Positions 1-64,000 of a DNA stretch of 64,000 nucleotides are shown in pieces. Where the stretch lies: the NCBI GenBank assembly GCA_913056345.1, contig CAJXMH010000003.1, positions 38,694-102,693 of the forward strand, given 5' to 3'. The stretch is from an uncultured Flavobacteriales bacterium. GTDB taxonomy: Bacteria; Bacteroidota; Bacteroidia; Flavobacteriales_E; Vicingaceae. The translations under genes and the position numbers were made by a program. Positions within the stretch are counted from its first letter, which is position 1, and the number at the start of each line of letters is the position of its first letter. The notes beneath the pieces are model-generated. The model was not told the origin of the DNA. It searched no databases and saw nothing but the letters and a program-made list of their open reading frames with translations.

Positions 1-168
1 ATAAACGGGGTAAGTCTTACCGCCTTCAATGTTAAAGACGAATCTTTTGAAGTGACTATCATACCTTACACTTACGAACACACCACTTTTCGTGATTTAA
101 AAGAGGGTGATCAAGTAAACCTGGAGTTTGATATTATAGGAAAGTACGTAGCGCGGCTCAATGCTTAG
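1..168 (+). CDS. ribE: riboflavin synthase alpha chain, C-terminal fragment (5' end outside window)
   Basis: Frame 1 is open from the window edge to TAG 166-168. Hand translation [55 protein letters not shown] shows the second lumazine-binding repeat signature (GVSLT, IPhT..T, GD.VNLE.D..GKY). It is absent from the ORF track because it has no start in the window. Confidence 0.7.
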
Positions 169-1160
169 CCAAACACCTCATTTGCGATTGTTCTTACTGT
201 TTTTGATCTACCCATAGTGTAATAATGAATACAAGGTGAACCGAACTCAACTAGTTCTTTTGATTGTTGAATCGCCCATGCAGTGCCCACTTTTCTAACG
301 TCTTCATTTGTTTTACACTGGTCCAACTGATCTGTTAAGGCTGCAGGAAGGTCAATGTTGAAGAATTTCGGTAAAAAGCTAATGTGTCTAAGACTTGAGA
401 TGGGTTTAATCCCTGGAATGATTGGGACTTCGATTCCTTCCACTCTACAAAGTTTTACGAAATTGAAAAATCTTTCGTTATCGAAGAATAACTGCGTTAC
501 CACGTAATGAGCCCCGGCATCAATTTTCTCTTTTAACCTTTTAACATCAGACAGTAAATTAGGAGATTCGAAGTGCTTTTCAGGATAACCCGCTACCCCG
601 ATTGAAAAGTTAGTAGGAGTTGCATTCTCGATCTCTTCATCTATGTATTTGCCTTGATTCAGATCTACTATTTGCTCAACCAGATCCTTAGCGTAGGTGT
701 TTCCCCCATCTTCCGCTACAAAATGACGTTCAGTTTTGATCGGGTCACCTCTTAGCGCTAATACATTGTCTATTCCCAAGAAGTGTAAGTCAATAAGAGC
801 ATTTTCAGTTTCTTCTTTTGTAAAGCCTCCGCAAATCAAATGCGGTATGGCTTCCACATTATATTTATGCTTAATAGCTGCACAAATACCCACAGTCCCC
901 GGTCTTTTCTTAATGGCTATCTTCTCTAGGAAACCTTGCGTCCTTTTCTTATAGATAAACTCCTCTCTATGATAGGTCACATTTATAAAAGCAGGATTGA
1001 ATTCCATGAGCGGATCTATTCCTTCATAGATTGATTCAATGCTCTTCCCTTTAAGAGGGGGTAATATCTCAAAAGAAAAGAGTGTTTTTTTGGTATTATT
1101 TAATTGATCAATTACTTGCACTATTTCAAATTTAGCTGACAAAAATACAAAGGCCTCCAT
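165..1160 (-). CDS. metF: 5,10-methylenetetrahydrofolate reductase
   Basis: 331-aa ORF with [27 protein letters not shown] and VAGYPEKH blocks typical of the MetF/MTHFR family. It overlaps the convergent ribE stop by 4 nt. Confidence 0.9.
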
Positions 1161-1173
1161 TAAGAAGGCCTTT
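1141..1173 (-). terminator. hairpin plus T-rich tail after the 1171-aa gene; its loop holds the metF ATG
   Basis: 8-bp stem aaaggcct (1149-1156) / aggccttt (1166-1173) with a 9-nt loop. On the minus strand it is followed by GTATTTTT and sits 23 nt past the stop at 1196. The metF start codon (1160-1158) lies in the loop. Confidence 0.35.
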
Positions 1174-1195
1174 GAGTCGATTTTGTTTTAGATAG

Positions 1196-4100
1196 TTATC
1201 GAATAATAGTAAAGTTTCCTTTAAAGGGCTCCGGATAAAGGTCATCGTTAACCTTTAGGATATAGAAATAAGTACCTTCTTTCAGGTCCTCTCCATCCCA
1301 ATCATTGTAGTAATTGTCATCTTCATAAACCATTTCTCCCCAACGGTTAAAGACTTGCAACATACTTCCAGGATATAATTCTAAGAGTGTAAATGCTAGG
1401 AAATCATTGATTCCATCGCCATTTGGAGTAAAAACATTGATTGGTCTAACAACTGCATCACAAGCTTCCGCGATTTCACGGGGTCCAAAACGACAGTTTG
1501 CATCTTCTGGCACCTCAATGTTGTAAGGCATCACCTGAAGCTTAAGCTGTTCACCTACAATTTCATGCTGTATAGCAGTTTCTCCGCTTGCTTCTTCCCA
1601 TGGCAGTGTGTCTCCATCTTGAGTAATACCCCTTACAAGGTAACCGTCAGCACCTGTAGATACATCCCAATTGAAAACTTGAACAACGCTTCCATTTTTA
1701 AAGGTTATGCTTTTACAGGCTGCCCTATATGGACCAAACTCGTCTGCCAGCCTCACATTAATGCTATCTGCAGATTCACAAGTGCTACCAAGAGCTGAAA
1801 GCTTTGTAACCTCTAGTAAAAACAATCCTTCCTCTGAAATATTTAATTGGTCATTTGTTTCACCGCCAATTGGCTGTCCGTTTCTAAACCATTGATAAGA
1901 CATGTTATTAGGAAACATATATTCTTCAGCATTTAAGCTTACAAAGTCTTCAGTGGGACAAATAATAGTGTCCGTTGGTGAATTCGGGCTTATTAGACCA
2001 GTTGTTGCATCAACTAGTCTTCTTAATTCTACATCAACTTGGTTTTTTACAATTAGGAAAGTATCACGTTCTCTACACGTGTAACCATTTACAATTAGGG
2101 GCACTTCAGAAGAGAAAACATTAAACCTGTTAACCTCTTGACCGGGAACAGATAGCGCGGGCCTTCCAGAGCTAACAAGTGTCCAGTTAACCCCTGAGAA
2201 TTGATCATAATCTTTAGATGAAGGTGGAGTGGCAAATGTTGCTACACTTCTTGAAAACAATATCCCGCTTGGATCGGCATTGTGTTTTGTAACCATACTA
2301 TCTAGGTTGATCACTGGAAAGTCATCTTCAGGGCATAAATCATAATCAGGAACGTTTACCTCAGGGTTTTCGTAGCGAGTCACAGTAAAAAGATCCGTAT
2401 CATAACAAATTGACTTTAAGATAGTATCTCCTGTAAAAGGATCGTATTTACTAAAGTCCAGACCTACTCCAACCTCCCATGTTAAGGTGTTTTGAAGAAT
2501 GTTTGGGTTTTGGTTAGCAGGAATACTCACGTCCTTTAGTGCAGATCTTCTGCCGTCAGGCTGAATACCTAAGCTTAAATTACTAATTGTGTCTGTTGTG
2601 CTATTGGGGTCTAAAGGGTTTAAGCGCCACGTATAGAATATTCTAGGATCAAACTGTGTATTGGTATAACTAGCCACATCTTCAGGATATGGTGGGGTTT
2701 GATCTAATATAGCAGGGAAACAATACGTATATTCCTCAAATGGATGCTCGTAAGTGAAATCAGTGTTCACGTAAATTTTTACATAAGGCTCATCGAGAGG
2801 CAAAGCGTAATCACATTTGTTTTTAATGGTTGTATTGTCATTACTTCCATGCTTAAAGTGAATGTTATACATTCCAGGTCCAATTGGTTTATTTAGGAAT
2901 AAGGTAACTTGATTGAATTCTCCTAAAGGATTCGTGTTTGCCTTTCTTTGGTCTAGTGGTTTTACTGCTTCCGTTGGTGTAATAAAGTTATAGTAAAGAC
3001 TATCAATAAAGGCGATAACAGTATCAGTTCTGTTGGTATCAAGACCAATTCTGAAGTCTTCCTTATCTAAAGTAGCAGCAAACATTGGCTCCGTTAAGTT
3101 GAAGGTTAACACGGTAGACCCACAATCAAACTCAAAGGCATCTTGCGTTGAATTAAAAGTAGAGGCATAACGGTCAGCTCCAGTTTGAGGGTCAAATTGA
3201 GATTCCACGCCTATAAAGTCTGGCAATCTACTGTTACAGTCATTATCAATTACAAAACGTGACTCATAAAAGGTAGTATTGACGGTGGTATCTTTTGCCA
3301 ATACGGAACCTGTATTTCCATCTCTGTAGTAAACTCGACGATCTTCATCTATTTGAGTAGTAACAAGACTTGCAAACCGGTCGGTAGGAGTAAAGCTCAT
3401 CGTTCCTGAGTTTTGGTCAAAAGTTATTCTTGGCTCTTGCACAGGGAAAGGTTGATCAAAAGGGTAAGCTGGTTGTACATAATTTGCGTTTACCGTTGGG
3501 TTATCAGTTCTTGCATTAGCTAGTTCGTATTTTACAACATCATTGTTTTTTGCATCCTTAAGAGGAATGCTGTAGTCGTATCGTTTGCCAACACAAAAGG
3601 AAGCAACAGGGTCTGGTTCAACTGATTCTACCGAGTTCATTTTTCTCGGGTTAAACACTCTTCTAAATTCTTGGTCGAAAATGCCTGTTGCCGCTCCGAT
3701 GAAAAAGTTGTTCATCTTAGACTCAATGTAGAAACGTTGTTGTGGATTGATATTATTGTACTCATTCGATCTAAACTCTCCGTTAGGGCCTCCACCATAA
3801 GAGATTACCCAATCTTTTGCAGGAGGTAAAACTATCGGAGAGGTATTCTGATACAGTGCACCTTCTGTGCGCACTCGGTTACCATTAAGGCAATATTGTC
3901 TAACAGGCCCTTCATTAAATCTGTTATCAAGCGTTAAATTTTGTGCCAGATTTAGAGATTTTGATCTTATGTTAACGGTCTGAGTTGGATCTAATGGGTC
4001 TGCCCCCGGAATTCTGTCTCTAAAAAAGTGAAGCGTTACTTGATAGCTTAGCGGTTCGTTCCTATAATTTTCAGGTGTTGCATTTAAAAGGAAAAGACTG

Positions 4101-4711
4101 TCTAAGTAAAATACATCGCCTATACCAGGGTTTTCAACATCATAAACTATAGTAAGACGATCATAGTTCTCTCCTAAATTTAGGGGACCTGCACTAGGGT
4201 CTAGAGGGTTATTTACGGGATTTCCAAAATCAAAAACCAATCGATTCCATGCATCAGGGGCAGTCGTGGTATCTTGTGTTTCCACCCTTGCGCCACTTGC
4301 TGAGCTTTCAGCTATCAATCTAACAATTACTCCTGCATTGGCAGCATATATATCTGCAATTATGCTATCATTTGTTGCGCTAAATGGGATAGGGCTAGCT
4401 AAATCTCCTCCGAGCTGTGTTCTTGCTCCAGCTGAAGCTCCATTCACTTTAATGGTTTCAAGCACATTGTTACTGCCATCGGTTGGTGAGGTAGCAAAGG
4501 AAGAGGCATTACCTCCAAAATCACTAAAACCATAATTAATGAAGTTGTCATCTTCCCAATCTAAGGGCAACGACATTGGATACTTATCAGGACCTACATA
4601 ATCAATCTCAATATATCCACCTGCCCATAATTTAGACTGAGCTGTTGATTTGATGGAACTTAAAGTTATTAAGGTCAATAGCGACAAGGCGATTAAAGAA
4701 AACTTTTTCAT
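1196..4711 (-). CDS. large secreted surface protein with T9SS type-B (gliding-motility-associated) C-terminal sorting domain
   Basis: The N-terminus carries a signal peptide ([26 protein letters not shown]). The last ~85 aa ([13 protein letters not shown]...[17 protein letters not shown]...GTYFYILKV...KGNFTIIR) match the T9SS type-B CTD. I cannot assign the ~1050-aa passenger region to a family. Confidence 0.8.
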
Positions 4712-4875
4712 CTATTTAAAATCCTTAGAGTGTGTTGTTCAATAAAAATTGCAATTCGTAAAGAAACGGAATTTTCATCTTTTTTACAACGAAAATCCAT
4801 TCATTGCCTAAAATGACGCAGGCTAAAACGATTTAGTTGCATTTGCGTTTTACTCTTTTCACGAGTTTAAAAACT

Positions 4876-4883
4876 TAATTTTG
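4876..4883 (+). promoter_or_regulatory. Bacteroidota-type -7 promoter box (TAnnTTTG) for lepA
   Basis: TAATTTTG lies 18 nt upstream of the lepA ATG at 4902. Confidence 0.35.
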
Positions 4884-4901
4884 TTATCACAATTTTAGAG
4901 C

Positions 4902-6698
4902 ATGCAGCACATTCGAAATTTTTGCATTATTGCGCACATTGACCATGGGAAGAGCACCCTGGCAGACCGTCTACTTGAGAAAACTCAAACCATAAGTATG
5001 AGGGACCTTCAGGCTCAGACCCTTGATGATATGGACTTGGAGCGAGAAAGAGGTATAACCATTAAAAGTCATGCGATTCAGATGAGTTTTGTCAAAGAAG
5101 AGCAGCCGTATGTTTTAAATCTGATCGACACCCCTGGCCACGTTGACTTTTCTTATGAGGTGTCACGGTCTATTGCTGCCTGCGAAGGTGCTCTATTAAT
5201 TGTTGATGCTTCTCAGGGCATTCAAGCACAAACCATTTCCAATCTTTATTTAGCTCTTGAGCATGATCTTGAAATAATACCAATACTTAATAAGATCGAC
5301 CTTCCTTCGGCTATGCCTGAAGAAGTTAAAGACCAAGTAGTGGACCTTATTGGTTGTGACCGGGATGATATTCTTTTAGCTAGCGGGAAGACAGGAGAAG
5401 GAGTGGATGGGATTTTAGATGCCATCGTGGAGCGAATACCACACCCTGTAGGAGACCCTCACAAGCCTTTGCAAGCTTTGATCTTTGATTCTGTTTTTGA
5501 TTCATACCGCGGCATTCACGCCTATTTTAAAGTGTTGAATGGCGAAATAAAGAAGGGTGATAAGGTAAAATTTGTAAACACAGGTAAGCAGTACGATGCA
5601 GACGAAGTTGGCGTTTTGAAACTTAAGAAAGAGCCACGTTCTGTGATTAAAACTGGAGATGTAGGCTATATTGTATCAGGAATTAAATCTGCCAGAGAGG
5701 TAAAAGTTGGTGATACACTAACTACGGTTTCTAACCCATGTCAAGAGGCAATAAAGGGTTTTGAAAATGTGAAGCCTATGGTTTTTGCGGGGATTTATCC
5801 TGTAGATACCGATGAATATGAGGAGCTGAGAGAAGCCATGGAAAAACTTCAATTAAATGATGCTTCTTTAACCTTTGAACCTGAGTCTTCAGCAGCTCTT
5901 GGATTTGGATTTCGTTGTGGGTTCTTAGGGATGTTGCACATGGAAATTATTCAGGAAAGGTTAGAAAGAGAGTTTAACATGACCGTGATCACTACGGTGC
6001 CGAACGTTTCTTATCATGCTTTTTTAACAAAAGATCCTGAAGAAAAGGTTTTGATCAACAATCCGTCAGACCTGCCCGAGGCCACCCTTCTTGACCATGT
6101 GGAAGAACCCTACATAAAAGCCCAAATTATCACAAAATCTGATTATGTGGGAGCTGTGATGAATCTCTGCATTGAGAAAAGGGGAGAGATGCAAAACCAA
6201 GTCTACTTAACTACCGACCGGGTTGAGCTAACTTTTCACATTCCATTAGCAGAAATTGTTTTTGACTTCTATGACCGGCTAAAGACTATTTCAAGGGGAT
6301 ATGCTTCATTTGATTATTACCCAATTGGTTACTATACCTCTAGTTTGGTAAAACTCGATTTGTTACTCAACGGAGATCAAGTAGATGCTTTATCTGCCCT
6401 AATTCATAAAGATAAAGCCTACGAATTAGGAAAAAAGATTTGCCTTAAACTCAAAGAGCTACTTCCTCGTCAGCAGTTTGACATTGCTGTACAAGCTGCT
6501 ATTGGAACCAAGGTAATTGCAAGAGAAACGGTAAAAGCCTTAAGAAAAGATGTAACAGCTAAATGTTACGGTGGCGATATTAGTCGGAAAAGAAAACTAT
6601 TAGAAAAACAGAAAGAGGGTAAAAAGAGAATGCGTCAGGTGGGTAATGTTGAAGTGCCTCAAAATGCCTTTCTAGCAGTATTGAAACTCGACGATTAA
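4902..6698 (+). CDS. lepA: translation elongation factor 4 (LepA)
   Basis: 598 aa with [30 protein letters not shown] and NKID GTPase motifs, plus the LepA-specific C-terminus ([24 protein letters not shown]). Confidence 0.97.
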
Positions 6699-7954
6699 TT
6701 GACCTCTAATTTTGCTACAAAAGCAGAGTCTGATTGGTTTTGTAATAGCAAATTATAATTTCCAGGCTTCAGGGCTAAGTAAATGCTATCCTGTTCGTCT
6801 TTAATTACATTCAAGTCATAGGGAATTGCTTCGCTAGGATTTTCACCTTCTACAAAAGCTAAAGCCATGATTGGTTTGCTCAATTCAATTGCAGCTAGAG
6901 CAAGCACGACACTTTTGTTTTCTTTGTCAAATATCCAATTGGGCTTACCATTTAGGCTTTCGGATTGCTCATGAAAAACCATAATGTCAAAGGCGCTGTC
7001 GCTTTTTTCGCCTAAGTAAGATTGTTGGCTCTCGTCAAGAAATACAGTGGGTTCTTTAAGTTCTAATCGCTTCATCAAGGGATGTAGGTAGCCAAACTCA
7101 AATCTATTGTCAAACTTTGTTTGGTTAATGGTTAGCGGATTGATTCCAGTATATTCTGATAACCTACCGGCCATGGCTTTTTTCCATCTTCCACCCATTT
7201 CACCTTCAGTAGCATGGGCGTAGCCACAATGGATCAAGTATTTACCCCCTTTATTAGCTTTCATAAAGTTAGCAATGTTGCGCGCTTGATTGATTTCTCT
7301 TTCTTTACCACCTCCAGTTCCTTCATAGGGGAAGAGGGTGAAGCCAATTTGCAGAGCATCCCGAATTAAATTACCAAACTGCGGTTCTTTAGAATAAGTC
7401 CCTGTGCTTTTGATAGGGTATTTTCGTTGGTTCAATGCAGTATCTATAAAGCTTACATTGCTCAATGTTTCTAACCCTAAATAACGATATCCTTGTTGGT
7501 AAAGGTCTTCCAATAATGTGCGAGTAAAAAATCGATGTTTGGGTTTATGGTGCGCCTCGTTAATGATTGTAATCTCTTCCGCTTTGCTCCTATTTAAAAT
7601 ATAGGCTTTCGCAGAAATTGGGCTAAAATCTTTTTTGAAAGCTTTAATCGCTGTATCGCTAAGTGGTCTTGGTTGGCCATATTGACCGTAAAATTGTTGC
7701 CCAGTTTCTTTTTCCATACCTAAGTAAGAGTAATCAGTTCCCGCCATTTGGTTAGCCCAAGATTTCTGGCAGGTGTCTAAATAATATTCAATCTCAGCAG
7801 GGAACTTGTAGGCAATCTCAATCGGCTGATAAGGCTCAAAGTTGCTTAGCTCAAATCTATTTTCGAGCTTACCTTCTTTTGGTTGCGGTTTGTTGTTACA
7901 AGCAAGTAGAAATGCGGTTAAAAACAGTAACAGTTGGTAGGGGTTCAATTTCAT
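6695..7954 (-). CDS. lipoprotein, possibly ChaN/Tiki-superfamily
   Basis: The lipobox-like N-terminus is [47 protein letters not shown] and IHCGYAHA resemble the GE.H..H...E pattern of the ChaN/Tiki/erythromycin-esterase superfamily, which I recognise only weakly. The ATG overlaps the thiL stop (ATGA). Confidence 0.55.
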
Positions 7955-9003
7955 GTGTCTGCTTTATGCGATTCCCAACCTTGTGCTTTCAGTGGAATCA
8001 TTTGCTCTGAACCTTTGCCTACCATAAAGTTACCGGCTGCTTTATCAGTAACATGACCGATGATGCTTATACCTGGGGCGTTTTTTATTTGCTCGTGATA
8101 GTCTAAGGGCAAAGTAAAAAGCAATTCATAGTCTTCTCCTCCATTTAAGGCAGCCAAGGTAGCATCTATCTTAAATTCTTCCATGGTTGAAACAGTGGAA
8201 GGGTCTATTGGTATTTTCTCCTCATAGATTTGAACCCCTATATTAGATGCTTTTGCCAAATGAATTAGCTCAGAAGAAAGCCCATCTGAAATGTCGATCA
8301 TAGAGCTAGGTACGATTCCCTCTTTTTTAAAAAATTCGATAATCTCTTTTCTAGCTTCGGGTTTAAGCTGTCTTTCAAGCACATAATCTTTACCGCTCAA
8401 ATCAGGCTGTACTTTTTCATTTTCTTGAAAAACCGCCTTTTCTCTTTCTAATATTTGTAGACCTGCATAGGCAGCACCTAGGTCTCCACTCACGCAAATC
8501 AAGTCATTTTCTTTCGCTCCATCTCTTCTTGCGATCTTTGTCTCATCAGCTTCGCCAATCACGCTCAGGCTAAGCACCAAGCCACTTAATGAGGAGGTGG
8601 TGTCTCCTCCTACTAAATCAACTTGGTAGAGCTCGCAAGCTAAATTGATTCCTTCGTAAATTTCTTCCAAAGCTTCTACAGACATGCGGTTTGAAACTGC
8701 TATGGAAACAGTAATTTGTTTTGGGTTGCCATTCATGGCATAGATGTCTGAAAAATTCACTACAGCAGCTTTGTATCCCAAGTGCTTTAAAGGAGTGTAA
8801 AGTAAATCGAAGTGCACGCCTTCAACTAACATATCAGTTGAGATGAGTTTAAGCTTTTTACCGCCTTTAATAATTGCAGCATCATCGCCTGCCCCCAATA
8901 TACTTGAGCTATTGCGTAATTTAACTTTACTCGTAAGTTTTTCGATCAATCCAAATTCTCCTAAGTTGTTGAGCGGAGTTGGTTCTTGTTGTTCTTCTTG
9001 CAT
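7951..9003 (-). CDS. thiL: thiamine-monophosphate kinase
   Basis: 350 aa with LGEFGLIEKL, GAGDDAAII and STDMLVEGVHFD, which are typical AIR-synthase-like ThiL motifs. Confidence 0.9.
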   Translation of the reverse strand: MQEEQQEPTPLNNLGEFGLIEKLTSKVKLRNSSSILGAGDDAAIIKGGKKLKLISTDMLVEGVHFDLLYTPLKHLGYKAAVVNFSDIYAMNGNPKQITVSIAVSNRMSVEALEEIYEGINLACELYQVDLVGGDTTSSLSGLVLSLSVIGEADETKIARRDGAKENDLICVSGDLGAAYAGLQILEREKAVFQENEKVQPDLSGKDYVLERQLKPEARKEIIEFFKKEGIVPSSMIDISDGLSSELIHLAKASNIGVQIYEEKIPIDPSTVSTMEEFKIDATLAALNGGEDYELLFTLPLDYHEQIKNAPGISIIGHVTDKAAGNFMVGKGSEQMIPLKAQGWESHKADT

Positions 9004-9101
9004 AAAGCAAAGTTAGTTATTCATATTCTCCTAGCCCTTTTTAGACTTGTTTCGTTATTAAACAAAGCTGCTATATGGCTGTTTGTTTACGATAAGTTTT
9101 C

Positions 9102-9124
9102 TTATTTAGATGCAGTCTAAATAA
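9102..9124. promoter_or_regulatory. perfect 9-bp inverted repeat (candidate operator) just upstream of the suf promoter box
   Basis: TTATTTAGA (9102-9110), then tgcag, then TCTAAATAA (9116-9124). It ends 7 nt before the TAAATTTG box at 9132. Confidence 0.35.
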
Positions 9125-9131
9125 AGATAAT

Positions 9132-9139
9132 TAAATTTG
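9132..9139 (+). promoter_or_regulatory. -7 promoter box (TAnnTTTG) for the suf operon
   Basis: TAAATTTG lies 22 nt upstream of the sufA ATG at 9162. Confidence 0.35.
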
Positions 9140-9161
9140 CAAAAAAATAAACGTTTGCATC

Positions 9162-9488
9162 ATGATCAAAGTAAGAGATAGCGCCAGAGATAAAATTTTC
9201 AGCTTGCTCGAAGCAGAAGGAAAAGATCAAACAAGTTTTGTGCGCGTTGGAGTTAAAGGAGGGGGATGTTCAGGATTAATGTACGAGCTCGAATTTGACT
9301 CTGATCAAGAAGAAGAGGATAAATTAATAGAGGATAATAATATTAAAATCTTAGTAGATAAGAAAAGCGTATTGTACTTGGTAGGAACTGAACTTGATTT
9401 CTCCGACGGCTTGAATGGAAAGGGTTTCAGTTTTACTAATCCCAATGCTTCACGCACATGTGGTTGCGGTGAAAGTTTTTCTATCTAA
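9162..9488 (+). CDS. sufA: Fe-S cluster assembly A-type carrier (HesB/IscA/SufA family)
   Basis: 108 aa with GGGCSG and a C-terminal CGCGESF cysteine motif. It is the first gene of the suf operon. Confidence 0.9.
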   Translation: MIKVRDSARDKIFSLLEAEGKDQTSFVRVGVKGGGCSGLMYELEFDSDQEEEDKLIEDNNIKILVDKKSVLYLVGTELDFSDGLNGKGFSFTNPNASRTCGCGESFSI

Positions 9489-9504
9489 ATTAAAAAAATA
9501 AACT

Positions 9505-10947
9505 ATGGCTAGTGAAGAAGAATTATTAGAGGAGGTAACCTCACAGGAGTATAAATATGGTTTCTATACCGATATAGAGTCTGATAAGGCACCTAAAGGG
9601 TTGAATGAAGATATCATTCGATTTATATCGGCGAAAAAAAATGAACCTGAATGGATGTTAGAATATCGTTTAAATGCGCTTAAGGTTTGGCAAGAAATGA
9701 AAGAGCCTGAGTGGGCACATTTAAGGTATCCGAAGCCCGACTTTCAGGATTTACACTATTATTCAGCACCGAAGAAGAAAAAAGAATTAGAAAGCCTAGA
9801 TGAAGTAGATCCTGAATTGCTTGAAACTTTTGAGAAACTAGGAATTTCACTCGATGAGCAAAAACGTTTAACCGGGGTTGCGGTTGATGCGGTGATAGAT
9901 AGTGTTTCAGTGAAAACAACCTTTACAGAGAAATTAGCTGAATTAGGAATTATTTTTTGCTCTTTTAGCGAAGCGGTTCAAAAGCATCCGGAATTAGTTA
10001 AAAAGTATCTTGGAACAGTTGTTCCATCTACCGATAACTTTTATGCAGCCCTGAATTCAGCAGTTTTCACAGATGGTTCCTTCTGCTACATTCCAAAGGG
10101 AGTAAGATGCCCTATGGAACTCTCAACTTATTTTAGAATTAATGAAGCGAACACCGGGCAATTTGAAAGAACTTTAGTTATAGCTGATGAGGGTAGTTAT
10201 GTTTCATATTTAGAAGGGTGTACGGCTCCAATGCGAGACGAAAATCAATTGCACGCTGCAGTAGTAGAGTTGGTAGCTCTTGATGATGCAGAAATCAAGT
10301 ATTCTACGATTCAAAACTGGTACCCGGGAAGTAAAGAAGGGAAGGGTGGAATCTACAACTTCGTAACCAAGAGAGGTTTGTGTATGGATAATTCAAAAAT
10401 TTCATGGACACAAGTTGAAACCGGTTCTGCCGTTACTTGGAAATACCCCGGTTGTGTATTAAAAGGAGAGAATTCAGTTGGAGAGTTTTACTCTGTAGCG
10501 GTAACTGCTAATTACCAGCAAGCTGATACGGGAAGTAAAATGTTGCATCTGGGAAAGAACTCAAAAAGTACCATCATCTCTAAGGGTATATCGGCAGGTA
10601 AAGCAGAAAACTCTTACCGAGGTTTGGTGAAGATCAACAAAAATGCGGTGAATAGTCGAAACTTTACTCAATGTGACTCCCTATTAATGGGAAATGATTG
10701 CGGTGCTCATACCTTCCCTTACATAGAGGTTGATAATAAATCTTCTAAAGTAGAGCATGAAGCTACTACTTCAAAGATCGGAGAAGATCAAATTTTTTAC
10801 TGTAAGCAAAGAGGTATGGACGAGGAAACGGCCATCAACTTGATTGTAAACGGCTACTGCAAAGAGGTGCTTAATCAGCTGCCAATGGAGTTTGCTGTTG
10901 AGGCGCAAAAACTGCTTGAAATTAGCTTAGAAGGCTCAGTAGGGTAA
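9505..10947 (+). CDS. sufB: Fe-S cluster assembly scaffold SufB
   Basis: 480 aa with conserved SufB blocks ([45 protein letters not shown]). Confidence 0.97.
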
Positions 10948-10984
10948 TTGAATAATTTAAAGACGAATAGACAAACAAACCACG

Positions 10985-11743
10985 ATGATTAAAATAGAAA
11001 ATCTACATGCCTCAATTGAAGGCAACGAAATATTAAAAGGAATAAACCTTGAGGTCAAAGCCGGAGAGGTACACGCCATCATGGGGCCTAATGGCTCAGG
11101 TAAAAGTACTTTAGCCAGCGTGCTAGCAGGAAGAGAAGAATATGAAGTGACAAAAGGGTCAATTGACTTCTTAGGGGAAGACTTGTTAGAGATGGAACCT
11201 GAAGACCGAGCAAGATCAGGTATGTTCTTGGCTTTTCAATATCCTGTGGAAATTCCCGGCGTTAGCAACATTAACTTTTTGAAAACGGCAATCAATGAGA
11301 TGCGTGAGAAAAAAGGACTAGACCCAATGACGGGTAAAGATTTTTTGAAAGCAGTAAAAGAGAAGTCGAAGTTAGTTGAACTTGATGGTAAGTTAACTAA
11401 TCGATCGGTTAATGAAGGCTTTTCTGGTGGAGAGAAAAAGCGTAATGAAATTTTTCAAATGGCGATGTTAGAGCCTAAGTTGTCAGTTTTAGATGAAACG
11501 GATTCGGGACTTGACATTGATGCTTTGAGGGTGGTTTCAGAAGGCGTAAATAAACTCAAAACTGATAAAAACGCAACTATTGTTATTACACACTACCAGC
11601 GATTGTTAGATCATATTGTTCCTGATTATGTTCACGTTTTATACAATGGAAAAATTGTAAAAACAGGAGATAAGTCCTTAGCCTTAGAATTAGAGGAGAA
11701 AGGATATGATTGGCTGAAAGAAGATGCTGCCGTAACTGCATAA
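10985..11743 (+). CDS. sufC: Fe-S cluster assembly ATPase SufC
   Basis: 252 aa with Walker A GPNGSGKST, signature FSGGEKKR, Walker B LDETDSGLD and ITHYQRLL. Confidence 0.97.
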   Translation: MIKIENLHASIEGNEILKGINLEVKAGEVHAIMGPNGSGKSTLASVLAGREEYEVTKGSIDFLGEDLLEMEPEDRARSGMFLAFQYPVEIPGVSNINFLKTAINEMREKKGLDPMTGKDFLKAVKEKSKLVELDGKLTNRSVNEGFSGGEKKRNEIFQMAMLEPKLSVLDETDSGLDIDALRVVSEGVNKLKTDKNATIVITHYQRLLDHIVPDYVHVLYNGKIVKTGDKSLALELEEKGYDWLKEDAAVTA

Positions 11744-11755
11744 AAAAAGAAACTT

Positions 11756-13045
11756 ATGAACGAAACAGCAGCTATACAGACGAAACAAGACTTTTTAGCG
11801 CACTTTAAGAATCTAGATTTTTCTTTTGATGCAGACTTTTCAAAGGAGAAAAGAGACTTCGCCAAGGAGCAGCTTCAAAAATTAAACTTCCCTACTTCTA
11901 AAACAGAATATTGGAAGTATACACGGATCAATAAATTGATTAAGGGTAATTACAAGACTGATTTTCCTACAGCTGAAATTGATTTTGAGCTTTCAGTGCC
12001 AAGCAAGAATTGCTTGGTATTGGTTAATGGCTATTTTAGTAAAGAGTTGAGTTGGTCCGAACAGACAGATGGAGTTCATTTTTCATCCCTTTCTGAGGCC
12101 AAGGAAAAAGGTGGCGCTATAGCAAAGAAATTTGGCTCATTAAGTAAAGATGAAACTGAGATCTTTTCTAGCATTAATACTGCTTATCATCAAGATGGAG
12201 CCTTTTTGCACCTTGAAAAGGGTGCTCAAGCCTCTGAGCCATTCTACATCTTACACTTGGTAGATTCAGAGGGAGCAGTTTCCAATCCTAGAAACCTGAT
12301 CATGATGGAAGAAGGCAGTTCCGCTAAAGTGGTTATGAAAACCCTGAGCACCAAAAAAGGGGCGTCTTTTACCAATATGCTGTCGGAAATTTTTGTTGAT
12401 CGGGGCGCTAATTTGAGCGTTGATAAAGTTCAAAATGAAGGGGAGCAAGACTATCAAATAGCTTGTGAGCAAGTTGAACAAAAAGCAGATAGTGTATTCA
12501 AGATCAACACATTTACGCTAGGTGGCAAACTAGTGCGTAACAACCTAAACATTGATTTGCTTGGTCAGCACACTGAAACGTGGTTGAATGGATTGTATTT
12601 GTTGCAAAACAAACAGCACGTTGATAATCACACCCATGTTTTTCACCGAGAGCCCAATTGTGAGTCTCACGAACTGTACAAGGGAATTATGAATGATAAG
12701 TCTACCGGAGTATTTAATGGGAAGGTTTATGTTCACAGGGAAGCTCAAAAAACCAATGCTTATCAGTCTAACGCCAATATGGTTTTAACTGATGAAGCTA
12801 GCATCAATTCTAAACCAGAACTAGAAATTTACGCTGACGATGTGCAGTGTAGTCATGGTTCAACTACCGGACAACTAGACGAAGAAGCCTTATTCTACTT
12901 AAGGTCAAGAGGTATGTCTCAAGAAAGTGCAAGGGCAGTATTATTGAATGCATTTGCGGCTGACGTATTGGAACATATTGGAGTAGATGCCGTTAAAGAG
13001 GATGTAGAATCATTTATTGATAAACATTACCAAGGAGTTAAATAA
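11756..13045 (+). CDS. sufD: Fe-S cluster assembly protein SufD
   Basis: 429 aa, positioned after sufC, with a SufB/SufD beta-helix C-terminal block (PELEIYADDVQCSHGSTTGQLDEEALFYLRSRG). Confidence 0.92.
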   Translation: MNETAAIQTKQDFLAHFKNLDFSFDADFSKEKRDFAKEQLQKLNFPTSKTEYWKYTRINKLIKGNYKTDFPTAEIDFELSVPSKNCLVLVNGYFSKELSWSEQTDGVHFSSLSEAKEKGGAIAKKFGSLSKDETEIFSSINTAYHQDGAFLHLEKGAQASEPFYILHLVDSEGAVSNPRNLIMMEEGSSAKVVMKTLSTKKGASFTNMLSEIFVDRGANLSVDKVQNEGEQDYQIACEQVEQKADSVFKINTFTLGGKLVRNNLNIDLLGQHTETWLNGLYLLQNKQHVDNHTHVFHREPNCESHELYKGIMNDKSTGVFNGKVYVHREAQKTNAYQSNANMVLTDEASINSKPELEIYADDVQCSHGSTTGQLDEEALFYLRSRGMSQESARAVLLNAFAADVLEHIGVDAVKEDVESFIDKHYQGVK

Positions 13046-13048
13046 TTC

Positions 13049-14287
13049 ATGAGTCAAGCGGTTAGACAGAAGTTCAACGTAGAAGAAATAAGGAAAGATT
13101 TTCCCATTTTAAGCAGAAAAGTCAACGGTAAACCTTTGGTTTATTTTGATAATGGAGCTACTTCACAAAAACCGGATGTTGTTGCTGATGCTATTAGTTT
13201 GTACTACAAGCATGAAAACAGTAACATTCATCGAGGGGTCCACACTTTAAGCCAAGAAGCTACAACTGCCTACGAACAGGTAAGGGAAAAGATGCAGCAG
13301 TATCTTTCCGCAGAGCACAAAGAAGAAATCATTTTCACCAAAGGGACTACCGATGGGATCAATTTGATCGCTTCCTCTTTTGGTAAGCATCATTTGAAGG
13401 AGGGAGATGAGGTAATTATCTCTGCTATGGAGCACCACTCTAATATTGTTCCTTGGCAAATGATTTGTGAAGAGAAAGGTGCGACCCTTAAGGTTATTCC
13501 AATTAATGATCAAGGTGAAATCGATCTTGAAGCCTATAAAGGTCTTTTAAGTTCTAGAACCAAAATGGTTTCAATAGTGCATATTTCAAATACTCTAGGA
13601 ACCATTAATCCTGTTAAGGAAATGACTGCGCTTGCTCAAGAAAAAGGTGCTGTAGTTTTGATTGATGGGGCGCAATCAGTGCCCCATAAGCCAATAAATG
13701 TGCAGGAAATAGGAGCAGAATTCTATGTGTTTTCCATGCATAAGCTATTCGGTCCAACAGGGGTGGGTGTTTTATATGGCAAGAAAGAATGGTTAGATGC
13801 TTTGCCTCCCTATCAAGGAGGTGGCGATATGATCAAAACAGTAACTTTTGAGCGAACGACCTACAATGAATTACCCCATAAATTTGAGGCGGGTACTCCA
13901 AATATCGCAGGTGGTATCGCCACAGGTGCAGCCTTGGATTATTTGAATCAACTTGATTGGGAGGGTATACAATTACATGAGCAATCTCTGTTAGATTACG
14001 GTACAGAAAAATTAAAACAAATTGAGGGCCTTAGAATAATTGGAGAGGCAGCGCAAAAAGCAAGCGTTATTTCTTTTGTTGTGGATGGAATACATGCCTA
14101 CGATCTCGGGGTGATTATGGATAAAATGGGAGTAGCAGTGCGTACCGGTCACCATTGCACCCAGCCTCTAATGAACCGTTTTGGTATTTTAGGTACCGCT
14201 CGTGCAAGTTTCGCATTTTATAACACCAAAGAGGAAATTGATCAGTTTATGGAAGCCCTCCATAGAGCAATCAAGATGTTAAAGTAA
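13049..14287 (+). CDS. sufS: cysteine desulfurase SufS (group II)
   Basis: 412 aa with PLP-Lys context FSMHKLFGPTG and catalytic Cys context RTGHHCTQP. Confidence 0.96.
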   Translation: MSQAVRQKFNVEEIRKDFPILSRKVNGKPLVYFDNGATSQKPDVVADAISLYYKHENSNIHRGVHTLSQEATTAYEQVREKMQQYLSAEHKEEIIFTKGTTDGINLIASSFGKHHLKEGDEVIISAMEHHSNIVPWQMICEEKGATLKVIPINDQGEIDLEAYKGLLSSRTKMVSIVHISNTLGTINPVKEMTALAQEKGAVVLIDGAQSVPHKPINVQEIGAEFYVFSMHKLFGPTGVGVLYGKKEWLDALPPYQGGGDMIKTVTFERTTYNELPHKFEAGTPNIAGGIATGAALDYLNQLDWEGIQLHEQSLLDYGTEKLKQIEGLRIIGEAAQKASVISFVVDGIHAYDLGVIMDKMGVAVRTGHHCTQPLMNRFGILGTARASFAFYNTKEEIDQFMEALHRAIKMLK

Positions 14288-14709
14288 TGAGTAGCATTAA
14301 AGAAAGACAAGAAGAGGTTGTAGAAGAGTTTTCCATGTTTGAAGACTGGATGGATAAATATGAATACCTCATTTCATTGGGTAAAGAATTACCCTTAATA
14401 GAAGAAAGTAAAAAGGTAGAAGAGAACATCATTAAAGGATGCCAGTCTAGAGTTTGGCTAGATGCTCAATTGCAAGATGGGAAAATATACTTTACAGCTG
14501 ACAGTGATGCCATTATTACAAAGGGAATCATAGCGCTAATGATAAGGGTGCTATCAGAAAGTTCACCCAAGGATATTGCTGAAACGGACTTACATTTTGT
14601 AGATGAAATTGGCTTAAAAGAGCATTTGTCTCCAACTCGTTCTAATGGATTGGTTAGTATGATCAAGAAAATGAAAACTTACGGAATTGCCTTTCAAGCT
14701 AAAGCTTAG
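14287..14709 (+). CDS. sufE: sulfur acceptor SufE
   Basis: 140 aa with the GCQSRVWL active-site Cys motif. Its ATG overlaps the sufS stop (TAATG). Confidence 0.9.
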   Translation: MSSIKERQEEVVEEFSMFEDWMDKYEYLISLGKELPLIEESKKVEENIIKGCQSRVWLDAQLQDGKIYFTADSDAIITKGIIALMIRVLSESSPKDIAETDLHFVDEIGLKEHLSPTRSNGLVSMIKKMKTYGIAFQAKA

Positions 14710-14712
14710 ATT

Positions 14713-15048
14713 ATGGAAAATAAAGATGCAAAACAGCTCAGTAAAAAAGATGTAGAAAACCAAGTAATCGAGGTTTTAAAAACCATCTATGATCCTGAGA
14801 TACCAGTTAATATATATGATCTTGGTTTGATTTATTTTGTAAGGGTTGATGATGAGCACAATGTTAAGATCGAAATGACATTGACTTCGCCTAATTGTCC
14901 TGTAGCAGAAAGCTTACCCAATGAAGTAGAGACTAAAGCAGCAGGTTGCTGGTGCGTGAAATCAGCGAAGGTAGAAATCGTATGGGATCCACCTTGGGGT
15001 AAGGAAATGATGAGTGAGGAGGCGATGTTGGAGCTCGGCTTCATGTAA
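14713..15048 (+). CDS. sufT: SUF-system Fe-S assembly protein, DUF59/SufT family
   Basis: 111 aa with DPEIPVNIYDLGLIY and LTSPNCP, which are DUF59 hallmarks. Confidence 0.85.
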   Translation: MENKDAKQLSKKDVENQVIEVLKTIYDPEIPVNIYDLGLIYFVRVDDEHNVKIEMTLTSPNCPVAESLPNEVETKAAGCWCVKSAKVEIVWDPPWGKEMMSEEAMLELGFM

Positions 15049-15218
15049 CCTCTGTTTATAAAGCTCAATAACTTTGTTATGCTTATTTTGTAAACTAGTG
15101 ACCTACGGGAGTAAGCTTCTAGCTTCCAAAATTTCGCAAGTTTCTTTCTCGAGCTCCCTAAGTCAGATATAGAGGTTTTGAAACTCTTTGTTTTGCTTGG
15201 ACATCGAGCTGAGTCGAG

Positions 15219-15767
15219 ATGCAAGCAAACAGAATTGAAAAGATTAACGCTATGGCAGAAGAAATTATAAACCGCGTGGCCAAAAGTGGCCTGATTACTT
15301 TAAACCTTGAAGAGTTTTACCCTGAAGGGGAAAGGATTTTGTACGACATCAAAGACAACCTTTGGGAAGGCATTGCTTTGAAAGAAAAAGATTTTCGTGC
15401 TTTTGTAAAAGAAAATGACTGGAGTCAATACGAGGGCAAATATGTGGCTTTGCATTGCTCGGTAGATGCCATAGTGCCTACTTGGGCTTACATGTTATTA
15501 GCCACTAAATTAGCTCCTTACGCTAAAAAAGTGTGCTTTGGCGATCTCGCTCAATTGGAAAGTTTGATTTTTGAAGAAGCTATTATCAAAAATGTGAATC
15601 CGGAAGAGTATAAAGATGCCAGACTAGTAATCAAAGGCTGCAGTGACAAAGAGGTGCCACCTTCAGCTTATGTTAAGCTTACTGAAATGCTCCAACCTTA
15701 CGCGAAAGTCTTAATGTATGGAGAGCCTTGCTCTACCGTGCCGCTTTATAAGAAGCCGAGGAAGTAG
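15219..15767 (+). CDS. DUF2480 family protein (Bacteroidota-specific, function unknown)
   Basis: 182 aa. The pattern SGLITLNLEEFYP..., KEKDFRAFVKENDW, DAIVPTWAYMLL matches my recollection of DUF2480, which commonly follows suf genes in Flavobacteriia. The true start may be the internal MAEEI. Confidence 0.7.
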   Translation: MQANRIEKINAMAEEIINRVAKSGLITLNLEEFYPEGERILYDIKDNLWEGIALKEKDFRAFVKENDWSQYEGKYVALHCSVDAIVPTWAYMLLATKLAPYAKKVCFGDLAQLESLIFEEAIIKNVNPEEYKDARLVIKGCSDKEVPPSAYVKLTEMLQPYAKVLMYGEPCSTVPLYKKPRK

Positions 15768-15769
15768 AT
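15713..15769 (+). repeat. copy A (functional) of the DUF2480 gene 3' end, including the stop codon
   Basis: aatgtatggagagccttgctctaccgtgccgctttataagaagccgaggaagtagat encodes ..MYGEPCSTVPLYKKPRK*. It is the reference for copies B and C. Confidence 0.9.
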
Positions 15770-15839
15770 GTGATATGATTACTTTATTTGCTCCTAGCTA
15801 TGATTCTAACAAATAAACAATGAGTATTAAATCTAATTG

Positions 15840-16253
15840 TTAATTCATATAGTAAGCTATATCTGGGAGTAAATAGTGTCTACTAAAACTTATTTTTAGA
15901 TAATATTGATTCAAGTGTTCTACAGTCCACCGTTGATCGTCAAGAAATAGAGTCTTATTATCATCTTCAAGCTTCCAAATTCCAAAGTGAGTGTCTTCAT
16001 CATCAGAATAGATGATATAGGTCCTGTCAGCATTAAAAATATACCTCTTATTTGAATTTACCGGATATACTGTTCCAAAAGTTTCATACTTGTAACAGTT
16101 CCAGTTTTTGGCAATTAAAAGCAAGCTTCCTTCTAAGTTAGAGAGATCAATAGGATTGTTGAGTGAGGGGTCATATTTTTCTTCTTCTTTTGAACAAGCA
16201 ATTATCAAAAGAATCAAAAAAAGAAATGGAAAGCTTGTAAGGTTTATTTTCAT
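15840..16253 (-). CDS. small lipoprotein, lipocalin-like domain (putative)
   Basis: 137 aa with signal peptide plus lipobox (LILLIIACSKEE). The GIWKLEDDNKTLFL..WTVEHL pattern is typical of lipocalin-like small lipoproteins. Confidence 0.6.
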   Translation of the reverse strand: MKINLTSFPFLFLILLIIACSKEEEKYDPSLNNPIDLSNLEGSLLLIAKNWNCYKYETFGTVYPVNSNKRYIFNADRTYIIYSDDEDTHFGIWKLEDDNKTLFLDDQRWTVEHLNQYYLKISFSRHYLLPDIAYYMN

Positions 16254-16368
16254 CTATAAAACTATGATAACGTACTAATTGCTTTGATACGCTATTCAAT
16301 TGATTAAGAAATGAAGATCTTTATTTGAGTCGAAATTAATAAAATTCTGTACAGCATGCCTTGGTGTT

Positions 16369-16425
16369 AATGTTTACGGAGCCTTGATCTACGGTGCTGC
16401 TCTATAAGAAGCCGAGGAAGTAGAT
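16369..16425 (+). repeat. copy B: decayed duplicate of the DUF2480 gene 3' end
   Basis: aatgtttacggagccttgatctacggtgctgctctataagaagccgaggaagtagat matches copy A at 49/57 positions ungapped by hand alignment, with the last 23 nt identical. In the copy-A frame it reads MFTEP*STVLLYKKPRK*, which has an internal stop. It ends 3 nt before the convergent mscS-family stop. Confidence 0.9.
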
Positions 16426-16428
16426 CAA

Positions 16429-17271
16429 TTACTTTTCCTTTTCGCCTCCCTGATAAACTGTCCTTCTCGGAATAGGGATTTTGATTCCTTCTTGATCTAA
16501 TTCTTTTTTTACTGCTTCTAGTTGTTCCCAAAACAAAGGCCAATACTCCGTTGACGGTACCCAACATCGAGCCATTATTTTCATATCGTATTCTCTTATT
16601 TCTTCTAACCTTACATCTACGTCTAAATGAGTGGCTACTTTAGGGTTTTTACTCAACGCTCTTACAATTACCTCGCGAAGCCTGTCCACATCTTCTTCAA
16701 AAGAGAATTTAAGCTCAAGGTCAATCCTGCGATACTTTTCAGCAGTGCGGTTGTCCACATCACTGTTTGAAACCCCTCCATTTGGCATGGTGATGATGCG
16801 GCCATCAAAGGTTTTTATACTAGTGTACAAAATGTCAATTTTCTGAACCTCACCTAGTTTCCCATTTACTTCAATCAAATCTCCCACTCTAAAAGGCTTG
16901 AATACCAAAATGAGAATTCCACCGGCAAAATTTGACAAACTGCCTTGCAAGGCCAAACCTACCGCAATACCGGCTGCCCCGAAAATGGCTAAGAAGGAAG
17001 TTGATTTTATTCCTAAGATCGATCCAACTGCAAAGAACAATAGTCCGTAAAGCAGGAAAATACTTAGGCTTTCAATAAAGGTTTTTAACGATAGCTCTAC
17101 CTTGGATTTTACTAACGCCCTTTTCAGCAGTCTCATTACGAACTTGATAATAAATACACCAAGGAAAAAGCAGATGACAGCATAAACGATATCAAGTCCA
17201 ATATCAAGTAGCAAAGTCTGAAGCTTAGACTTTAACTCTATCCAAAAATCTTGATCTATTTGTGTGGGCAT
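16429..17271 (-). CDS. mechanosensitive ion channel (MscS family)
   Basis: 280 aa with 3 N-terminal TM helices followed by FKPFRVGDLIEVNGKLGEVQKIDILYTSIKTFDGRIITMPNG, the MscS beta-domain signature. Confidence 0.88.
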   Translation of the reverse strand: MPTQIDQDFWIELKSKLQTLLLDIGLDIVYAVICFFLGVFIIKFVMRLLKRALVKSKVELSLKTFIESLSIFLLYGLLFFAVGSILGIKSTSFLAIFGAAGIAVGLALQGSLSNFAGGILILVFKPFRVGDLIEVNGKLGEVQKIDILYTSIKTFDGRIITMPNGGVSNSDVDNRTAEKYRRIDLELKFSFEEDVDRLREVIVRALSKNPKVATHLDVDVRLEEIREYDMKIMARCWVPSTEYWPLFWEQLEAVKKELDQEGIKIPIPRRTVYQGGEKEK

Positions 17272-17493
17272 TTCCGCTGAGAGGGTTAAAGGTTCAATGG
17301 TCTATCAGAAATCAATATTCTTTCAAAAGCTAACAAGATAGCAAAAATTGGCAGGAGAAGTTCAAATATCTTAGATTCAAGCATTCACCTTTACTTTAGT
17401 GTTTAACGGTAAAATCATAAAGCATTGGGCAAATCCTGCAAAAATGACGGCATTTAAATTTCATTAGGAATTAAGAATTTTCTAAAAATTAGA

Positions 17494-17537
17494 AATGTGG
17501 TATGGTGCCACTTTGTAAAAAGCCGAGGGGGTAAAAT
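17494..17537 (+). repeat. copy C: more decayed, internally deleted duplicate of the DUF2480 gene 3' end
   Basis: aatgtggtatggtgccactttgtaaaaagccgagggggtaaaat. Its core gtgccactttgtaaaaagccgagggggtaaaat matches copy A gtgccgctttataagaagccgaggaagtagat at 25/32 positions by hand alignment, and the aatgt head is retained. Confidence 0.75.
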
Positions 17538-17596
17538 TTTTAGTTTGAAGAAATGTGATTATAGTATCCGATACAATTATTTATAACAGATTGAGG

Positions 17597-18010
17597 TTAA
17601 AATAAAAGTAAGTTTCCCTTTTCTAAAATAGATTTGTTGACTGATATCTCTTTTCTAGTAAAAGATTGGACGAGAGATTGAAATTTGCACACGGTGAAGA
17701 CTAATAAGTTTTGACTTCTTTTGCTTTCTTCCTTCAAGTAAATGGAATTTTTATCAGTTTTACATATCTTCCAATCAAACATAGTGCTATTATGTTTAAT
17801 TGTTTCACCTAGTTTGAAGCCCAAAAGGTTTAGCCACTTTTCATCTAAAGTAATAAATTGAAACTTGCTGTTATCTATGACTATTTGATCCATATCACTA
17901 CCTTCAATAATCATCAATTTATTTAAATGGTATATTACTTTGTAAACTTTTTTGTTGCACTGAATCAATGCTCCTAGCATATTCAGCTTTTCATTTAAAC
18001 CTTCATTCAT
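17597..18010 (-). CDS. hypothetical protein (ORFan, AT-rich)
   Basis: 137-aa ORF with no competing ORF and no motif I recognise. Confidence 0.5.
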   Translation of the reverse strand: MNEGLNEKLNMLGALIQCNKKVYKVIYHLNKLMIIEGSDMDQIVIDNSKFQFITLDEKWLNLLGFKLGETIKHNSTMFDWKICKTDKNSIYLKEESKRSQNLLVFTVCKFQSLVQSFTRKEISVNKSILEKGNLLLF

Positions 18011-18138
18011 GGGTAATATTTTATATTAGATATAAAAGGGTATTTATGAAGTTTCCCTCATATATCTATTACAACAATTTTTGAAAATAGGTTGAAATTC
18101 ATCTAATCTGCTACGGTGGCGTCAAATGGTGTTGATTC

Positions 18139-18798
18139 TCACTTCTTTAATGTTTTTATGCTCCAAACCGAAAAAATTAAGATATATCTTACAGGAAAGG
18201 CAATTAAAATGAGTGTAATGAATGTGAGTTTAGTTTTGTGATAAATTTCTTTCTCACTAAGCTCGTCTTTTTCTTTGTAAAGGTCTGCTAGTTTGGGACT
18301 AATTCTTTTTCGCTGAGCCTTCTTTTTTCTTATTATTTTAAGATTTTCTGCATCTGACTTCGTAAATAAATTTTTGTTAATGAAAGACTTGAAATCTAAC
18401 CAATTGTAAAAGCCAAGTTCATTAAGCTTTTCTATTTGTTTTTGCGTCCATTTATAATTCCAGTAATGAGCTAAGCTGTCTGAATTGTTTAGTGATTTTA
18501 AATTTTTATTCCAAAACTCATCACTGGATTCATACTGATCTACAGCAAATAGTGATTTATATCTTTCATAAAATTGATTTCGGACAAGACTTTTCTTTTT
18601 TAGAGGCTCATTCAATAATTGAATCTCGTTTCGAAGTTCAGTATAGTGGTTAGAAGATTGCTGAATCTGATAATCTAATATTGAACTGTAACCAACAATA
18701 GCTAAATAAGTTAATATGGTCAAGATGCAACAGCCCAATAGAAACAAAAACTCTCTAGCAATTATTTTTTTAGTGTGTAGTTTCATATACAAATGCAA
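18139..18798 (-). CDS. hypothetical membrane protein (N- and C-terminal TM helices)
   Basis: 219-aa ORF with hydrophobic segments FLFLLGCCILTILTYLAIVGY and LTFITLILIAFPVRYILIFSVW flanking a ~150-aa K/N-rich region. The start may be the MKLHT at 18786. Confidence 0.55.
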   Translation of the reverse strand: MHLYMKLHTKKIIAREFLFLLGCCILTILTYLAIVGYSSILDYQIQQSSNHYTELRNEIQLLNEPLKKKSLVRNQFYERYKSLFAVDQYESSDEFWNKNLKSLNNSDSLAHYWNYKWTQKQIEKLNELGFYNWLDFKSFINKNLFTKSDAENLKIIRKKKAQRKRISPKLADLYKEKDELSEKEIYHKTKLTFITLILIAFPVRYILIFSVWSIKTLKK

Positions 18799-18932
18799 AA
18801 AGTACTAAATATCTAAATATATATAGAATTGTAGCTTTTTACTTCATAAAAGCTAAATCAACTTATATTTTACAATTGCTCTGGACTGACTTTCAGGGAA
18901 GAGACCTGCGGCAGAATGATGTTCATAAAAGG

Positions 18933-18966
18933 CAAAAAAAAGAGCCAAGTATTAAACTTGACTCTT
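18933..18966 (-). terminator. rho-independent terminator downstream of tRNA-Phe
   Basis: On the minus strand the stem is AAGAGTCAAG/CTTGGCTCTT (10 bp with one G.U), the loop is 7 nt, and a T8 run follows. It begins 6 nt after the tRNA 3' end. Confidence 0.8.
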
Positions 18967-18972
18967 AAAAGG

Positions 18973-19045
18973 TGGTGCCAGCTGGAATCGAACCAGCGAC
19001 ACAAGGATTTTCAGTCCTTTGCTCTACCAACTGAGCTATGGCACC
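18973..19045 (-). tRNA. tRNA-Phe (GAA)
   Basis: The reverse complement GGTGCCATAGCTCAGTTGGTAGAGCAAAGGACTGAAAATCCTTGTGTCGCTGGTTCGATTCCAGCTGGCACCA folds as a canonical cloverleaf. The acceptor is GGTGCCA/TGGCACC, the anticodon stem is AAGGA/TCCTT with loop CTGAAAA, and the T arm is GCTGG-TTCGATT-CCAGC. CCA is not encoded. Confidence 0.97.
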
Positions 19046-19134
19046 TTTTTTTATTGGTCGGCAAATGTAAAAATAATATTTAAGTCAACTTCAATCAGGC
19101 AAAAGATTTTTAAAAGCATTGCTTAGCTTTGATT

Positions 19135-19866
19135 ATGGCTTTTAACCTGGCAATCGATATTGGCAACAGCAAAACGAAGTTTGGCCTTTTTCAAACAAAG
19201 AAACTGCTGCAGTTTAAGGTCCTCGACAATCAAGCGCTTGCCGCAAGCAATCAACTTTTTAGTGACTTTTATCCTGAATGGGTTATTTTATCATCAGTAA
19301 ACCGTAAAGCCGAGCAACAACTTAAGCTAGATCAAATTTCTAACAAGCTGATCGAACTATCGCATAACAGCAAACTGCCGTTTGAGCTTTCTTATCATAC
19401 TCCTGAAACCCTTGGTAAGGATAGAATTGCCGCAGTTGCCGCAGCCCAGGCCGAATACCCAGCTCAAAATGCCTTGGTTATTGACGCCGGTACTTGTGTT
19501 ACCTATGATTTTATAGATCAGACAGGCAGGTATTATGGCGGCGCAATTTCTCCGGGAATTCAGATGCGATTAAAAGCCATGCACCAATTTACTGATCAGC
19601 TGCCACTTTTAAGTTGGGATGGTGAGCCAACTAATCTTACCGGGCAGAGTTCAATAAACTCAATGTTATCGGGAGCTGTTAACGGTTTGCGCCTTGAGGT
19701 AGATGGGTTTATTGAGGAATATAAGTCCAAGCATAAAAATCTAAAAGTACTCCTTACAGGTGGGGATGCTCCGCTCTTTGAAAAAGACTTAAAAAATGGC
19801 ATCTTTGCAGACCCAAATTTGGTGCTAAAAGGATTAAATGAAATACTTCTTTACAACTGCGATTAA
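19135..19866 (+). CDS. coaX: type III pantothenate kinase
   Basis: LAIDIGNSKTKFGLF, LGKDRIAA and VLLTGGDA motifs of CoaX. ATG 19135 is preferred over the in-frame TTG at 19129. Confidence 0.9.
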   Translation: MAFNLAIDIGNSKTKFGLFQTKKLLQFKVLDNQALAASNQLFSDFYPEWVILSSVNRKAEQQLKLDQISNKLIELSHNSKLPFELSYHTPETLGKDRIAAVAAAQAEYPAQNALVIDAGTCVTYDFIDQTGRYYGGAISPGIQMRLKAMHQFTDQLPLLSWDGEPTNLTGQSSINSMLSGAVNGLRLEVDGFIEEYKSKHKNLKVLLTGGDAPLFEKDLKNGIFADPNLVLKGLNEILLYNCD

Positions 19867-21184
19867 ATTACTCGCTTGCAGCCTTTTCCTTTTGCTCTTC
19901 AACTCTTCGCTTCAAGCGCAAAAAACCACTCATTCTCCATATTCTAGGTATGGAATCGGTTTGTTGAATCCAAAGAATGCAAATTCCAATATGGCTATGG
20001 GCGGCTTTGGCTATGCATGGCGTCCGCAAAATTATAAGCCGCAGATCTATGATTCTTTAGCTCGAAGTAATGCAAAGTTAAACGATCGAGGAACCAATTT
20101 TATTAACCTTAAAAATCCTGCCTCTTACTCAAACTTCAGCTTAACCACTTTTGAGGCCGGCATATATGCTCAAGGCGAACAACTAAGTGCAGGTCAGCAA
20201 ACCAGCACAGAAAATACTGCCTTTTTAAGCCATGTTACACTGGCCATGCCAATTGCTAAAAAGTGGGGTTTGGGTTTTGGTCTTCGTCCTTTTAGCAAAT
20301 TGGGCTATGATTATACCAATCAAGATATACTTGCAAGCGGACAAGTGGTGAATAACCTTTATAGCGGTTCGGGAGGTCTAAACCAATTGTTTCTAGGAAC
20401 AGCCTATGAGCTGAACAAAAACTTATCCATTGGAGTCAGTGCAGCATATGTTTTTGGTAGACTAGAGGATGAAAGTAGAGTAGTTTATGAAGAAGGTTCT
20501 AGTTTTTTCAATACGCTAGACCAAAATCAGTTGAGAGTTAATGACTTTACTTTTGATTTTGGGCTACAGTATTTCGCTTCTTTGAATCAAGATTATAGAT
20601 TGGTAGCAGCTTTGAATTTGGCTCCCATTTCCGACTTACAAGCTGAGCGCTTTCAGTTGATACGGAATTATGCAGGCGAGCAAGATTTTGAGAATTTCAA
20701 AGACACCATTAGGAATGTTGAGGCTTTAGAAACTCAAATTGCAATAGCCAGCTCCCTAGGCGGAGGGCTTAGCATTGAAAAGAAGGGAGAATGGCTCGTA
20801 GGACTTGATTACACCTTCTTCCAAAGAGAGGAAGAAGAGGTTGAGCCGGGTATAGTTTTCGATACTTACTCAGAAATAAACTTAGGCTTTGAACGTTTCA
20901 ATAAACTTAATTCATTTGGTTCTTATTTCAAACAAATGGGATATCGAGCAGGTTTACGCTATAATACGGGGTTCATATCCATTAATGGAGAGGCAGTAGA
21001 GGAGTTTGGCATAGGCTTTGGTATAGTGATGCCGTTGAGGAAGTCCTTCTCTACTTTAAATCTAGGTCTTGAAGTAGGCAGAAGAGGAAGAGATGAAGGA
21101 GCCTTAATTGAAGAGAACTTTTTAAACTTTCAACTTGGTGTAACCATCAACGATAAGTGGTTCATTCAGCGTAAATACGACTAA
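19838..21184 (+). CDS. outer-membrane beta-barrel protein (family uncertain)
   Basis: 448 aa with a signal peptide (LLACSLFLLLFNSSLQAQ), an SPYSRYGIGLL N-terminal motif and alternating-hydrophobicity G/Y/F-rich strands throughout. It overlaps the coaX end by 29 nt. Confidence 0.6.
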   Translation: MKYFFTTAIKLLACSLFLLLFNSSLQAQKTTHSPYSRYGIGLLNPKNANSNMAMGGFGYAWRPQNYKPQIYDSLARSNAKLNDRGTNFINLKNPASYSNFSLTTFEAGIYAQGEQLSAGQQTSTENTAFLSHVTLAMPIAKKWGLGFGLRPFSKLGYDYTNQDILASGQVVNNLYSGSGGLNQLFLGTAYELNKNLSIGVSAAYVFGRLEDESRVVYEEGSSFFNTLDQNQLRVNDFTFDFGLQYFASLNQDYRLVAALNLAPISDLQAERFQLIRNYAGEQDFENFKDTIRNVEALETQIAIASSLGGGLSIEKKGEWLVGLDYTFFQREEEEVEPGIVFDTYSEINLGFERFNKLNSFGSYFKQMGYRAGLRYNTGFISINGEAVEEFGIGFGIVMPLRKSFSTLNLGLEVGRRGRDEGALIEENFLNFQLGVTINDKWFIQRKYD

Positions 21185-21222
21185 TACTAACAAATAGATA
21201 ATCGAAAATTAAAACAATAAAA

Positions 21223-22521
21223 ATGAAAAAGCTCAGTCTAGTATTTTTAGCAGCCTTTCTAAGTTTAACCGCTTTCTCACAAAGTAAATACGGTGAAGAC
21301 AGTGTAAAGTGCGTTCAAAACCTTTCTTTATACCGCGATTACTACAAACAGAAAGTATACGATGATGCTTATAAATATTGGCATATCGTTTACACCATTT
21401 GTCCAGCTTCTTCTGAGCGGATGTATGTAGATGGAACCAATCTGGTAGAGTATAAAATGAAGAAAGCTGAAAGCAATGAGGTTAAGTTAGCCTACTTCGA
21501 TACTTTAATGATGGTTTATGACCAGCGTATAGAAAACTTTGGCAAGGAAGGGTATGTGCTTGGTAGAAAAGGAACAGATATGCTACGTTATAAAAGTTCT
21601 GATGCTGAATCAGCATACAATACCTTAGCAAAGTCAGTTGAATTACAAGGAAATAAATCTGAGGCTGGGGCTTTGGTTTCATATATGAATGCAGCAGTCC
21701 TCATGGAAAAGAAAGAAAAGAAGACCCCTGCAGAAATTGTGACAATTTTTACTCAACTAAGTGGAATAGTTGATCATAACTTAAAGAAGTATGCTGGTAA
21801 AAAAACTGCTTCTTATTATGAGCGTGCTCAAAGCAGTATTGAAAAACTTGCTAGCCCATACTTAAGCTGCGATGTTTTAATTGAGATGGCTACAAAGAAT
21901 TATGAGAAACAAAAAGAGAATCAATCTTGGATGGAGAGAACAGCTAATATTTTAGACCAAAAGGGATGTACAGACGCTCAAGTGTTCTTTGATATTGCGA
22001 ACACCATGCATGCAACAAACCCATCTGCAGTTTCAGCCGAGAAAATGGGAATCCTTTCTTTGAAGAAGAAGAATTACCGCGAAGCAGCTGATTTTTTCAA
22101 GCAAGCTTTAGAAATGGCTGATCAAGAGGCTGATAAATCTAAGTATTACATTGAACTGGCTCAGGCATATAGCAGCATGGGTTCATACAGCAGCGCTAGA
22201 TCGAATGCATTAAAGGCTGCAAAGGAAAAAGAAGGTTACGGCTTACCTTACATTATGATCGCAGATATGATTGGAGGTAGTTCTTCTGCTTGCAAAAGTG
22301 ATGACCCTTGTGTGCAAAAAGCCATTTATTGGTTGGCGGTTGATTATTTAAACCGTGCAAAGTCAGTAGATCCTTCGGTAGCTGAAAAAGCGAATGCTAA
22401 AATTGCAAGCTATAAAAAGTACTACCCAACCAAAGAGGATTGCTTTTTTAAGGGAATCAAAGAAGGACAAACAGTTGAAATTGGCTGCTGGATTGGTGAG
22501 TCAACCAAAGCACGCTTTTAA
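21223..22521 (+). CDS. secreted tetratricopeptide-repeat-like protein
   Basis: 432 aa with a signal peptide (LVFLAAFLSLTAFSQS) and helical repeat segments such as YREAADFFKQALEMAD and YYIELAQAYSSMGSYSSARSNALKA. Confidence 0.55.
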   Translation: MKKLSLVFLAAFLSLTAFSQSKYGEDSVKCVQNLSLYRDYYKQKVYDDAYKYWHIVYTICPASSERMYVDGTNLVEYKMKKAESNEVKLAYFDTLMMVYDQRIENFGKEGYVLGRKGTDMLRYKSSDAESAYNTLAKSVELQGNKSEAGALVSYMNAAVLMEKKEKKTPAEIVTIFTQLSGIVDHNLKKYAGKKTASYYERAQSSIEKLASPYLSCDVLIEMATKNYEKQKENQSWMERTANILDQKGCTDAQVFFDIANTMHATNPSAVSAEKMGILSLKKKNYREAADFFKQALEMADQEADKSKYYIELAQAYSSMGSYSSARSNALKAAKEKEGYGLPYIMIADMIGGSSSACKSDDPCVQKAIYWLAVDYLNRAKSVDPSVAEKANAKIASYKKYYPTKEDCFFKGIKEGQTVEIGCWIGESTKARF

Positions 22522-23088
22522 TTGAACAGTAAGCTTAATACTTTACAAAACACACTCAGAGCAGGATGTTTGATCTTGTTTTTGAGTGTGTTTTTTGCTT
22601 GTGAAAATGATCCTGAGGAGGTTGAAAAATACAACCAAGAAAAACGATACCCAGTCCAGTCAGGCAAGAATGTGGAAATCTTGTATAGCACTAAAGGTAG
22701 AATCAAGTTTAAACTTAAAGCTCCTGTTCTAGATCAGTATACAGGAGAAGAACCATACCGTGAAATGCCCGAAGGCGTGCACATTCAAGTTTATGACTCC
22801 TTAATGCAGCTTACTTCAGAGCTTACGGCTAATTATGCCATAGATAAGGAATACGAAGAGGTGATGGAGGCAAAAGAAGACGTAGTTTTGATCAACAACA
22901 AAGGTGAAAAATTGAATACGGAACACCTCGTTTGGAATCAGCAGACAGATGAGATCACCTCTGATGTTTTTGTTAAAATCACCACTGAAGATCAAATTTT
23001 GATGGGTGAAGGCTTAGTTGCTAATCCTGACTTTACTGAATATAAAATACTGGAGCCGAGAGGTGTAATTAACATTGATGATGATTAA
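22522..23088 (+). CDS. lptC: LPS export periplasmic protein LptC (lipoprotein type)
   Basis: 188 aa with lipobox LSVFFACEN. The blocks VEILYSTKGRIKFKLKAP..., ELTANYAIDKE and LVWNQQTDEITSDVFVKI match Bacteroidota LptC. The ORF begins at TTG directly after the upstream stop and has no ATG before the signal peptide. Confidence 0.75.
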   Translation: MNSKLNTLQNTLRAGCLILFLSVFFACENDPEEVEKYNQEKRYPVQSGKNVEILYSTKGRIKFKLKAPVLDQYTGEEPYREMPEGVHIQVYDSLMQLTSELTANYAIDKEYEEVMEAKEDVVLINNKGEKLNTEHLVWNQQTDEITSDVFVKITTEDQILMGEGLVANPDFTEYKILEPRGVINIDDD

Positions 23089-23281
23089 AGTCGTTAAATT
23101 CATGGAAAAGGTTTGGCTTATGCTTAGCATACTAACCTTTTTAATTGGAATCTACCATTCCATTCAAAATACCGTTTATGATGCCTTGTATTTCTTCGGT
23201 TTTTCTGCGGTAGCCATTATTCTTTTTATTTTTAGAAGAAAGCAAAGACAACTTTATGAGCGTAATCAGTCAGATGATTGA
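23075..23281 (+). CDS. small two-TM membrane protein (hypothetical)
   Basis: 68-aa ORF with two hydrophobic helices (WLMLSILTFLIGIY and FFGFSAVAIILFIF). The likely start is MEKVW at 23102. Its small size makes it uncertain. Confidence 0.4.
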   Translation: MMMIKVVKFMEKVWLMLSILTFLIGIYHSIQNTVYDALYFFGFSAVAIILFIFRRKQRQLYERNQSDD

Positions 23282-23308
23282 TTACCTTTGAATTAGTTCG
23301 AAATAACC

Positions 23309-24577
23309 ATGGACACCTCTTCCGCCTTTGGCGTAATCTTAGCAATGCTCATCCTCTCTGCCTTCTTTTCAGGTATGGAGATTGCTTTCGTTTCTGCTAA
23401 TAAGCTCAAAATAGAATTAGACGGAAAGCAAGGAGATTTTTTTGCTCAAATCATTGCTCGGTTTCTTAAGAAGCCTTCTAGGTTTATTGGTGCTATGTTG
23501 GTCGGAAATAACATAGCCCTTGTGGTTTACGGTATATACATGGCCAAGCTACTAGAACCGAAAATTGCAGCCTACACCGAAAGTGATTTTTTAATTCTAC
23601 TGTTACAGACATTAGTTTCAACCATTATCATTCTAATCACTGCAGAATTTTTACCTAAAACGCTTTTTAGGATCAATCCCAATTTAGTACTGCGCTTTTT
23701 TGCCTTTCCTTTATTGTTGATCTATTGGCTCTTACTTCTACCCATGTTACTGATCATTGGTCTATCAGAAATGTTGATCAAGCTTTTTTCTCCTAACCTT
23801 AACATGGATGATGAACTCAATTTTGGGCGAGTAGATCTAGAACATTTTATTCGAGAAGGAACTGAAAACAGTGATGAAGACGAAGAGGTAGAACATGAAA
23901 TTCAGATTTTCCAAAATGCCTTAGACTTTTCAAAAGTTAAAGCCCGTGAATGCATGGTGCCCCGAACTGAAGTGGTAGCCATGGACATTGAAGACAGCAT
24001 TGAAAATCTACAAGCCAAGTTCATAGAGACCGGTCTTTCAAAAATTATGATCTACCGCGATAATATCGACAATGTAATTGGCTATACCCATTCATTTGAA
24101 TTGTTTAAAAATCCTGATAGTATAAAGGCTATTTTACTGCCAATACCCATTATTGCTAACTCCATGCCGGCTAATGAAATTTTGGAAAATCTCTTAAAGC
24201 AAAAACGGAGTGTGGCCGTGGTGGTAGATGAATTTGGCGGAACTTCCGGTATCCTTACCATAGAAGATGTAATTGAAGAGATATTTGGCGAGATCGAGGA
24301 TGAGCACGATAAGGAAGACCTAATCGAAAACCGCATTAATGAGCAGGAGTTTCTTTTTTCTGCCCGCCTTGAGGTTGATTACATCAATCAAGAATACAAT
24401 TTGAATTTACCCGAAAACGACAATTACGAAACCTTAGCAGGTCTGATTATCGATTACCATGAAAGTATTCCGATCATGAACGAAGTAATCGGCATGGAGG
24501 ATTTCGTTTTTACCGTAAAAAAGGTATATGAAAATAAGATCGATTTAATTCATTTGAAGGTAAAAGAAGAGGATTGA
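23309..24577 (+). CDS. HlyC/CorC (CNNM) family transporter: DUF21 + CBS pair + CorC_HlyC
   Basis: 422 aa with an N-terminal 4-TM DUF21 domain (SAFFSGMEIAFVSANK), CBS-pair region (ARECMVPRTEVVAM..) and VDEFGGTSGILTIEDVIEEIFGEIEDEHD. Confidence 0.88.
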   Translation: MDTSSAFGVILAMLILSAFFSGMEIAFVSANKLKIELDGKQGDFFAQIIARFLKKPSRFIGAMLVGNNIALVVYGIYMAKLLEPKIAAYTESDFLILLLQTLVSTIIILITAEFLPKTLFRINPNLVLRFFAFPLLLIYWLLLLPMLLIIGLSEMLIKLFSPNLNMDDELNFGRVDLEHFIREGTENSDEDEEVEHEIQIFQNALDFSKVKARECMVPRTEVVAMDIEDSIENLQAKFIETGLSKIMIYRDNIDNVIGYTHSFELFKNPDSIKAILLPIPIIANSMPANEILENLLKQKRSVAVVVDEFGGTSGILTIEDVIEEIFGEIEDEHDKEDLIENRINEQEFLFSARLEVDYINQEYNLNLPENDNYETLAGLIIDYHESIPIMNEVIGMEDFVFTVKKVYENKIDLIHLKVKEED

Positions 24578-24685
24578 TATAAGTTTTTAAGCTTTACAGC
24601 CACGCCCCTCTTAGCTAATTTTTTAACCTTTTATTATTCAGTTTACTATCGTATATTCGCAACCCTAAAATTTTAATAGACTTCA

Positions 24686-26764
24686 ATGGCAATTATTGGA
24701 AAAATCAGACAGCAGTCAACGCTGGTATTAATCATTATTGGTGGAGCCATTATGGCTTTTGTGTTAAGTGATTTGTTTAGTTCACAAGGAGGGGGTTCTC
24801 AAGGCCCCATGAATGTTGGTTTAGTAAATGAAACGCCTATCACACCAACCGAGTTTGAATTAAAAGTAAATCAAGCTTACGAAACCTACAAGCTCAACAC
24901 CCAAACCCAAGGGAGTTTAGATGAGAAAACAAAATCTCAGATCAGGGAGCAGGTTTGGAATGAAAAACTAGCCGATATCTTGATTGGTGGACAGATGGAA
25001 GAACTCGGAGTTGATGTAACCTCCAAAGAGCTTTTTGATATGGTGCAAGGCGCTAATCCTCACCCTCAAATCGTACAGGCTTTTACCGATCCAAATACTG
25101 GTCAATTCGATAAGAATGCAGTGATTCAATTCTTACAGAATTTAGATAATGATCCTGAAACAAAGCAGCGTTGGTTGGTTTTTGAAAAAGCCATTAAGCG
25201 AAATCAGTATTTTAACAAGTTCAATACCTTGATCAGTAAAGGTTTCTATATGCCTTCAGCTTTGGCCGAAAAGGAATACAAAGAAGAAAACACTACCCTT
25301 AATTTCAAGTACGTTTACAAGCCTTTCACAGCTTTAAATGATACTGCTGTTCAGGTAAGTGATCAAGAGTTGCAGGCTTATTACAAAGAACATCAAGATG
25401 AATATGAGCAAGAGGCTAGCACAAAGGTTTTCTATGCATACTTTCCCGTTGCTCCTTCTGCCCTTGATAATGAAAGGGCTAAGCGATATATGGACGAAGC
25501 AAAACCTCGTTTTGAAAAGGCGGAAAACGATTCACTTTTTGTGAATGCGAATTCTGATGATCCTTTTGACCCTCGTTTTTTCAGCATTGACCAAGCACCT
25601 GCAAATGCAGATACTGCTTTGTGGAACAAAGAGGTTGGCGCCATGACTGATGTCTTTAAAGTAGGAGACAATTATTATCTCCAAAAGGTAACTGCCACTA
25701 AAATGGCTCCAGACTCAGTGAATGCCCGTCATATATTGATCAATACTCAGGAAAGAAGTCTTGAGCGAGCTGAGAAATTGGCTGATAGTTTAAAGCAAGC
25801 CATTGAAGCCGGTGCTGATTTTGCTGAATTAGCTATGACCTATTCTGATGATGTTGGATCAGGGCAAAAAGGCGGTGATTTGGATTGGTTTACTGAAGGT
25901 ATGATGGTGAAGCCCTTTAACGATGCTGCTTTTGCAGCAGAAGTAGGCGACTTGATCAAAGTAACCACACAGTTTGGGATTCATCTAATTGAAGTAAAAG
26001 AGAGAACTGAGCCCAAGAAAAAAATTCAATTGGCTGTTGTGCGTCGCATGGCAGAAGCAGGTAAAGAGACTTACGAAGAAGTATTTAATAATGCCAACAG
26101 CTTTTCTATTGAGGCACAGGATATTGAAAGCTTCAATAGTTTAGTAAAAGAAAAGAATGTGCAGCGTAGAGTAGCGGTACTAGGACCTGATGATGTAGCT
26201 TTCCCTAATTTAGAGGCATCTAGAGACATTGTGAGATGGGTAAGAGATGCCAATGAAGGTGATATTTCCGAACCCTACGATACAGATGACGCCTTTGTAG
26301 TGGTGGCAGTTGAGAATATTAGTGAGAAAGGTGTTCCACCTCTTGAAGATGTAAGAGGTAGAGTTGAATACTATACCAAGCAAGAGAAGAAAGCTGAGAT
26401 GTTTAAAAATGAGATGTCAGGCGCTACAGATCTAGGAAGTTTGGCTGCTAAACTTGGTTTAAGCGTGGAGAATGCTGTTGGCGTTTCTTTGGCAAATCCA
26501 AGTATTGAAAACGTGGGTTTTGAACCTGCTGTGGTTGGGAAGGCCTTAACTTTGGAGAGCAATCAAATGAGTGTACCCATTAAAGGGAACAATGGTGTAT
26601 TTGTAATAATGCTAGAGCAAAAATCTGATCCGGGTGCTGCAAATTTAGTGGCTGTAAGAAGCGCTAAATCAAGGGCAGTTAAAGCACGATTAGACAATGG
26701 TGCTTTACTGGAAGCCCTGAAGGAGAAAGCAGATATTGAAGACAATAGATCGAAGTTTTATTAA
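24686..26764 (+). CDS. periplasmic chaperone / peptidyl-prolyl isomerase (PpiD-like, parvulin domain)
   Basis: 692 aa with an N-terminal TM anchor (LVLIIIGGAIMAFVLS) and a parvulin block ARHILI...YSDDVGSGQKGGDLDWFTEGMMVKPFNDAAF...TQFGIHLIEV. Confidence 0.88.
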   Translation: MAIIGKIRQQSTLVLIIIGGAIMAFVLSDLFSSQGGGSQGPMNVGLVNETPITPTEFELKVNQAYETYKLNTQTQGSLDEKTKSQIREQVWNEKLADILIGGQMEELGVDVTSKELFDMVQGANPHPQIVQAFTDPNTGQFDKNAVIQFLQNLDNDPETKQRWLVFEKAIKRNQYFNKFNTLISKGFYMPSALAEKEYKEENTTLNFKYVYKPFTALNDTAVQVSDQELQAYYKEHQDEYEQEASTKVFYAYFPVAPSALDNERAKRYMDEAKPRFEKAENDSLFVNANSDDPFDPRFFSIDQAPANADTALWNKEVGAMTDVFKVGDNYYLQKVTATKMAPDSVNARHILINTQERSLERAEKLADSLKQAIEAGADFAELAMTYSDDVGSGQKGGDLDWFTEGMMVKPFNDAAFAAEVGDLIKVTTQFGIHLIEVKERTEPKKKIQLAVVRRMAEAGKETYEEVFNNANSFSIEAQDIESFNSLVKEKNVQRRVAVLGPDDVAFPNLEASRDIVRWVRDANEGDISEPYDTDDAFVVVAVENISEKGVPPLEDVRGRVEYYTKQEKKAEMFKNEMSGATDLGSLAAKLGLSVENAVGVSLANPSIENVGFEPAVVGKALTLESNQMSVPIKGNNGVFVIMLEQKSDPGAANLVAVRSAKSRAVKARLDNGALLEALKEKADIEDNRSKFY

Positions 26765-26785
26765 ACTTCATCGATTAGCGAATAA

Positions 26786-26817
26786 AAGGCAAATCTTTAC
26801 CAGGGTTTGCCTTTTTT
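26786..26817 (+). terminator. rho-independent terminator after the ppiD-like gene
   Basis: Stem AAGGCAAA (26786-26793) / TTTGCCTT (26806-26813) is followed by TTTT. It abuts the stop of the convergent 678-aa gene. Confidence 0.6.
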
Positions 26818-28852
26818 AGTAGCCGTAATAAGTCAAATCAACAGAGCGATATTCGAATTCTTCAAAGCCACGGTTCCAGATATAAACTGCCAATTCTGTT
26901 TCTTCATCGTCATAAAAGTTAAGCGGTTGATAGCAAAAGATTCGATTCCATTTTGCGTCAGCCTTAGAAAAATCCTTTAAGTCTAAAGCACGATAAAAAA
27001 GTAGCTTTTGGCTGCTTAAATGCTTAGCTGTGATCACCAATTGCGCTTGTGACTGCTGGCTAACACCTGCTATATCCAAAGAGAGGTTCAGCCCACCATT
27101 GATGGGTAAGCTTTTCTTAAGCTTTCTTTTAAAGGTTAAACTGTACTCTCGATCTGATACTACTTTACCTTTTTTCGCGCTGTCTGCCAAAGTGAGGTTA
27201 CTCCAATATTGGGAGGGCTTTCTTAAGTCGAGTTTTTCAGTAAAAAGAACTTTTTCTTTTTCATAATTAAAGAAATTTTCAAGCTGGTGTTTCTTTTTTT
27301 CGCTTGCTTTCTGCGCAACTATAATAGGACCTGCATCTAATACAACCTCAAAGTGATTAAGGTAGCTCGGGTATTCTGGGTGGTAGACCGAAAAGTACTG
27401 CTGCTTCCGAAAGATGAAATAGTCAAAAGGCCAATCAAGCACTTTATCCATAAGATTCGGCTCATTCCATTTGAGTAAATACCCTTTATGCTCTAACAAG
27501 ATAAAGGGCAAGTTTGGGGCTTGTTCTGCTCCGGCAACAAGCAGACGCTCCTCTTCTTTGATTTCTAGCTGGTCTATTCGTGGTTTTGCTAGTTTATAAT
27601 CTTCAATGATCGAGCTTGTGTTTTGCCAGGGCTTTTCAATTACAGCCTCCTTTGTTCTATAAACTCCCTCCACACCTATGATCGAGATGAAAAGTAAAAT
27701 AATTGAAGTTTTCAGTTTCAAATCGAGCCGGTTTAAAGAAATTTCAAGTCTGGAAAGTAACAATACCAACAATAGTAAAGTAGGGTAGAGGTAAGTATCT
27801 ATAAAGTAATAATCGTGGTCGCGGAAGTTGGAGAACATGGCAAAGGTGAAAAGTACAACTCCTCCAAAGCAAAAGAAGGCAATGACACCAACAGGGTTAA
27901 GGCTTACTTTTCTTTTACTGCGGTACCATTGAAAACCTCCAAAGCCAATTAAAAATGCGAAAAAGATCCACTGGCTGAGGGATAGATAATGCAGTAGCCA
28001 AAGTTTATAAATGTTTTCAATAATACTTTTGGCAACTTCAAAGTTTGCAGCAGGCACTAAGTAATAAAGAAACACTGAGCCGTAATGGTATACCATGTGC
28101 AGGTTCATGTAATAATAGTGCAAACCAAAAGCGGTGAAACTCAAAAGAACTGAAGGGAGAAGTTCTAACTTGAGTTTTTTTTCTTTTAGGCTGTAAAAAC
28201 TTTCTGTAAGCAAAACTGCTATAAAGGGAATCAGCGCAGTGCTTCTGATTAGTGTGGTCAATGTGAAAAGTAAAACGCTTAAATAAAAGTGCTTGCTCTT
28301 CCCTTGTTTGCGGTAAAGCAAGTAAGTGTAAGTTCCAGCTAAAACAAAACTCAGTGTATTGGTGATATTTAAAAAGGAAAGCTGGTAGATTAAAAATACC
28401 GGACAGAAAAGCAGAAAAGCAACAAGCAAGCTGGATACTGAGAGCGAAAGCTGATTAAGTCTAGCAATCTTAAAGAGGGCAAAAAGACCAAGGAAACTAA
28501 GTAGAAAGTTGTACCACTGAAAGATCGCAACCGATCGAATATTAAAGGCTTTCATAATAGCGGCTACTGCGTATTCATGCAAAGGCAGGTTGACTGCAGT
28601 AATGCTATTTTCTTGGGCCTTTTTAAAGTTGTGTGGAAACTCCCGATTCATCAAATAGGTTTCCGGCTTGCTGAGGTCGAACCCATTATTCAAAAAACCG
28701 ATCGCTAAAGCATAACGGTCGTATTGGGCCCATGGGTGAACGGCTTTGGGCCATTCATTAAACCGACCGAATTGAATTACAAAACCCAAGCAGAAGAAGA
28801 GCAAAAGTATAAGCGCTTCTTTTTGCTTGGGTTTAAAATTAGTGGATGTCAA
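26816..28852 (-). CDS. polytopic membrane protein, GT-C/ArnT-PMT-like glycosyltransferase fold (putative) with C-terminal soluble domain
   Basis: 678 aa. The first ~400 aa contain more than 10 hydrophobic helices with long loops, as in GT-C (family 39/83-like) enzymes. The last ~270 aa are hydrophilic. The family call is inferred from architecture only. Confidence 0.5.
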   Translation of the reverse strand: MTSTNFKPKQKEALILLLFFCLGFVIQFGRFNEWPKAVHPWAQYDRYALAIGFLNNGFDLSKPETYLMNREFPHNFKKAQENSITAVNLPLHEYAVAAIMKAFNIRSVAIFQWYNFLLSFLGLFALFKIARLNQLSLSVSSLLVAFLLFCPVFLIYQLSFLNITNTLSFVLAGTYTYLLYRKQGKSKHFYLSVLLFTLTTLIRSTALIPFIAVLLTESFYSLKEKKLKLELLPSVLLSFTAFGLHYYYMNLHMVYHYGSVFLYYLVPAANFEVAKSIIENIYKLWLLHYLSLSQWIFFAFLIGFGGFQWYRSKRKVSLNPVGVIAFFCFGGVVLFTFAMFSNFRDHDYYFIDTYLYPTLLLLVLLLSRLEISLNRLDLKLKTSIILLFISIIGVEGVYRTKEAVIEKPWQNTSSIIEDYKLAKPRIDQLEIKEEERLLVAGAEQAPNLPFILLEHKGYLLKWNEPNLMDKVLDWPFDYFIFRKQQYFSVYHPEYPSYLNHFEVVLDAGPIIVAQKASEKKKHQLENFFNYEKEKVLFTEKLDLRKPSQYWSNLTLADSAKKGKVVSDREYSLTFKRKLKKSLPINGGLNLSLDIAGVSQQSQAQLVITAKHLSSQKLLFYRALDLKDFSKADAKWNRIFCYQPLNFYDDEETELAVYIWNRGFEEFEYRSVDLTYYGY

Positions 28853-28854
28853 GT

Positions 28855-30042
28855 TTAAATGACTTTCAGTTCTTGCCCTATTTTCTTGAAGGCAGCAATT
28901 GCTTGATCTAGATGCTCTTTATCATGAGCGGCAGAAAGCTGTACTCTGATCCTTGCTTGTTCTTTCGGTACTACAGGATAGAAAAAGCCAATCACATAAA
29001 TGCCTTCTTCTAGCAAGCGGTCTGCAAAAACTTGTGATAGTTTGGCATCATAAAGCATAATAGGAACGATTGCAGAGTCACCATCTTTATAGTCGAAACC
29101 TGCTTCAGCAACTCCTTTTTTGAAGTATGCTACATTCTCCATCAGCTTGTCTCTAAAGGCTGTCGTTTCATTTAAAATATCAAAAACAGCATTTGATGCA
29201 CCTACAATAGCAGGCGCAAGCGAGTTAGAGAATAAATAAGGTCTGGATCGCTGTCTTAGCATCTCAATGATTTCCTTTTTACCAGTAGTAAAACCACCCA
29301 TAGCACCTCCTAACGCTTTTCCAAGTGTTCCGGTTATGATGTCAACTCTACCTAAAACATTGCAGTACTCAGGTGTACCACGTCCTGTTTTGCCAATAAA
29401 ACCATGTGCATGACAATCATCTACCAAAACCATGGCATCATACTGATCTGCCAAGTCACAAACCTTGTCTAATTGTGCCACATAGCCATCCATTGAGAAT
29501 ACGCCATCCGTTACAATTATTCTAAAACGGTGGTCCTGAGCTTTTTTCAACTGCTCTTCTAGATCAGCCATGTTGTTGTTCTCATAGCGGTAGCGAGCAG
29601 CTTTACAAAGGCGCACCCCATCAATAATAGAAGCATGGTTCAAGGAGTCGGAAATAATTGCATCCTCTTTCGTCAATAAAGGTTCAAAAACTCCTCCATT
29701 AGCATCAAAAGCGGCAGCGTAAAGGATGGTATCCTCTGTGCCACAGAAATCGGCAATTTTAGCCTCTAGCTCTTTGTGAATGTCTTGTGTTCCACAGATA
29801 AAGCGTACTGAAGACATTCCAAAACCATGGCTATCTAAAGTATCTTTAGCTGCTTGCACCACTTTGGGGTGAGAGGATAGCCCTAGGTAATTGTTTGCAC
29901 AGAAATTGATTACCTCTTTTCCGTCACTTAGTTTGATCACGGCATCTTGCTGCGATGTGATAATCCGTTCCTTTTTATAAAGACCGTCTTCCTCGATTTG
30001 CTTTAATTCTTCCTTTAAATATTCTTTTATTTTCCCGTACAT
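28855..30042 (-). CDS. kbl: glycine C-acetyltransferase (2-amino-3-ketobutyrate CoA ligase)
   Basis: 395 aa with [27 protein letters not shown] (PLP Lys) and overall alpha-oxoamine synthase features. Confidence 0.9.
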
Positions 30043-30116
30043 ATAATCTTATTAGTTTAAACCAAAAATATTCATTTTACCAGCCATCAGAAAAAAAATA
30101 AGCGCTAGATTGTTCA

Positions 30117-30147
30117 AAATAAAAAAGGCGGATCATGCAGATCCGCC
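30117..30147 (-). terminator. rho-independent terminator after gdhA
   Basis: On the minus strand GGCGGATC-tgca-tGATCCGCC (30127-30147) is followed by TTTTTTATTT. It lies 25 nt after the gdhA stop. Confidence 0.8.
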
Positions 30148-30171
30148 CATCTTTCTAGAAATTGGAATCTC

Positions 30172-31545
30172 TTAAACTACGCCTTGTGCAATCATAGCGT
30201 CAGCAACTTTTACGAAACCGGCTATATTGGCACCTCTTACATAATCAACAAAGCCTTTCTCGTTAACCCCGTAGCGTACACAAGAATGGTGAATGTCTTT
30301 CATGATATCTTGTAGCTTCTGATCTACTTCTTCAGCAGTCCAGTTGTAGCGCATTGAGTTTTGAGACATCTCTAAACCAGAAGTAGCTACACCACCTGCA
30401 TTAGAGGCCTTGCCTGGAGCAAAGAAGATCTTAGCACTGTGAAAAGCTTCAACCGCTTCAGGCGTGCAAGGCATGTTTGCCCCTTCTGCTATCACGCTTG
30501 CCCCATTTTTGATTAGCAAGCCTGCTTCATCTTTATTCAATTCATTCTGAGTAGCACAAGGTAAGGCGATGTCACATTTAACACCCCAAGGTCTTTTCCC
30601 TTCGTGGTATTCGGCGTTTTTAAATTTCTTGACGTATTCTTTGATTCTGCCTCTCTTCACATTTTTCAATTCCATAATGAAGTTTAGCTTCTTCTCGTCG
30701 ATCCCATCAGCATCGTAAATGTACCCGCCTGAATCAGACATGGTAACCACTTTGCCTCCTAATTGAGTAGCTTTTTCACATGCGTATTGGGCTACATTTC
30801 CAGAACCTGAGATCACAACTGTTTTACCATCAATGCTTTCTCCTCTAGAGTCTAACATTTCTCTTACAAAGTAAACACAGCCATATCCTGTAGCTTCGGG
30901 TCTGATCAAGCTACCACCATAAGAAAGCCCTTTTCCAGTAAGTACTCCGGTAAATTCGTTTCTAATTCTCTTGTATTGGCCAAACATATAACCAATCTCT
31001 CTTCCTCCAACTCCAATATCACCGGCAGGTACGTCTGTATCAGGTCCAATGTGACGAGAAAGTTCGGTCATAAAGCTTTGGCAAAAACGCATCACTTCAT
31101 TGTCAGACTTTCCTTTTGGATCAAAATCAGATCCACCTTTTCCACCGCCCATGGGCAGGGTAGTTAAACTGTTTTTGAAAACTTGTTCAAAAGCCAAAAA
31201 CTTCAAGACACTTAGGTTAACCGTAGGGTGGAAACGCAAACCACCTTTGTATGGTCCTATTGCAGAGTTCATTTCAATTCTGAACCCACGGTTTACTTGA
31301 GCATTGCCTTTATCATCGATCCAAGGCACCCGAAACATGATGATGCGTTCTGCCTCAACCATTCTTTCCAAAAGGTTCAGCCCTTGGTATTCTTTATTTT
31401 CTTCAATAAAAGGGATCACTGTTTCAGCAACTTCTTCAACTGCTTGTAAAAACTCAGCCTCGTGACCATTCTTTTGAGCCACAGACTCAATAAAGGCTTC
31501 TATCTTTTTTTTGACAGCACCTTGATTCGATTTATTTGTACTCAT
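30172..31545 (-). CDS. gdhA: NADP-specific glutamate dehydrogenase
   Basis: 457 aa with KGGLRFHP, LPMGGGKGGSDFDPKG and GSGNVAQYA Rossmann motifs of hexameric GDH. Confidence 0.96.
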   Translation of the reverse strand: MSTNKSNQGAVKKKIEAFIESVAQKNGHEAEFLQAVEEVAETVIPFIEENKEYQGLNLLERMVEAERIIMFRVPWIDDKGNAQVNRGFRIEMNSAIGPYKGGLRFHPTVNLSVLKFLAFEQVFKNSLTTLPMGGGKGGSDFDPKGKSDNEVMRFCQSFMTELSRHIGPDTDVPAGDIGVGGREIGYMFGQYKRIRNEFTGVLTGKGLSYGGSLIRPEATGYGCVYFVREMLDSRGESIDGKTVVISGSGNVAQYACEKATQLGGKVVTMSDSGGYIYDADGIDEKKLNFIMELKNVKRGRIKEYVKKFKNAEYHEGKRPWGVKCDIALPCATQNELNKDEAGLLIKNGASVIAEGANMPCTPEAVEAFHSAKIFFAPGKASNAGGVATSGLEMSQNSMRYNWTAEEVDQKLQDIMKDIHHSCVRYGVNEKGFVDYVRGANIAGFVKVADAMIAQGVV

Positions 31546-31622
31546 TCTTAGGAATATTGGGTTATCTAATTAGATTAAATTGGACGCAAATGTAACTAAT
31601 TTTCAAAAGGGTAAAGAAGCTA

Positions 31623-32762
31623 TTAAACAAGTTGATATTGCTTGCCCGGTAGACTTTTAACTACTCCTTTGAATTCAAGATTGAGTAATAAACTTGCAGT
31701 TTTACTCATTGGCATTTGTGCTAACAAGCTTAGTTCATCAATGGGCAACAGGTCTTTGCCTTCAAACGCCTTGATGATTTTTTCCTCTTCGTCATTTAGT
31801 TCAACGAAAAGTTGTCTTTGGGTTGAATTTTGTTTTTTAGCTTTTGATTCAAGCTCCCAGCCTAGGATGTATTCTAAATCTTTAACGGATTCTATCAAAG
31901 CAGCTTTGTTGGCCTTGATTAGCTTATTACAACCTTCAGATTGGCTATCGTCTACCCTGCCGGGAACAGCGAAAACGTCACGGTTGTAGCCATTGGCAAG
32001 GTCGGCTGTGATCAAAGAGCCTCCTTTGGCTGAAGATTCAACCACTACAACTGCTTCAGATAGGCCTGCTACAATGCGGTTACGCTCAGCAAAATTGGAG
32101 GGAAGGAGTTTGGTTTTGCTATGGTAATCTGAAGCAATACCTCCATTGAGTTGCATTTTTTCTGCATATTTAAAGTGAGGCTTTGGGTAAACTTCATCAA
32201 GACCAGAAGCTAGGATTCCGATGGTTGGCAAACCTGCCTCCATTGCTGCTTTATGGGCTGTAATGTCTATTCCATAGGCAAGCCCGCTTACAATGGTAGC
32301 GCCGTGTGGCTTTAGGTCGCGAATCATTTGCTCGCAAATGGCTTTTCCTTTTACGGTTGCCTTTCGAGTTCCAACAAAGCTGATCATTTTGGATGCATTC
32401 CAATCAACTTTTCCCTTACTGTATAGGATGATCGGTCCATCATCGCAATGTAGCAAGCGTTGCGGGTAATCTTTGTCGAGAAAAAAAGTAGCGTTAATGT
32501 TTTCCTTTTCCAGAAAAGCCACTTCCTCCTCAGCTCTGCCTAAAACATCTGCCTGCAAAACTTTGCTAACAGCTTTTTCGCCCAAGCCGGGGATCTTCAA
32601 TAGTTCAGCCTTTTTGCTTTTAAAAACAGCTTCGGCACCACCACAATAGGCTACTAATTTTTTAGCACCTTGGTGGCCAATTCCCGGTATTAAACTTAGT
32701 CCAATTTGATAGATCAATGCACTCAACTGAAAGTCGTAAAGTTTTAATTTATATTTGGTCAA
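31623..32762 (-). CDS. dprA: DNA-processing protein DprA (Smf)
   Basis: GLAYGIDITAHKAA, AERNRIVAGLS, VVVESSAKGGSLITA and a C-terminal wHTH-like tail. The track ORF runs to ATG 32858, but that would overlap the kdsB start and promoter by about 100 nt, so I place the start at TTG 32762 (LTKYKLKLYDFQ...). The start is uncertain. Confidence 0.85.
   Translation of the reverse strand: MTKYKLKLYDFQLSALIYQIGLSLIPGIGHQGAKKLVAYCGGAEAVFKSKKAELLKIPGLGEKAVSKVLQADVLGRAEEEVAFLEKENINATFFLDKDYPQRLLHCDDGPIILYSKGKVDWNASKMISFVGTRKATVKGKAICEQMIRDLKPHGATIVSGLAYGIDITAHKAAMEAGLPTIGILASGLDEVYPKPHFKYAEKMQLNGGIASDYHSKTKLLPSNFAERNRIVAGLSEAVVVVESSAKGGSLITADLANGYNRDVFAVPGRVDDSQSEGCNKLIKANKAALIESVKDLEYILGWELESKAKKQNSTQRQLFVELNDEEEKIIKAFEGKDLLPIDELSLLAQMPMSKTASLLLNLEFKGVVKSLPGKQYQLV
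32750..32757 (+). promoter_or_regulatory. -7 promoter box (TAnnTTTG) for kdsB
   Basis: TATATTTG lies 15 nt upstream of ATG 32773. Confidence 0.35.
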
Positions 32763-32772
32763 AAGTATTAAT

Positions 32773-33519
32773 ATGCGATCAATAGGAGTAATACCTGCCC
32801 GATATGGTTCAACTAGATTGCCCGGTAAACCGCTAGCCTTAATACATGGAAAGCCCATGATTCAAAGGGTTTATGAGCAATGTAAGCAGTCTACTGCCCT
32901 AAGCGAAGTAGTAGTAGCCACAGATGATGAACGGATTTTAGAGGCGGTTGAACATTTTGGTGGACGTGCAGTGATGACCAGCCCTGATCACCAAAGTGGC
33001 ACGGATCGTTGTTTGGAAGCATACCAAAAAATTGATGAGGAGTTCGACATTGTTGTAAATATACAAGGTGATGAACCCTTTATTTCTCCATCTCAAATTG
33101 ACTTGATCTTAAGTTGTTTTCAATACGAAAATACAGAGATCGCAACTCTGGTTAAATTGATTGATCAAGAGTCTGAGCTTTTTAACCCATCGAAACCAAA
33201 GGTGCTGTTGGATGAAAATGATTTTGCCATTTACTTCAGTCGGCAATGCATTCCTTATTTAAGAGATTATGAAAAAGAAGCATGGCTTGAGGCTTTTAAT
33301 TTTTACAAGCACATTGGTATGTATGCTTTTCGGGCAGGAACTTTGGCTGAATTGTGCGCCCTTCAACCAAGTAGATTAGAAAAAGCAGAAGGTTTAGAAC
33401 AGCTCAGATGGATAGAACATGCTTATAAAATTCGAGTAGCGATTACGGAAGAAGAAGCCTTTTCTGTGGACACACAGGAAGACTTAGATGAGATAAATAG
33501 CAACGAACTCCGGAGTTAA
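32773..33519 (+). CDS. kdsB: 3-deoxy-manno-octulosonate cytidylyltransferase (CMP-KDO synthetase)
   Basis: The protein has the motifs GVIPARYGSTRLPGKPL, NIQGDEPF and EQLRWIE. Start ATG 32773 (MRSIGVIPARY) is preferred over the in-frame TTG at 32755. Confidence 0.93.
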   Translation: MRSIGVIPARYGSTRLPGKPLALIHGKPMIQRVYEQCKQSTALSEVVVATDDERILEAVEHFGGRAVMTSPDHQSGTDRCLEAYQKIDEEFDIVVNIQGDEPFISPSQIDLILSCFQYENTEIATLVKLIDQESELFNPSKPKVLLDENDFAIYFSRQCIPYLRDYEKEAWLEAFNFYKHIGMYAFRAGTLAELCALQPSRLEKAEGLEQLRWIEHAYKIRVAITEEEAFSVDTQEDLDEINSNELRS

Positions 33520-33548
33520 ATTAAAATTCTTCCCTAATTTCGCAAGGT

Positions 33549-34619
33549 ATGGAGAAGGTAAAAATAGATGTTTACATAGCCGATTTGTTGTACAGTTACG
33601 ATTGTGTAATTGTGCCTGAATTTGGCGGTTTTGTAGCCAACTATGCACCTGCTCAGGTACATGCGATCCAACATAAATTTACGCCTCCCTCCAAAAAGAT
33701 CTCCTTCAATAAAAACCTGACCAATAATGATGGTTTATTGGGCAATCACATTGCGGAAAGAAGATCCATTACTTACCATGAGGCGAATGAATTGGTCAAA
33801 GCTTTTGTAAACCAAAGTGTAAGCGGTTTAAAACAGGGCGATAAGATTCACATTGAAAAAGTGGGAACCCTTTATCTTGATCCTGAGCAAAATATTCAGT
33901 TCAAGGCTGAAGAAAGTAATGACTTCCTTTTGGATTCATTTGGTTTAAAGAGCTTTAGAAGCAGTCCGATCAAAAGGGCGGGAGCTGAAGAGCGAATCAA
34001 GGAAAAGATCAAGGAGCAGGCGCCAATCATAAAAACTGAAGAAGGGGAAAAGAGAAGGGTATACTGGCCTGCTGCTGCGCTGCTTTTAGTGCTTGTGCTT
34101 AGTGGCTTCATTTTGAATTGGCAATTTGGTTGGGTAAGCGCTGATTCAACTAATTTGACTTATCTCGGGCATCAAGCAATAGAAAAACCCCTTTACGACC
34201 TAAAGTCGGTTGAGTTAGAAACGGAGCGCCTAAACCTTAGAAGTGTTGAAGAAAGAACCTGGCCTGCAGGTTATACAGCCTATGATTTGCCAAGCGGAGA
34301 AGTAACCGCTATGGTGGTTGAAAAGGAAATTGAAGGGAATACCAAACGCATTGATAATACCTACACCAAGGAAAGCGCCACTTCCAGTCGTTTGCGTTTC
34401 CATGTAATGGGCGGTTGTTTTTCGCAACTCTCAAATGCGCAAGGTCTTGTAAACACCTTGCTTAATCAAGGCTATCAGGCACGACTCTTGGGAGAATACA
34501 AGAACTTGCACGCGGTAAGTTATGCAAGCTTTGCGCATCGAGCAGATGCCATTCGATTATTGGAAAAAGTCCGTAACCATCATAATGAAGATGCTTGGTT
34601 GCTAGTACGTGAGTTCTAA
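33549..34619 (+). CDS. HU-like domain / SPOR domain membrane protein
   Basis: 356 aa. The N-terminus (LLYSYDCVIVPEFGGFVANYAPA...) resembles the HU/CCDC81-type domain seen in Bacteroidota SPOR proteins. A central TM (WPAAALLLVLVLSGFIL) follows. The C-terminal block FHVMGGCFSQLSNAQGLVNTLLNQGYQARLLG...YASFAHRADAIRLLEKV is a SPOR fold pattern. Confidence 0.7.
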   Translation: MEKVKIDVYIADLLYSYDCVIVPEFGGFVANYAPAQVHAIQHKFTPPSKKISFNKNLTNNDGLLGNHIAERRSITYHEANELVKAFVNQSVSGLKQGDKIHIEKVGTLYLDPEQNIQFKAEESNDFLLDSFGLKSFRSSPIKRAGAEERIKEKIKEQAPIIKTEEGEKRRVYWPAAALLLVLVLSGFILNWQFGWVSADSTNLTYLGHQAIEKPLYDLKSVELETERLNLRSVEERTWPAGYTAYDLPSGEVTAMVVEKEIEGNTKRIDNTYTKESATSSRLRFHVMGGCFSQLSNAQGLVNTLLNQGYQARLLGEYKNLHAVSYASFAHRADAIRLLEKVRNHHNEDAWLLVREF

Positions 34620-34660
34620 GCCATTTCAGTACTTTTGCGTCCTCAAAAAAAGGACGAAAG

Positions 34661-35188
34661 ATGAAGCCTAAAAAAGCCCAAGAAACCTTCGCTCAAACCT
34701 CCAAAATTGTATTGCCTAACGATACCAATGTGTTGGGAAATCTAATGGGAGGTCAGTTGTTAAATTGGATGGATATCACAGCAGGAATTTCCGCTCAACG
34801 TCATTCTAGAAGAGTAGTGGTAACGGCTTCCGTTAACAATGTTTCTTTTAATCATCCCATAAAACTTGGCGATGTAGTGAGCATAGAGGCAAAAGTTTCA
34901 CGCGCCTTTACTTCATCTATGGAAGTTTTCCTTGACGTATATGTAGACCTGACAAGCGGAAAGCGTAAAAAATGCAACGAGGCCATTTACACCTTTGTGG
35001 CAGTAGATCAAAATGGTTCTCCCATTGAAGTTCCTGAGCTAGAACCTGAAACCCAGCTAGAAAAAGAACGCTATGATGCAGCTTTGCGTCGCAGACAATT
35101 GAGTTTGATCTTAGCCGGTAAAATGAAACCCGAAAGTGCTACGGAGTTAAAAGCCATTTTTGAACACGTAGAAAAAGCGGCGGAGTAG
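34661..35188 (+). CDS. acyl-CoA thioesterase (hotdog fold, YciA/Acot-like)
   Basis: 175 aa with VLPNDTNVLGNLMGGQLLNWMDITAGISA and TASVNNVSFNHPIKLGD, typical of the 4HBT/BFIT-type thioesterase. Confidence 0.85.
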   Translation: MKPKKAQETFAQTSKIVLPNDTNVLGNLMGGQLLNWMDITAGISAQRHSRRVVVTASVNNVSFNHPIKLGDVVSIEAKVSRAFTSSMEVFLDVYVDLTSGKRKKCNEAIYTFVAVDQNGSPIEVPELEPETQLEKERYDAALRRRQLSLILAGKMKPESATELKAIFEHVEKAAE

Positions 35189-35265
35189 ACCTAAATACTT
35201 TTTGTTTGATTGTTTTCAAGAGCTATTGCGAGTTGGTTTAGCAAATAAAAGACAGTATTCTAAAG

Positions 35266-35592
35266 ATGAAGAATAAACTCAATTGGGAGGTATTTTCAAA
35301 TCAAGAAAGAAACAATTTAATCGAAGAATTGAAAAGAATCATATCCTCTAATGATGGTTGTATTGTAAACTTCAATTTCTTCTCCGACTTAGCTCTTAGC
35401 TTAACCATTGAGATTGAAGAAAGGAAAATAGAAAACTTACATAATGAGCTTAGTCGTGTAGTGACAATTTCGGAAATAGGAGTGAGTAAATTTGATGAAG
35501 ATTCGGTAAGAGAATGGTGGTTGTTTCTTAATGTTACCTTTAACAAAGGTAAAGGCAACATAAAAATGCATATACCTGATGTTCCAGGATAA
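35266..35592 (+). CDS. hypothetical protein
   Basis: 108-aa ORF with no recognised motif. It is the first gene of the accessory patch. Confidence 0.45.
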   Translation: MKNKLNWEVFSNQERNNLIEELKRIISSNDGCIVNFNFFSDLALSLTIEIEERKIENLHNELSRVVTISEIGVSKFDEDSVREWWLFLNVTFNKGKGNIKMHIPDVPG

Positions 35593-35845
35593 TGATGAGA
35601 AAACTCGCTATAGCAAAATCTACAAGATACCTACCCGACAGGTCAGTCGCTGCTTAAAGGCGAAGTTTGAATAATTAGATTGGGTACTTACTTTATTAAG
35701 GAAATTGGGAGTATTCCCAATAAAGAAACAGAAAAAGCAATTTTAGAAGCTAGCGAAAGCAAAAAACTAAAACCGATTGAAGATTTGGATCAGTTTTTGA
35801 AGAATTTATAAAAACTGAAATACGACTGCCAAAAATAAAGCTAAA

Positions 35846-36856
35846 TTATAGCGCAGACTGAGCGGAGCCGAAGTCTAACTTATCAATCACCGCCTCACTC
35901 TCAATCTCCATCATGCATTTAAAATGACCTTTGGGGCATTTTTTGAAGCCAATTTTAGAGCAAGGTCGACAGCTTAGTCCTTTTACTTCAAAAATAGTGG
36001 AGCGATCTTCTTTCCCTTTTTCATAATAAGGATACATGCCTAATTCAGGCACTGTATTACCCCAAAAAGAGAGAATAGGTTTTTGAAAAGCCGCGGCAAT
36101 GTGCATCATGCCTGTGTCGGGAGTAATAACAGATTTTGACTGTTTGATAAAAAAAGCCGATTCGTGCAAAGTAGTTTTACCGGCCACATTAAAGATTCTT
36201 TCCGGAGCAAGCTGCGCTAGCTTTTCTCCTAATGCTTGGTCTTCTTTTCCGCCCAGCAAAACAAAGGCCTGTTGGCTTTTTTCTAAGATCTCCCGCATTT
36301 TAACTTCTGGAATCTTTTTAGTGCCGTGGTTGGCGCCTAAGACCAAGACCACATATTGCTCAGCCTCGAAGGGAATATTAAGAGAAGGCTGAAAATTTTT
36401 CCGTAAAAAGTAATCTAGCCCCCCTTCATCTTTTTCAATGCCCAAAGCTTTTACCGAATCCAAATAGCGATCCACAATGTGGATGTCCGGCATGCGGTCC
36501 CACTTAAAATTGACTAGCAACCATTTTTTAAAGTTGAGTTTGTCGAAGGTGAAACTGAGGGCTTTGAGTTTGTTTTTTACCCTACGTGCCCGCATGTTTT
36601 TATGTAAGTCTACCACATAATCGTACTGCTCGGCTTGCAAGTCTTCGATTACCTCATTGGTGCTTTTTTCTATGGTGTAGACCTTGCTCAAATAGGGGTT
36701 TTCGGCCACCAAAGGAGCATACACTTTTTTGGTAAGAAAGTGAATTTCCGCTTCTCCCTCCACTTGCTTTTTAAGGCAACGGATTATCGGCGTGGTGAGC
36801 ACAATGTCACCAATGGAGCTGAAACGAATAATGAGGATTTTGACGGGAGCGTTCAC
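35846..36856 (-). CDS. glycosyltransferase family 9 (LPS heptosyltransferase-like)
   Basis: 336 aa with KILIIRFSSIGDIVLTTPIIRCLKKQ, TPDTGMMHIAAAF and a Cys-rich C-terminus (CRPCSKIGFKKCPKGHFKCM). Confidence 0.85.
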   Translation of the reverse strand: MNAPVKILIIRFSSIGDIVLTTPIIRCLKKQVEGEAEIHFLTKKVYAPLVAENPYLSKVYTIEKSTNEVIEDLQAEQYDYVVDLHKNMRARRVKNKLKALSFTFDKLNFKKWLLVNFKWDRMPDIHIVDRYLDSVKALGIEKDEGGLDYFLRKNFQPSLNIPFEAEQYVVLVLGANHGTKKIPEVKMREILEKSQQAFVLLGGKEDQALGEKLAQLAPERIFNVAGKTTLHESAFFIKQSKSVITPDTGMMHIAAAFQKPILSFWGNTVPELGMYPYYEKGKEDRSTIFEVKGLSCRPCSKIGFKKCPKGHFKCMMEIESEAVIDKLDFGSAQSAL

Positions 36857-36876
36857 AGGGAGTAAAAGTAAAATAT

Positions 36877-37344
36877 CTACAACTTATTGATACGTTTCAA
36901 TTCTACTATATCAAGCATATCCTTTGTTCTCATAGACTTTGCTTTGCTAGTAATTAAATCATTTAAATGAATAACCTTCATTTTTTTGATGCTTCTCTTG
37001 CCAATCTTATATTCATTGGCTTCGTTGTAGGCTTCATCAAAGCTTTTATTGGGATTGAAGTTGGTGATAATTTCTATTTCCTGTTCAGGTGAAACCTTTA
37101 TGGAGATATTCTGTTTTCCCTGCTTCACTTTATCCGGTAAACTATCAATCGCGTAGCCCAACTTTTGAAATACAGTGAGAAGTTTATTAAAGTTTTCATC
37201 CTTAGGTTTTATCCAAAAGTCGATATCAGCTGAATGCCTTTTGTATCCATAAAAATTAACCGCTGCACCACCAACAAGAAGCAATTTCACTTTTTCTTCA
37301 AGGCATAATTCAATGAATCGATTGGCTTCCTCCTCAAACTTCAT
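36877..37344 (-). CDS. minimal nucleotidyltransferase-fold protein (Pol-beta superfamily, DUF2204/DUF6036-like)
   Basis: 155 aa. LLLVGGAAVNFYGYKRHSADIDFWIKP fits the hG[GS]-x(9-15)-DhD NTase motif. The ATG lies 11 nt inside the upstream small ORF. Confidence 0.65.
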   Translation of the reverse strand: MKFEEEANRFIELCLEEKVKLLLVGGAAVNFYGYKRHSADIDFWIKPKDENFNKLLTVFQKLGYAIDSLPDKVKQGKQNISIKVSPEQEIEIITNFNPNKSFDEAYNEANEYKIGKRSIKKMKVIHLNDLITSKAKSMRTKDMLDIVELKRINKL

Positions 37345-37540
37345 TTTTATAAATACAAAAGTTTCCTTTGTTTTCGCCTAATTCCTTTGGGTCTATAAAC
37401 TGACTGAACAGATCGCTATCAAAAGAACGGAGAAAAGATTGTAAGCGTTCGGAAGGAGATAAAGCGAGAAACTCAGCCTCTCTTCTGCGATTGTTTTCAG
37501 CTTTAGTAGCAAAGTGTATTTTCTTTTCTCCTGTTCTCAT
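37334..37540 (-). CDS. small partner protein of the NTase (antitoxin-like, hypothetical)
   Basis: The track ORF is 126 aa from 37714. I prefer the internal ATG at 37540 (MRTGEKKIHF..., 68 aa) because a TACCTTTG box sits 9 nt upstream of it. It overlaps the NTase start by 11 nt. Confidence 0.5.
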   Translation of the reverse strand: MRTGEKKIHFATKAENNRRREAEFLALSPSERLQSFLRSFDSDLFSQFIDPKELGENKGNFCIYKNEV

Positions 37541-37549
37541 CTTAATTAC

Positions 37550-37557
37550 CAAAGGTA
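37550..37557 (-). promoter_or_regulatory. -7 promoter box (TAnnTTTG) for the small-ORF/NTase pair
   Basis: On the minus strand TACCTTTG lies 9 nt upstream of ATG 37540. A second similar unit (plus strand cttaaataaaaaaggtaag, 37577-37595) repeats 36 nt further upstream. Confidence 0.3.
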
Positions 37558-37767
37558 AGTATTGATTTACTAGTCGCTTAAATAAAAAAGGTAAGCAAAC
37601 AACTCTTCCCCTTTTCCCCTCTTTTACTTTTATTGCTAAGGCTAATTTTTTGTATCTTGAGCGTTGAAAAACAAGCCGATGGAAAGCCGATTTAAAAGGT
37701 ACAAACAAAATCAATTTTAAAAATCATTACATTCTTTGTATCTAGATTTAAATATGATTCATAAATA

Positions 37768-38262
37768 ATGGTCTTTGATAATCATATATTTTATTCAACA
37801 AATTCGTATTTGGCTTACCAAATAAATGAGAACTTCTATAATGGTATTCATTTTGTTTGGTGTTCTCCTGTTTTTGATAGTTCGGCACTTGCAAAATTTG
37901 ATATTAGAAAAAATATACCACCTTCATCCAACCCATATAAGATTTATCTATCATTAAAAGAGGATGTAGAAAATAACGATTTACACAGTTCAAAAATTGA
38001 TTCTAATAAAAAAGGTATAAAGGCAGGAGCATCAATAATGTTAAATAAAGGGCTTATTAGCGAGCATGAGTTCGCTATGATTATTAGGACGGTAGACACA
38101 AGTAGCCTTAAAGACTATAGACCTGTTTTATATCTTATTCCCAAAACACTTGTTAATCAAAAATTGGAAGTGGTTGATGTTGATGAAAAAGCTAATCCAT
38201 TAAGTGTGGAATATAGAATACTAGATTTAACAAGAGAAGAGTTTGAAATAATTGAATTCTAA
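37768..38262 (+). CDS. hypothetical protein (ORFan A of the AT-rich operon)
   Basis: 164-aa ORF in very AT-rich DNA with no motif I can assign. No competing ORF exists on any frame. Confidence 0.6.
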   Translation: MVFDNHIFYSTNSYLAYQINENFYNGIHFVWCSPVFDSSALAKFDIRKNIPPSSNPYKIYLSLKEDVENNDLHSSKIDSNKKGIKAGASIMLNKGLISEHEFAMIIRTVDTSSLKDYRPVLYLIPKTLVNQKLEVVDVDEKANPLSVEYRILDLTREEFEIIEF

Positions 38263-38266
38263 TTTT

Positions 38267-39148
38267 ATGGATATAATTTCACCATATCAGTATATAAACG
38301 CTTTATCTAACTTGACAAAAAAAGTTATGATAAAAAAGTATTCTATTGTTCAAAATGAAACCCTAAAATCAAAATCAGGCGATATTGAGAACGAGATAAA
38401 TGAGAGCTTTAAAAAAGACTTAGGATTTGGCATAAAAGAAATCAATCAATATGATCAAATTAAAAGATATGAGAATCGAATAGATTTAGAATTTTCTAAA
38501 ATATCTAAACAAAAAATCCTTAAGTATCCCATTGAAGATGAAATAGAGCTTGTAAAAATTGCTTCAAGGATTTCAAATGATTTTATAAAGCAATTTGAAA
38601 TTGAAGTTAACCCTGGAATAAGAGATTTTATAAAAAGAATAAAGTTTACAGTTCCTCAAATAGCAACTTTAGCTAAAAGAGCAAATAGAGTATTTGCTAT
38701 ACCAAATAAATCGAATCAAGTGAGGGATAATATTCTTCTTACTTCAAAAACCACTTATTTAAAAAGGGAATACAATGTTCTGATACACTTAAAAAAAAAC
38801 AAAGATAAAGGCAAAGAAAACTTCCTTATTGTTGTCGGATTTTTCTTGTTTCAAAACTCTTTTACTGAAAATCACAATCCTATAAGATTATTTCTGACTA
38901 CATTATTTAAATATGGAGTTAATATCAAAATAAATAAAACCACGAAAAGATTTTTCCTTGAAGAAATAGTTTTGAATAAAGAGTTGCATGGGAATATGAA
39001 AATATTGGAGGTAGAAGAGGACGAAAAAAAATCAAAAATTTGGGTTTCTGCTCCAACTTATATTAATCAGCTTCACACACAAATTTCTTTTTGTTACGGC
39101 TTCAATGAAACAAGGTATTTAAAAGATTTCTTTAATAGGGAAATATAA
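38267..39148 (+). CDS. hypothetical protein (ORFan B of the AT-rich operon)
   Basis: 293 aa from ATG 38267, which lies 4 nt after the stop of ORFan A. The alternative is TTG 38252 with an 11-nt overlap. The product is K/N/I-rich with no recognised motif. Confidence 0.6.
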   Translation: MDIISPYQYINALSNLTKKVMIKKYSIVQNETLKSKSGDIENEINESFKKDLGFGIKEINQYDQIKRYENRIDLEFSKISKQKILKYPIEDEIELVKIASRISNDFIKQFEIEVNPGIRDFIKRIKFTVPQIATLAKRANRVFAIPNKSNQVRDNILLTSKTTYLKREYNVLIHLKKNKDKGKENFLIVVGFFLFQNSFTENHNPIRLFLTTLFKYGVNIKINKTTKRFFLEEIVLNKELHGNMKILEVEEDEKKSKIWVSAPTYINQLHTQISFCYGFNETRYLKDFFNREI

Positions 39149-39267
39149 ACCCCCTTCCCGCGCGATTTTATCGCCTGGTACATGAATAATTTTCAGTAAC
39201 TCTCTATCTTGCTTGCTAGTCATTTAAAACCTCTTGAATGAGATCACGTCCTTTACTAAGCTAATCT

Positions 39268-39696
39268 ATGCTAATCTTCTTTTTGCTGTTTGGTCTCGGA
39301 AATTCTTTTTCTCAAAATAGCAAGCTTACAAAGCTCAATAAGAAATATGTAAAAGCCCATATGGATACGAGTTCGCTAACCGTGATTTTTAGCCATCGTT
39401 GTGGGTATAGTCTTTTGCTCAATAAGTTTTTACAGGAAGAAAAAGTATGCGAGAAGTATCAGGTTTCACTAAATATGTATGATGTAACTTACCTCGACCT
39501 TCCGGCTTTGAAGAAGGAAGAGGTTCAGTGGAACCAATATCCAGAATGCTCTAATACCGAAGTGCTAGAAAAAGGGAGCTTCCAATTAGCAAAACTTAGA
39601 CCTATTCTTTTTTATAAGAATCGCAAAGGGAAAGTGAAAAAAATAATGGGGTATAACAAAGATAAGCTTGTTCGATTGCTGCAAGCTAGTTTGTAA
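39268..39696 (+). CDS. hypothetical secreted protein, possibly thioredoxin-like fold (CxxS)
   Basis: 142 aa with a short hydrophobic N-terminus (MLIFFLLFGLGNSFSQ). VIFSHRCGYSLLL (CxxS) and PILFYKNRKGKVKKIMGY resemble thioredoxin-fold landmarks, which I recognise only weakly. Confidence 0.45.
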   Translation: MLIFFLLFGLGNSFSQNSKLTKLNKKYVKAHMDTSSLTVIFSHRCGYSLLLNKFLQEEKVCEKYQVSLNMYDVTYLDLPALKKEEVQWNQYPECSNTEVLEKGSFQLAKLRPILFYKNRKGKVKKIMGYNKDKLVRLLQASL

Positions 39697-39741
39697 AAGG
39701 CTTCAGTTTTCAAATAAGCAATTACTTCATTTCCTCAAACC

Positions 39742-39761
39742 CAAATTCGCTCGCCCCAGCC
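39742..39761 (+). repeat. distal (relic) copy of the tatD promoter-region repeat core
   Basis: caaattcgctcgccccagcc is identical to 40766-40785. By eye, weaker similarity continues for about 50 nt downstream, where ttgctaattcaaaactaca aligns with the tatD start atgcttattgatacccata at 12/19 positions. Confidence 0.8.
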
Positions 39762-39886
39762 CAAAATATTTCGCACCTTGCTAATTCAAAACTACATTTG
39801 TGCATCCATAATCCAATATAGCTTAACTATCGTCTAACTTTATTACTTTTTAGTAACCAGAACTTAGGTTGCAGTCTACCATAAAA

Positions 39887-40213
39887 ATGAGAAATAAAAA
39901 ATCTAGACGTATTGCCCCGAGTTCTGCCTACATTGGGTCTGGTAATAAAACCTCTGTTTTTTCAAGAAAGGCAAGAAAGCCTTTTCAAGATATGGCTGAA
40001 ATTTATAAAAATGAAGCCATAAAAATCAAAGGAAATCATGAAAAGAAACTCTTCGAAAAGTTAAGTGAGGAAGACAAGAAGTTAATTAGAGAGAGAATCA
40101 TAAGGAATAAGATTAAGGAAAAATGGAGGTTTCTTGTGATCTTGATCATATCTTCTTTTATGACCATCTTAATTGTGACTGCCATTGTGATTTTATTAAA
40201 AATTTACTTCTAA
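39887..40213 (+). CDS. hypothetical tail-anchored membrane protein
   Basis: 108 aa from ATG 39887. The N-terminal region is K/R-rich and the C-terminus has one TM (FLVILIISSFMTILIVTAIVILL). Confidence 0.45.
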   Translation: MRNKKSRRIAPSSAYIGSGNKTSVFSRKARKPFQDMAEIYKNEAIKIKGNHEKKLFEKLSEEDKKLIRERIIRNKIKEKWRFLVILIISSFMTILIVTAIVILLKIYF

Positions 40214-40230
40214 ATCTAACATTGCTAACT

Positions 40231-40701
40231 ATGAGGTTATTGACTTATTTCTTTTTTATTATACCAACACTACTTTATGTTGATTTAGTTGCCCAGGATA
40301 TCGATTATTTAGAAATCCGATCTGAAGTTAATTTATTGTCCTGCGGCAGTACAAGTGAGGAAAACTTAATTCAGACTAAAAAGAATCTGCTTCGTTTAGA
40401 TTCTGCTAGAATAGAAAGCAATATTGAAGAATACTACTACGATTTAGCAATGTGTTATAGCAAATTTGATTTGCTGACAGATGAGATAAATCAAAGTGAC
40501 TCTTCACTGATGTATAAGTTTCGTGCATTCTCCCACAAACCAGATCACTCACCAACCTTATGGTCTTTGGCTTTTCACTACTTAGTCGTTGATAATAACT
40601 GTGAAAAAGGAAGATACTACCTTAATCAATATAAAAAACATACTCCTAATCAATATTGGGACTATGATCAAATTGATAGTATTACAAAATATTGCAATTA
40701 G
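40231..40701 (+). CDS. hypothetical secreted protein
   Basis: 156 aa from ATG 40231 with a signal-like N-terminus (MRLLTYFFFIIPTLLYVDLVAQ). The 5' extension of the track ORF to 40123 overlaps the preceding gene and looks spurious. Confidence 0.5.
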   Translation: MRLLTYFFFIIPTLLYVDLVAQDIDYLEIRSEVNLLSCGSTSEENLIQTKKNLLRLDSARIESNIEEYYYDLAMCYSKFDLLTDEINQSDSSLMYKFRAFSHKPDHSPTLWSLAFHYLVVDNNCEKGRYYLNQYKKHTPNQYWDYDQIDSITKYCN

Positions 40702-40765
40702 TGATTTCTCTCCTGTAAAAGGTATTAGATAATGCCTGCTGGTGTTAACCACTATTTCTAAAAAT

Positions 40766-40785
40766 CAAATTCGCTCGCCCCAGCC
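40766..40785 (+). repeat. proximal (functional) copy of the tatD promoter-region repeat core
   Basis: caaattcgctcgccccagcc lies 22 nt upstream of the tatD ATG and is identical to 39742-39761. Confidence 0.8.
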
Positions 40786-40793
40786 TAGATTGC

Positions 40794-40801
40794 TATTTTT
40801 G
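40794..40801 (+). promoter_or_regulatory. -7 promoter box (TAnnTTTG) only 5 nt before the tatD ATG
   Basis: TATTTTTG at 40794-40801, with the ATG at 40807. Confidence 0.3.
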
Positions 40802-40806
40802 CGCCC

Positions 40807-41580
40807 ATGCTTATTGATACCCATACGCATTTATACAGCGAGCAATTTTCCGAAGATCGGGAAGCTATGATCCAACGGGCCATTGAGGCTGGAGTAGAAA
40901 AGTTTTTTCTTCCCAACATTGATTCCTCTTCTGTAAAAGGCATGAAAGAACTGGCGGTTAAATATCCGCTGCGCTGCTATCCCATGATGGGCCTGCACCC
41001 TTGCTCAGTGAGTGAAAATGTAGAAAAGGAGCTTGAGCTAGTTAAAAAAGAATTGGATGAGTTTCACTACCATGCAGTAGGCGAAATTGGCATTGACCTT
41101 TATTGGGATAAGAGCTTTCAAGCCCAACAAGAAATGGCTTTTCGCAAACAAATTGAATGGGCCAAGGAAAAAAACTTACCCATCGTGATTCATTGCCGCG
41201 AAGCTTTTGACGAGATCTTGAGTATTTTAGATGAGCTTAACGAAGATCGCTTGAGTGGAATTTTTCACTGTTTCACCGGAAGTTTGGAGCAGGCTCAGCA
41301 CATTTTAAACTACGGCAACTTTAAGTTAGGTATTGGTGGAGTGGTTACCTTTAAAAATTCCGGTTTGGATAAAGTGGTAGAGCAATTGAAGCTTGAGGAT
41401 TTGGTTTTAGAAACTGATTCCCCTTATTTAGCTCCTGCTCCCTATCGCGGTAAGCGCAATGAAAGTGCATACGTAGCTAAGGTTGCCGATAAAGTAGCTG
41501 AGCTCTTTCAAACTAGCAGAGCAGAAGTCGATAAAATCACCGGGCAGAATGCCCTCCAAATCTTTCAGTTAGATGAGTGA
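40807..41580 (+). CDS. tatD: TatD family metal-dependent hydrolase (DNase)
   Basis: 257 aa with LIDTHTHL, GEIGIDLYW, PIVIHCREAF, HCFTG and LETDSPYL motifs. Confidence 0.93.
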   Translation: MLIDTHTHLYSEQFSEDREAMIQRAIEAGVEKFFLPNIDSSSVKGMKELAVKYPLRCYPMMGLHPCSVSENVEKELELVKKELDEFHYHAVGEIGIDLYWDKSFQAQQEMAFRKQIEWAKEKNLPIVIHCREAFDEILSILDELNEDRLSGIFHCFTGSLEQAQHILNYGNFKLGIGGVVTFKNSGLDKVVEQLKLEDLVLETDSPYLAPAPYRGKRNESAYVAKVADKVAELFQTSRAEVDKITGQNALQIFQLDE

Positions 41581-42601
41581 TGCCTCTAAAGTGCTTATTA
41601 TTTACACCGGAGGTACTATCGGTATGGTGGAAGATCCAGAAACAGGATATCTACACGCCTTTGATTTTGACCATTTGTTGGAAGAAATCCCCGAACTCAA
41701 TAAAGTAGATGTAGAGCTGGAAGTCACTTCGCTTGAAAAACCGATTGATTCATCTAATATGGGTCCAAAAATTTGGGTGGATTTATTAGAAGTGATCGAG
41801 CAGCAATACAACGCTTTTGATGGTTTTGTGATCTTACACGGCTCAGACACCATGGCTTATACGGCTTCTGCCATGAGCTTTTTACTAGAAAATGTGAACA
41901 AGCCCATCATTTTTACCGGCAGTCAGCTGCCTATAGGTAAGATCCGCACCGATGGCAAAGAAAACTTGATCACGGCAATTGAGATCGCAGGGGACTATGA
42001 AAATGGTTATCCTGTGGTTCCTGAAGTAGCCATCTACTTTGAATATGCATTATACCGTGCTAACCGCACAACCAAGATCAGTGCTGAGAACTTTGAAGCT
42101 TTTCACTCGCCCAATTATCCGCTTTTGGCAGAAGCAGGAGTGCACATTAAGTACAACCGTTTTGCTATTCAAAAGCCTGAAATAGCACCGCTCATCGCAC
42201 GTAAACAAATCGTGGATGATGTGGCAAGCATCAAAATTTTCCCCGGTTTGCAGCAAAAAGTCTTTCAAGCAGTGGCGAATGTTCCAAATCTTAAAGGCCT
42301 TATTATTGAAACTTATGGTAGCGGAAACGCCCCTTCTTTACCTTGGCTAACCGAGGAATTGGTTGCCTTAAATGAAAAAGGGGTGATTGTGCTAAATGTA
42401 ACCCAATGTGTCACTGGTAAAGTGATTCAGGGGAAATATGAAACAGGGGTCCACTTAGAACGAGCGGGAGTGATCAGTGGGGAAGATATGACCTACGAAG
42501 CGGCCATCACCAAAATGATGTACCTGCTTTCTTGCGAAGAACTTTTATTAGAGGAGAAAAAGCAATATTTAGAAACCAACCTTCGGGGTGAATTAAGTTA
42601 G
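41573..42601 (+). CDS. ansA: type I L-asparaginase
   Basis: 342 aa with VLIIYTGGTIGM (catalytic Thr), ILHGSDTMAYTASA and ETYGSGN. It overlaps the tatD end by 8 nt. Confidence 0.92.
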   Translation: MSDASKVLIIYTGGTIGMVEDPETGYLHAFDFDHLLEEIPELNKVDVELEVTSLEKPIDSSNMGPKIWVDLLEVIEQQYNAFDGFVILHGSDTMAYTASAMSFLLENVNKPIIFTGSQLPIGKIRTDGKENLITAIEIAGDYENGYPVVPEVAIYFEYALYRANRTTKISAENFEAFHSPNYPLLAEAGVHIKYNRFAIQKPEIAPLIARKQIVDDVASIKIFPGLQQKVFQAVANVPNLKGLIIETYGSGNAPSLPWLTEELVALNEKGVIVLNVTQCVTGKVIQGKYETGVHLERAGVISGEDMTYEAAITKMMYLLSCEELLLEEKKQYLETNLRGELS

Positions 42602-42731
42602 CTGCTTGGCAAAAAGATCAAGCGTGGGCAAGTTCTAAGGTTTGAAAATATTTGTAATTTGGCAGGCTCGCCAAGCAGTTGGTGAGAATTACCTGCTGCA
42701 AAATAGGGTTCTGCCTAAGGCGGAAATAAAC

Positions 42732-42818
42732 GGAGAGGTGGCCGAGTGGCTTAAGGCGCACGCTTGGAAAGCGTGTATGCGGGAAACCGTATCGGGGGTT
42801 CGAATCCCTTCCTCTCCG
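42732..42818 (+). tRNA. tRNA-Ser (GGA), class II with long variable arm
   Basis: GGAGAGGTGGCCGAGTGGCTTAAGGCGCACGCTTGGAAAGCGTGTATGCGGGAAACCGTATCGGGGGTTCGAATCCCTTCCTCTCCG. The acceptor is GGAGAGG/CCTCTCC and the anticodon stem is CACGC/GCGTG with loop TTGGAAA. The variable arm is ATGCGG-gaaa-CCGTAT. The T stem GGGGG/CCCTT needs two G.U pairs. CCA is not encoded. Confidence 0.88.
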
Positions 42819-42857
42819 CAACGATAGGTAAATATTAATCGAGAAGTTCTTTTTAGG
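42811..42857 (+). repeat. att-like direct repeat, copy 1 (last 8 nt of tRNA-Ser plus 39 nt downstream)
   Basis: cctctccgcaacgataggtaaatattaatcgagaagttctttttagg. Confidence 0.85.
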
Positions 42858-42932
42858 ATTGAAGTAAAAACTATTGATTCGGACCACCGATAGGGGGTGA
42901 GAGTCGCTACCCGACTGAATAGGCGCGGCCTG

Positions 42933-42978
42933 CCTCTCCGCAACAATAGGTAAATACTTAATGAAATGTTCTTTTAAG
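42933..42978 (+). repeat. att-like direct repeat, copy 2
   Basis: cctctccgcaacaataggtaaatacttaatgaaatgttcttttaag starts 122 nt after copy 1. The first 24 nt match at 23/24, and overall identity by eye is roughly 85% with two 1-nt indels. Confidence 0.85.
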
Positions 42979-43142
42979 ACCTCCAACTGTAGATGATTTA
43001 AATAGATTTTAAAGTGAAATTTGTATTAATTCTTGAAATCCTTCGTTAGATATTACCAGAATTCAATTAAGTGCATTAAATTCGCAACTGTTAACCATAA
43101 ATATAAACGCTAACATTTAATCAGATCATTAATTAATTCATT

Positions 43143-44009
43143 ATGAAAAAGTTTATTTCCCTTTTTGCCATTACTGCATTCCTAGCCTTTGGAATTGCTT
43201 TTAACAGTAATGCTCAAGACGGTGATACCACCGAAATGCAAACTGAAATGACTGACAGTGCAAGCACTGATACAGCCATGACAGAAGAGGCTACTATGGA
43301 AGAGCCCGCTGCAGAAGAAACCACTGAAGCAACTGAAGAAACAACAGAAGTTGCCAAAGAAGACAAGTCTTTCCACCAGATTCTTAAAGAAAAGTTTATT
43401 GAAGGTGGTCCTGAATTTATGGGAATTGTATTGTTATGTCTGATTCTAGGACTCGCCATTGTGATCGAAAGAATCATTTACTTGAACATGGCAACTACCA
43501 ACACAAAAAAGCTTCTTACTGATGTAGAAGACGCTTTGAACTCAGGTGGAGTTGATGGTGCTAAAGAAGTTTGCAGAAACACACGTGGACCTGTAGCAAG
43601 TATTTTCTACCAAGGCTTAGACAGAAGCCATGAAGGAATTGAAATGGTTGAAAAATCAGTAGTTTCATACGGAAGTGTGCAAATGGGATTGCTAGAGAAA
43701 GGAGTTTCTTGGATCTCTTTATTTATCGCTTTGGCGCCGATGCTTGGTTTCATGGGTACAGTAATTGGTATGATCGACGCCTTTGATGCAATTGAAGCAG
43801 CAGGAGACATTTCTCCATCATTGGTTGCAGGTGGTATTAAGATCGCACTTCTAACTACGGTATTTGGTTTGATTGTTGCCATCATTCTTCAGATCTTTTA
43901 CAATTACATTATCGCAAAAGTTGATAGCTTAGTAAACGATATGGAAAATGCTTCTATTAGTCTAGTTGACTTATTAGTTAAGCATGAGTTACAAAACAAA
44001 AAAGCCTAA
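43143..44009 (+). CDS. exbB: MotA/TolQ/ExbB proton-channel family protein
   Basis: 288 aa with a signal peptide, an acidic T/E-rich spacer, then ExbB core helices (ALAPMLGFMGTVIGMIDAF, GGIKIALLTTVFGLIVAI). Confidence 0.9.
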   Translation: MKKFISLFAITAFLAFGIAFNSNAQDGDTTEMQTEMTDSASTDTAMTEEATMEEPAAEETTEATEETTEVAKEDKSFHQILKEKFIEGGPEFMGIVLLCLILGLAIVIERIIYLNMATTNTKKLLTDVEDALNSGGVDGAKEVCRNTRGPVASIFYQGLDRSHEGIEMVEKSVVSYGSVQMGLLEKGVSWISLFIALAPMLGFMGTVIGMIDAFDAIEAAGDISPSLVAGGIKIALLTTVFGLIVAIILQIFYNYIIAKVDSLVNDMENASISLVDLLVKHELQNKKA

Positions 44010-44014
44010 TTATT

Positions 44015-44428
44015 ATGTCAGAAGGACTATCTAAAGCACTGAATATTATTCTTTACGTCCTTTTAGGCGTAAGTGCTTTGCTAGGTGTGCTTTTTTACAC
44101 CGGCTCAGTAGGTGCTGAAACCGTGATTTATTGGTGTTATGCGCTCTTTATTATCGGGGCAGTTACGGCAATTGTATTTCCTATCATTAATATGGCCAAA
44201 AACCCTTCAGGTGCAAAAAGTGCTTTGATTGGGGTTGGCGCATTAGTGTTAGTATTTGTAATTGCCTATGCACTCGGCGGCGATGAAATGACACCGAAAT
44301 ACGAGAAATTTATTGACGGACCTGAGGCTTCTAAGCGTGTTAGTATGGGCTTGATCGCTTTTTACATTTTAGCGATCGGCGCCATTGTAGCTACGGTAGT
44401 TTCAGGAGTATCTAAATTGTTTAAATAA
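44015..44428 (+). CDS. hypothetical 4-TM membrane protein within the exb operon
   Basis: 137 aa with four hydrophobic helices. It is tightly packed between exbB (5-nt gap) and exbD (8-nt gap). Confidence 0.6.
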   Translation: MSEGLSKALNIILYVLLGVSALLGVLFYTGSVGAETVIYWCYALFIIGAVTAIVFPIINMAKNPSGAKSALIGVGALVLVFVIAYALGGDEMTPKYEKFIDGPEASKRVSMGLIAFYILAIGAIVATVVSGVSKLFK

Positions 44429-44436
44429 ACCACCTT

Positions 44437-45042
44437 ATGGCAAGAAGAAATGCACCCGAAATCAATGCAGGTTCGATGGCAGATATTGCCTTCCTCTTGC
44501 TGATCTTCTTCTTGGTTACCACTACTATGGATGTGGATACAGGTCTTACGAGAAGACTACCACCGCCCATAGAAGAACCATTAGAGGATATCCCTGAAGT
44601 AAGGCAACGAAACGTTTTCCAAGTTTTGGTTAACGCAAACGACGATCTTTTAGTAGAAGGAGAACCCATGGATGTTGGTAACTTGAGAGAGGAAGCCAAG
44701 AATTTCATCATAGGTGATCCGACTTTTCAAGATCCTGAAATGCCTGAAGGAAAGTTAACCAAGGTTCCTCTATTAGGGGAAATGATGGTTTCTAAGCAGA
44801 TTATTTCATTGCAGAATGACCGCGGAACTTCTTATGACATGTACATAAAAGTACAAAATGAGTTGGTGGCTGCCTACAATGAAGTGCGGAATGAATACGC
44901 ACAGCGCAAGTTTGGCAAAACCATGAAGCAGCTAGAAACTGCAGCAGAACTTTCTGAAAAGGCAGAACTACAAATTGATGCTGTAAAAGATGTTTATCCG
45001 CAGCGTATTTCTGAAGCTGAACCTAAAAACGCAGGAGAATAG
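44437..45042 (+). CDS. exbD: biopolymer transport protein ExbD/TolR
   Basis: 201 aa with EINAGSMADIAFLLLIFFLVTTTM, the ExbD N-terminal TM signature. Confidence 0.88.
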   Translation: MARRNAPEINAGSMADIAFLLLIFFLVTTTMDVDTGLTRRLPPPIEEPLEDIPEVRQRNVFQVLVNANDDLLVEGEPMDVGNLREEAKNFIIGDPTFQDPEMPEGKLTKVPLLGEMMVSKQIISLQNDRGTSYDMYIKVQNELVAAYNEVRNEYAQRKFGKTMKQLETAAELSEKAELQIDAVKDVYPQRISEAEPKNAGE

Positions 45043-45045
45043 ATC

Positions 45046-45522
45046 ATGTCAAAGTTTAAAAAGAAAAAAGACGGTGGGCAACCAGCCATTTCTACGGCCT
45101 CTTTGCCCGACATTGTTTTTATGCTTCTTTTCTTCTTTATGGTAACTACCGTTATGCGGGAAGTAGACCTTAAGGTTGAAGTAAAGCGACCAGTAGCTAC
45201 CGAAGTGAACAAGTTAGAGCGTAAATCACTGGTAAGCTATATTTACATTGGAGCACCTAAAACGAAGTATGCAGATCAGTTTGGAACCGCAGATCGGATC
45301 CAGCTTAATGATGCCTTCGCTACAAAGAATGATATCATTCAATTTGTTGAGGCAGAAAGAGAGCAAACAAATCCTGCTGAGGTGCCACTCATGACCTTTT
45401 CCATGAAAGTGGACAAAGAGTCTGAGATGGGAATTGTGACAGATGTTAAACAAGAGTTGAGAAAGGCAAATGCCTTGAAGATCAACTATTCAACTTATAA
45501 GTCAGACAAGATCGAGAATTAA
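45046..45522 (+). CDS. exbD: biopolymer transport protein ExbD/TolR (second copy)
   Basis: 158 aa with the signature SLPDIVFMLLFFFMVTT. Confidence 0.85.
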   Translation: MSKFKKKKDGGQPAISTASLPDIVFMLLFFFMVTTVMREVDLKVEVKRPVATEVNKLERKSLVSYIYIGAPKTKYADQFGTADRIQLNDAFATKNDIIQFVEAEREQTNPAEVPLMTFSMKVDKESEMGIVTDVKQELRKANALKINYSTYKSDKIEN

Positions 45523-45543
45523 GTTTTGATTAAATGTTAAGAA

Positions 45544-45568
45544 AGCCTCGCAGTAGCGGGGCTTTTTT
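45544..45568 (+). terminator. rho-independent terminator after the exb operon (between convergent genes)
   Basis: Stem AGCCTCGC/GCGGGGCT (8 bp with one G.U), loop agta, then T6. The T-run overlaps the stop of the convergent CPBP gene. Confidence 0.7.
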
Positions 45569-46487
45569 ATGTTCTCCTTGCTCGGTTCCAACTGTTTGAC
45601 CGGTAAAAAAGAAACAGTAAAACAGTAAAAAGAACTAAGCCTGCCAAGCTAAACCAAGTGGTATCTTGTGAAGCGCCTAGCTGATCAAATTGAGCTTCCA
45701 TGCCTTCTAATCCCAAGCGATAAGCAATCAATACTGCAAGAGCATTATTGATGAAATGCGCTAAGATGGGCACCCACAGGTTTTTAGTCCATACTAGTAA
45801 ATAGCCGAAAAAAGCCCCTAAGAACATGCGAGGGAAAAAGCCATAGAACTGCATGTGTAAAGCACTAAATAAGATGGCTGATATCCAAATGCCAAGATGA
45901 GCAGTCTTGAAACTACGGTTTATATTTTGTTGAACAATTCCCCTGAAGATGAGCTCTTCGCCAATAGCTGGTAGCGCTGCAACTAGCAATAAATTATGCC
46001 ACAGTTCTGAAGCATTATCCATTCTCAAAAAAGCTTTAGTTAAGCCCATGGCACGGTCCTCTGCTTGTTTCATCCAGTTTTCGATCGCTTCAAATTGTTC
46101 AGGTAGGTTGATCGACTTGTTCCATTCCACTAGCCAATTGATGGAAGGAATTAAACAGAGCATGAGTAAGAAAACCATCACTGCATTAATGGGTGTAATG
46201 AGGTGATTTAATTGTAAGGTCTTGATAGGCTTTTTCTCAAAAAGGACAACAAATAAAACAGCAGGAATGACAAATAGGCCAAGGGTGTTGAGCAGTTGAA
46301 GAAACTTCAAAATGGCAATGCTCTTCGGATCGTCTAAATTGGCGGTTAAGCTGCTGATGTCTTGTATTGCTATACCATATAGAGGTTCAACTAGGGCGAG
46401 TCCGCCTAAGGCTGCCAAAGCGCCAATTACCAAGCAAAAGCCTAGCAGAACTAATAGTCGCGGAATTGTTCCGGATAAGTGGTACAC
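45567..46487 (-). CDS. CPBP family intramembrane glutamic endopeptidase (CAAX protease-like)
   Basis: 306 aa, polytopic, with EELIFRG, FSALHM and HFINN motifs. Confidence 0.85.
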   Translation of the reverse strand: MYHLSGTIPRLLVLLGFCLVIGALAALGGLALVEPLYGIAIQDISSLTANLDDPKSIAILKFLQLLNTLGLFVIPAVLFVVLFEKKPIKTLQLNHLITPINAVMVFLLMLCLIPSINWLVEWNKSINLPEQFEAIENWMKQAEDRAMGLTKAFLRMDNASELWHNLLLVAALPAIGEELIFRGIVQQNINRSFKTAHLGIWISAILFSALHMQFYGFFPRMFLGAFFGYLLVWTKNLWVPILAHFINNALAVLIAYRLGLEGMEAQFDQLGASQDTTWFSLAGLVLFTVLLFLFYRSNSWNRARRT

Positions 46488-46533
46488 CTTAGCAGCTTTT
46501 GATAATTGCTTAATTTTGCCTCAAAATTTAGGC

Positions 46534-47532
46534 TTGCCAAAGATAGGAAATATCGATTTGGGTGAATTCCCACTTTTACTTGCCCCCATGGAGGATGTAA
46601 GTGATCCGCCTTTTCGCGCTTTATGCAAAGAGCAGGGAGCAGACCTCATGTATACGGAGTTTATTTCTTCAGAAGGCTTGATTCGAGATGCAGCCAAAAG
46701 TGTTCAAAAATTAGACATATTTGAATACGAAAGACCTATTGGCATTCAGATCTTCGGGAATGAGATCGAATCAATGAAGCAGGCTACTGAAGTAACAGAG
46801 AAGGCCCAACCTGATATAATCGACATCAATTACGGTTGTCCGGTTAAGAAAGTTGCCTGCAAAGGAGCAGGGGCAGGCATTCTGCAAGACATTCCCAAAA
46901 TGGTCGCCATGACGGCGGAAATTGTAAAGTCTACTAATTTGCCAGTTACCGTTAAAACCCGATTAGGGTGGGATGAGGATACCAAATACATTGTTGAAGT
47001 GGCTGAACGATTACAGGATGTTGGCATAAAAGCTATTTCGATTCACGGGCGCACACGCAAGCAGATGTACAAGGGTGAGGCAGACTGGACACTAATCGGA
47101 GAGGTAAAAAACAACCCACGTATTCACATTCCTGTATTTGGGAATGGAGACGTTTATACGCCTGAAATAGCAGTAGAAAAGAAAAAGAAGTACGGAGTGG
47201 ATGGGGTAATGATTGGTAGGGCAAGTATTGGATATCCGTGGATATTTAGAGAGATTAAGCACTTTATGAAAACCGGGGAGCACCTGCCTGCGCCAACCAT
47301 GAAGGAGCGAATTGAAGCCGCTGAAAGGCATTTAGAAATGTCTGTAAAGTGGAAAGGCGAGCGGTTAGGAGTACTCGAAATGCGAAGGCATTATTCCAAT
47401 TACTTCAAGGGTATTCCGCATTTTAAAGACTACCGCATGAAGTTGGTGACGCATGATGACTATACAGCGCTACAAGATGTTTTTGGCGAGATCAAGCAAG
47501 CCTTTGATGAAGATCTGGTATCGGTAATATAG
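46534..47532 (+). CDS. dusB: tRNA-dihydrouridine synthase
   Basis: The protein has the motifs LLLAPMEDVSDPPFR, INYGCPVKKV and SIHGRTRKQMY. The track ORF starts at 46312 but overlaps the CPBP gene on the opposite strand. The in-frame TTG at 46534 (LPKIGNIDLGEFPLLLAPM) gives a typical ~332-aa Dus. Confidence 0.88.
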   Translation: MPKIGNIDLGEFPLLLAPMEDVSDPPFRALCKEQGADLMYTEFISSEGLIRDAAKSVQKLDIFEYERPIGIQIFGNEIESMKQATEVTEKAQPDIIDINYGCPVKKVACKGAGAGILQDIPKMVAMTAEIVKSTNLPVTVKTRLGWDEDTKYIVEVAERLQDVGIKAISIHGRTRKQMYKGEADWTLIGEVKNNPRIHIPVFGNGDVYTPEIAVEKKKKYGVDGVMIGRASIGYPWIFREIKHFMKTGEHLPAPTMKERIEAAERHLEMSVKWKGERLGVLEMRRHYSNYFKGIPHFKDYRMKLVTHDDYTALQDVFGEIKQAFDEDLVSVI

Positions 47533-47603
47533 GCCTAACATTAACTTAACAGCGTTCTTAAATAAGGTTCGTTTATTTAATTGCAAATTAGATTGCTCAA
47601 TAA

Positions 47604-48458
47604 ATGAATTTCCGTTTCGCTAAGCTTTTAGCTCTGTCTGTCGTAGTAGCATGTTCGCTTTTTTTGTCCTCCTGCTACAGTTATAAGCCAGGGTACATTA
47701 ATTCCCATCAATTTAAAAAGAAAGGAGAAGTCAACTTAGGGACCAATTTTGGAAATAATATCGGGGCTTTTGCATCGTATAATCCAATAGATCGACTAGC
47801 AATTTTAGCAGATGTAAGCACTAGCTTAAGTGTCTCTAGTGGAGATAATCCAATAGAACGAAATACAATTTACGATAGAATCTATTACAATCAAGATGGT
47901 TTAGTAGATTCAACCTATTCTTACCGAGACTATTCAATTGGCGGGGCAGTAGGAAGCTATTGGAGCTACAATAACAAGGTTTACCACGATTTTTATCTAG
48001 GTTTTGCATCTGGTAGCGCTAGTGCAATTGACTTTCCGCTAAACTTTTTTTATCCTTTTGAAGAAGATGAGACAAGGGTTGAGGCTTTTCAAGCAGGCTT
48101 CAACAATTTTTATGCACAGAGTTCAATCAAGTTCGATCTTTCAAGTGCTGTAAGTTTAAGCCTAGATGCTAAAATGAATTTTCTTACGTTTAATGCAATA
48201 GAATATATTTCTTCCGTTCCTAAAGGAAAACAGATAGAAGAGGAAAGTATTGAAGACTACTTTTCTCCAGATCAACGGATTGCGACTCAACTCGGTACAA
48301 CTTTAAATTTTGAAATTGACGATGTTAGAGGATTTGCCCAATTCCAACTAGGCGTATCTGATGGGTTTCAAAATGATTTTTTTTCAGTTCGTCCGTTAAG
48401 TCTATTTGTAGGCTTTTCTATTCCACTGCATCAATATTGGAGATCATCAGAAAACTAA
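47604..48458 (+). CDS. hypothetical lipoprotein / outer-membrane protein
   Basis: 284 aa with signal plus lipobox-like LFLSSCYS. It is S/Y/F/N-rich with strand-like periodicity. Confidence 0.55.
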   Translation: MNFRFAKLLALSVVVACSLFLSSCYSYKPGYINSHQFKKKGEVNLGTNFGNNIGAFASYNPIDRLAILADVSTSLSVSSGDNPIERNTIYDRIYYNQDGLVDSTYSYRDYSIGGAVGSYWSYNNKVYHDFYLGFASGSASAIDFPLNFFYPFEEDETRVEAFQAGFNNFYAQSSIKFDLSSAVSLSLDAKMNFLTFNAIEYISSVPKGKQIEEESIEDYFSPDQRIATQLGTTLNFEIDDVRGFAQFQLGVSDGFQNDFFSVRPLSLFVGFSIPLHQYWRSSEN

Positions 48459-49660
48459 GCTTCAACCTTCGTAAGGTTTTTAACCGGAAACCATGAGGTG
48501 AGAAAACCGATCACCAATACTGTCACAAGGATATAAAGCATCTCTATTGCTCTGACTTCAACAGGATAAAACTCAACAATTCCACCTTGCAGCCTTATTA
48601 AGCCTACTGTTTGCTGCAACCAACAGACTAGTATCCCCAAGAGCATGCCACTTAGCGCTCCACTAAGGTTGATCATCAGTCCTTCAATGAAAAAAATGTT
48701 TCTGACCAAGGCATTATTTGCGCCTAAACTCTTGAGCGTGTTAATGTCTTTTTTCTTCTCAAGGATCAACATACTTAAAGAGGAAAGAATGTTGAAAGCA
48801 GCTATGATTAGGATAAAAACGAGAATCATAAAAATCACCCATTTTTCCGTTTTATTGGTTTTATAAATCAGAGCGTTAAACTCATAACGGCTGGTCACCT
48901 TAAAATCTTCTCCAAGAAAAGTGGCTAATCGATCTTTTAGCTCTTTAAGCGAAGTGTTTTCTTCTGCTTTTACCTCAATTGAAGTGATTTCGTCTTCATA
49001 GCGCAGTAAATCTTTAGCAAAACCTATTGGCACAAGCACATACTTATTATCATATTCAGGGCTAATGTAAAAAACGCCTCCAGGCGCAATCATTTTTCGG
49101 TAAACCGAATTCATGGGATTGATGGTAGAACGGATCTTGCGTTTAGGGGCGTAAATAGTAAGGTTTTCAGGTGATTTAGTCATGTAAAGCCCAAGAGAAG
49201 AAGCCAATCCATAACCTGTAAGGGCAAAGGGAATTCCATTTCGGATCAAAGCGCTTTCTCCATCGATCAAAGCACTGTCAATTTTGCTCATAGCCAAAAA
49301 ACTGGCATCTACCCCTTTAATAGAAGCAATTGCCTCATTTTTTTTAAACCTCAAACCTACTACCTCTTCAACCACTCTGGTATAGTTAGCAACTCCTTCA
49401 ATTTCTGTTAGTTTGTCAAATTCTATGTTATTCTCTGCGAAAACTTTTCCGCTTTTTGCCTCTATTCGAATGTCAGAGTCAAAGGATTCAAACAAGGATT
49501 CTACCAAGCCTTCTAAACCATTAAAGGCAGAAAGGACTACTACCAAAGCAAAAGTTCCAATGCCAACACTGATCACCGATACCCATGAAATAATATTCAC
49601 GGCATGGTGTGATTTTTTAGCGATCAGGTAACGTTTGGCAATGTAAAAAGGAAGCTTCAC
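48455..49660 (-). CDS. FtsX-like ABC transporter permease (LolC/LolE lipoprotein-release type)
   Basis: 401 aa with N-terminal FYIAKRYLIAKKSHHAVNIISWVSVISV, a large periplasmic loop and a C-terminal FtsX 3-TM bundle. Confidence 0.85.
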   Translation of the reverse strand: MKLPFYIAKRYLIAKKSHHAVNIISWVSVISVGIGTFALVVVLSAFNGLEGLVESLFESFDSDIRIEAKSGKVFAENNIEFDKLTEIEGVANYTRVVEEVVGLRFKKNEAIASIKGVDASFLAMSKIDSALIDGESALIRNGIPFALTGYGLASSLGLYMTKSPENLTIYAPKRKIRSTINPMNSVYRKMIAPGGVFYISPEYDNKYVLVPIGFAKDLLRYEDEITSIEVKAEENTSLKELKDRLATFLGEDFKVTSRYEFNALIYKTNKTEKWVIFMILVFILIIAAFNILSSLSMLILEKKKDINTLKSLGANNALVRNIFFIEGLMINLSGALSGMLLGILVCWLQQTVGLIRLQGGIVEFYPVEVRAIEMLYILVTVLVIGFLTSWFPVKNLTKVEA

Positions 49661-49663
49661 GGC

Positions 49664-49999
49664 TTATTTGAGTAGCTGATCGATCTCCTCAGCGTAATCA
49701 AAGGAATCGTCGAGGTAAAAATGAAGTTCAGGAATATGTCGTAGTTGTTTTCCTACTTTTCTACCCAAAACGTAGCGTACTTCACTTGCTTGAGACTGCA
49801 AGGCTTCAATAGCTTCTTGCTTGTCGTCAACCGGAAAAATACTGACATAGAGTTTAGCGATACCCAGATCAGGCGTAACGCGGCATTGGGTTATGGAGAT
49901 CATACTCCCTCGCAAGACGTTTACTTCATTTCTTGAAAAGATCTCACCGATTTCTTTTTGCAGTAATCGGGCAATTTTTTGTTGACGTATGGATTCCAT
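49664..49999 (-). CDS. rbfA: ribosome-binding factor A
   Basis: 111 aa with RQQKIARLLQKEIGEIF, ISITQCRVTPDLGIAKLYVS and HIPELHFYLD. Confidence 0.93.
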   Translation of the reverse strand: MESIRQQKIARLLQKEIGEIFSRNEVNVLRGSMISITQCRVTPDLGIAKLYVSIFPVDDKQEAIEALQSQASEVRYVLGRKVGKQLRHIPELHFYLDDSFDYAEEIDQLLK

Positions 50000-50051
50000 A
50001 GAAACAAAGTTAAGCTTTTAGCCTTGCTTCTTGAGTGAAAGAAGTAGATGT

Positions 50052-50624
50052 CTAAAAGCTCTTAGCAATTCCTACTCCATGCACCCAAGTATCGTAACCA
50101 TCTAATTTGTAATCGTACACTAGGTTAACCAATACCTCAAAGTGATTAGGAAGTCCAAAATTACCTTCCGCCCCTAGTCGAACCAAATTAAAATCTTCTA
50201 CCGGTTCAAACTCCCGTCCAAATCCTAACGTAAATCCAAAGTGATCTCTAAAATGATAGGTAGATACCAAACAAATTAAGAATGGATAATCTCTGCTTAT
50301 GGAGCGATTGTCATTGTTGACAGTTGTTTGAACTACAAAGTCTTCAACAATTATATCGTTGTGAAGACCAATTGAGAAGTGTTCTGATAAGCGATAGTTG
50401 TAGTCAATAGCGTAGGAAGGAAGCGCCCACCAAGCTTGTTTGCCATTTTGAAACCCTTGGCTTATATGAGAGTGCCCAATTAAAACTGCAATACTGTGTT
50501 TTCGATCTTTAGGTTCTTGCACCGCAATAGAATCAGAAAAACTTTGATGAGTCTGAGCTTTTAGCAAAAGTTGAATAAAGAAGGTAAGAAAGAGAGGGAG
50601 AACGTATTTGGTTGGAATTGGCAT
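50052..50624 (-). CDS. small outer-membrane beta-barrel-like protein (hypothetical)
   Basis: 190 aa with a signal peptide (LPLFLTFFIQLLLKAQT), alternating aromatic/hydrophilic strands and a C-terminal Phe. Confidence 0.5.
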   Translation of the reverse strand: MPIPTKYVLPLFLTFFIQLLLKAQTHQSFSDSIAVQEPKDRKHSIAVLIGHSHISQGFQNGKQAWWALPSYAIDYNYRLSEHFSIGLHNDIIVEDFVVQTTVNNDNRSISRDYPFLICLVSTYHFRDHFGFTLGFGREFEPVEDFNLVRLGAEGNFGLPNHFEVLVNLVYDYKLDGYDTWVHGVGIAKSF

Positions 50625-50756
50625 TGCCCTGATTGTTATAGCTTAAAGTTCAAATTTAGCTCCTTACTACAAGTCGAGCCCACATATTATGAACATTAAC
50701 ATCTATTTAAGACTTGCCCCTCAATTTCACTAACTTCGCAAAAATCTATTTCCACT

Positions 50757-51707
50757 ATGAAAATTAGCGGTTTCAGTTTCGGTCGAAACGTTTCAAAGCT
50801 GTATTATCCCATCAAAGAATCTATTCTTTCGATTTTACCCATTTGCGATGAGTTTATCTTCGTTTTAGGAAAGGGCGATGAAGATGATAATACCCGTGAG
50901 ATTCTAGACACGATTGATTCCCCTAAGCTAAAGATCATTGAAACGGAATGGGATACAGAAGCATTTCCAAATGGTACAGAGAACGCTCATCAGACCGATA
51001 TTGCCATGCAGCATTGTAGCGGCGATTGGTTGTTTTATGTGCAGGCCGATGAGGTAGTGCATGAAAAATACCTGCCGGTGATCAAGGCCCGTTGTGAAGA
51101 GCTACTGGATCAAGAAAAAGTAGAAGGGTTGCTTTTTAGATACCGTCATTTCTTTGGCGATTATGATCACTATGTAGATCATCACGGATGGTACCAGAAT
51201 GAGATCAGAATTGTGCGAAATACTCCAGATGTCCATTCTTTTGAATCTGCTCAATCTTTTCGTAGAATCCCCAACTTTGATGGCAAGAGTTATCGCAAGC
51301 AGGAAGGAACGCATAAACTGAAAGTAGCTCGTGTAGATGCCTACATCTATCATTACGGATGGGTAAGGCCGCCCAAGTATATGCAAAACAAGAAAAAAGC
51401 ACTAGATAGTATTCATAAAGGCGATAAAAAGGCCAATGAAATGCATCAGAGCGCACAAGCTGAGTTCGATTACGGTCCGCTGAAGAAATTATCCATCTTT
51501 ACTGAAACGCATCCTAAGGTAATGGCCGACAAAATGAAGGATTTCGATTGGGCTGATAAATTGAACTACAATAATACAAAGCTGCCAAATCGACCGAAGT
51601 TCAAACATGAAAAAACCAAATATCGATTGATCTCCTTTTTGGAAAGGAATTTGAACGGTGGAAAACACTTTTTCCCCTTTAAGAATTGGGAATTGCTTGA
51701 TCTATAA
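50757..51707 (+). CDS. glycosyltransferase (family 2-like, putative)
   Basis: 316 aa. The N-terminal block ISGFSFGRNVSKLYYPIKESILSILPICDEFIFVLGKGDEDDNT and the later YVQADEV resemble GT-A/GT2-like sugar transferases of Flavobacteriia, recalled by pattern only. Confidence 0.5.
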   Translation: MKISGFSFGRNVSKLYYPIKESILSILPICDEFIFVLGKGDEDDNTREILDTIDSPKLKIIETEWDTEAFPNGTENAHQTDIAMQHCSGDWLFYVQADEVVHEKYLPVIKARCEELLDQEKVEGLLFRYRHFFGDYDHYVDHHGWYQNEIRIVRNTPDVHSFESAQSFRRIPNFDGKSYRKQEGTHKLKVARVDAYIYHYGWVRPPKYMQNKKKALDSIHKGDKKANEMHQSAQAEFDYGPLKKLSIFTETHPKVMADKMKDFDWADKLNYNNTKLPNRPKFKHEKTKYRLISFLERNLNGGKHFFPFKNWELLDL

Positions 51708-51716
51708 TCCAAACCT

Positions 51717-53537
51717 ATGAAGAGTCTTCTCAAGATTGTAAAGTACATAGTTCCCTATAAAACGCTAGCATTTTTAAGCGTTTTCTCGAACATTTTGCAT
51801 GTGATCTTCAATTTGCTATCCATTTTGGCTTTTATTCCTTTTTTGCAATTACTGTTTGGTAATAAAGAAAAAGTGACGGAAGAACCGGACTTTGCTTGGA
51901 CCTCAGATTATGTAACGGATATGTTCAGTTATAAAATGACTCCTTACATCGAACAACATGGAGATTCCGGCGCTCTTTATTTCATCTGCGTGGTAGTAGC
52001 AATACTCTTTTTTCTGAAAAATTTATTCCGATATTTTGCCAAATTCTTTCTCGCTTCTATTCGAAGTGGAGTAGTGCGAGATATACGCAGTCAGGTGTTT
52101 ACGAAAATTTTAGCCTTGCCTCTGAGTTTCTATTCTGAAGAGAAAAAAGGTGATATTATTAGTCGGATCACAGGAGATGTACAAGAGATCGAATGGTCGA
52201 TTATGAATTCACTAGAAATGGTATTTCGCGACCCGATCTCGATTGTTTTGTCTCTAGTGTTTATGATTACCATAAATGCGGAGCTTACGTTATTCTCATT
52301 CATTTTGCTTCCCATTAGTGGTCTCATCATTGGCAGAATTGGAAAAAGCCTCAAGCGAACTTCGGCTAAGCTGCAAATACGGATGGGAGAATTATTATCA
52401 AACGTAGAGGAAACCCTAGGCGGCTTAAGGATCGTGAAAGCCTTTAATGCAGAGCAAGCTTCAGACAAAAAGTTTGGTGGCATCAATGAGATCTACCGCA
52501 ACACGATGTTACGCATGTTTCGTAAACGTGACCTAGCCTCTCCTTTAAGCGAGTTTTTAGGTGCTGTGGTGATGGTAATTTTAGTCTGGTACGGAGGGAA
52601 TATGGTATTAGACCCTGCGGTAGATTTTAATGGAGGCGAGTTTATCGGTTATATTGCTATGTTTTCGCAATTGTTAAGCCCGGCAAAATCACTTTCCACC
52701 GCTTATTATAACATTCAAAAAGGAGCTGCTTCTACCGAACGGATTGAAATGGTGTTGCAGGCGGAAAATAAAATTACCGACAAGCCAAATGCGCTGACTA
52801 TTTCAGATTTTAAGGATAAGATCGAGTATAAGAATCTTGGCTTTGCTTATGAGGAAACGAAAGTGCTTAAGAACATCAATCTAGAAATTCAAAAAGGGAA
52901 GACCATAGCTTTGGTGGGACAATCCGGTGGCGGAAAGTCTACCATGGTTGATCTTTTGCCTCGGTTTTACGATCCCATAGAAGGAGGGATTTTGATTGAT
53001 GGGAAAGACATACGTGATTATAAGATCAAAGACTTGAGAAATTTGATGGGAATCGTCTCTCAGCAGTCCATTTTATTCAACGATTCTGTTTTGAACAACA
53101 TTGCTTTAGGGATCGAAAATGTAGATCGCGAGGCAGTGATTGAAGCGGCGAAGATTGCCAATGCACATGAGTTTATTGAGAAGCTGCCTGAGGGTTACGA
53201 TACAAATATAGGCGATGGTGGCGGAAAGCTCTCCGGAGGTCAACGTCAGCGTTTGAGCATTGCACGGGCAGTGCTTAAAAACCCTCCTATTATGATCTTG
53301 GATGAGGCCACTTCTGCACTAGATACTGAATCGGAAAAGCTAGTGCAAGAAGCACTTTATAAGCTCATGGAAAACCGCACTTCAATTGTGATTGCCCACC
53401 GTTTGTCAACCATTCAGCATGCTGATGAGATCATTGTGATGCAAGATGGAGAGATAGTAGAAAGAGGCAATCACGATAACTTGATTGCTCAAGCAGGGGT
53501 ATATAAGAAGTTGACGGATTTGCAGGCTTTTGCCTAA
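51717..53537 (+). CDS. ABC exporter, fused permease/ATPase (MsbA-like lipid/multidrug exporter)
   Basis: 606 aa with a six-TM N-terminal domain, Walker A GQSGGGKST, signature LSGGQRQR, Walker B ILDEATSALD and H-loop IAHRLST. Confidence 0.9.
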   Translation: MKSLLKIVKYIVPYKTLAFLSVFSNILHVIFNLLSILAFIPFLQLLFGNKEKVTEEPDFAWTSDYVTDMFSYKMTPYIEQHGDSGALYFICVVVAILFFLKNLFRYFAKFFLASIRSGVVRDIRSQVFTKILALPLSFYSEEKKGDIISRITGDVQEIEWSIMNSLEMVFRDPISIVLSLVFMITINAELTLFSFILLPISGLIIGRIGKSLKRTSAKLQIRMGELLSNVEETLGGLRIVKAFNAEQASDKKFGGINEIYRNTMLRMFRKRDLASPLSEFLGAVVMVILVWYGGNMVLDPAVDFNGGEFIGYIAMFSQLLSPAKSLSTAYYNIQKGAASTERIEMVLQAENKITDKPNALTISDFKDKIEYKNLGFAYEETKVLKNINLEIQKGKTIALVGQSGGGKSTMVDLLPRFYDPIEGGILIDGKDIRDYKIKDLRNLMGIVSQQSILFNDSVLNNIALGIENVDREAVIEAAKIANAHEFIEKLPEGYDTNIGDGGGKLSGGQRQRLSIARAVLKNPPIMILDEATSALDTESEKLVQEALYKLMENRTSIVIAHRLSTIQHADEIIVMQDGEIVERGNHDNLIAQAGVYKKLTDLQAFA

Positions 53538-53692
53538 TGATACCCCAATATTATCCTTGAGAGAACATCTTTTGAAATCAAGATTAATTTCTTCATTATA
53601 GATTGTGTCATTTGCTTACAGCTCAAATTAATTCTAAATAGAGCTCAAAATGGAGTTAATTGAGCTACATTTGAATAAAGAATGAGCCACAA

Positions 53693-54736
53693 ATGAGTTT
53701 TAATCTCAATCAACAACAAATACTAAAGACATTAGAGCAAAACAAAAAGCTCTCGTCAAAAGAGATATTTGAGGCGGTAGAGAGTGAAATGAGCTACGCT
53801 ACAGTAAAACGAGTCCTCAAAGAGTTAGTTGAGCAGGAATATGTTTCAATAAGCGGCAAGGGGAAAGCCACAAGGTATTTACTATCACCTCACTTTGGTA
53901 TTCTCTATCCTGTTGATATGAATACTTATTTTCAAAAGGAAATTGATGAGAGAGGTATTTATGAGAGATTTAATTTCAACCTTTTAGAAAAGCTCTTTCC
54001 TAGCTTGGGGCTATTTACTGATAAAGAGATAAAGAAACTGTTTGGGCTTCAGGAAACATTTAAAGGCAAGGTTGCTAATTTAGATTCAGTTGAGTATAAT
54101 ACTGAACTAGAACGACTTGCCATTGATTTAAGTTGGAAATCTTCACAGATTGAAGGAAATACCTATTCACTTTTAGAAACGGAGCAACTATTAAAAGAGA
54201 AAAAAACTGCGGCGGGAAAGACCAAGGATGAAGCCATCATGCTACTTAATCACAAAGAGGCGATAGATTATATTGTTGATGCGAAAAATTACTTTGAGCA
54301 GTTAACAGTGGCTAAAATAGAAGTACTCCATTCCATTTTAGTGAAAGAGTTACCAATCAAGAGGAACTTAAGAAAACGAAAGGTAGGCATTACAGGAACC
54401 AATTATTCCCCTTTAGATAATGAGTTTCAAATAAGAGAAGCGCTAGAGCTTAGTTGTAAATTAATCAATCAACGAAAAAACGCTTTTGAAAAAGCTTTAC
54501 TTTGCTTACTTCTAGTGTCTTACATTCAGCCTTTTAATGATGGTAACAAACGCACCGCTAGAATTTTAAGCAACGCACTCTTATTGCATAATGAAATTTG
54601 CCCGCTCTCTTTTAGAACGGTAGATTCCATTGAATATAAAAAAGCCATGTTAATCTTTTATGAGCAAAATAACATTAGTCCCATGAAGCAAATCTTTATG
54701 GATCAGTTTGAGTTTGCCGTGGAAACTTATTTTTAG
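53693..54736 (+). CDS. Fic/DOC family protein with N-terminal winged-HTH; catalytic His replaced by Gln
   Basis: 347 aa. The wHTH-like N-terminus is ILKTLEQNKKLSSKEIFEAVESEMSYATVKRVLKELVEQEYVS. The inhibitory-helix motif is SSQIEGN, matching (S/T)xxxE(G/N). The Fic core reads QPFNDGNKRTAR (54527-54562) where the canonical motif is HPFxDGNGR, and the codon at 54527-54529 is CAG. Confidence 0.85.
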   Translation: MSFNLNQQQILKTLEQNKKLSSKEIFEAVESEMSYATVKRVLKELVEQEYVSISGKGKATRYLLSPHFGILYPVDMNTYFQKEIDERGIYERFNFNLLEKLFPSLGLFTDKEIKKLFGLQETFKGKVANLDSVEYNTELERLAIDLSWKSSQIEGNTYSLLETEQLLKEKKTAAGKTKDEAIMLLNHKEAIDYIVDAKNYFEQLTVAKIEVLHSILVKELPIKRNLRKRKVGITGTNYSPLDNEFQIREALELSCKLINQRKNAFEKALLCLLLVSYIQPFNDGNKRTARILSNALLLHNEICPLSFRTVDSIEYKKAMLIFYEQNNISPMKQIFMDQFEFAVETYF

Positions 54737-54777
54737 GGTATGTAAGCCTAATCGAGGCAGACAAATTCGCTTCACTA

Positions 54778-55968
54778 CTAATACAACATCCGGTGCGGAT
54801 AGATCTTAAGGTGCAGGTCTTTGATTTGTTTGTAAAGTAAATCCCTTAGTTCTTCATAATGAGTGCGCTTTTGCGCAGAAATAAAGATACATGGGTAGTT
54901 CTCTTTGGCCATCCAGCTCTTTTGTAAGTCTTCCAAACTCATGTTTTCTTTTGTTTCAGGGCTCAAATCATCCTCTTCTTTCTTGGTATAAGTATAGGCA
55001 TCAATCTTATTAAAGATCATGACTGTAGGCTTGTCTTTTGCTCCCATCTCCGCTAGCGTTTCATTAACCGTTTGGATCTGTTCTTCAAAATTCGGGTGAG
55101 AAATATCTACAACGTGCAACAAAATATCTGCTTCACGCACTTCGTCTAAAGTTGATTTAAAAGAATCTACTAAGTGGTGCGGAAGTTTGCGGATAAAGCC
55201 AACCGTATCTGAAAGTAAGAAGGGCAAGTTGCCCACTACAATTTTCCGTACCGTAGTATCAAGGGTAGCAAATAACTTATTTTCGGCAAATACATCTGAT
55301 TTTGAAAGCAGATTCATTAAAGTGGATTTACCCACATTAGTATAACCTACCAAAGCAGCTCGGATCATCTGCTGACGTCCCTTACGCTGGGTGGCTTTTT
55401 GTTTGTCTATCTTCTCTAGTTTGGTCTTCAAGAGGGCAATCTTGTCGCGGATGATCCGTCTATCGGTTTCGATCTCGGTTTCACCCGGGCCCCGCATGCC
55501 AATTCCCCCTTTCTGACGAGATAGGTGAGTCCACATACGGGTTAAGCGAGGGAGAAGATACTCATACTGAGCAAGCTCTACCTGAGTTTTGGCAGCAGCG
55601 GTTCTTGCTCGCTTGGCGAAAATATCAAGGATCAAGTTCGACCGGTCTAATACTTTTACTTCCTTAAAAGAGTTTTCAATGTTACGGGTCTGGGAAGGAC
55701 TCAGTTCATCATCAAAAATCACCATACTGACCTCATGCTTCTTGACGAACTCAATGATCTCTTTGAGCTTTCCAGTGCCAACAAAACTTTTAGGATGAGC
55801 AACTGTCAGCTTTTGAGTGAAACGCTTCACTACTGCTGCGCCTGCAGTTTCTGCTAGAAAGGCTAGCTCATCTAAATATTCCTCAATTTGTTCTTCTGTT
55901 TGCTGTTGGCTAATAACTCCCACCATGACCGCTTTTTCGGTCATTTTCTTTACATGAATTTCTCTCAT
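54778..55968 (-). CDS. hflX: GTPase HflX
   Basis: 396 aa with the HflX N-terminal domain (LAQYEYLLPRLTRMWTHLSRQKGGIGMRGPGETEIETDRR), G1 GYTNVGKST and G3 DTVGF. Confidence 0.95.
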   Translation of the reverse strand: MREIHVKKMTEKAVMVGVISQQQTEEQIEEYLDELAFLAETAGAAVVKRFTQKLTVAHPKSFVGTGKLKEIIEFVKKHEVSMVIFDDELSPSQTRNIENSFKEVKVLDRSNLILDIFAKRARTAAAKTQVELAQYEYLLPRLTRMWTHLSRQKGGIGMRGPGETEIETDRRIIRDKIALLKTKLEKIDKQKATQRKGRQQMIRAALVGYTNVGKSTLMNLLSKSDVFAENKLFATLDTTVRKIVVGNLPFLLSDTVGFIRKLPHHLVDSFKSTLDEVREADILLHVVDISHPNFEEQIQTVNETLAEMGAKDKPTVMIFNKIDAYTYTKKEEDDLSPETKENMSLEDLQKSWMAKENYPCIFISAQKRTHYEELRDLLYKQIKDLHLKIYPHRMLY

Positions 55969-55996
55969 ATTAACCTAAGTATAGTATTCTTTTGCC

Positions 55997-56449
55997 TTAA
56001 AACCAAGGTCTGGCTACAGCCGACCATGGCCATGGAATGGCAGAAAAGATCAGAACCATCGCAAGTAAGAAATAAACTGCTTGGCGTCTAAACTTCGTGC
56101 TATCAGTGGTGGCTTTTTTAGCCATTATTCTACCCAAGGTTATAATGGCAATGCCAATGATCATACTTGAAATGTGCTCTACTGCCCAAAATCTAATGGT
56201 TTCATTTTTCATTACTTCAGCCATACCTGCTTCAAATTGCTTGTTCCAGCCCTTCAAGAAGTAGAGAGCAAGCCCAATTACAAGTTGTAAATGTGCTGAG
56301 ATCAGCAGAAATAGGCTGATCTTATTATCGCCTGAGGTGTATTCTTTCTTGCCAAACCAACCAATAAAAGATTTAACAACTGCCAATATTAAAAGCACTA
56401 CAACAAAGTAGCGTAAGAGGTTATGTAAGTGAAGAAATCCTGTTTCCAT
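55997..56449 (-). CDS. hypothetical 4-TM membrane protein
   Basis: 150 aa with four hydrophobic helices and an N-terminal FLHLHNLLRYFVVVLLILA segment. Confidence 0.6.
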   Translation of the reverse strand: METGFLHLHNLLRYFVVVLLILAVVKSFIGWFGKKEYTSGDNKISLFLLISAHLQLVIGLALYFLKGWNKQFEAGMAEVMKNETIRFWAVEHISSMIIGIAIITLGRIMAKKATTDSTKFRRQAVYFLLAMVLIFSAIPWPWSAVARPWF

Positions 56450-56525
56450 GCTTTATATTTTTGGTAAAAGTAATCAAAAAGCGAACCCGCACTAAAGCTT
56501 ATTGTTTTGCTATTTTTGAGGCTTC

Positions 56526-59500
56526 ATGATTCGAATAATTTTACTGCTCTCTTTTCTGTTTTTATTTTTTCAATTTGATGCGATAGGTCAAAAATGGGCT
56601 CCCAAAAACGGTGCTCCACAAACTGAACAGCAGTATACGGTTTTAATCAATGGGCATATTTATTTAGGGAACGGTGAGTGGCTTACCAACGGCAAGATTT
56701 TGCTCAAGGGAAACAAGATCAAGGCGGTGGGGAATGAAATTGCTCTTCCTGACTATACGCTAGTCCACGATCTACAAGGAAAATTTGTTTATCCCTCTTT
56801 TATCGATTTACACACCAGTTTTGGCATAGATAAACCAAAACCAAAGTCTAAAACAGGAAAGCCCCAACTTGAAAGCACCAAAGAAGGTCCCTATTATTGG
56901 AATGAAAGCGTTAGGCCTGAGGTAGAAGCACTAGATTATTTTAGCTATGATCAGAAGACTGCTGAGTCTTATCGAGAACAAGGATTTGGAACTGTGTTGA
57001 CTCATTTTCCTGATGGGGTGATCCGAGGAACTTCTGCCCTGATTGCGCTTACTCATAAGCAAGAGGATCAGTTGATAAAGAACAAAGCTAGCATGCATTA
57101 TTCCTTTTTTAAAGGAAGTTCTCGACAAACCTACCCTTCTTCATTGATGGGGATTATTGCCTTAATTCGACAATTTCATTATGATGCTGAAGCTTACGAA
57201 CAGCAAGCAGCTCAACTACCATACAATCGAAGTTTAGAGGCCGTGAATCAGATGGCCGGTTTACCTAAGCTAATTGCAGTTGACAGCTATCTTTCAGCAT
57301 TGCGAGCAGATAAGATTGCAGATGAATTTGGCTTTCAGTTTATGATTAAAGGTGATGGGCAAGAATATAAACGAATGAAGGCGGTGAAAGCTATGAATAC
57401 ACCACTGATCGTTCCACTCAATTTTCCTAAGCCTTATGATGTGAGCGATCCTTACGATGCACTTCAATTACCGCTTTCAAAAATGAAAGAATGGGAACTT
57501 GCCGATGAAAATGCAGTTCGCTTGATGCAAGAAGAAATTCAATTTGCCTTTACCACTGCTGACCTCGAAAAGCGAGCAGACTTCTTGGGTAACCTAAAAC
57601 GCTGTTTGCAAAAAGGCCTAAGTCACGACCACGCTATTGCCGCTTTAACAAGTGTTCCGGCCAAACTGATTGGCATGGAGCAAACAATCGGCAAACTAGC
57701 TGAAAACTATTCCGCTAACTTTATAATAGCTACTGACACTTTATTTGAGAAAAATAGCCGCATTCTTGCTAATTGGGTTGCAGGTAAAGAATATAGATTA
57801 ATCAACGAAGCTAAAATTGACCTTAGGGGAACTTACAGCCTTAATGTTAATAAGAGAACGCAGTTTGATCTTAAAATTGAGGGTAGCCTAGAAAAGCCAA
57901 AAGCTGAAATAAGCGCAAAAGGAGCTAATAACTACTCTAAAGCCAAACTTAAGCTGGAAGGAAATCGGGTGAACCTGTGGTATGAGAAAGGAAATCAAAG
58001 TTTCCGTTTGAGTGGGGTAGTCAATGATAGCCTAGGTAGGATTTGGACAGGTAAAACCATTGTGAATGAGAATTGGGTTGATTGGGCCGCAATTCGGAAA
58101 AGTTACTTTACAGAAAAACCAAAAGACACCATAGAGCAGGGAATAAAGTCAAAAGCACTTGCATCGCTTACCTATCCGCTTATGGCTTATGGGTGGGATT
58201 CACTTCCGCAAGAAGCGGAAACAATCTTATTTAGAAAAGCCACCCTCTGGACCAATGAAGAAGAGGGCATTTTGAAAGACCACGATCTGTTGATTCACAA
58301 TGGAAAAATAAAAATGGTTGGCTATAAGATCAACCTTCAGGTGATGTTCCCTGATTTAGTTGGGAAAGTACGTGAGATTGATGCTAGTGGACTGCACATA
58401 ACTTCTGGGATAGTTGATGAGCACTCTCACATTGCAATAAGCCGAGGTGTAAATGAATCTGGTCAATCCATCACTTCAGAAGTAAGCATTGGGGATGTGG
58501 TTAATTCAGATGATATAAACCTCTACCGTCAGTTAGCGGGAGGTGTAACAGCTTCTCAATTGTTGCACGGTTCCGCAAATCCCATTGGCGGACAATCAGC
58601 CTTGATCAAATTGCGTTGGGGTCAAGAGCCTGAGAAAATGAAAATAGCAGATGCGCCAGGTTTTATCAAGTTTGCCTTGGGTGAAAACGTAAAGCAGTCT
58701 AATTGGGGCGATGAGCGAACCGTCCGTTTCCCGCAAAGTCGCATGGGGGTAGAGCAGGTCTTTTACGATGGATTTACTCGGGCGAGGGCCTACCGAGACG
58801 AGTGGCGTCTGTACAATGCTAAAAGTAAACGAGAAAAGAAAAAGATCAGTCCTCCCCGAACTGATTTAGAACTTAAAGCCTTAGTAGAGATCTTAGATAC
58901 CCAGCGTTTCGTAACCTGTCATTCTTACATTCAATCTGAGATTAACATGTTAATGCATGTAGCCGATTCCATGAAGTTTAGGATAAACACTTTTACCCAT
59001 GTATTAGAAGGCTATAAAGTAGCGAATAAGTTGAGGCAACATGGGGCTGCTGCTTCAACTTTCTCAGATTGGTGGGCCTACAAATTTGAGGTAAATGACG
59101 CTATACCCTACAATGGGGCTATGCTGCATGAGCAGGAGGTATTGACTGGCTTTAATTCTGATGATGCTGAAATGGGCCGTAGGTTAAATCAAGAGGCTGC
59201 TAAAGCTATGAAGTATGGTGGCTTAAGTGCTGAAGAGGCTTGGAAACTGGTAACGCTCAACCCGGCTAAAATGCTACACTTAGACCACAGAATGGGAAGT
59301 TTAGCACCGGGTAAGGATGCTGACCTTGTAGTTTGGAACGATTTTCCACTTTCTATTTATGCTAAACCCCTAAAGACTTACATTGATGGCATTGCTTACT
59401 TTGATGCTGAACGCGATCATGAGTTAAGAGCCAATGTTATTCGGGAAAGAGAAAGACTTATTAAATTAATGCTTCAAGCGAAAGAGGGCGGTGAGCAAAC

Positions 59501-59558
59501 CCAGAAAGTAAAAAAAGAAAAGCAAAAACTTTATGAGTGTAATACCCTTGAGCCTTAA
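56526..59558 (+). CDS. secreted amidohydrolase-superfamily protein (two-module, 1010 aa)
   Basis: It has a signal peptide. The N-terminal module has FIDLHTSFG in place of the metal-binding HxH. The C-terminal module has a canonical-looking GIVDEHSHIA plus GKDADLVVWN near the end. Confidence 0.8.
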   Translation: MIRIILLLSFLFLFFQFDAIGQKWAPKNGAPQTEQQYTVLINGHIYLGNGEWLTNGKILLKGNKIKAVGNEIALPDYTLVHDLQGKFVYPSFIDLHTSFGIDKPKPKSKTGKPQLESTKEGPYYWNESVRPEVEALDYFSYDQKTAESYREQGFGTVLTHFPDGVIRGTSALIALTHKQEDQLIKNKASMHYSFFKGSSRQTYPSSLMGIIALIRQFHYDAEAYEQQAAQLPYNRSLEAVNQMAGLPKLIAVDSYLSALRADKIADEFGFQFMIKGDGQEYKRMKAVKAMNTPLIVPLNFPKPYDVSDPYDALQLPLSKMKEWELADENAVRLMQEEIQFAFTTADLEKRADFLGNLKRCLQKGLSHDHAIAALTSVPAKLIGMEQTIGKLAENYSANFIIATDTLFEKNSRILANWVAGKEYRLINEAKIDLRGTYSLNVNKRTQFDLKIEGSLEKPKAEISAKGANNYSKAKLKLEGNRVNLWYEKGNQSFRLSGVVNDSLGRIWTGKTIVNENWVDWAAIRKSYFTEKPKDTIEQGIKSKALASLTYPLMAYGWDSLPQEAETILFRKATLWTNEEEGILKDHDLLIHNGKIKMVGYKINLQVMFPDLVGKVREIDASGLHITSGIVDEHSHIAISRGVNESGQSITSEVSIGDVVNSDDINLYRQLAGGVTASQLLHGSANPIGGQSALIKLRWGQEPEKMKIADAPGFIKFALGENVKQSNWGDERTVRFPQSRMGVEQVFYDGFTRARAYRDEWRLYNAKSKREKKKISPPRTDLELKALVEILDTQRFVTCHSYIQSEINMLMHVADSMKFRINTFTHVLEGYKVANKLRQHGAAASTFSDWWAYKFEVNDAIPYNGAMLHEQEVLTGFNSDDAEMGRRLNQEAAKAMKYGGLSAEEAWKLVTLNPAKMLHLDHRMGSLAPGKDADLVVWNDFPLSIYAKPLKTYIDGIAYFDAERDHELRANVIRERERLIKLMLQAKEGGEQTQKVKKEKQKLYECNTLEP

Positions 59559-60849
59559 TAGATTTAAGTGGTTGGTAGTTTGTTGCTTGTTAGGCCATTC
59601 GCTTCAAGCCCAGATACCAAGCCCTGCTCCAAAGCAAAATCAAAGTATTTTGTTGTTAAATGCTACAGCTCATCTTGGCAATGGTGAGCTGATTCCACGT
59701 TCTGCTATAGGTTTTGAAAATGGAAAGCTTAGCGCTGTAATGGCAGCAATTGACATTCGCTTGGATACTAATGCTTATGATACCATTTATCATTTAGAGG
59801 GAAAGCACATCTATCCGGGTTTTATTGCCCCAAATTCCCGCCTAGGCTTGGTTGAAATTGATGCTGTTAGAGCTAGTAGGGACTATGATGATGTGGGTAT
59901 TTTTAATCCACACGTACGCACTTTAACTGCATTTAATACAGAGTCTCGAATAACTCCAACCGTAAGGTCAAATGGGGTTTTGATTGCACAAATTGCTCCT
60001 AAAGGAGGAAGAATATCAGGAACTTCAAGCATTTTCAAGTTAGATTCATGGAATTGGGAAGACGGCGTTGTTATAAAAGATGACGGCATTCATTTAAATT
60101 GGCCGGATGCTAATTTTCGTTGGTACCGAGAAGCAGCCAAACAGGAAAAGGCTGCTAAAGCCTATCAAAAGCAGCAGGCAGCAATCAAAACTTTTTTTGA
60201 TAAAGCAAGAGCCTATGCAAAAGTAGCTTTCCATCTGGAGAAAGACCTGCGGCTAGAAGCTATGACAAAACTGTTTGAAGGAAAAGCTAAACTCTTTGTA
60301 CATGCCGATCAAGTAAAGGAGATTACCGATGCGCTGTACTTTACAGATCATTATGATTTTGAGGTAGTATTGGTAGGGGGTCATGACGCTTGGCTTGTAA
60401 CCGACCTTTTGAAAGATAGAGGTATTCCGGTGCTTTTAAGACGTGTACATTCTTTACCTTACTATCAAGATGAGGCAATTGACTTCCCCTATCGACTACC
60501 TTCTATTCTCGTTCAAAAAGGAATTTTGGTTGGTTTAGAGAATTCAGGAGATATGGAGGCCATGGGTACACGTAACTTACCTTTTTATGCAGGTACCGCA
60601 GCAGCTTATGGGCTAGAGTCTGAAAAAGCCTTATCATTGATTACCCTGAATACTGCCAAAATATTAGGGATTGAGGAGCAGTTGGGTAGCTTAGAGGTAG
60701 GGAAACAGGCAACATTGTTTGTTTCTGAAGGAGACGCCCTTGACATGCGAACGAACCAATTGATTCATGCCTTTATCGATGGGAGAAAGATAAGTCTTGA
60801 CAATCCGCAGAAGCAGCTTTACAGGAAGTATTCTAAAAAGTACCGTTAA
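59533..60849 (+). CDS. secreted amidohydrolase-like protein (degenerate metal site)
   Basis: 438 aa with a signal peptide. IYPGFIAPNSRLGL sits where HxH is expected, and the amidohydrolase-like C-terminal block is GSLEVGKQATLFV. It overlaps the upstream gene by 26 nt. Confidence 0.75.
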   Translation: MSVIPLSLNRFKWLVVCCLLGHSLQAQIPSPAPKQNQSILLLNATAHLGNGELIPRSAIGFENGKLSAVMAAIDIRLDTNAYDTIYHLEGKHIYPGFIAPNSRLGLVEIDAVRASRDYDDVGIFNPHVRTLTAFNTESRITPTVRSNGVLIAQIAPKGGRISGTSSIFKLDSWNWEDGVVIKDDGIHLNWPDANFRWYREAAKQEKAAKAYQKQQAAIKTFFDKARAYAKVAFHLEKDLRLEAMTKLFEGKAKLFVHADQVKEITDALYFTDHYDFEVVLVGGHDAWLVTDLLKDRGIPVLLRRVHSLPYYQDEAIDFPYRLPSILVQKGILVGLENSGDMEAMGTRNLPFYAGTAAAYGLESEKALSLITLNTAKILGIEEQLGSLEVGKQATLFVSEGDALDMRTNQLIHAFIDGRKISLDNPQKQLYRKYSKKYR

Positions 60850-60850
60850 G

Positions 60851-61840
60851 TTACAGGGCGGTTGTGTAACCTAACTTCTTTCTCACTCTGCCTAGCACTT
60901 CTTTTGCAATTTTACTTGCTTTTCTTGCTCCTTCTTCAAGCTTTTGATCGATCAATTCAGGATTTTCCATGAACTCATTATAGCGTTTACGCTCTTCTGC
61001 AAAGGTGTCGAGTAACAATTCAAAAAGCGCTTGTTTGGCATGACCATAGCCATAATTTCCACCTTCATAGTTTTGACGCATTTCTGCAATTTGTTCATTG
61101 CTAGCAATCAATTTATACAAGGCAAAAACATTACAACTCTCAGGGTCCTTCGGCTCTTCAAGCGGGGTGCTATCGGTTTCGATTTTCATTACCGCTTTGC
61201 GTAGCTTTTTTTCTGCTAAGAAAATGTTGAGGTAGTTATTGTAGGTTTTACTCATCTTACGCCCATCAGTCCCGGGAATTACCATGACCTTTTCGTCAAT
61301 TAATGGCTCAGGAATTACAAAAGTCTCACCGTAAAGGTGATTAAAGGAGCTTGCAATATCCCTTGTCATCTCTAAATGCTGTTTCTGGTCTTTTCCTACC
61401 GGAACCATTTCAGCATCATAAAGTAAAATGTCGCAAGCCATCAAAACCGGATAATCAAAGAGGCCTGCGTTTACATCAGAAAGATTCTCTGATTTGTCTT
61501 TAAAAGAATGTGCATTAGCAAGCATAGGAAATGGAGTATGGCAATTCAGATACCAGGTTAACTCACATACTTCAGGTACATCAGATTGCTTGTAGAACAC
61601 ATTTTTATCAGTATCGAAACCAAAAGCTAACCAAGCAGCAGCAACCGCATAAGTGTTCTTCTTTCTTACCGCAGCATCTTTTACCGTAGTAAGTGAGTGC
61701 AAATCTGCAATAAAGAAAAATGCTTCATGATCTTGCTGTTTTGATAGGGCGATGCCTGGTTTTATTGCACCTAAGATGTTACCTAGATGAACCTCTCCGC
61801 TGCTGCCTGAACTTTGTATTCCGGTTAATATTCTTGCCAT
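60851..61840 (-). CDS. trpS: tryptophan--tRNA ligase
   Basis: 329 aa with TGIQSSG..VHLGNILG (HIGH region), VPVGKDQKQHLE and KMSKT (KMSKS). Confidence 0.95.
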   Translation of the reverse strand: MARILTGIQSSGSSGEVHLGNILGAIKPGIALSKQQDHEAFFFIADLHSLTTVKDAAVRKKNTYAVAAAWLAFGFDTDKNVFYKQSDVPEVCELTWYLNCHTPFPMLANAHSFKDKSENLSDVNAGLFDYPVLMACDILLYDAEMVPVGKDQKQHLEMTRDIASSFNHLYGETFVIPEPLIDEKVMVIPGTDGRKMSKTYNNYLNIFLAEKKLRKAVMKIETDSTPLEEPKDPESCNVFALYKLIASNEQIAEMRQNYEGGNYGYGHAKQALFELLLDTFAEERKRYNEFMENPELIDQKLEEGARKASKIAKEVLGRVRKKLGYTTAL

Positions 61841-61876
61841 CGTTCAAAAATACAAATTTGTCCTATTTTTGATTCG

Positions 61877-62608
61877 ATGAAGGTGCTGAAAGGGATATTG
61901 AGAAACACTTATAAAATCTACTTTTTTTTAGTAGTAGCCCTTACCTTAATAGTTTTATATCCTGCATATTGGATTCTTTTAAATAACGAGAAGTATTTTC
62001 AAAAAGGATTTCAATTGGTGCGTTTTCAAGCCAAACTTATTTTATTCTTGGTGGGAGTGAGTCGTAAAGTGCATGGTAGCATACCAGACGACCAAAATAC
62101 CTCCTACATTATTTGTCCCAATCATAGCTCTTACTTAGATATTTTGATCTTGTATGCGGTTTTCCCTCACTATTTTGTCTTTTTAGGGAAGAAGGAGTTA
62201 GGTGATATCCCAATTTTCAATATTTTCTTTAAAAGAATGAATATTTTGATTGACCGCTCAAACCCAAAATCGGCGCATGCTTCAATAGTGAAAGCCTGCA
62301 AAGTAATGGAAGACGGAGATAATGTGGTGATTTTCCCTGAGGGAACCATTCCGCCTACAGCGCCTAAAATGAAGTCCTTTAAAAACGGTGCTTTTAGAGT
62401 AGCGCAACAACTTAAGATCCCAATTGTACCGGTTACTTTCGTAAACCATGTTGAGTTATTGGAAGATCGGTTTACCTTCTTCGCAAAGTGTCGACCTGGT
62501 AGGTCAACTGTTTTCATTCATGATCCCGTTTACATCAATGAGCAAGCACCTCAAGATTTAGTAGCTTTGCGCGAGCATTGCAAGCAAATTATTGCTTCAA
62601 AACTGTAA
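61877..62608 (+). CDS. plsC: 1-acyl-sn-glycerol-3-phosphate acyltransferase
   Basis: 243 aa with an N-terminal TM, NHSSYLD (HX4D) and FPEGT motifs. Confidence 0.88.
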   Translation: MKVLKGILRNTYKIYFFLVVALTLIVLYPAYWILLNNEKYFQKGFQLVRFQAKLILFLVGVSRKVHGSIPDDQNTSYIICPNHSSYLDILILYAVFPHYFVFLGKKELGDIPIFNIFFKRMNILIDRSNPKSAHASIVKACKVMEDGDNVVIFPEGTIPPTAPKMKSFKNGAFRVAQQLKIPIVPVTFVNHVELLEDRFTFFAKCRPGRSTVFIHDPVYINEQAPQDLVALREHCKQIIASKL

Positions 62609-62613
62609 CTTTT

Positions 62614-62910
62614 ATGAGCAAAATAGACGAAAAGGTAGTTGATCAATTAGCTGAGTTAGCAAGGTTAGAGTTTAACCCCGAGGAGAAAAAGAAAATCTTA
62701 GGTGATATGGAGCGAATGCTTGATTTTGTGGCTAAGATCGAAGAGGTAGATACTAGCGGAGTAAAGCCGCTTATTTATCCTTTAGAGGAAGAAACGCCCC
62801 TAAGGGAAGATCAAGCAAAGCGAGATTACACCAATCAAGATGCACTAAGAAATGCGCCTGATAAAGACACCGACTTTATTCGGGTTCCAAAAGTGTTGGA
62901 CAAGAAGTAA
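62614..62910 (+). CDS. gatC: Asp/Glu-tRNA amidotransferase subunit C
   Basis: 98 aa from ATG 62614 (MSKIDEKVVDQLAELARLEF...LREDQ...FIRVPKVL). The track start at 62578 would overlap plsC. Confidence 0.88.
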   Translation: MSKIDEKVVDQLAELARLEFNPEEKKKILGDMERMLDFVAKIEEVDTSGVKPLIYPLEEETPLREDQAKRDYTNQDALRNAPDKDTDFIRVPKVLDKK

Positions 62911-62927
62911 GTTAACCGAATAAAAAA

Positions 62928-62958
62928 GCCCCCTTTGCAAGTGCAAAGGGGGCTTTTT
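62928..62958. terminator. bidirectional rho-independent terminator between gatC and the convergent SGNH hydrolase gene
   Basis: Perfect 11-bp stem GCCCCCTTTGC/GCAAAGGGGGC with loop aagt, flanked by A6 upstream and T5 downstream. Confidence 0.9.
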
Positions 62959-62980
62959 AGTTTCCACTATTCATTAATTT

Positions 62981-64000
62981 TTATGGGAAAACAATTCCTT
63001 CATACTGGTTTACATCTACCTTAGGAATAGAAGAGCCATATTTCGAATTGATTGCATCAATGTGCGCATTGGCTATAATAGCATAGCCAACTGTATTCGG
63101 ATGAACACCATCTAAAGAAAAGGCACCACCTGAAATAAATTGAGTTGAGTAAGTTACTCCATTGAAAGATAAACCTTTTTCCATTTCTTCTAAGATGGCC
63201 TTAGTGTCCACAAAAGCAAGATTATTGTTATCTGCTGCCTGTTTGATGATTGAATTATAGCTATCTATGGCTCCTTTAATTGCATCAGTTTCAGTTTTGT
63301 CAAGTACGTAATTCAAAGGAATCCCTTTTTGACTTCCCCAACCTGCGCATTTCAAAGAATCTTGTGGAGTTGACAATATGATTAAATCTCGGGGAAGCGC
63401 TTGTCTTATATTTGGCAATCCAGGTACTGAGCGTCCAGGTCGATCATTAATAACAAAAGCATTATTACCGGCACTAAAATTGATTTTTTTCAAATTGCCT
63501 TGGTTTTCCGTTAAAGCACCACCTGCAACGGCTTGATCAATTCCTGCATTATAATTAGCATAAGCTTGATTTAAGGCTGTAGCTTCAGCAGCAGTTAGTT
63601 CTAAATTATTCCACCTAATTGTATTAAAAAATGGAATAGAAGTAATGTCAGGAATGTTAGCGAGTATTCCATTAGCACCATTAGCCGTTAAACTGGCAAC
63701 TAAGGCATTATAAGTTGCTTCAAAGCCAACACCGGCAGGACCTGCTATTGGGGTTATTTGTTCATTACCTTCATCACCACCACTTGTAGCGTAGCCCAAA
63801 ACATCATTGTTCCCAATCCAAAGGCTAAAAAAGGTAGGATTGGCAGATGCTGCTGCCGCTACAACAGTCTCATTGTTATTAGATGGATTAGCAAAACGCA
63901 CGTAATAGGGATTAGCCGAATTATTAGCTAAGTTAGCTGCATTACCATATCCTGGTGCTAGAAGGTGAAAAGATTTTGCGCCAGGTACTGCATAATTGTT
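62981..64000 (-). CDS. SGNH/GDSL-family hydrolase (lipase/esterase), 5' end outside window
   Basis: WIGNNDVLGYA (block III GxND) and LDGVHPN (block V DxxH) are present. Block I (GDS) is not in the 306-aa track ORF. My translation of 63902-64000 stays open in frame (NNYAVPGAKSFHLLAPGYGNAANLANNSANPYYV), so the gene continues beyond the window edge. Confidence 0.75.
   Translation of the reverse strand, partial: NNYAVPGAKSFHLLAPGYGNAANLANNSANPYYVRFANPSNNNETVVAAAASANPTFFSLWIGNNDVLGYATSGGDEGNEQITPIAGPAGVGFEATYNALVASLTANGANGILANIPDITSIPFFNTIRWNNLELTAAEATALNQAYANYNAGIDQAVAGGALTENQGNLKKINFSAGNNAFVINDRPGRSVPGLPNIRQALPRDLIILSTPQDSLKCAGWGSQKGIPLNYVLDKTETDAIKGAIDSYNSIIKQAADNNNLAFVDTKAILEEMEKGLSFNGVTYSTQFISGGAFSLDGVHPNTVGYAIIANAHIDAINSKYGSSIPKVDVNQYEGIVFP

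Follow-up and report, generated by a model that had tools for sequence, protein, structure and literature searches.

Relics of the DUF2480 gene end separate single-gene cassettes in a small flexible islet of an uncultured Vicingaceae bacterium

Why does the 3′ end of a housekeeping gene recur, in increasingly decayed copies, between the single genes that lie downstream of it, and by what route did those genes arrive? The question is raised by a stretch of 64,000 nt (hereafter the window) from an uncultured Flavobacteriales bacterium of the Vicingaceae (GCA_913056345.1, contig CAJXMH010000003.1, positions 38,694-102,693, forward strand), in which the suf cluster ends with a gene of the DUF2480 family.

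Layout of the islet and its gene-end copies

The array runs in the order DUF2480(A)-lipoprotein-B-MscS-C-ORF137/ORF219-tRNA-Phe, and the segment from 15770 to ~18888 is a small flexible islet at the convergent junction of the DUF2480 3′ end and the tRNA-Phe 3′ end. Its features, in window coordinates, are as follows.

15219..15767, + strand: live DUF2480 gene, final gene of the suf cluster (Pfam PF10652, E 2.3e-74)
15708..15769, + strand: copy A, the live DUF2480 end plus 2 nt past its TAG stop
15747..15769, + strand: TATAAGAAGCCGAGGAAGTAGAT, the 23 nt shared without mismatch by A and B, a candidate recombination core
15770..16363, − strand: cassette 1, a 137-aa lipoprotein-like ORF (15840-16253, −) with 70 nt of 3′ flank and 110 nt upstream
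16364..16425, + strand: copy B, a DUF2480-end relic with an in-frame TGA, adjoining the MscS stop (profile alignment begins at 16355)
16429..17271, − strand: gene of cassette 2, which encodes an MscS-family channel (MS_channel_2nd in Pfam at E 9.6e-20, with three other MscS domains)
17496..17533, + strand: copy C, a relic of greater age that reads ..VPLCKKPRG* up to a TAA stop (25/32 match; nhmmer E 3e-4 and 1e-3)
17597..18010, − strand: ORF137, no known family, stop 63 nt from C; innermost cassette together with ORF219
18139..18798, − strand: ORF219, no known family, species-unique among the loci examined
18889..18970, no strand assigned: conserved edge that bounds the variable region on the right, made up of a spacer and a terminator-like hairpin (18940-18966), common to the related loci L164 and L168
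18971..19045, − strand: tRNA-Phe (GAA), called by ARAGORN (Rfam tRNA, 76.5 bits), 3′ end facing the array

The synteny sufBCDS-sufE-FeS_assembly_P-DUF2480 is kept across all relatives, in which the DUF2480 start corresponds to the ATG at 15252 (171 aa). The window arrangement is 100% identical, over up to 20.5 kb, in four independent contigs from one ENA (ERZ27241903) and three JGI samples (3300000418, 3300000425, and 3300000371) that hold this population, and it is therefore not an assembly artefact; the assembly from JGI sample 3300000425 breaks at 16689-17705. Searching for further arrangements within the species through identical FeS_assembly_P and CoaX proteins returned none that were new. 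On the far side, the spacer and hairpin of the right edge sit just 3′ of tRNA-Phe, and this boundary of the islet by the tRNA 3′ end was absent from the original prediction. As the true insertion target tRNA-Phe was rejected, no tRNA-Phe fragment being present anywhere in the window. A second 3′-end duplication occurs in the same window, at tRNA-Ser.

Aligning 15713-15769 with 16369-16425 reproduced the predicted match at 49 of 57 positions, with the final 23 nt (TATAAGAAGCCGAGGAAGTAGAT) identical and an in-frame stop in copy B, which translates as LMFTEP*STVLLYKKPRK*; a repeat search extended the pair to 62 nt (15708-15769 and 16364-16425, 85%). All nine A/B mismatches fall in the upstream 39 nt and none in the last 23 (P = 0.010). 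The 25/32 core match of copy C was likewise recovered (17505-17533, 83% of 29, in the repeat search), and an nhmmer profile built from the last 90 nt of DUF2480 in 23 Vicingaceae loci matched B and C, with E-values of 6e-10 and 3e-4, and nothing else in ~420 kb. Against 1.32 Mb of 90 DUF2480 loci, copy C still reached E 1e-3, and relics were confined to the window's clade. The older relics were found by this family profile only, being missed by single-sequence nhmmer and by a strict Smith-Waterman threshold. The position of the stretch around 18843-18870, which immediately precedes the conserved spacer, hints at a fourth relic, but the match is not significant. In every relic of all relic lineages the AAGCCGAGG part of the 23-nt block is retained; together with the A/B identity, this retention resembles a conserved crossover core. 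Direct reading of the core found no inverted-repeat architecture.

That the 57-62-nt segment might be a dispersed REP- or MITE-like repeat, an alternative raised with the original prediction, or else a product of metagenome assembly, is exceedingly improbable. With up to three mismatches allowed, the 23-mer matched the A and B sites only in 64 kb (shuffles expect 0 matches), and profile matches in the 1.32 Mb lie in the orthologous islet only; on this single-locus occurrence the dispersed repeat was rejected. The copies are, moreover, homologous to coding sequence and decay consistently with its reading frame, and the four independent assemblies are identical.

The inserts measure 599 nt (A-B) and 1068 nt (B-C), and 3 nt separate copy B from the MscS stop (16429-16431), in agreement with the prediction. 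The description of the 137-aa product as lipocalin-like found no support, since the ORF has no Pfam match; its translation, read directly, has a signal peptide with a lipobox-like LIIAC motif. Its sole homologue, P0002 (82% aa identity), lies in the same junction context in locus L158. Cassette 2, including its upstream region, spans 16426 to ~17495, and its MscS gene has an orthologue in L005 (80% aa identity). ORF137 is without homologue in any related locus examined. The units are single genes of 0.6-1.5 kb in one shared orientation, convergent to DUF2480, and they bring their own upstream regions of 110-230 nt.

Empty and occupied sites in relatives

Presence or absence of each cassette across relatives had been set as a test, and the loci were as predicted. 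L168 is an empty site, in which the DUF2480 stop is followed by ~60 nt, the terminator hairpin, and tRNA-Phe. At the same spot L164 carries a single-gene AAA ATPase cassette and then one relic, and L158 carries the ATPase, a relic, the same lipoprotein cassette as the window, and a second relic. In L005 the MscS gene lies 4 nt past the live DUF2480 stop, which is the B|MscS junction of the window. L164 and L168, closer relatives of L158, are without the lipoprotein cassette. The idea that duplication is a property of the hairpin-flanked ATPase element was rejected, ATPase copies in L169 and L172 having no flank duplication and that in L164 having one.

The extents of the duplications differ between events, with relic left ends at −69, −56, and −38 and right ends at +2 (window) and ~+9 (L164); the extents observed are −69..+2, −54..+9, and −38 onward. 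At least three independent events have occurred at the DUF2480 end. Gene-end-anchored duplications are otherwise rare, with two unrelated cases in 2.0 Mb (163 loci), a sample too small to decide the mechanism, and no relic was found within 8-10 kb of the 22 other Vicingaceae DUF2480 loci with near-identical gene ends.

The lipoprotein cassette has changed species, moving horizontally as a unit with relic B. Between the window and L158, third-codon identity of the lipoprotein gene is 86%, as against 52-65% in core genes; the cassette flanks are 88-90% identical, the junctions are identical, and synonymous sites between the two species are saturated. Relic B and its L158 orthologue B′ share ~81% identity, a value that does not exceed that of the neutral cassette flanks and argues that the relics are not under purifying selection. 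Together with the insertion polymorphism, this disposes of the other alternative posed at the outset, that all relatives share one arrangement whose copies are kept as functional elements. In L158 the recently transferred lipoprotein cassette lies beyond the ATPase cassette, which is older and was inherited vertically. Entry can therefore also take place at a relic; at this one only ~15 nt link the two parts. Repeated insertion at one spot thus stands, given the empty and occupied sites, but cassette order is not strictly chronological in L158. We regard serial, gene-end-restoring insertion at the DUF2480 end as highly probable.

A reading with no recurrent mechanism, in which a few unrelated illegitimate insertions fell in the DUF2480 end and the pieces were kept as 3′ UTR or terminator of the convergent neighbors, appears improbable. 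It draws on the MscS stop lying 3-5 nt from the gene end, so that a terminator must overlap DUF2480 sequence, on the unchanged last 23 nt of B, and on a perfect 9-bp inverted repeat, TTGATCTAC..GTAGATCAA, that arose in B beside the MscS stop from a TGC-to-TGA change plus the MscS junction. The folds bearing on this reading are, however, no better than shuffled sequence (z −0.03 to −1.3), B and B′ have diverged at the pace of neutral flanks, and the lipoprotein cassette moved between species with its relic as a unit; nor are at least three independent events at one site, set against two unrelated ones in 2.0 Mb, a matter of chance. An RNA element or terminator was rejected more generally: on neither strand does any of the three copies fold better than shuffled sequence (z −1.3 to +1.3), a terminator scan gave nothing at A, B, or C, and an Rfam scan reported tRNA only and no family at the repeats.

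Candidate routes of insertion

In the process that we propose, an incoming piece of foreign DNA would bring a DUF2480 end of its own (the last 40-70 nt) with some other gene attached downstream, and would be spliced in by recombination within or near the terminal 15-25 nt. The live gene would retain an intact end, and the resident end would be stranded as a non-coding relic still joined to its old neighbor; repeats of this event would have built the window array from DUF2480(A) to tRNA-Phe. Only insertions that preserve both the DUF2480 end and the closely abutting 3′ end of the convergent neighbor would survive this selective filter, and since both 3′ ends must be preserved, duplication would be required.

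Recombination within the gene itself is visible in the comparison of the window with L167, which is near-identical over 14350-15611, has 17 differences in 15612-15722, is identical again in the last 44 nt, and is unrelated past the stop. This mosaic places breakpoints (~15611 and ~15722) inside the 3′ third of DUF2480. It shows that recombination occurs in DUF2480, and delivery of cassettes by such recombination is not implied. A sliding-window comparison gave no signal that the L158 gene end is a mosaic derived from donors of the L007/L060 type.

For the enzyme, we tentatively favor, at somewhat under even confidence, general homologous recombination anchored in the suf/DUF2480 end or in a relic. 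The enzyme would then be of the RecA type and not a dedicated recombinase, and the incoming DNA may have been circular or linear. The event could be completed by a second short-homology or illegitimate join (homology-facilitated illegitimate recombination, HFIR) or by a circle that had looped out between two gene-end copies and then integrated in the Campbell manner; such an excised circle, if formed, would have the left part of B joined through one core to GTGATATGATTAC. Once relics were present, each cassette would be flanked by portable homology and could move to any relative with the same gene end. Support comes from the lack of any recombinase found, the variable relic boundaries, the DUF2480 breakpoints, and the absence of excess structure or of an Rfam family at the copies. 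Counting against this recombinase-free route, 23 identical nt within 62 nt at 85% make a poor RecA substrate, and a DprA gene is the sole direct sign of natural competence. The concentration of at least three events at one site, the crossover-like core, and the ~15-nt link at the L158 relic count against it too, and a recombinase may be encoded outside the 64 kb of this genome that were covered. Published models share the geometry of the favored route (PMC2935791, PMC5361080).

The main rival, a real possibility if a more doubtful one, takes the last ~23 nt of DUF2480 as the attB of a site-specific recombinase whose gene would lie in another part of the genome or on a helper element. The units would be integrase-less mobilisable cassettes or eroded island cargo with an attP that mimics the gene end and would contain AAGCCGAGGAAGTAG, and serial integration would push older units toward tRNA-Phe, as in tycheposon-like accretion. 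Much of the evidence suits such an enzyme working in trans: every unit lies between direct repeats of the target 3′ end, the site is found both empty and occupied, mismatches are excluded from the 23-nt A/B block (P = 0.010, as above), and AAGCCGAGG is kept in all relics. The same cassette with identical junctions in two species with saturated synonymous sites fits as well, as does the L158 insertion at a relic, which needs the core alone. The site is a true hot spot, and at least three independent events there, compared with two in 2.0 Mb, fit a specific site better than generic illegitimate recombination. The island also adjoins a tRNA 3′ end, with the tRNA-Ser 3′-end duplication in the same window, and the tycheposon paper has the same accretion logic.

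Searches for the recombinase itself were negative. The statement in the original prediction that no recombinase gene is present held for the four cassette ORFs and the 20 candidate ORFs of the 64-kb window, none of which has a recombinase Pfam match; the 20 window ORFs fall in housekeeping families or have no match. None was called beside DUF2480 in relatives with Pfam-annotated neighbors, and neither an integrase nor a transposase, nor a fragment of one, was seen in the cassettes, the 20 window ORFs, or the annotated DUF2480 neighborhoods, which weighs against a recombinase in trans. The same holds for the variation in duplication extent on both sides between events, the 22 relic-free Vicingaceae loci with near-identical gene ends, and the core's lack of inverted-repeat architecture. 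A phage or satellite carrier was rejected, the 69 exact core matches in IMG/VR contigs being chance, with none extending into the gene-end profile, and searches with the lipoprotein protein and with its flank gave no viral relative.

We think it unlikely that the terminal ~23 nt of DUF2480 is a true, reusable recombination site for integrase-less one-gene cassettes circulating among Vicingaceae species. Each cassette would carry a decayed gene-end arm, with the live gene and every relic as possible points of entry, in an integron-like capture without IntI or attC, served by RecA or by a host recombinase in trans.

Likeness to known systems and meaning of the locus

The closest parallels in layout are Rhs C-terminal displacement (Jackson et al., 2009, PMC2935791) and the T6SS effector-immunity arrays of Vibrio cholerae (Kirchberger et al., 2017, PMC5361080), for which homologous recombination via a circular intermediate with a core fragment, or HFIR, has been proposed. 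As in those arrays, an intact gene is followed by 3′ fragments of variable length, each joined to a displaced module; the newest module lies beside the intact gene, modules are exchanged horizontally, and no dedicated recombinase is seen. The window repeat differs in being the extreme 3′ end, stop included, of a suf-cluster housekeeping gene (38-69 nt), and the modules are independent convergent genes (lipoprotein, MscS, AAA ATPase, and unknowns) with no polymorphic-toxin/immunity logic. The locus works like the sequential displacement family but is not a member of it.

Tycheposons of Prochlorococcus integrate successively at one site, with older elements pushed inward and partial target copies left behind (bioRxiv 10.1101/2020.12.28.424599). 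The marine genome, the island beside a tRNA gene, and the serial accretion are shared with them, whereas the repeats here derive from the DUF2480 coding end and not from tRNA-Phe, no integrase or hallmark gene was seen, whether whole or in fragments, and the units are single genes of 0.6-1.5 kb. Integron arrays also consist of single-gene units in one orientation, each followed by a repeat, with entry at one end. Unlike integrons, the window has no IntI or attI that we could see, its repeats are coding-derived with no attC-like hairpin, and its units have their own 110-230-nt upstream regions. When prophage e14 or phage 21 integrates in icd of E. coli, the element brings a replacement 3′ end, and the displaced original persists as a pseudo-fragment at the distal junction. 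The target protein gene stays intact in both situations, but e14 and phage 21 are each a single integrase-encoding prophage of many kb, whereas the window holds an integrase-less array of one-gene units with several relics. Among the known ways in which islands are built, the locus represents a small variant in which no recombinase was seen.

Flexible genes of abundant uncultured marine bacteria often lie in hot spots without recognisable mobile elements. This locus keeps a readable history of one such place, with an unoccupied site, three or four dated relics, and a cassette whose passage between species can be seen, and it allows the choice between a dedicated recombinase and plain homologous recombination to be tested directly on a single short stretch of defined sequence. 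Should the recombinase-free route prove true, gene-end relics would be a general, searchable footprint of single-gene addition beside core genes.

Serial DUF2480 gene ends in the window

The three serial copies of the DUF2480 gene end described in the original prediction are present, and all of its numbers were reproduced. Copy B matches the live end, copy A, at 49 of 57 positions (16369–16425 vs. 15713–15769), with the last 23 nt identical, and reads LMFTEP*STVLLYKKPRK* in the DUF2480 frame, including the in-frame stop; copy C matches at 25 of 32 positions and reads VPLCKKPRG*. A repeat search of the window extended the A/B repeat to 62 nt (15708–15769 and 16364–16425, 85%), and a profile built on the terminal 90 nt of the gene in 23 related loci recovered B (E = 6e-10) and C (E = 3e-4) with no other match. 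In many relatives (e.g., L062, L014, and L008) the same profile gave a recurrent weak match (E about 0.7–40) at one and the same position within DUF2480, ∼262 nt before its stop; the protein may thus contain an old internal repeat.

Features of the DUF2480 array and its flanks (window coordinates)
15219–15767; DUF2480, last gene of the suf cluster (Pfam E = 2.3e-74)
15840–16253, minus; 137-aa lipoprotein-like ORF
16429–17271, minus; MscS channel
17597–18010, minus; ORF137
18139–18798, minus; ORF219
between ORF219 and tRNA-Phe; conserved spacer with hairpin
18971–19045, minus; tRNA-Phe, 3′ end toward the array

Every relic (displaced gene end) directly borders the 3′ side of the minus-strand gene that follows it: B is separated from the MscS stop by 3 nt, and C from the ORF137 stop by 63 nt. 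The earlier “lipocalin-like” label of the 137-aa ORF found no support, as it matches no Pfam family. A candidate fourth relic near 18843–18870 was not significant, and a search for tRNA-Phe fragments found none. Elsewhere in the window, the last 13 nt of tRNA-Ser(GGA) (42732–42819) and 37 nt downstream are repeated 122 nt on at 82–86% identity (42807–42856 and 42929–42978), the second copy being preceded by an apparent degenerate acceptor-stem fragment; this is a second 3′-end duplication, possibly the footprint of an element that integrated and was later deleted.

The window is 100% identical to four independent assemblies over up to 20.5 kb, so the array is not an assembly artifact. In one metagenome (JGI sample 3300000425, contigs L002 and L180) the assembly is broken at 16689–17705, stopping inside MscS and restarting inside ORF137, so that the 5′ part of MscS, relic C and the 3′ part of ORF137 are absent; coverage may be low there, or the population may be heterogeneous at the array. 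The terminal 23-mer occurs only twice in the window even with up to three mismatches allowed (expected 0), and among 90 DUF2480 loci (1.32 Mb) relics were found only in the window, L158 and L164–L166. A dispersed repeat or artifact is thus extremely improbable, including the REP-like element that had been posed as a possible refutation.

Insertion polymorphism and ages of the cassettes

Relics were absent from 22 loci of Vicingaceae, the family (Flavobacteriales) of the source organism, over 8–10 kb downstream where contigs reach. The informative relatives are members of a 90%-identity protein cluster, and cassette presence or absence differs among L168, L164, L158, L167 and L005, which bears out the expected insertion polymorphism.

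Arrangements downstream of DUF2480 in related loci
L168; empty site: DUF2480 stop, ∼60 nt, hairpin, tRNA-Phe
L164; DUF2480, AAA-ATPase gene, one relic, spacer, tRNA-Phe
L158; DUF2480, ATPase, relic A′, same lipoprotein cassette as the window, relic B′
L167; DUF2480, then another, different gene
L159, L006, L059; DUF2480, then DUF3332
L005; live DUF2480 stop, 4 nt, MscS

Insertions were recurrent at one spot, each leaving 38–69 nt of the old gene end joined to its old neighbor, and cassettes moved with a gene-end arm. The junction of the live end with MscS in L005 is that of B with MscS in the window, identifying B as a former live end. The L164 relic is a duplication from −54 to +9, its score being reached by 0 of 200 shuffles. 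Looking up identical flanking proteins for further arrangements, and scanning viral contigs for the core and the lipoprotein cassette, gained nothing.

Core genes of the window and L158 are saturated (52–65% identity at third codon positions, 39–57% at four-fold sites), whereas the lipoprotein gene retains 86 and 81%, respectively, with non-coding cassette flanks 88–90% identical. Because the cassette is far less diverged than the core, and is absent from L164 and L168 even though these are nearer to L158 than the window is, we infer horizontal transfer long after the hosts split. B and B′ have a left junction and a derived ACGGAG in common, indicating that the relic's left part traveled along with the cassette. 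The ATPase cassettes of L158 and L164 (87.7% identical) diverged as core genes did (82–87%) and were apparently inherited vertically; since the younger lipoprotein cassette lies beyond this older one in L158, a relic, besides the live end, can serve as an entry point. MscS is saturated between the window and L005 (41%) while relic C, made on its arrival, is still recognizable, suggesting that the window lineage obtained MscS from a third one, long after its split from L005. A sliding-window search for the donor of the L158 gene end was without signal.

Purifying selection on the copies, raised earlier as a counter-explanation, is not borne out: at ∼81% identity, B and B′ are conserved no better than neutral flanks, and the relics taken together are therefore not so constrained. 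The lipoprotein-like ORF and its only homologue (L158) are 92.7, 90.5, and 86.1% identical by codon position, and such near-equal change suggests weak constraint or diversifying selection.

The newest cassette in relatives encodes a 470-aa AAA ATPase (PF01637 plus DUF234) of a family very large in Bacteroidota (7874 matches at E ≤ 1e-80, many on 1.6–3-kb contigs). A ∼50-nt palindrome, TTATAAYYCGCCAAAA-N11-19-TTTTGGCGRRWTATAA, flanks the gene on both sides in three unrelated contexts (L164, 10524–10582 and 12003–12057; L169, 3941–3993 and 5414–5466; L172, 3934–3990 and 5411–5467). The upstream copy stops 8–10 nt short of the ATG, and the downstream one begins directly after the stop codon; the pair is near-identical within a genome and different between genomes, and the motif is absent elsewhere in about 2 Mb of loci. 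The bracketed ATPase may represent a mobile unit of a single gene, or else the palindromes may be operator sites that co-evolve with the DUF234 domain. That this hairpin-flanked element made the duplication was tested and rejected.

Route of insertion

The joints fall within the last 15–23 nt of DUF2480, on two grounds: the nine mismatches between A and B are all confined to sequence before the terminal 23 nt (P = 0.010), and A′ of L158 is a hybrid that matches the L164 relic on the left (CATGAAG) and window copy A at its right junction (TAGAT|GTGATAT). Judged from sequence comparison, insertion by a recombinase-free route is plausible, if not quite probable. Neither the cassettes, nor 20 candidate window ORFs, nor the neighbors of DUF2480 in Pfam-annotated relatives yielded a recombinase; the duplication boundaries differ on both sides; and the copies have no structure and match no Rfam family. 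The window and L167 are near-identical over 14350–15611, differ at 17 positions over 15612–15722, agree fully across the final 44 nt and have unrelated sequence past the stop, a mosaic that places recombination breakpoints inside the DUF2480 3′ third. All these points count for the recombinase-free route. A site-specific recombinase acting in trans on the DUF2480 end is somewhat doubtful; in its favor, and against the recombinase-free route, stand the perfect core, the retention of AAGCCGAGG in every relic lineage, the short homology, the strong hot spot (gene-end-anchored duplications are otherwise rare, with two unrelated cases in 2.0 Mb) and the adjoining tRNA, a setting shared with tycheposon islands, in which new elements displace older ones inward (bioRxiv 10.1101/2020.12.28.424599). 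A selective filter could help either model: the convergent neighbor ends 3–5 nt from the DUF2480 stop, and keeping both ends intact would require duplicating the overlap.

The near-identical 1.25-kb window/L167 tract covers sufE, FeS_assembly_P and the first two-thirds of DUF2480, with the left flank (sufS) and DUF2480 3′ third strongly diverged. It was apparently imported not long ago by homologous recombination, the two lineages being distinct in other respects. The window also carries a gene (31623–32858, minus) for DprA (DNA_processg_A), a recombination-mediator protein of natural transformation; being widespread, it weakly supports DNA uptake in this organism.

Unrelated insertions kept for a 3′-end function are an unlikely explanation. 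Relic B holds a perfect 9-bp inverted repeat, TTGATCTAC ... GTAGATCAA (16384–16392 and 16420–16428), arising from a TGC-to-TGA change and the MscS-stop junction, which might form a 3′ hairpin for MscS, but its fold is no better than that of shuffled sequence.

Relation to known displacement systems

Rhs (PMC2935791) and T6SS (PMC5361080) displacement arrays work similarly but have toxin and immunity content that is absent here; att-site accretion at tRNA genes is also alike in its working, but the integrase, tested for, was not found at this locus. The locus belongs to neither class, and is neither an integron nor a REP element. That it serves as an integron-like gene-capture platform, without IntI or attC, seems rather unlikely. 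What is new is the combination: the reusable joint is the extreme 3′ end of a housekeeping gene, the cassettes are convergent single genes with no recombinase found, and a cassette has crossed a species boundary together with its relic arm, for which the evidence is direct.

Follow-up and report, generated by a model that had tools for sequence, protein, structure and literature searches.

Gene-end copies and cassettes at three conserved genes

The window, that is, the whole 64,000-nucleotide stretch of DNA that was analyzed, belongs to the genome of a salt-lake member of the Flavobacteriales (Vicingaceae), hereafter G000, which was searched over 2.9 Mb. Three conserved genes in the window, DUF2480, tatD and tRNA-Ser, have small accessory genes piled at one end, with copies of the gene's own end lying between them. 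The features are as follows:

15219–15767, + strand: DUF2480 gene, the final member of the suf operon (Pfam PF10652, E 2e-74), anchor of hotspot 1
15708–15769, + strand: copy 1 of the DUF2480 end, live and intact
15770–16363, − strand: cassette 1, a 137-aa lipoprotein-like ORFan (ORF 15840–16253)
16364–16425, + strand: copy 2 of the DUF2480 end, older and displaced, with an in-frame TGA stop
16426–17496, − strand: cassette 2, an MscS-type channel (ORF 16429–17271; Pfam MS_channel domains)
17497–17535, + strand: copy 3 of the DUF2480 end, decayed, stop codon kept
17597–18798, − strand: cassette 3, two ORFans of 137 aa and 219 aa, strain-variable
36877–39696, no strand assigned: older tatD layers, between a GT9 glycosyltransferase gene and tatD
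39731–39790, + strand: distal tatD relic, promoter and first codons
39791–40754, + strand: newest tatD cassette, two ORFans (39869–40213 and 40231–40701)
40755–40830, + strand: proximal tatD copy, live promoter and start (tatD, 40807–41580)
42732–42819, + strand: tRNA-Ser(GGA), live (ARAGORN)
42807–42856, + strand: R1, final 13 nt of tRNA-Ser plus 37 nt downstream
42857–42928, + strand: tRNA-Ser stub (72 nt), T-arm relic plus truncated palindrome
42929–42978, + strand: R2, displaced tRNA-Ser 3' end plus downstream sequence

All three repeat pairs reported in a preliminary description of this DNA were found where they had been placed, and none was matched in shuffled sequence. As that description had also claimed, each of the three loci has an intact copy on the side of the live gene and a degraded one farther away. 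The three copies proposed for the DUF2480 3' end are indeed present: copies 1 and 2 match at 53/62 positions, the final 23–24 nt being identical, and copy 3 (about 17503–17535) matches copy 1 at 26/32 positions when aligned by eye. A search with a 27-nt DUF2480 core gave two matches, compared with none in 100 shuffles. All nine mismatches of copy 2 to copy 1 fall within the first 39 nt, which is the gene side (P about 0.01), and the lengths of the relics at this site cluster at 33–62 nt. At tatD, where two copies of the 5' end had been described, the number of copies was correct (27/31 matches between 39731–39761 and 40755–40785), but the duplicated part is mainly promoter, 5' UTR and first codons. 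The pair shares a perfect 20-mer that occurs twice in the window and not at all in shuffles, the gene side is decayed, and by eye an indel-containing similarity extends through the -7 box and into the coding sequence for about 25 nt. The two copies claimed for the tRNA-Ser 3' end were likewise recovered, R1 and R2 matching at 41/50 positions around a 24-mer core found twice in the window and never in shuffles. In this pair conservation is better on the gene side, the reverse of what the repeats of the protein genes show. When the core sequences at DUF2480, tatD and tRNA-Ser were compared, no motif common to the three was found.

Repeats of this kind might be produced by ordinary tandem duplication of a gene end followed by divergence, or might reflect chance similarity or regulatory elements (promoters, terminators). 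The tatD repeat does include a promoter, and some other local repeats in G000 (C15, C27 and C14) are plain terminators or REP hairpins. Against such an origin, only about 50 nt per unit are similar, shuffled sequence gave zero matches and relatives lack the inserts. The preliminary description had named homology between the inserts and the neighboring genes as the sign of tandem duplication; blastn and tblastx comparisons of the inserts with the flanking genes gave nothing beyond two weak 23–24-nt hits. Tandem duplication was rejected on the basis that the inserts have no homology to the flanking genes, and we regard this group of explanations as highly improbable. The sequence comparisons support the designation of the loci as insertion footprints at recurrent sites, with tandem duplication excluded.

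Gene order in relatives and a genome-wide excess of gene-end relics

The suf genes lie upstream of DUF2480, and synteny with G001, a relative of the same genus, and with G002 stops at DUF2480. Cassette 1 is missing in G001, in which only MscS occupies the site and directly abuts DUF2480, and copy 2 of G000 aligns with the genuine DUF2480 terminus in G001, there adjoining MscS. The MscS cassette in turn is missing from G002 and four other genera, and the allele of copy 3 resembles the DUF2480 end of G002. At tatD, the newest cassette is missing in G001, where a 142-aa gene abuts tatD, and it has zero depth in related strains. The older tatD layers comprise, from the Pfam run, an NTase (DUF2204/AbiEii-like) accompanied by a partner ORF, a pair of 164 and 298 aa, and a gene of 142 aa. 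In G000, 3.9 kb of accessory genes separate GT9 from tatD, whereas only about 110 nt lie between these two genes in four other genera. The tatD region of G001 contains its own independent 50-nt repeat (48/50) around a 1.7-kb insert. These layouts of the relatives give the direction in which the loci changed: DNA was added, most recently beside the live gene, and the older gene end is the distal copy.

The cassettes also vary between strains. A contig of run X1 joins 17523 to 18890 via 22 other letters and is without the cassette 3 ORFans, and among the contigs of runs X1 and X4 some have the tRNA-Ser stub and R2 and others lack them; an orthologous stub with hairpin is present in G001. On L038, a contig that is roughly 85% related, the order is DUF2480, a PDC-S27 ATPase, a relic, the lipoprotein gene and another relic, which amounts to one extra ATPase-nuclease cassette and one more relic relative to G000. 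Among salt-lake metagenome contigs, some have the hairpin of the ATPase cassette after DUF2480. The sole homologue of the 137-aa lipoprotein-like ORF (82% identity) is at this same site in L038, and since the lipoprotein cassettes of G000 and L038 are more alike (88.6% identical) than the flanking suf and DUF2480 genes (82–84%), their sequences suggest lateral spread of this cassette. Neither this ORF nor the two cassette 3 ORFans had a match in Pfam or PADLOC, and the second ORFan of the newest tatD cassette (40231–40701, 156 aa) had no homologue among 5.8 billion proteins. The L038 ATPase cassette had no DNA match in G000, and no case of one cassette at two anchors was found.

Metagenome contigs with and without inserts carry extra letters at the joints, and no clean single-core empty site was present among them. 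A joint in X2 connecting 15767 to 16435 was considered as an empty site and ruled out, as unrelated DNA precedes the 54-nt piece; it is the relic–MscS junction behind another cassette. A metagenome scan with the DUF2480 core retrieved only relatives without relics, and no circle junction was seen in the metagenome (Logan) contigs, which are short and mixed.

The preliminary description had proposed a genome-wide scan for an excess of such relics over a control. The excess in the G000 genome is strong, so the result that was named there as a refutation did not occur: for 30 of the 4,653 ORF termini a partial copy that is not a paralog lies nearby, compared with about 1.5 expected, although gene calling was crude and some of the 30 are terminators or tandem repeats. 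At least 9 of the 34 tRNA genes also have a partial copy nearby, as does tmRNA. Repeat lengths vary genome-wide from 30 to 300 nt. The 231-nt repeat around the PDC-S01 gene on C1 has an identical outer 172 nt, and its differences (8/8) are all in the gene-side 58 nt. PDC-S01 (C1) carries DUF4143 and PDC-S27 (L038) carries DUF234; both are AAA-ATPase genes, and their assignment as PD-(D/E)XK nucleases was taken from PMC3424549. An identical outer core with a diverged gene side was thus observed at DUF2480 copy 2, the C1 repeat and tatD. This mismatch pattern favors recombination within the core over the replacement of the gene end that had been suggested for these inserts.

Recombinases and the palindrome element at tRNA genes

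Consistent with the preliminary description, which reported no integrase or transposase in the 64 kb, none is present on the whole contig of the window. A six-frame PF00589 search that reads through stops identified, in the 2.9 Mb, only two Xer-like genes (roughly 300 aa, on C1 and C11), which are XerC/XerD, and no integrase pseudogene linked to the loci. The other recombinases of G000 are one rve transposase, one truncated IS200-like (Y1) gene and one large serine recombinase, the single PF00239 match, which lies beside tRNA-Leu on a 2.5-kb contig (C62) and occurs once per genome across the genus. All of these genes are on contigs other than that of the window, and none is at the three sites. 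Xer/dif-type integration was rejected given that the three cores have nothing in common. The hallmarks of transposons and insertion sequences were not found either, as the contig has no transposase and the repeats are variable (30–300 nt) rather than a fixed short duplication.

The preliminary description had considered decayed islands. In the classical form, these would be tyrosine-integrase elements at gene-end att sites from which the integrase and most genes were later deleted. Direct repeats of 45–60 nt that include a tRNA or protein gene end, stacked with the newest proximal, are typical of integrase islands, and an identical core with a diverged arm is att-like. In the tycheposons of Prochlorococcus, elements integrate repeatedly at one site, newcomers displace older ones and partial tRNAs are left between them (bioRxiv 10.1101/2020.12.28.424599); this stacking and its partial-tRNA relics match exactly. 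Such accretion at att sites also includes tRNA-linked genomic islands. However, tycheposons carry tyrosine recombinases and degraded integrases, whereas here no integrase remnant was found genome-wide and no tyrosine or serine integrase lies inside or beside the elements. Each layer, moreover, is a single gene or a gene pair stacked in order, L038 likewise having only single-gene layers, and complete loss of the integrase with retention of both att copies would have to have happened separately at dozens of sites. We therefore consider decayed islands unlikely.

A cassette-capture process not yet described, the other explanation put forward in the preliminary description, is possible but hypothetical. 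One form of it would be a dedicated capture in trans, in which integrase-less cassettes are inserted at specific gene ends, in the style of integrons or cis-mobilisable elements, by a recombinase whose gene lies elsewhere in the genome or on a visiting element. The ordered single-gene arrays with the newest beside the anchor, the clustering of relic lengths at one site and the perfect cores would fit such a process, and the large serine recombinase beside tRNA-Leu would be a candidate enzyme. Large serine recombinases, however, create no long direct repeats, and the genome-wide spread of repeat lengths also speaks against it. As the three cores have no motif in common, one dedicated enzyme is not indicated. 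As for an integron with intI, attI and a Pc promoter, no tyrosine recombinase other than the Xer-like genes is present, and on reading, no attC palindromes were found between the cassettes, the separators being copies of the anchor gene's end. Dedicated capture in trans is, in our judgment, improbable.

The tRNA-Ser locus contains traces of a different element. A 36-nt palindrome occupies the T-loop or the D-loop in relics of tRNA genes, in many cases with an 80-aa GIY-YIG gene next to it, and we observed that the palindrome, the GIY-YIG gene and the tRNA relic are associated. In five genomes of the family, 15/15 hits to the full palindrome are in the T-loop at GGTTC^GAnTCC of tRNA relics. The palindrome was identified at 66 loci in Bacteroidota and Patescibacteria, and at 13 of them a GIY-YIG ORF lies no more than 600 nt away. 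Of 77 palindrome copies, at least 30 adjoin a piece of a tRNA, and at one locus nine 327-nt units are repeated in tandem after tRNA-Arg. A GIY-YIG gene also lies at tRNA-Met, a sister site to the loci of the window. No known RNA family was found for the palindrome in Rfam, and a literature search on elements combining GIY-YIG, tRNA and palindrome retrieved nothing relevant. This nuclease-plus-hairpin tRNA element is widespread, and we could not find a description of it. IS200/RAYT was ruled out as the agent of the palindrome: G000 has one truncated copy, flanked by REPs unrelated to the palindrome, and G001 and G002 both have the palindrome despite zero copies.

The stub at tRNA-Ser, described previously as such, is present, but its contents can be identified: a T-arm relic (42883–42898) and a truncated palindrome (42899–42928, with CCCGACTGAAT at 42910–42920) that sits at the T-loop position of the tRNA relic. 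The probability of a chance palindrome match within a 40-nt space was about 1e-4, as estimated from 13 non-tRNA-adjacent hits in 5.8 Mb. No ORF, and hence no small GIY-YIG ORF, is present in the stub, and its similarity to the 3' end of the GIY-YIG gene was not significant (45/500 shuffles). Judged by its sequence, the stub is a gutted, gene-less remnant of the GIY-YIG-plus-palindrome tRNA element rather than a full member.

Proposed mechanism and comparison with known systems

The reading that we prefer, with a probability of about 0.55, is that cassettes accumulate at gene ends through recombination on short cores, with no resident integrase involved and with host recombination as the candidate enzyme. 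The outer borders of conserved genes would be hot spots to which cassettes of one or two genes are added successively, each by recombination in a short core at which the incoming DNA and the gene end have the same sequence (20–24 nt at the loci of the window and up to 172 nt elsewhere in G000). With each addition, one extra gene-end copy would remain distal to the cassette; as a result, the newest insert would end up beside the live gene, and older cassettes and relics would be shifted outward, decaying. We infer that cassettes enter and exit by host recombination on the core, and that breaks made by selfish nuclease cassettes of the same architecture probably assist, namely GIY-YIG at tRNAs and PDC-S27/PDC-S01 at protein-gene ends. 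The tRNA-Ser stub would be a gutted element of the kind that enters tRNA loops, with one tRNA kept intact.

It is important to note several points against this recombination on short cores. Cores of 20–24 nt are short for RecA-dependent exchange, the 33–62-nt clustering of the DUF2480 relics looks site-specific more than like random homology-anchored joining, and the tRNA-Ser repeat is conserved on the gene side, unlike the protein-gene loci. In addition, neither a nuclease domain nor any GIY-YIG remnant is present in the cassettes of the window, and neither a circular or excised form nor a clean empty site was seen.

We also put forward, tentatively and with some doubt, an integrase-free cassette economy in Bacteroidota and Patescibacteria, in which nucleases cut gene borders and tRNA loops and relic cores serve as landing pads. 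The 80-aa GIY-YIG protein with its co-travelling 36-nt palindrome, PDC-S01 and PDC-S27 would be minimal selfish cutters, and repair would rebuild the cut gene and leave a relic copy. The lipoprotein, the MscS channel, toxin–antitoxin pairs and ORFans would then be gained, lost and swapped between strains via the relic cores. If this is true, much of the flexible gene content of streamlined genomes poor in mobile elements would be built at a few dozen gene borders with no integrase, which bears on the long-standing question of gene gain and loss in bacteria without plasmids, prophages or integrases. There would also be a testable role for the very large bare GIY-YIG (UPF0213-type) protein family and for the two ATPase-nucleases regarded as phage defence candidates, and gene-end relics and hairpin-tagged tRNA fragments could serve as markers for recently acquired genes.

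The closest layout is that of the mobile endonuclease ORFs (mORFs) of fungal mitochondria (Allomyces atp6; Glomus atp6, atp9, cox2 and nad3), in which the gene core is followed by an intact end, an inserted ORF for a GIY-YIG or other nuclease and the displaced native end in decay (PMC3630166). An intact gene end and a displaced native end around an insert are likewise found here, and the nuclease is present at the sister sites, i.e. PDC-S27 in L038 and PDC-S01 on C1 at protein-gene ends and GIY-YIG at tRNA-Met, whereas the cargo in the window is not a nuclease. The loci differ from mORFs in being on a bacterial chromosome, in their targets (tRNA loops and 3' ends, but also promoters or 5' ends) and in the conserved 36-nt palindrome that marks the junction. 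Furthermore, a donor-derived live end and cleavage of the empty allele by the endonuclease are features of mORF-type homing elements, and both would be putative at most here.

Integron arrays consist of promoterless or single-gene cassettes at a fixed site with the newest proximal, and attC clusters without an integrase exist. The loci resemble them in the stacking of single-gene cassettes with the newest proximal and in having no integrase nearby, but differ in having neither intI nor attC, in that the separators are the anchor gene's own end and in the several unrelated anchors per genome. In phage T4, SegB is a free-standing GIY-YIG homing endonuclease in the tRNA cluster that spreads with its flanks by break repair. 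A GIY-YIG gene beside tRNA genes is common to both systems; unlike SegB, however, the proteins described here are bare 80–85-aa GIY-YIG domains without a DNA-binding domain, and their genes are flanked by one live and one broken copy of the same tRNA, the junction being occupied by the palindrome.

Repeat pairs at three gene ends and the order of insertion

The window spans positions 38694-102693 of contig C3; the genome to which it belongs (G000) comprises 2.92 Mb in 66 contigs at 39% GC, and DNA of the window was found again in hypersaline-lake metagenomes. Three repeat pairs had been proposed in the preliminary description, each made of an intact gene terminus and a decayed copy of it, and all three were confirmed in place: at the 3' end of the DUF2480 gene, which is the final gene of the suf operon, upstream of tatD, and at the 3' end of tRNA-Ser.

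15708-15769, end of DUF2480; 53/62 positions match copy 2 at 16364-16425, which has an in-frame stop
~17503-17535, decayed copy 3 of the DUF2480 end, placed by reading of the sequence
40755-40785, upstream of tatD; 27/31 positions match 39731-39761, including a perfect 20-mer
42807-42856, last 13 nt of tRNA-Ser and 37 nt downstream (R1); 41/50 positions match 42929-42978 (R2)

At tatD a fainter likeness extends across the -7 box as well as the first codons. When the window was searched with the core of each repeat, i.e., its short identical stretch, every one of the three cores matched twice, whereas 100 shuffles gave no match. Tandem duplication, the alternative raised in the preliminary description, was removed from consideration because the inserts have no homology to their neighbours. 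Two short same-strand similarities between an insert and the interior of the adjoining anchor gene (16188-16210 versus 15569-15591, 21/23, E 3e-4; 40702-40732 versus 40920-40950, 25/31, E 0.006) may be due to chance or may be remains of older, longer relics.

In G001, a genome of the same genus (~76% nucleotide identity), the DUF2480 stop codon is directly abutted by MscS, and copy 2 of the window aligns with the true DUF2480 end of G001. Based on these two observations, 15770-16363, which carries a gene for a 137-aa lipoprotein-like protein, is an insertion and copy 2 is the older gene end. The sole homologue of the lipoprotein gene was on L038, a contig ~85% related to the window, where the order is suf operon, DUF2480, 470-aa ATPase, relic (a leftover copy of the gene end), lipoprotein gene and second relic; there, a newer cassette has come in beside DUF2480, leaving one extra relic. 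The lipoprotein cassettes of G000 and L038 are 88.6% identical versus 82-84% for the flanking suf and DUF2480 genes, and this higher identity suggests that the cassette has spread laterally. Synteny of G001 and G002 (also of this genus) with the window breaks off precisely at the DUF2480 site, and the relics were absent from that site in six relatives.

The gap between the GT9 glycosyltransferase gene and tatD is ~110 nt in four other genera versus 3.9 kb of accessory genes in G000. The two ORFans that adjoin tatD are missing from G001, in which a separate 50-nt repeat (48/50) flanks a 1.7-kb insert. A layer common to G000 and G001 (36877-37714) lies innermost in the tatD island; its 155-aa nucleotidyltransferase (DUF2204/DUF6036/AbiEii-like) and an overlapping upstream ORF have the look of a toxin-antitoxin pair.

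Strain variants were read from the short and mixed Logan contigs of three salt-lake runs. In one form relic 3 is joined to the tRNA-Phe side and the two ORFans between them (within 17597-18798) are missing, unrelated DNA was found in front of relic-MscS junctions, and on a contig of run X4 the hairpin that bounds the L038-type ATPase cassette comes after the DUF2480 end. The tRNA-Ser occurs with and without the stub (42857-42928) and R2, and the two ORFans adjoining tatD had zero depth. Neither a circle junction nor a clean empty site was seen in these short, mixed contigs, and no cassette was found at two different anchors.

Uneven relic decay and predicted nuclease cassettes

The decay of the relics was uneven. 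All nine mismatches of DUF2480 copy 2 fall in the gene-side 39 nt, the outer 23 nt being perfect (P ~0.01), and all eight differences of a repeat on contig C1 fall in the gene-side 58 nt, with the outer 172 nt identical (chance (58/231)^8, ~2e-5); the tatD relic is decayed on its gene side and its 20-mer is perfect. Neither target duplication with later decay nor one crossover with a donor of uniform divergence would produce this distribution. It fits an element with a diverged 'arm' that would recombine repeatedly inside an identical core, a reading that holds for a site-specific recombinase and for the host recombination system alike. At tRNA-Ser the gene side is the better-conserved part, and the conserved core there is the tRNA 3' end itself.

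The reading we favour, at a probability of roughly 0.55, is that cassettes accrete through recombination in the core with no integrase needed, that selfish nuclease cassettes probably supply the breaks that feed this accretion, and that the tRNA-Ser stub would be a gutted GIY-YIG/palindrome element. The ATPase of L038 is PADLOC PDC-S27 (E 1e-190; ATPase_2 and DUF234), and a PDC-S01 gene on C1 (AAA_14 and DUF4143) lies between an intact gene end and a 231-nt relic thereof. Both DUF234 and DUF4143 are listed as PD-(D/E)XK nucleases (PMC3424549), and two kinds of predicted nuclease genes thereby share the architecture of the window cassettes. Nothing nuclease-like was found in the cargo of the window's own cassettes. 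A ~50-nt hairpin (ATATTCCGCCAAAAG...TTTGGCGGAATAT) bounds the PDC-S27 cassette on both sides (L038 reverse complement, 4540-4600 and 6019-6070).

The closest known systems include the mORFs of fungal mitochondria, in which a nuclease ORF goes together with an inserted gene end and the native end is displaced (PMC3630166), and tycheposon islands, with their att-site accretion, while integron arrays are alike in logic only; the present case differs from each of the three in a defining feature.

Gene-end relics and recombinases across the genome

Termini were scanned genome-wide using crude ORF calling, with partial copies at ≤6 kb counted and paralogue ends left out. A partial nearby copy was present at 30 of 4,653 ORF termini, compared to 1.5 predicted from the density of distant matches; the lack of any excess of terminal relics, which by the preliminary description would refute the pattern, was therefore not borne out. 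Some of the matches are terminators or REP hairpins and others are clear relic arrays. At C8:2363-8290, a 100-280-nt block (gene 3' end and intergenic DNA) occurs four times with three cassettes in between, including HigBA-like and other toxin-antitoxin pairs, and this is an array of the DUF2480 type in longer form. Repeats of 227-301 nt were found on C12, C4 and C33, and partial copies lie 60-330 nt away from 9/34 tRNA genes and from tmRNA.

Six-frame searches of G000, reading through stop codons, identified two ~300-aa tyrosine recombinases with XerC/XerD-type motifs, one large serine recombinase (C62:545-2124, beside tRNA-Leu on a 2.5-kb contig), one rve transposase and one truncated IS200-like gene. 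All are off the window's contig and off the relic sites. That the cassettes are decayed integrase islands is unlikely, given that integrase remnants are wholly lacking and the layers are single genes. Two features speak for a dedicated recombinase acting in trans, namely that relic lengths cluster at the DUF2480 site and that the cores are short, but the core sequences are unrelated and the repeats span 30-300 nt, and we consider it improbable. All three genomes of the genus have exactly one large serine recombinase each. At C14:3360-5139, beside tRNA-Gln, the truncated IS200/RAYT-like gene has 31-nt REP-like hairpins on its flanks; G001 and G002 lack this gene.

A palindrome and small GIY-YIG genes at tRNA ends

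G001, G009 and G011 carry the tRNA-Ser relic, which is missing from G002 and G018. R1 and R2 of one genome match at 0.84 and 0.75, orthologous copies across genomes at 0.62-0.74, and from this greater closeness within genomes we infer that the duplicates have been renewed or homogenised. Broken tRNA copies contain a 36-nt palindrome (CCCGCCCGACTGAATGGCTTCAGCCGTTCGGGCGGG; fold -14.4 kcal/mol, z = -4.8) inserted precisely between the T-loop GGTTC and GAnTCC, a context found for 15/15 matches in five genomes of the family and in both orientations; one tRNA relic has two tandem hairpins. In the window stub, a truncated palindrome (CCCGACTGAAT...) comes after a T-arm relic, at the same T-loop position, and the orthologous stub of G001 has a variant hairpin. 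On C6 the insert at tRNA-Met is an 82-aa GIY-YIG gene, and each of the six small GIY-YIG genes of G000 lies amid local direct repeats, two of them at protein-gene borders.

Across the 185,579 species genomes scanned, the palindrome occurred in 66 loci, in Bacteroidota and many Patescibacteria lineages, with a GIY-YIG ORF ≤600 nt away in 13 of these (background ~0.25%). Among 77 copies of the palindrome, at least 30 adjoin the last 18-20 nt or first ~20 nt of a tRNA. In a Bacteroidales MAG (L064:1986-5050, CAVUJY010000019.1), tRNA-Arg is followed by nine near-identical tandem 327-nt units, each made of the tRNA 3' end, an 85-aa GIY-YIG gene whose stop codon falls inside the palindrome, a T-stem relic and the palindrome. 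The palindrome has no Rfam family, and the literature searched held no description of the palindrome/GIY-YIG/tRNA element. The gene-end relic pattern gains in interest because it is frequent, spans phyla and hints at a route of gene gain not yet described.

In the Bacteroidota MAG RYN_297 (L047-L109), the palindrome is dispersed over >15 contigs in a fixed non-tRNA context (atagaacg-palindrome-ctgatt) and looks like a MITE-like offshoot. In 5' tRNA relics of G000, a second hairpin family, (T/C)CACGC(C)-loop-(G)GCGTG(A/G), stands in place of the anticodon arm or D-loop or breaks into it, and this family also occurs within relic copies of the C8 protein-gene end. Its members are at:

C6:2042-2233
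C31:8661-8725
C35:14651-14713
C8:6385-7557

At C13:9674-9937, three tandem 63-nt units precede tRNA-Arg, and every unit has the tRNA's first 12 nt at its start.

Follow-up and report, generated by a model that had tools for sequence, protein, structure and literature searches.

An AT-rich, horizontally acquired gene pair from a Flavobacteriales bacterium as a candidate novel defence or toxin-antitoxin-like system

Two short and very AT-rich genes, here called A and B, lie side by side in the window (the whole stretch of 64,000 nucleotides that was analysed, from an uncultured Flavobacteriales bacterium). They raise the question of whether they form a defence or addiction module that has not been described before, as was proposed in an earlier annotation made from the letters of the DNA (the sequence-only reading). 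The features used in the analysis are as follows.

37500-39250, no strand: low-GC island, 26-30% GC, spanning the A-B cassette and the upstream spacer
37715-37767, plus strand: upstream intergenic DNA, presumed A-B promoter from its position only, possibly reaching back to 37541
37768-38262, plus strand: gene A, ATG start, 164 aa, ORF call
38260-38269, plus strand: A-stop/B-start junction, TAA (38260-38262), TTTT and ATG, a 4-nt gap
38267-39148, plus strand: gene B, ATG start, 293 aa, ORF call; alternative start TTG 38252

According to the ORF calls, the two frames are real and tightly coupled, as the sequence-only reading had stated. They are co-directional and 4 nt apart, and the gap is consistent with translational coupling. 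The B start at ATG 38267 is backed by the homologues, the N-termini of which read MDIISP or MEIISP, and by the database protein P0025, which has 293 aa. The length of the upstream spacer depends on the start of the minus-strand ORF on its other side. The 227-bp control region described earlier is obtained with ATG 37540, whereas the start chosen by the gene callers, TTG 37714, leaves only 53 nt. A scan for sigma-70-type promoters, which does not cover the Bacteroidota promoter types, gave 9 sites against 11.6 expected in shuffled sequence, none of them upstream of A. The promoter and terminator scan was uninformative.

The GC content of A-B is 27.5%, against 38.8% in the whole window (z = -4.15). 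Of 1253 sliding segments of equal length, A-B ranks 5th; the lowest value of all (0.272) comes from the same region, which is the most GC-poor 1.4 kb of the window. The GC3 values of A and B are 0.21 and 0.22, compared with 0.42-0.47 in tatD, GT9 and asparaginase. The sharp compositional shift taken earlier as a sign of foreign origin is borne out by these values, and the low-GC island is the compositional signature of a horizontal acquisition of A-B. The flanking genes were also described correctly: GT9 (Pfam, 3.7e-25), a divergent DUF2204 NTase (Pfam, 1e-7) and TatD (precomputed Pfam). The cassette is chromosomal, and it lies between housekeeping genes apart from the separate NTase pair.

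The pair had been regarded as an ORFan operon, and a word-index search for A returned only 24 homologues. This status is an artefact of word-indexed searching. With an exhaustive profile search, the 24 proteins grew to 724 clusters of A relatives at 50% identity in at least six phyla. The distribution is patchy, and includes Bacteroidota, Chlorobiota, Gemmatimonadota, Alpha- and Betaproteobacteria, a Syntrophobacter MAG and an Actinomycetota MAG. The residues conserved throughout the family are S10, H28, W31, C32, S54, P56, D71, E148 and F159, and all of them are present in the window A. The window A is 43-87% identical to its homologues, and the window B 46-76%. The window proteins score 268.6 bits (A profile) and 387.7 bits (B profile), values that are inflated because both profiles include the window sequences. 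We defined the A-partner family as an A-domain protein with the nine conserved residues followed within about 15 nt by a B, C, TIR or NACHT partner; the window pair has all nine A residues, and its B partner starts after a gap of 4 nt. Full-length A and B are kept at 20-87% identity over dozens of loci in several phyla, with invariant motifs and preserved lengths. A and B are members of a widespread, unnamed two-gene family.

Neither A nor B has a significant match in Pfam, NCBIfam (2026), PADLOC or PHROGs, and to this extent the earlier statement that neither product can be assigned to a family, housekeeping or otherwise known, holds. The best matches in PADLOC-DB v2.0, at E = 0.025 for A and 0.031 for B, are not significant and place the pair in no catalogued system. 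The only recurrent signature of A is a SHOCT_2-like match (PF20612) below threshold, detected in 8 of 24 members. In the window A it covers residues 88-120 with 19.2 bits against a gathering threshold of 24, and because it is below threshold it was not used for classifying A. A is a soluble, mildly acidic protein. As the acidic pI is kept across the family, a nucleic-acid-binding role for A is disfavoured.

The predicted model of A is good (pLDDT 83.7, pTM 0.77) and shows a mixed alpha/beta fold. Foldseek with this model gave no match at E <= 0.001, the best values being 0.59 in the PDB and 0.099 in BFVD. Sequence-profile searches of the PDB with the A2, A4 and B alignments gave chance-level matches only (PBP2a, E of about 1; CusC, E = 0.04). 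The faint structural matches that recur for A are Tpt1/KptA (PDB ranks 2-3, E = 0.59-0.77) and a PolyVal ADP-ribosyltransferase (BFVD rank 1, E = 0.099). Taken together, the matches of ADP-ribosyltransferase type have E = 0.1-0.8, a TM score of about 0.2 and a probability of at most 0.14, and none is significant. Neither the H-Y-E nor the R-S-E motif could be placed on A. As the Foldseek matches are not significant and the PDB profile searches are empty, the assignment of A as an ADP-ribosyltransferase was set aside as unproven and is kept as a lead only. Since the fold of A has no significant neighbour, its putative catalytic role is read solely from the conservation pattern. The window A and B carry no domain that can be recognised as an effector, a nuclease, an NADase, a pore or a DNA-binding module, so that toxicity or defence is, for this version, purely what we infer.

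In B, the N-terminal part is helical and an alpha/beta part comes after it. Most of the conserved positions of B are hydrophobic (P205, F209, Y216 and G217), and E69 and E92 are conserved as well, whereas the conserved polar residues are concentrated in A. The model of B is poor (pLDDT 48, built from 4 sequences), and Foldseek with that model gave nothing meaningful. A word-index search with the B profile returned 4 proteins only, since AT-rich words swamp the candidates. B was found immediately downstream of A in 27 loci from Bacteroidota, Chlorobiota and metagenomes. A distant form, B2, follows A in 4 further loci (hhalign 95%, E = 4e-8) and has no match in Pfam, NCBIfam or PADLOC. The synteny is strict in all 31 loci with B or B2, and the flanks of these loci are unrelated to each other. 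The start of a B, C or B2 partner nearly always lies -38 to +14 nt from the A stop. A few relatives carry a damaged gene: L014 and L015 have a split B, and L016 has a frameshift in A. In locus L032 an S24/CI repressor-like protein, without match in the PDB search, is encoded upstream of A-B2; it was not used as evidence.

A and B co-diverge, with a Mantel r of 0.70 that was reached in 0 of 2000 permutations. In all 276 locus pairs compared, conservation is lower in B than in A, and the rate of evolution of B is about double that of A. The co-divergence is compatible with a physical interaction between the two proteins. The chance that A and B are accidental AT-rich open frames or decayed pseudogenes is practically negligible. 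Chance frames can arise even though AT-rich DNA is rich in stop codons, and the disrupted relatives in L014, L015 and L016 would fit decay. This explanation is effectively refuted by the conservation of both genes (20-87% identity over dozens of loci in several phyla), and A folds confidently in the predicted model. Conserved lengths and the co-evolution of A and B likewise speak for genuine ORFs.

A universal third gene was sought around the A-B loci, and none was found. The only neighbour families that recur in at least three independent loci are a tyrosine integrase and a single unannotated family of small proteins (L019, L040 and L044). The small ORFs at 35266-35592 and 39268-40701, like the DUF2204 NTase pair, were considered as parts of the system and rejected, because none of them accompanies A-B in other loci. 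The NTase pair and the shared control region, which the sequence-only reading had taken as the context of the system, are not conserved with A-B elsewhere and hence do not belong to it.

The partners and domain architectures of the A family were analysed in the best 150 of the 724 clusters. A is the fixed element, whereas its partner is exchanged at an unchanged position and with equally tight spacing; the partners are B, C, bSEFIR-type TIR proteins and a NACHT NTPase (2.7e-10). C is an acidic helical protein of about 115 aa. It is the commonest partner of A among the matches listed (48 loci), and has neither a match in Pfam, NCBIfam or PADLOC nor effector features. The bSEFIR-type TIR partners match PADLOC at 5e-60 and 1e-68 and Pfam TIR_2 at 3e-18 and 1e-21. 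They start 3 nt after A in L028 and L097, and 75 nt after A in L026. Within these proteins the PADLOC bSEFIR model covers the N-terminal SEFIR part alone, and their C-terminal domains differ from bSEFIR. No B-like or C-like module was detected in C, in the C-terminal domains of the TIR partners or in the GAF kinase described below (hhalign 0.5%; hmmsearch E > 0.1).

A is also fused directly to other domains. Among the matches listed, there are five TIR_2-A fusions (about 1e-18) and two REC-A fusions with a response-regulator receiver (about 5e-11); an HNH-A fusion (1.7e-8) and a SMEK_N-A fusion (5.7e-36) were also detected. C occurs in C-pentapeptide-TIR (1.3e-24) and C-TM-TIG fusions. GIY-YIG and nucleotide cyclase are marginal Pfam matches among the bolt-on modules. 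Downstream of REC-A lies a GAF/HATPase_c kinase in which neither a B nor a C module is present, and A thus behaves as a regulated output domain there. SMEK, HNH and TIR are effector heads of short-Argonaute systems, according to PMC10810196. The fusions and pairings of A with TIR, HNH, SMEK and NACHT strengthen the immune reading.

The absence of a mobility gene had been stated for this locus, and it is correct here. It does not extend to the relatives. Tyrosine integrases adjoin A-B in 4 loci, an A-C pair is carried by a conjugative Sinorhizobium plasmid, a divergent A is encoded in a phage genome, and relatives are located on prophage-like contigs. No enrichment of A on viral contigs was detected (4 loci). 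The defence neighbours of A-family loci include SoFic, type IIG RM, a Pycsar cyclase, MADS, AbiO, TIR (PDC-S35) and CARF, matches that carry no genomic baseline; several loci, the window locus among them, have no defence neighbour.

A-B can credibly be proposed as a new system of bacterial defence or of toxin-antitoxin type. The pair is probably a horizontally mobile two-gene conflict module, either an anti-phage or abortive-infection system or a toxin-antitoxin-like one, within a large unnamed family centred on A. The core of the sequence-only reading, an undescribed coupled defence or addiction module of foreign origin, is supported, and its ORFan status and neighbouring NTase pair are dropped. 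None of the three computational grounds for rejection that it had named applies: the homologues of the two genes are syntenic, neither protein falls into a housekeeping or known family, and the ORFs are conserved. Gene structure, foreign composition, family size, synteny, co-divergence, partner swapping, fusions and mobile or defence contexts were computed; the physical interaction of A with B, the identity of the effector and any phenotype are what we infer.

The proposed mechanism is as follows. A would be the invariant working core, a small soluble domain in which the polar constellation S10, H28, C32, S54, D71 and E148 may serve catalysis or the binding of a small ligand. The cognate partner, encoded directly downstream and putatively translationally coupled, would be made together with A and would bind it. 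In the window, the fast-evolving and non-enzymatic-looking B may keep A inactive or sense the trigger, and once infection occurs or B is lost, A would act on a target of the cell or of the invader. Elsewhere in the family, control of the A core may lie with the small helical protein C or with a phospho-receiver domain, and bolt-on effectors (TIR, HNH, SMEK or membrane-spanning) on A or its partner may reinforce it. We further propose, tentatively and as a possibility that falls somewhat short of even, that A is a previously unrecognised fold forming the catalytic or ligand-sensing core of a widespread, modular prokaryotic immune family (more than 700 clusters, also on plasmids and in phage). 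In some lineages this core would be wired to TIR NADases, HNH/SMEK nucleases, a NACHT NTPase or two-component phospho-signalling, and the minimal A-B and A-C forms would work without a known effector domain. These minimal forms would thus imply a new effector chemistry or a new signalling ligand.

The roles of the two proteins may also be reversed. A would then have no catalytic role and would serve as a sensor or adaptor by binding a ligand or its partner, and the effector would reside in B or, elsewhere, in a TIR protein or a TIR, HNH or SMEK head. A C-terminal domain behind an N-terminal effector is usually a sensor or partner-binding module, as in SAVED, STING and APAZ. The TIR-A, HNH-A and SMEK-A fusions copy the layout of Cap5 (HNH-SAVED), TIR-SAVED, TIR-STING and effector-APAZ proteins, a comparison that draws on established knowledge as well as on PMC10810196, and this architecture, with the effector N-terminal and A C-terminal, favours the reversed assignment. 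The bSEFIR-type TIR proteins fill the position of B in L026, L028 and L097, as if B and TIR were interchangeable effectors; A is encoded upstream, as are most type II antitoxins; and the SHOCT_2-like helical segment of A (sub-threshold, 8 of 24) could serve oligomerisation. On the other hand, B has few conserved polar residues and evolves at about twice the rate of A, an unusual pattern for an effector enzyme. No effector features are seen in C (115 aa, acidic, helical), the commonest partner, so that an effector would be missing from most systems if A were not one itself. A also takes the output position in the REC-A and kinase operons. We judge the reversed roles to be rather doubtful.

It is unlikely that A-B is a pure addiction (toxin-antitoxin) cassette that stabilises its mobile element and plays no part in phage defence. 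The small gene pair is tightly coupled, its relatives adjoin integrases and are located on a conjugative plasmid and on prophage-like contigs, and in the window it adjoins another TA-like pair, the DUF2204 NTase with a small ORF. However, a DNA-binding antitoxin domain (HTH, RHH or AbrB) is absent from both proteins, neither belongs to a known toxin family, the TIR, NACHT, SMEK and HNH links and the nearby defence genes are more typical of immune systems, and the window copy is chromosomal with no mobile element present to stabilise. Still less probable, and indeed improbable, is a non-conflict signalling or accessory metabolic pair, in which A would serve as an output enzyme or binding domain under regulation, with the immune-type fusions merely coincidental. 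REC-A with the GAF histidine kinase forms a conventional two-component operon among housekeeping genes, the window A-B itself lies between housekeeping genes, and several loci have no defence neighbours. Nevertheless, the patchy spread over several phyla, the foreign composition, the varying flanks, the rapid partner evolution and the partner swapping point to a mobile accessory cassette, and the TIR, HNH, SMEK and NACHT associations are hard to square with housekeeping signalling.

The reading of A-B as a conflict module would, if confirmed, establish a new and phylogenetically broad family of bacterial immune or TA-like systems. No sequence or structural relative of the A core was detected, so that this domain could lead to an effector reaction or an immune signal of a new kind. 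TIR-A, HNH-A and SMEK-A provide natural effector read-outs, and REC-A with its kinase provides a switchable version. The A family is common in Bacteroidota and soil bacteria, in which defence systems are poorly charted.

Several known systems resemble A-B in part. The published bSEFIR is a single-gene system. Among the TIR systems (bSEFIR, Thoeris ThsB, TIR-SAVED and PycTIR), the likeness is that A relatives precede bSEFIR-type TIR proteins or are fused to TIR_2; the window A and B, however, have no TIR or SEFIR domain, and TIR occurs only in the partners and fusions of the relatives. As in type II TA systems, two small, adjacent and co-directional genes are separated by a short gap (4 nt), but no DNA-binding antitoxin domain (HTH, RHH, AbrB or Phd) and no recognised toxin family was found in Pfam and NCBIfam.

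In Panacea, the conserved PanA is reportedly paired with many unrelated partners. Such combinatorial or 'hyperpromiscuous' type II TA networks, with NetFlax as another example (PMC10440598), combine one conserved small protein with many unrelated partners by gene-neighbour swapping, and they share with A-B the tight two-gene operons, the patchy mobile distribution and the links to phage defence. The differences are that A and B show no homology to DUF4065/PanA or any catalogued TA family, that A has no DNA-binding domain, and that A also occurs in fusion with a response-regulator receiver, something that TA systems do not show.

The short pAgo systems (SPARTA, SPARSA and SPARDA) and A-B are both two-gene and co-transcribed with an adjacent partner gene, and the interchangeable N-terminal heads TIR, HNH and SMEK, as given in PMC10810196, are also those found fused to A. 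However, no Piwi, MID or APAZ signature was detected in A or B with Pfam, NCBIfam and PADLOC, so that the pair is not placed among these systems. Foldseek on the A model gave no Argonaute-related match, and the B model is too poor to judge. A (164 aa) and B (293 aa) are also incompatible in length with APAZ (about 250-300 aa) and short pAgo (more than 400 aa), respectively, being shorter. The window version has no effector head, and the resemblance is thus architectural only.

In DarTG, a small conserved gene comes first and a larger partner second. A-B is similar to it in gene order and in sizes, with the small conserved protein first and the larger partner second. A is also associated with NAD-consuming TIR domains.

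Both ORFs that the sequence-only reading had placed at 37768-39148 are present in the window and are co-directional.

37768-38262, forward strand: gene A, ATG start, ORF of 164 aa
38267-39148, forward strand: gene B, ATG start, 293 aa; alternative TTG start at 38252

The TAA of A and the ATG of B are separated by 4 nt. The ATG at 38267 is taken as the real start of B, because the B homologues begin with MDIISP or MEIISP and the window protein is 293 aa long in the database. The G+C content of A-B is 27.5%, against 38.8% for the whole window, and the pair is the lowest-GC stretch of its length in the 64 kb (z = -4.15 among same-length sliding windows). GC3 is 0.21 in A and 0.22 in B, against 0.42-0.47 in the flanking genes (tatD, GT9 and asparaginase). 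The foreign-like composition is stronger than the spot count made earlier had indicated. The flanks are as first described, with GT9 (Pfam, 3.7e-25), TatD and a divergent DUF2204 NTase (Pfam, 1e-7). The NTase belongs to a separate gene pair.

36877-37714, reverse strand: TA-like pair of NTase and small ORF with an 11-nt overlap, divergent from A-B

The NTase is a minimal nucleotidyltransferase of 155 aa, which also matches DUF6036 (9e-6) and, weakly, AbiEii. The small ORF, of 68 aa if it starts at ATG 37540 and 126 aa if at TTG 37714, has no family match. The pair is the sole conflict-type neighbour of A-B in the window. Since it accompanies A-B at no other locus compared, the relevance first attached to it is not upheld.

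A-B and the small low-GC ORFs at 39268-40701 and 35266-35592 (142, 114, 156-192 and 108 aa) form a 5-kb accessory-gene patch between the housekeeping genes GT9 and tatD. These small ORFs gave no significant family match (best, Imm50 at E = 0.12 and PDC-M16A at E = 0.0023), and are conserved only in contigs of the same species (loci L001-L004). A second low-GC patch (29-31% GC) is located at 17300-19050, where two ORFs directly adjoin a tRNA gene; the patch is possibly another small islet of acquired DNA at a tRNA. Several ORFs listed in 42618-42986 are spurious, being translated across tRNA-Ser (GGA).

17597-18010, reverse strand: unannotated ORF, 137 aa
18139-18798, reverse strand: unannotated ORF, 219 aa
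18971-19045, reverse strand: tRNA-Phe
42732-42819, forward strand: tRNA-Ser (GGA)

As in the earlier reading, neither product could be assigned to a known family: no significant match was found in Pfam, NCBIfam (June 2026), PADLOC v2 or PHROGs, and profile searches of PDB sequences gave nothing or chance-level matches only. The sole recurring signal in A is a sub-threshold SHOCT_2-like helical segment (19 bits against a cut-off of 24), detected in 8 of 24 members. The model of A is confident (pLDDT 83.7, pTM 0.77) and shows a predicted six-stranded sheet with a helical insert. According to Foldseek searches of PDB and BFVD with this model, A has no detectable fold relative at E <= 0.001. The best matches, all non-significant, are Tpt1/KptA (E ~0.6) and a PolyVal ADP-ribosyltransferase (E ~0.1), with TM ~0.2; such likenesses of the modelled fold may serve as leads only. 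Four sequences gave only a poor model of B (pLDDT 48), from which a fold search yielded no information.

The word-index search detected 24 relatives of A and only 2 of B beyond the window protein itself. Queried with the A alignment, an exhaustive profile search gave 724 clusters (50% identity) with E <= 1e-3; the number falls to 527 for E <= 1e-10 and to 173 for E <= 1e-30. The ORFan label is therefore withdrawn for A. According to genome, viral and metagenome scans, A is present in Bacteroidota (Chitinophagaceae, Sphingobacteriales, Pontibacter, Hymenobacter and Bacteroides), Chlorobiota, Gemmatimonadota, Alpha- and Betaproteobacteria, a Syntrophobacter MAG and a Mycobacteriaceae MAG, as well as in 173 metagenome stretches and 4 viral contigs. 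Ser10, Glu148 and Phe159 are invariant in 130 diverse members, and His28, Trp31, Cys32, Ser54, Pro56 and Asp71 are kept in at least 90% of them. The window protein has all nine residues.

The two genes also occur together elsewhere. In all 27 sufficiently long loci from Bacteroidota, Chlorobiota and related metagenomes, the gene directly after A encodes a B homologue. Four further loci (a Hyphomicrobiales MAG, a Mycobacteriaceae MAG, an IMG/VR contig and a soil contig) carry B2, a distant B homologue (hhalign probability 95%, E = 4e-8, 239 collinear columns). Relative to the A stop, the partner starts in nearly every case at -38 to +14 nt. The flanking genes vary between loci, and the neighbour comparison found no third gene family common to most of them. 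Pairwise identity in A correlates with that in B (Mantel r = 0.70, reached by none of 2000 permutations), and B is less conserved than A in 276 of 276 locus pairs (mean identity 22% against 48%). In two independent assemblies (loci L014, 2943-3818, and L015, 709-1584), two ORFs of 181 and 93 aa stand in place of a single B homologue and jointly span the entire B profile; B is here either naturally in two pieces or a pseudogene. At locus L016 (1081-1579), the A homologue lies in two frames (profile positions 3-115 and 122-164) upstream of an intact B, by either a frameshift or an assembly error.

The most informative result is the modularity of the family: A stays constant, its partners are exchanged and effectors are bolted on. 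C, an acidic, helical protein of ~115 aa unrelated to B by hhalign, takes the position of B in 48 loci. The same position is occupied by bSEFIR-type TIR proteins at loci L026, L028 and L097 (PADLOC bSEFIR, 5e-60 and 1e-68; Pfam TIR_2, 3e-18 and 1e-21) and by a NACHT/STAND NTPase at L088 (2.7e-10). In the architectures read from loci and from the best 150 of the 724 clusters, A is the C-terminal domain of several fusion proteins.

Fusions to A (P, database proteins; L, locus)
TIR_2-A: P0054, P0088, P0098, P0170, L096
HNH-A: P0143
SMEK_N-A: P0171 (5.7e-36)
receiver-A: P0096, P0099

At locus L033, a second TIR protein is encoded after the TIR-A gene. C is itself fused to pentapeptide repeats and TIR (1.3e-24), to transmembrane segments, in some cases together with a TIG domain, and in two marginal cases, at or below the Pfam cut-off, to a GIY-YIG-like domain and a nucleotide cyclase. 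The receiver-A protein (317 aa) is followed after 11 nt by a 592-aa GAF and HATPase_c histidine kinase in which neither a B nor a C module is present (loci L117-L120, 6001-8744), in the housekeeping-gene surroundings of MAG GCA_035279585.1. In this setting A is the regulated output domain of a two-component pair.

The absence of mobility genes noted earlier holds for the window locus and fails for the family. Homologous tyrosine integrases lie beside A-B at four independent loci (L008, 99-1427, with Arm-DNA-bind_5, Phage_int_SAM_5 and Phage_integrase domains; L019, 11440-12687; L020, 11593-12924; L044, 6379-7785), which suggests that the cassette is often located at the edge of integrative elements. 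A genuine A-C pair, both annotated as hypothetical proteins, is carried by the conjugative 444-kb Sinorhizobium chiapasense plasmid pB (NZ_CP144207.1; L115, 6022-6839). A QueC-like "7-cyano-7-deazaguanine synthase", a long XRE-family regulator and a PIN-domain gene follow ~1.5-5 kb downstream, and the neighbourhood may be a small defence cluster. In the Christensenellales phage PV036454.1 (L116, 4995-5887), a divergent A (2e-32; Cys32 replaced by Phe) and an overlapping 122-aa ORF form an opposite-orientation insert between portal and HNH genes; the phage may carry the pair as a defence moron or as a counter-defence derivative. Directly beside A-B at individual loci are a CAP12/PycTIR-type TIR gene (L012, L013), a pair made up of a MazG-like and a ResIII/SLFN-helicase-S24 gene (L007), and a PIN gene (L006). 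Applied to 149 neighbours from 20 A-B loci, PADLOC matched SoFic, type IIG RM, Pycsar cyclase, MADS, AbiO, PDC-S35, PDC-S04, PDC-S24, PDC-M28C and CARF; these matches, which carry no genomic baseline, are only suggestive of a defence context.

These results fit a mobile two-gene conflict module, either a defence/abortive-infection or a TA-like system. A would be the working core, a catalytic or ligand-binding domain, and B a fast-evolving regulator, antitoxin or sensor. This assignment is favoured because the conserved polar residues sit in A, A is invariant while its partners change, and A holds the output position of a response regulator. Moreover, effector features are absent from C, the commonest partner, and most systems would otherwise lack an effector. 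In the main rival the roles are swapped: B would be the effector and A a sensor or adaptor of SAVED/APAZ-like type; the N-terminal effector heads with A C-terminal in the fusions, and the TIR proteins in the position of B, argue for it. A pure addiction role is less likely, a non-conflict signalling role less likely again, and a non-coding artefact the least likely of the three. Any phenotype of the pair, any interaction between A and B and any chemistry are putative.

The earlier observation is confirmed and its interpretation partly supported: the candidate for a defence or addiction system stands as undescribed, foreign and coupled, but the reading was wrong on the ORFan label, on the relevance of the NTase neighbour and on a family-wide lack of mobility genes. 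Judged by its absence from the searched curated protein-family and defence libraries dated 2023 to 2026, the A/B/C family is new. As a kind of system, modular two-gene cassettes with an immune or TA-like role, horizontal mobility and effector swapping are already well known. According to PMC10810196, TIR, HNH and SMEK, all three of which occur fused to A, are the interchangeable effector heads of short-Argonaute/APAZ systems.
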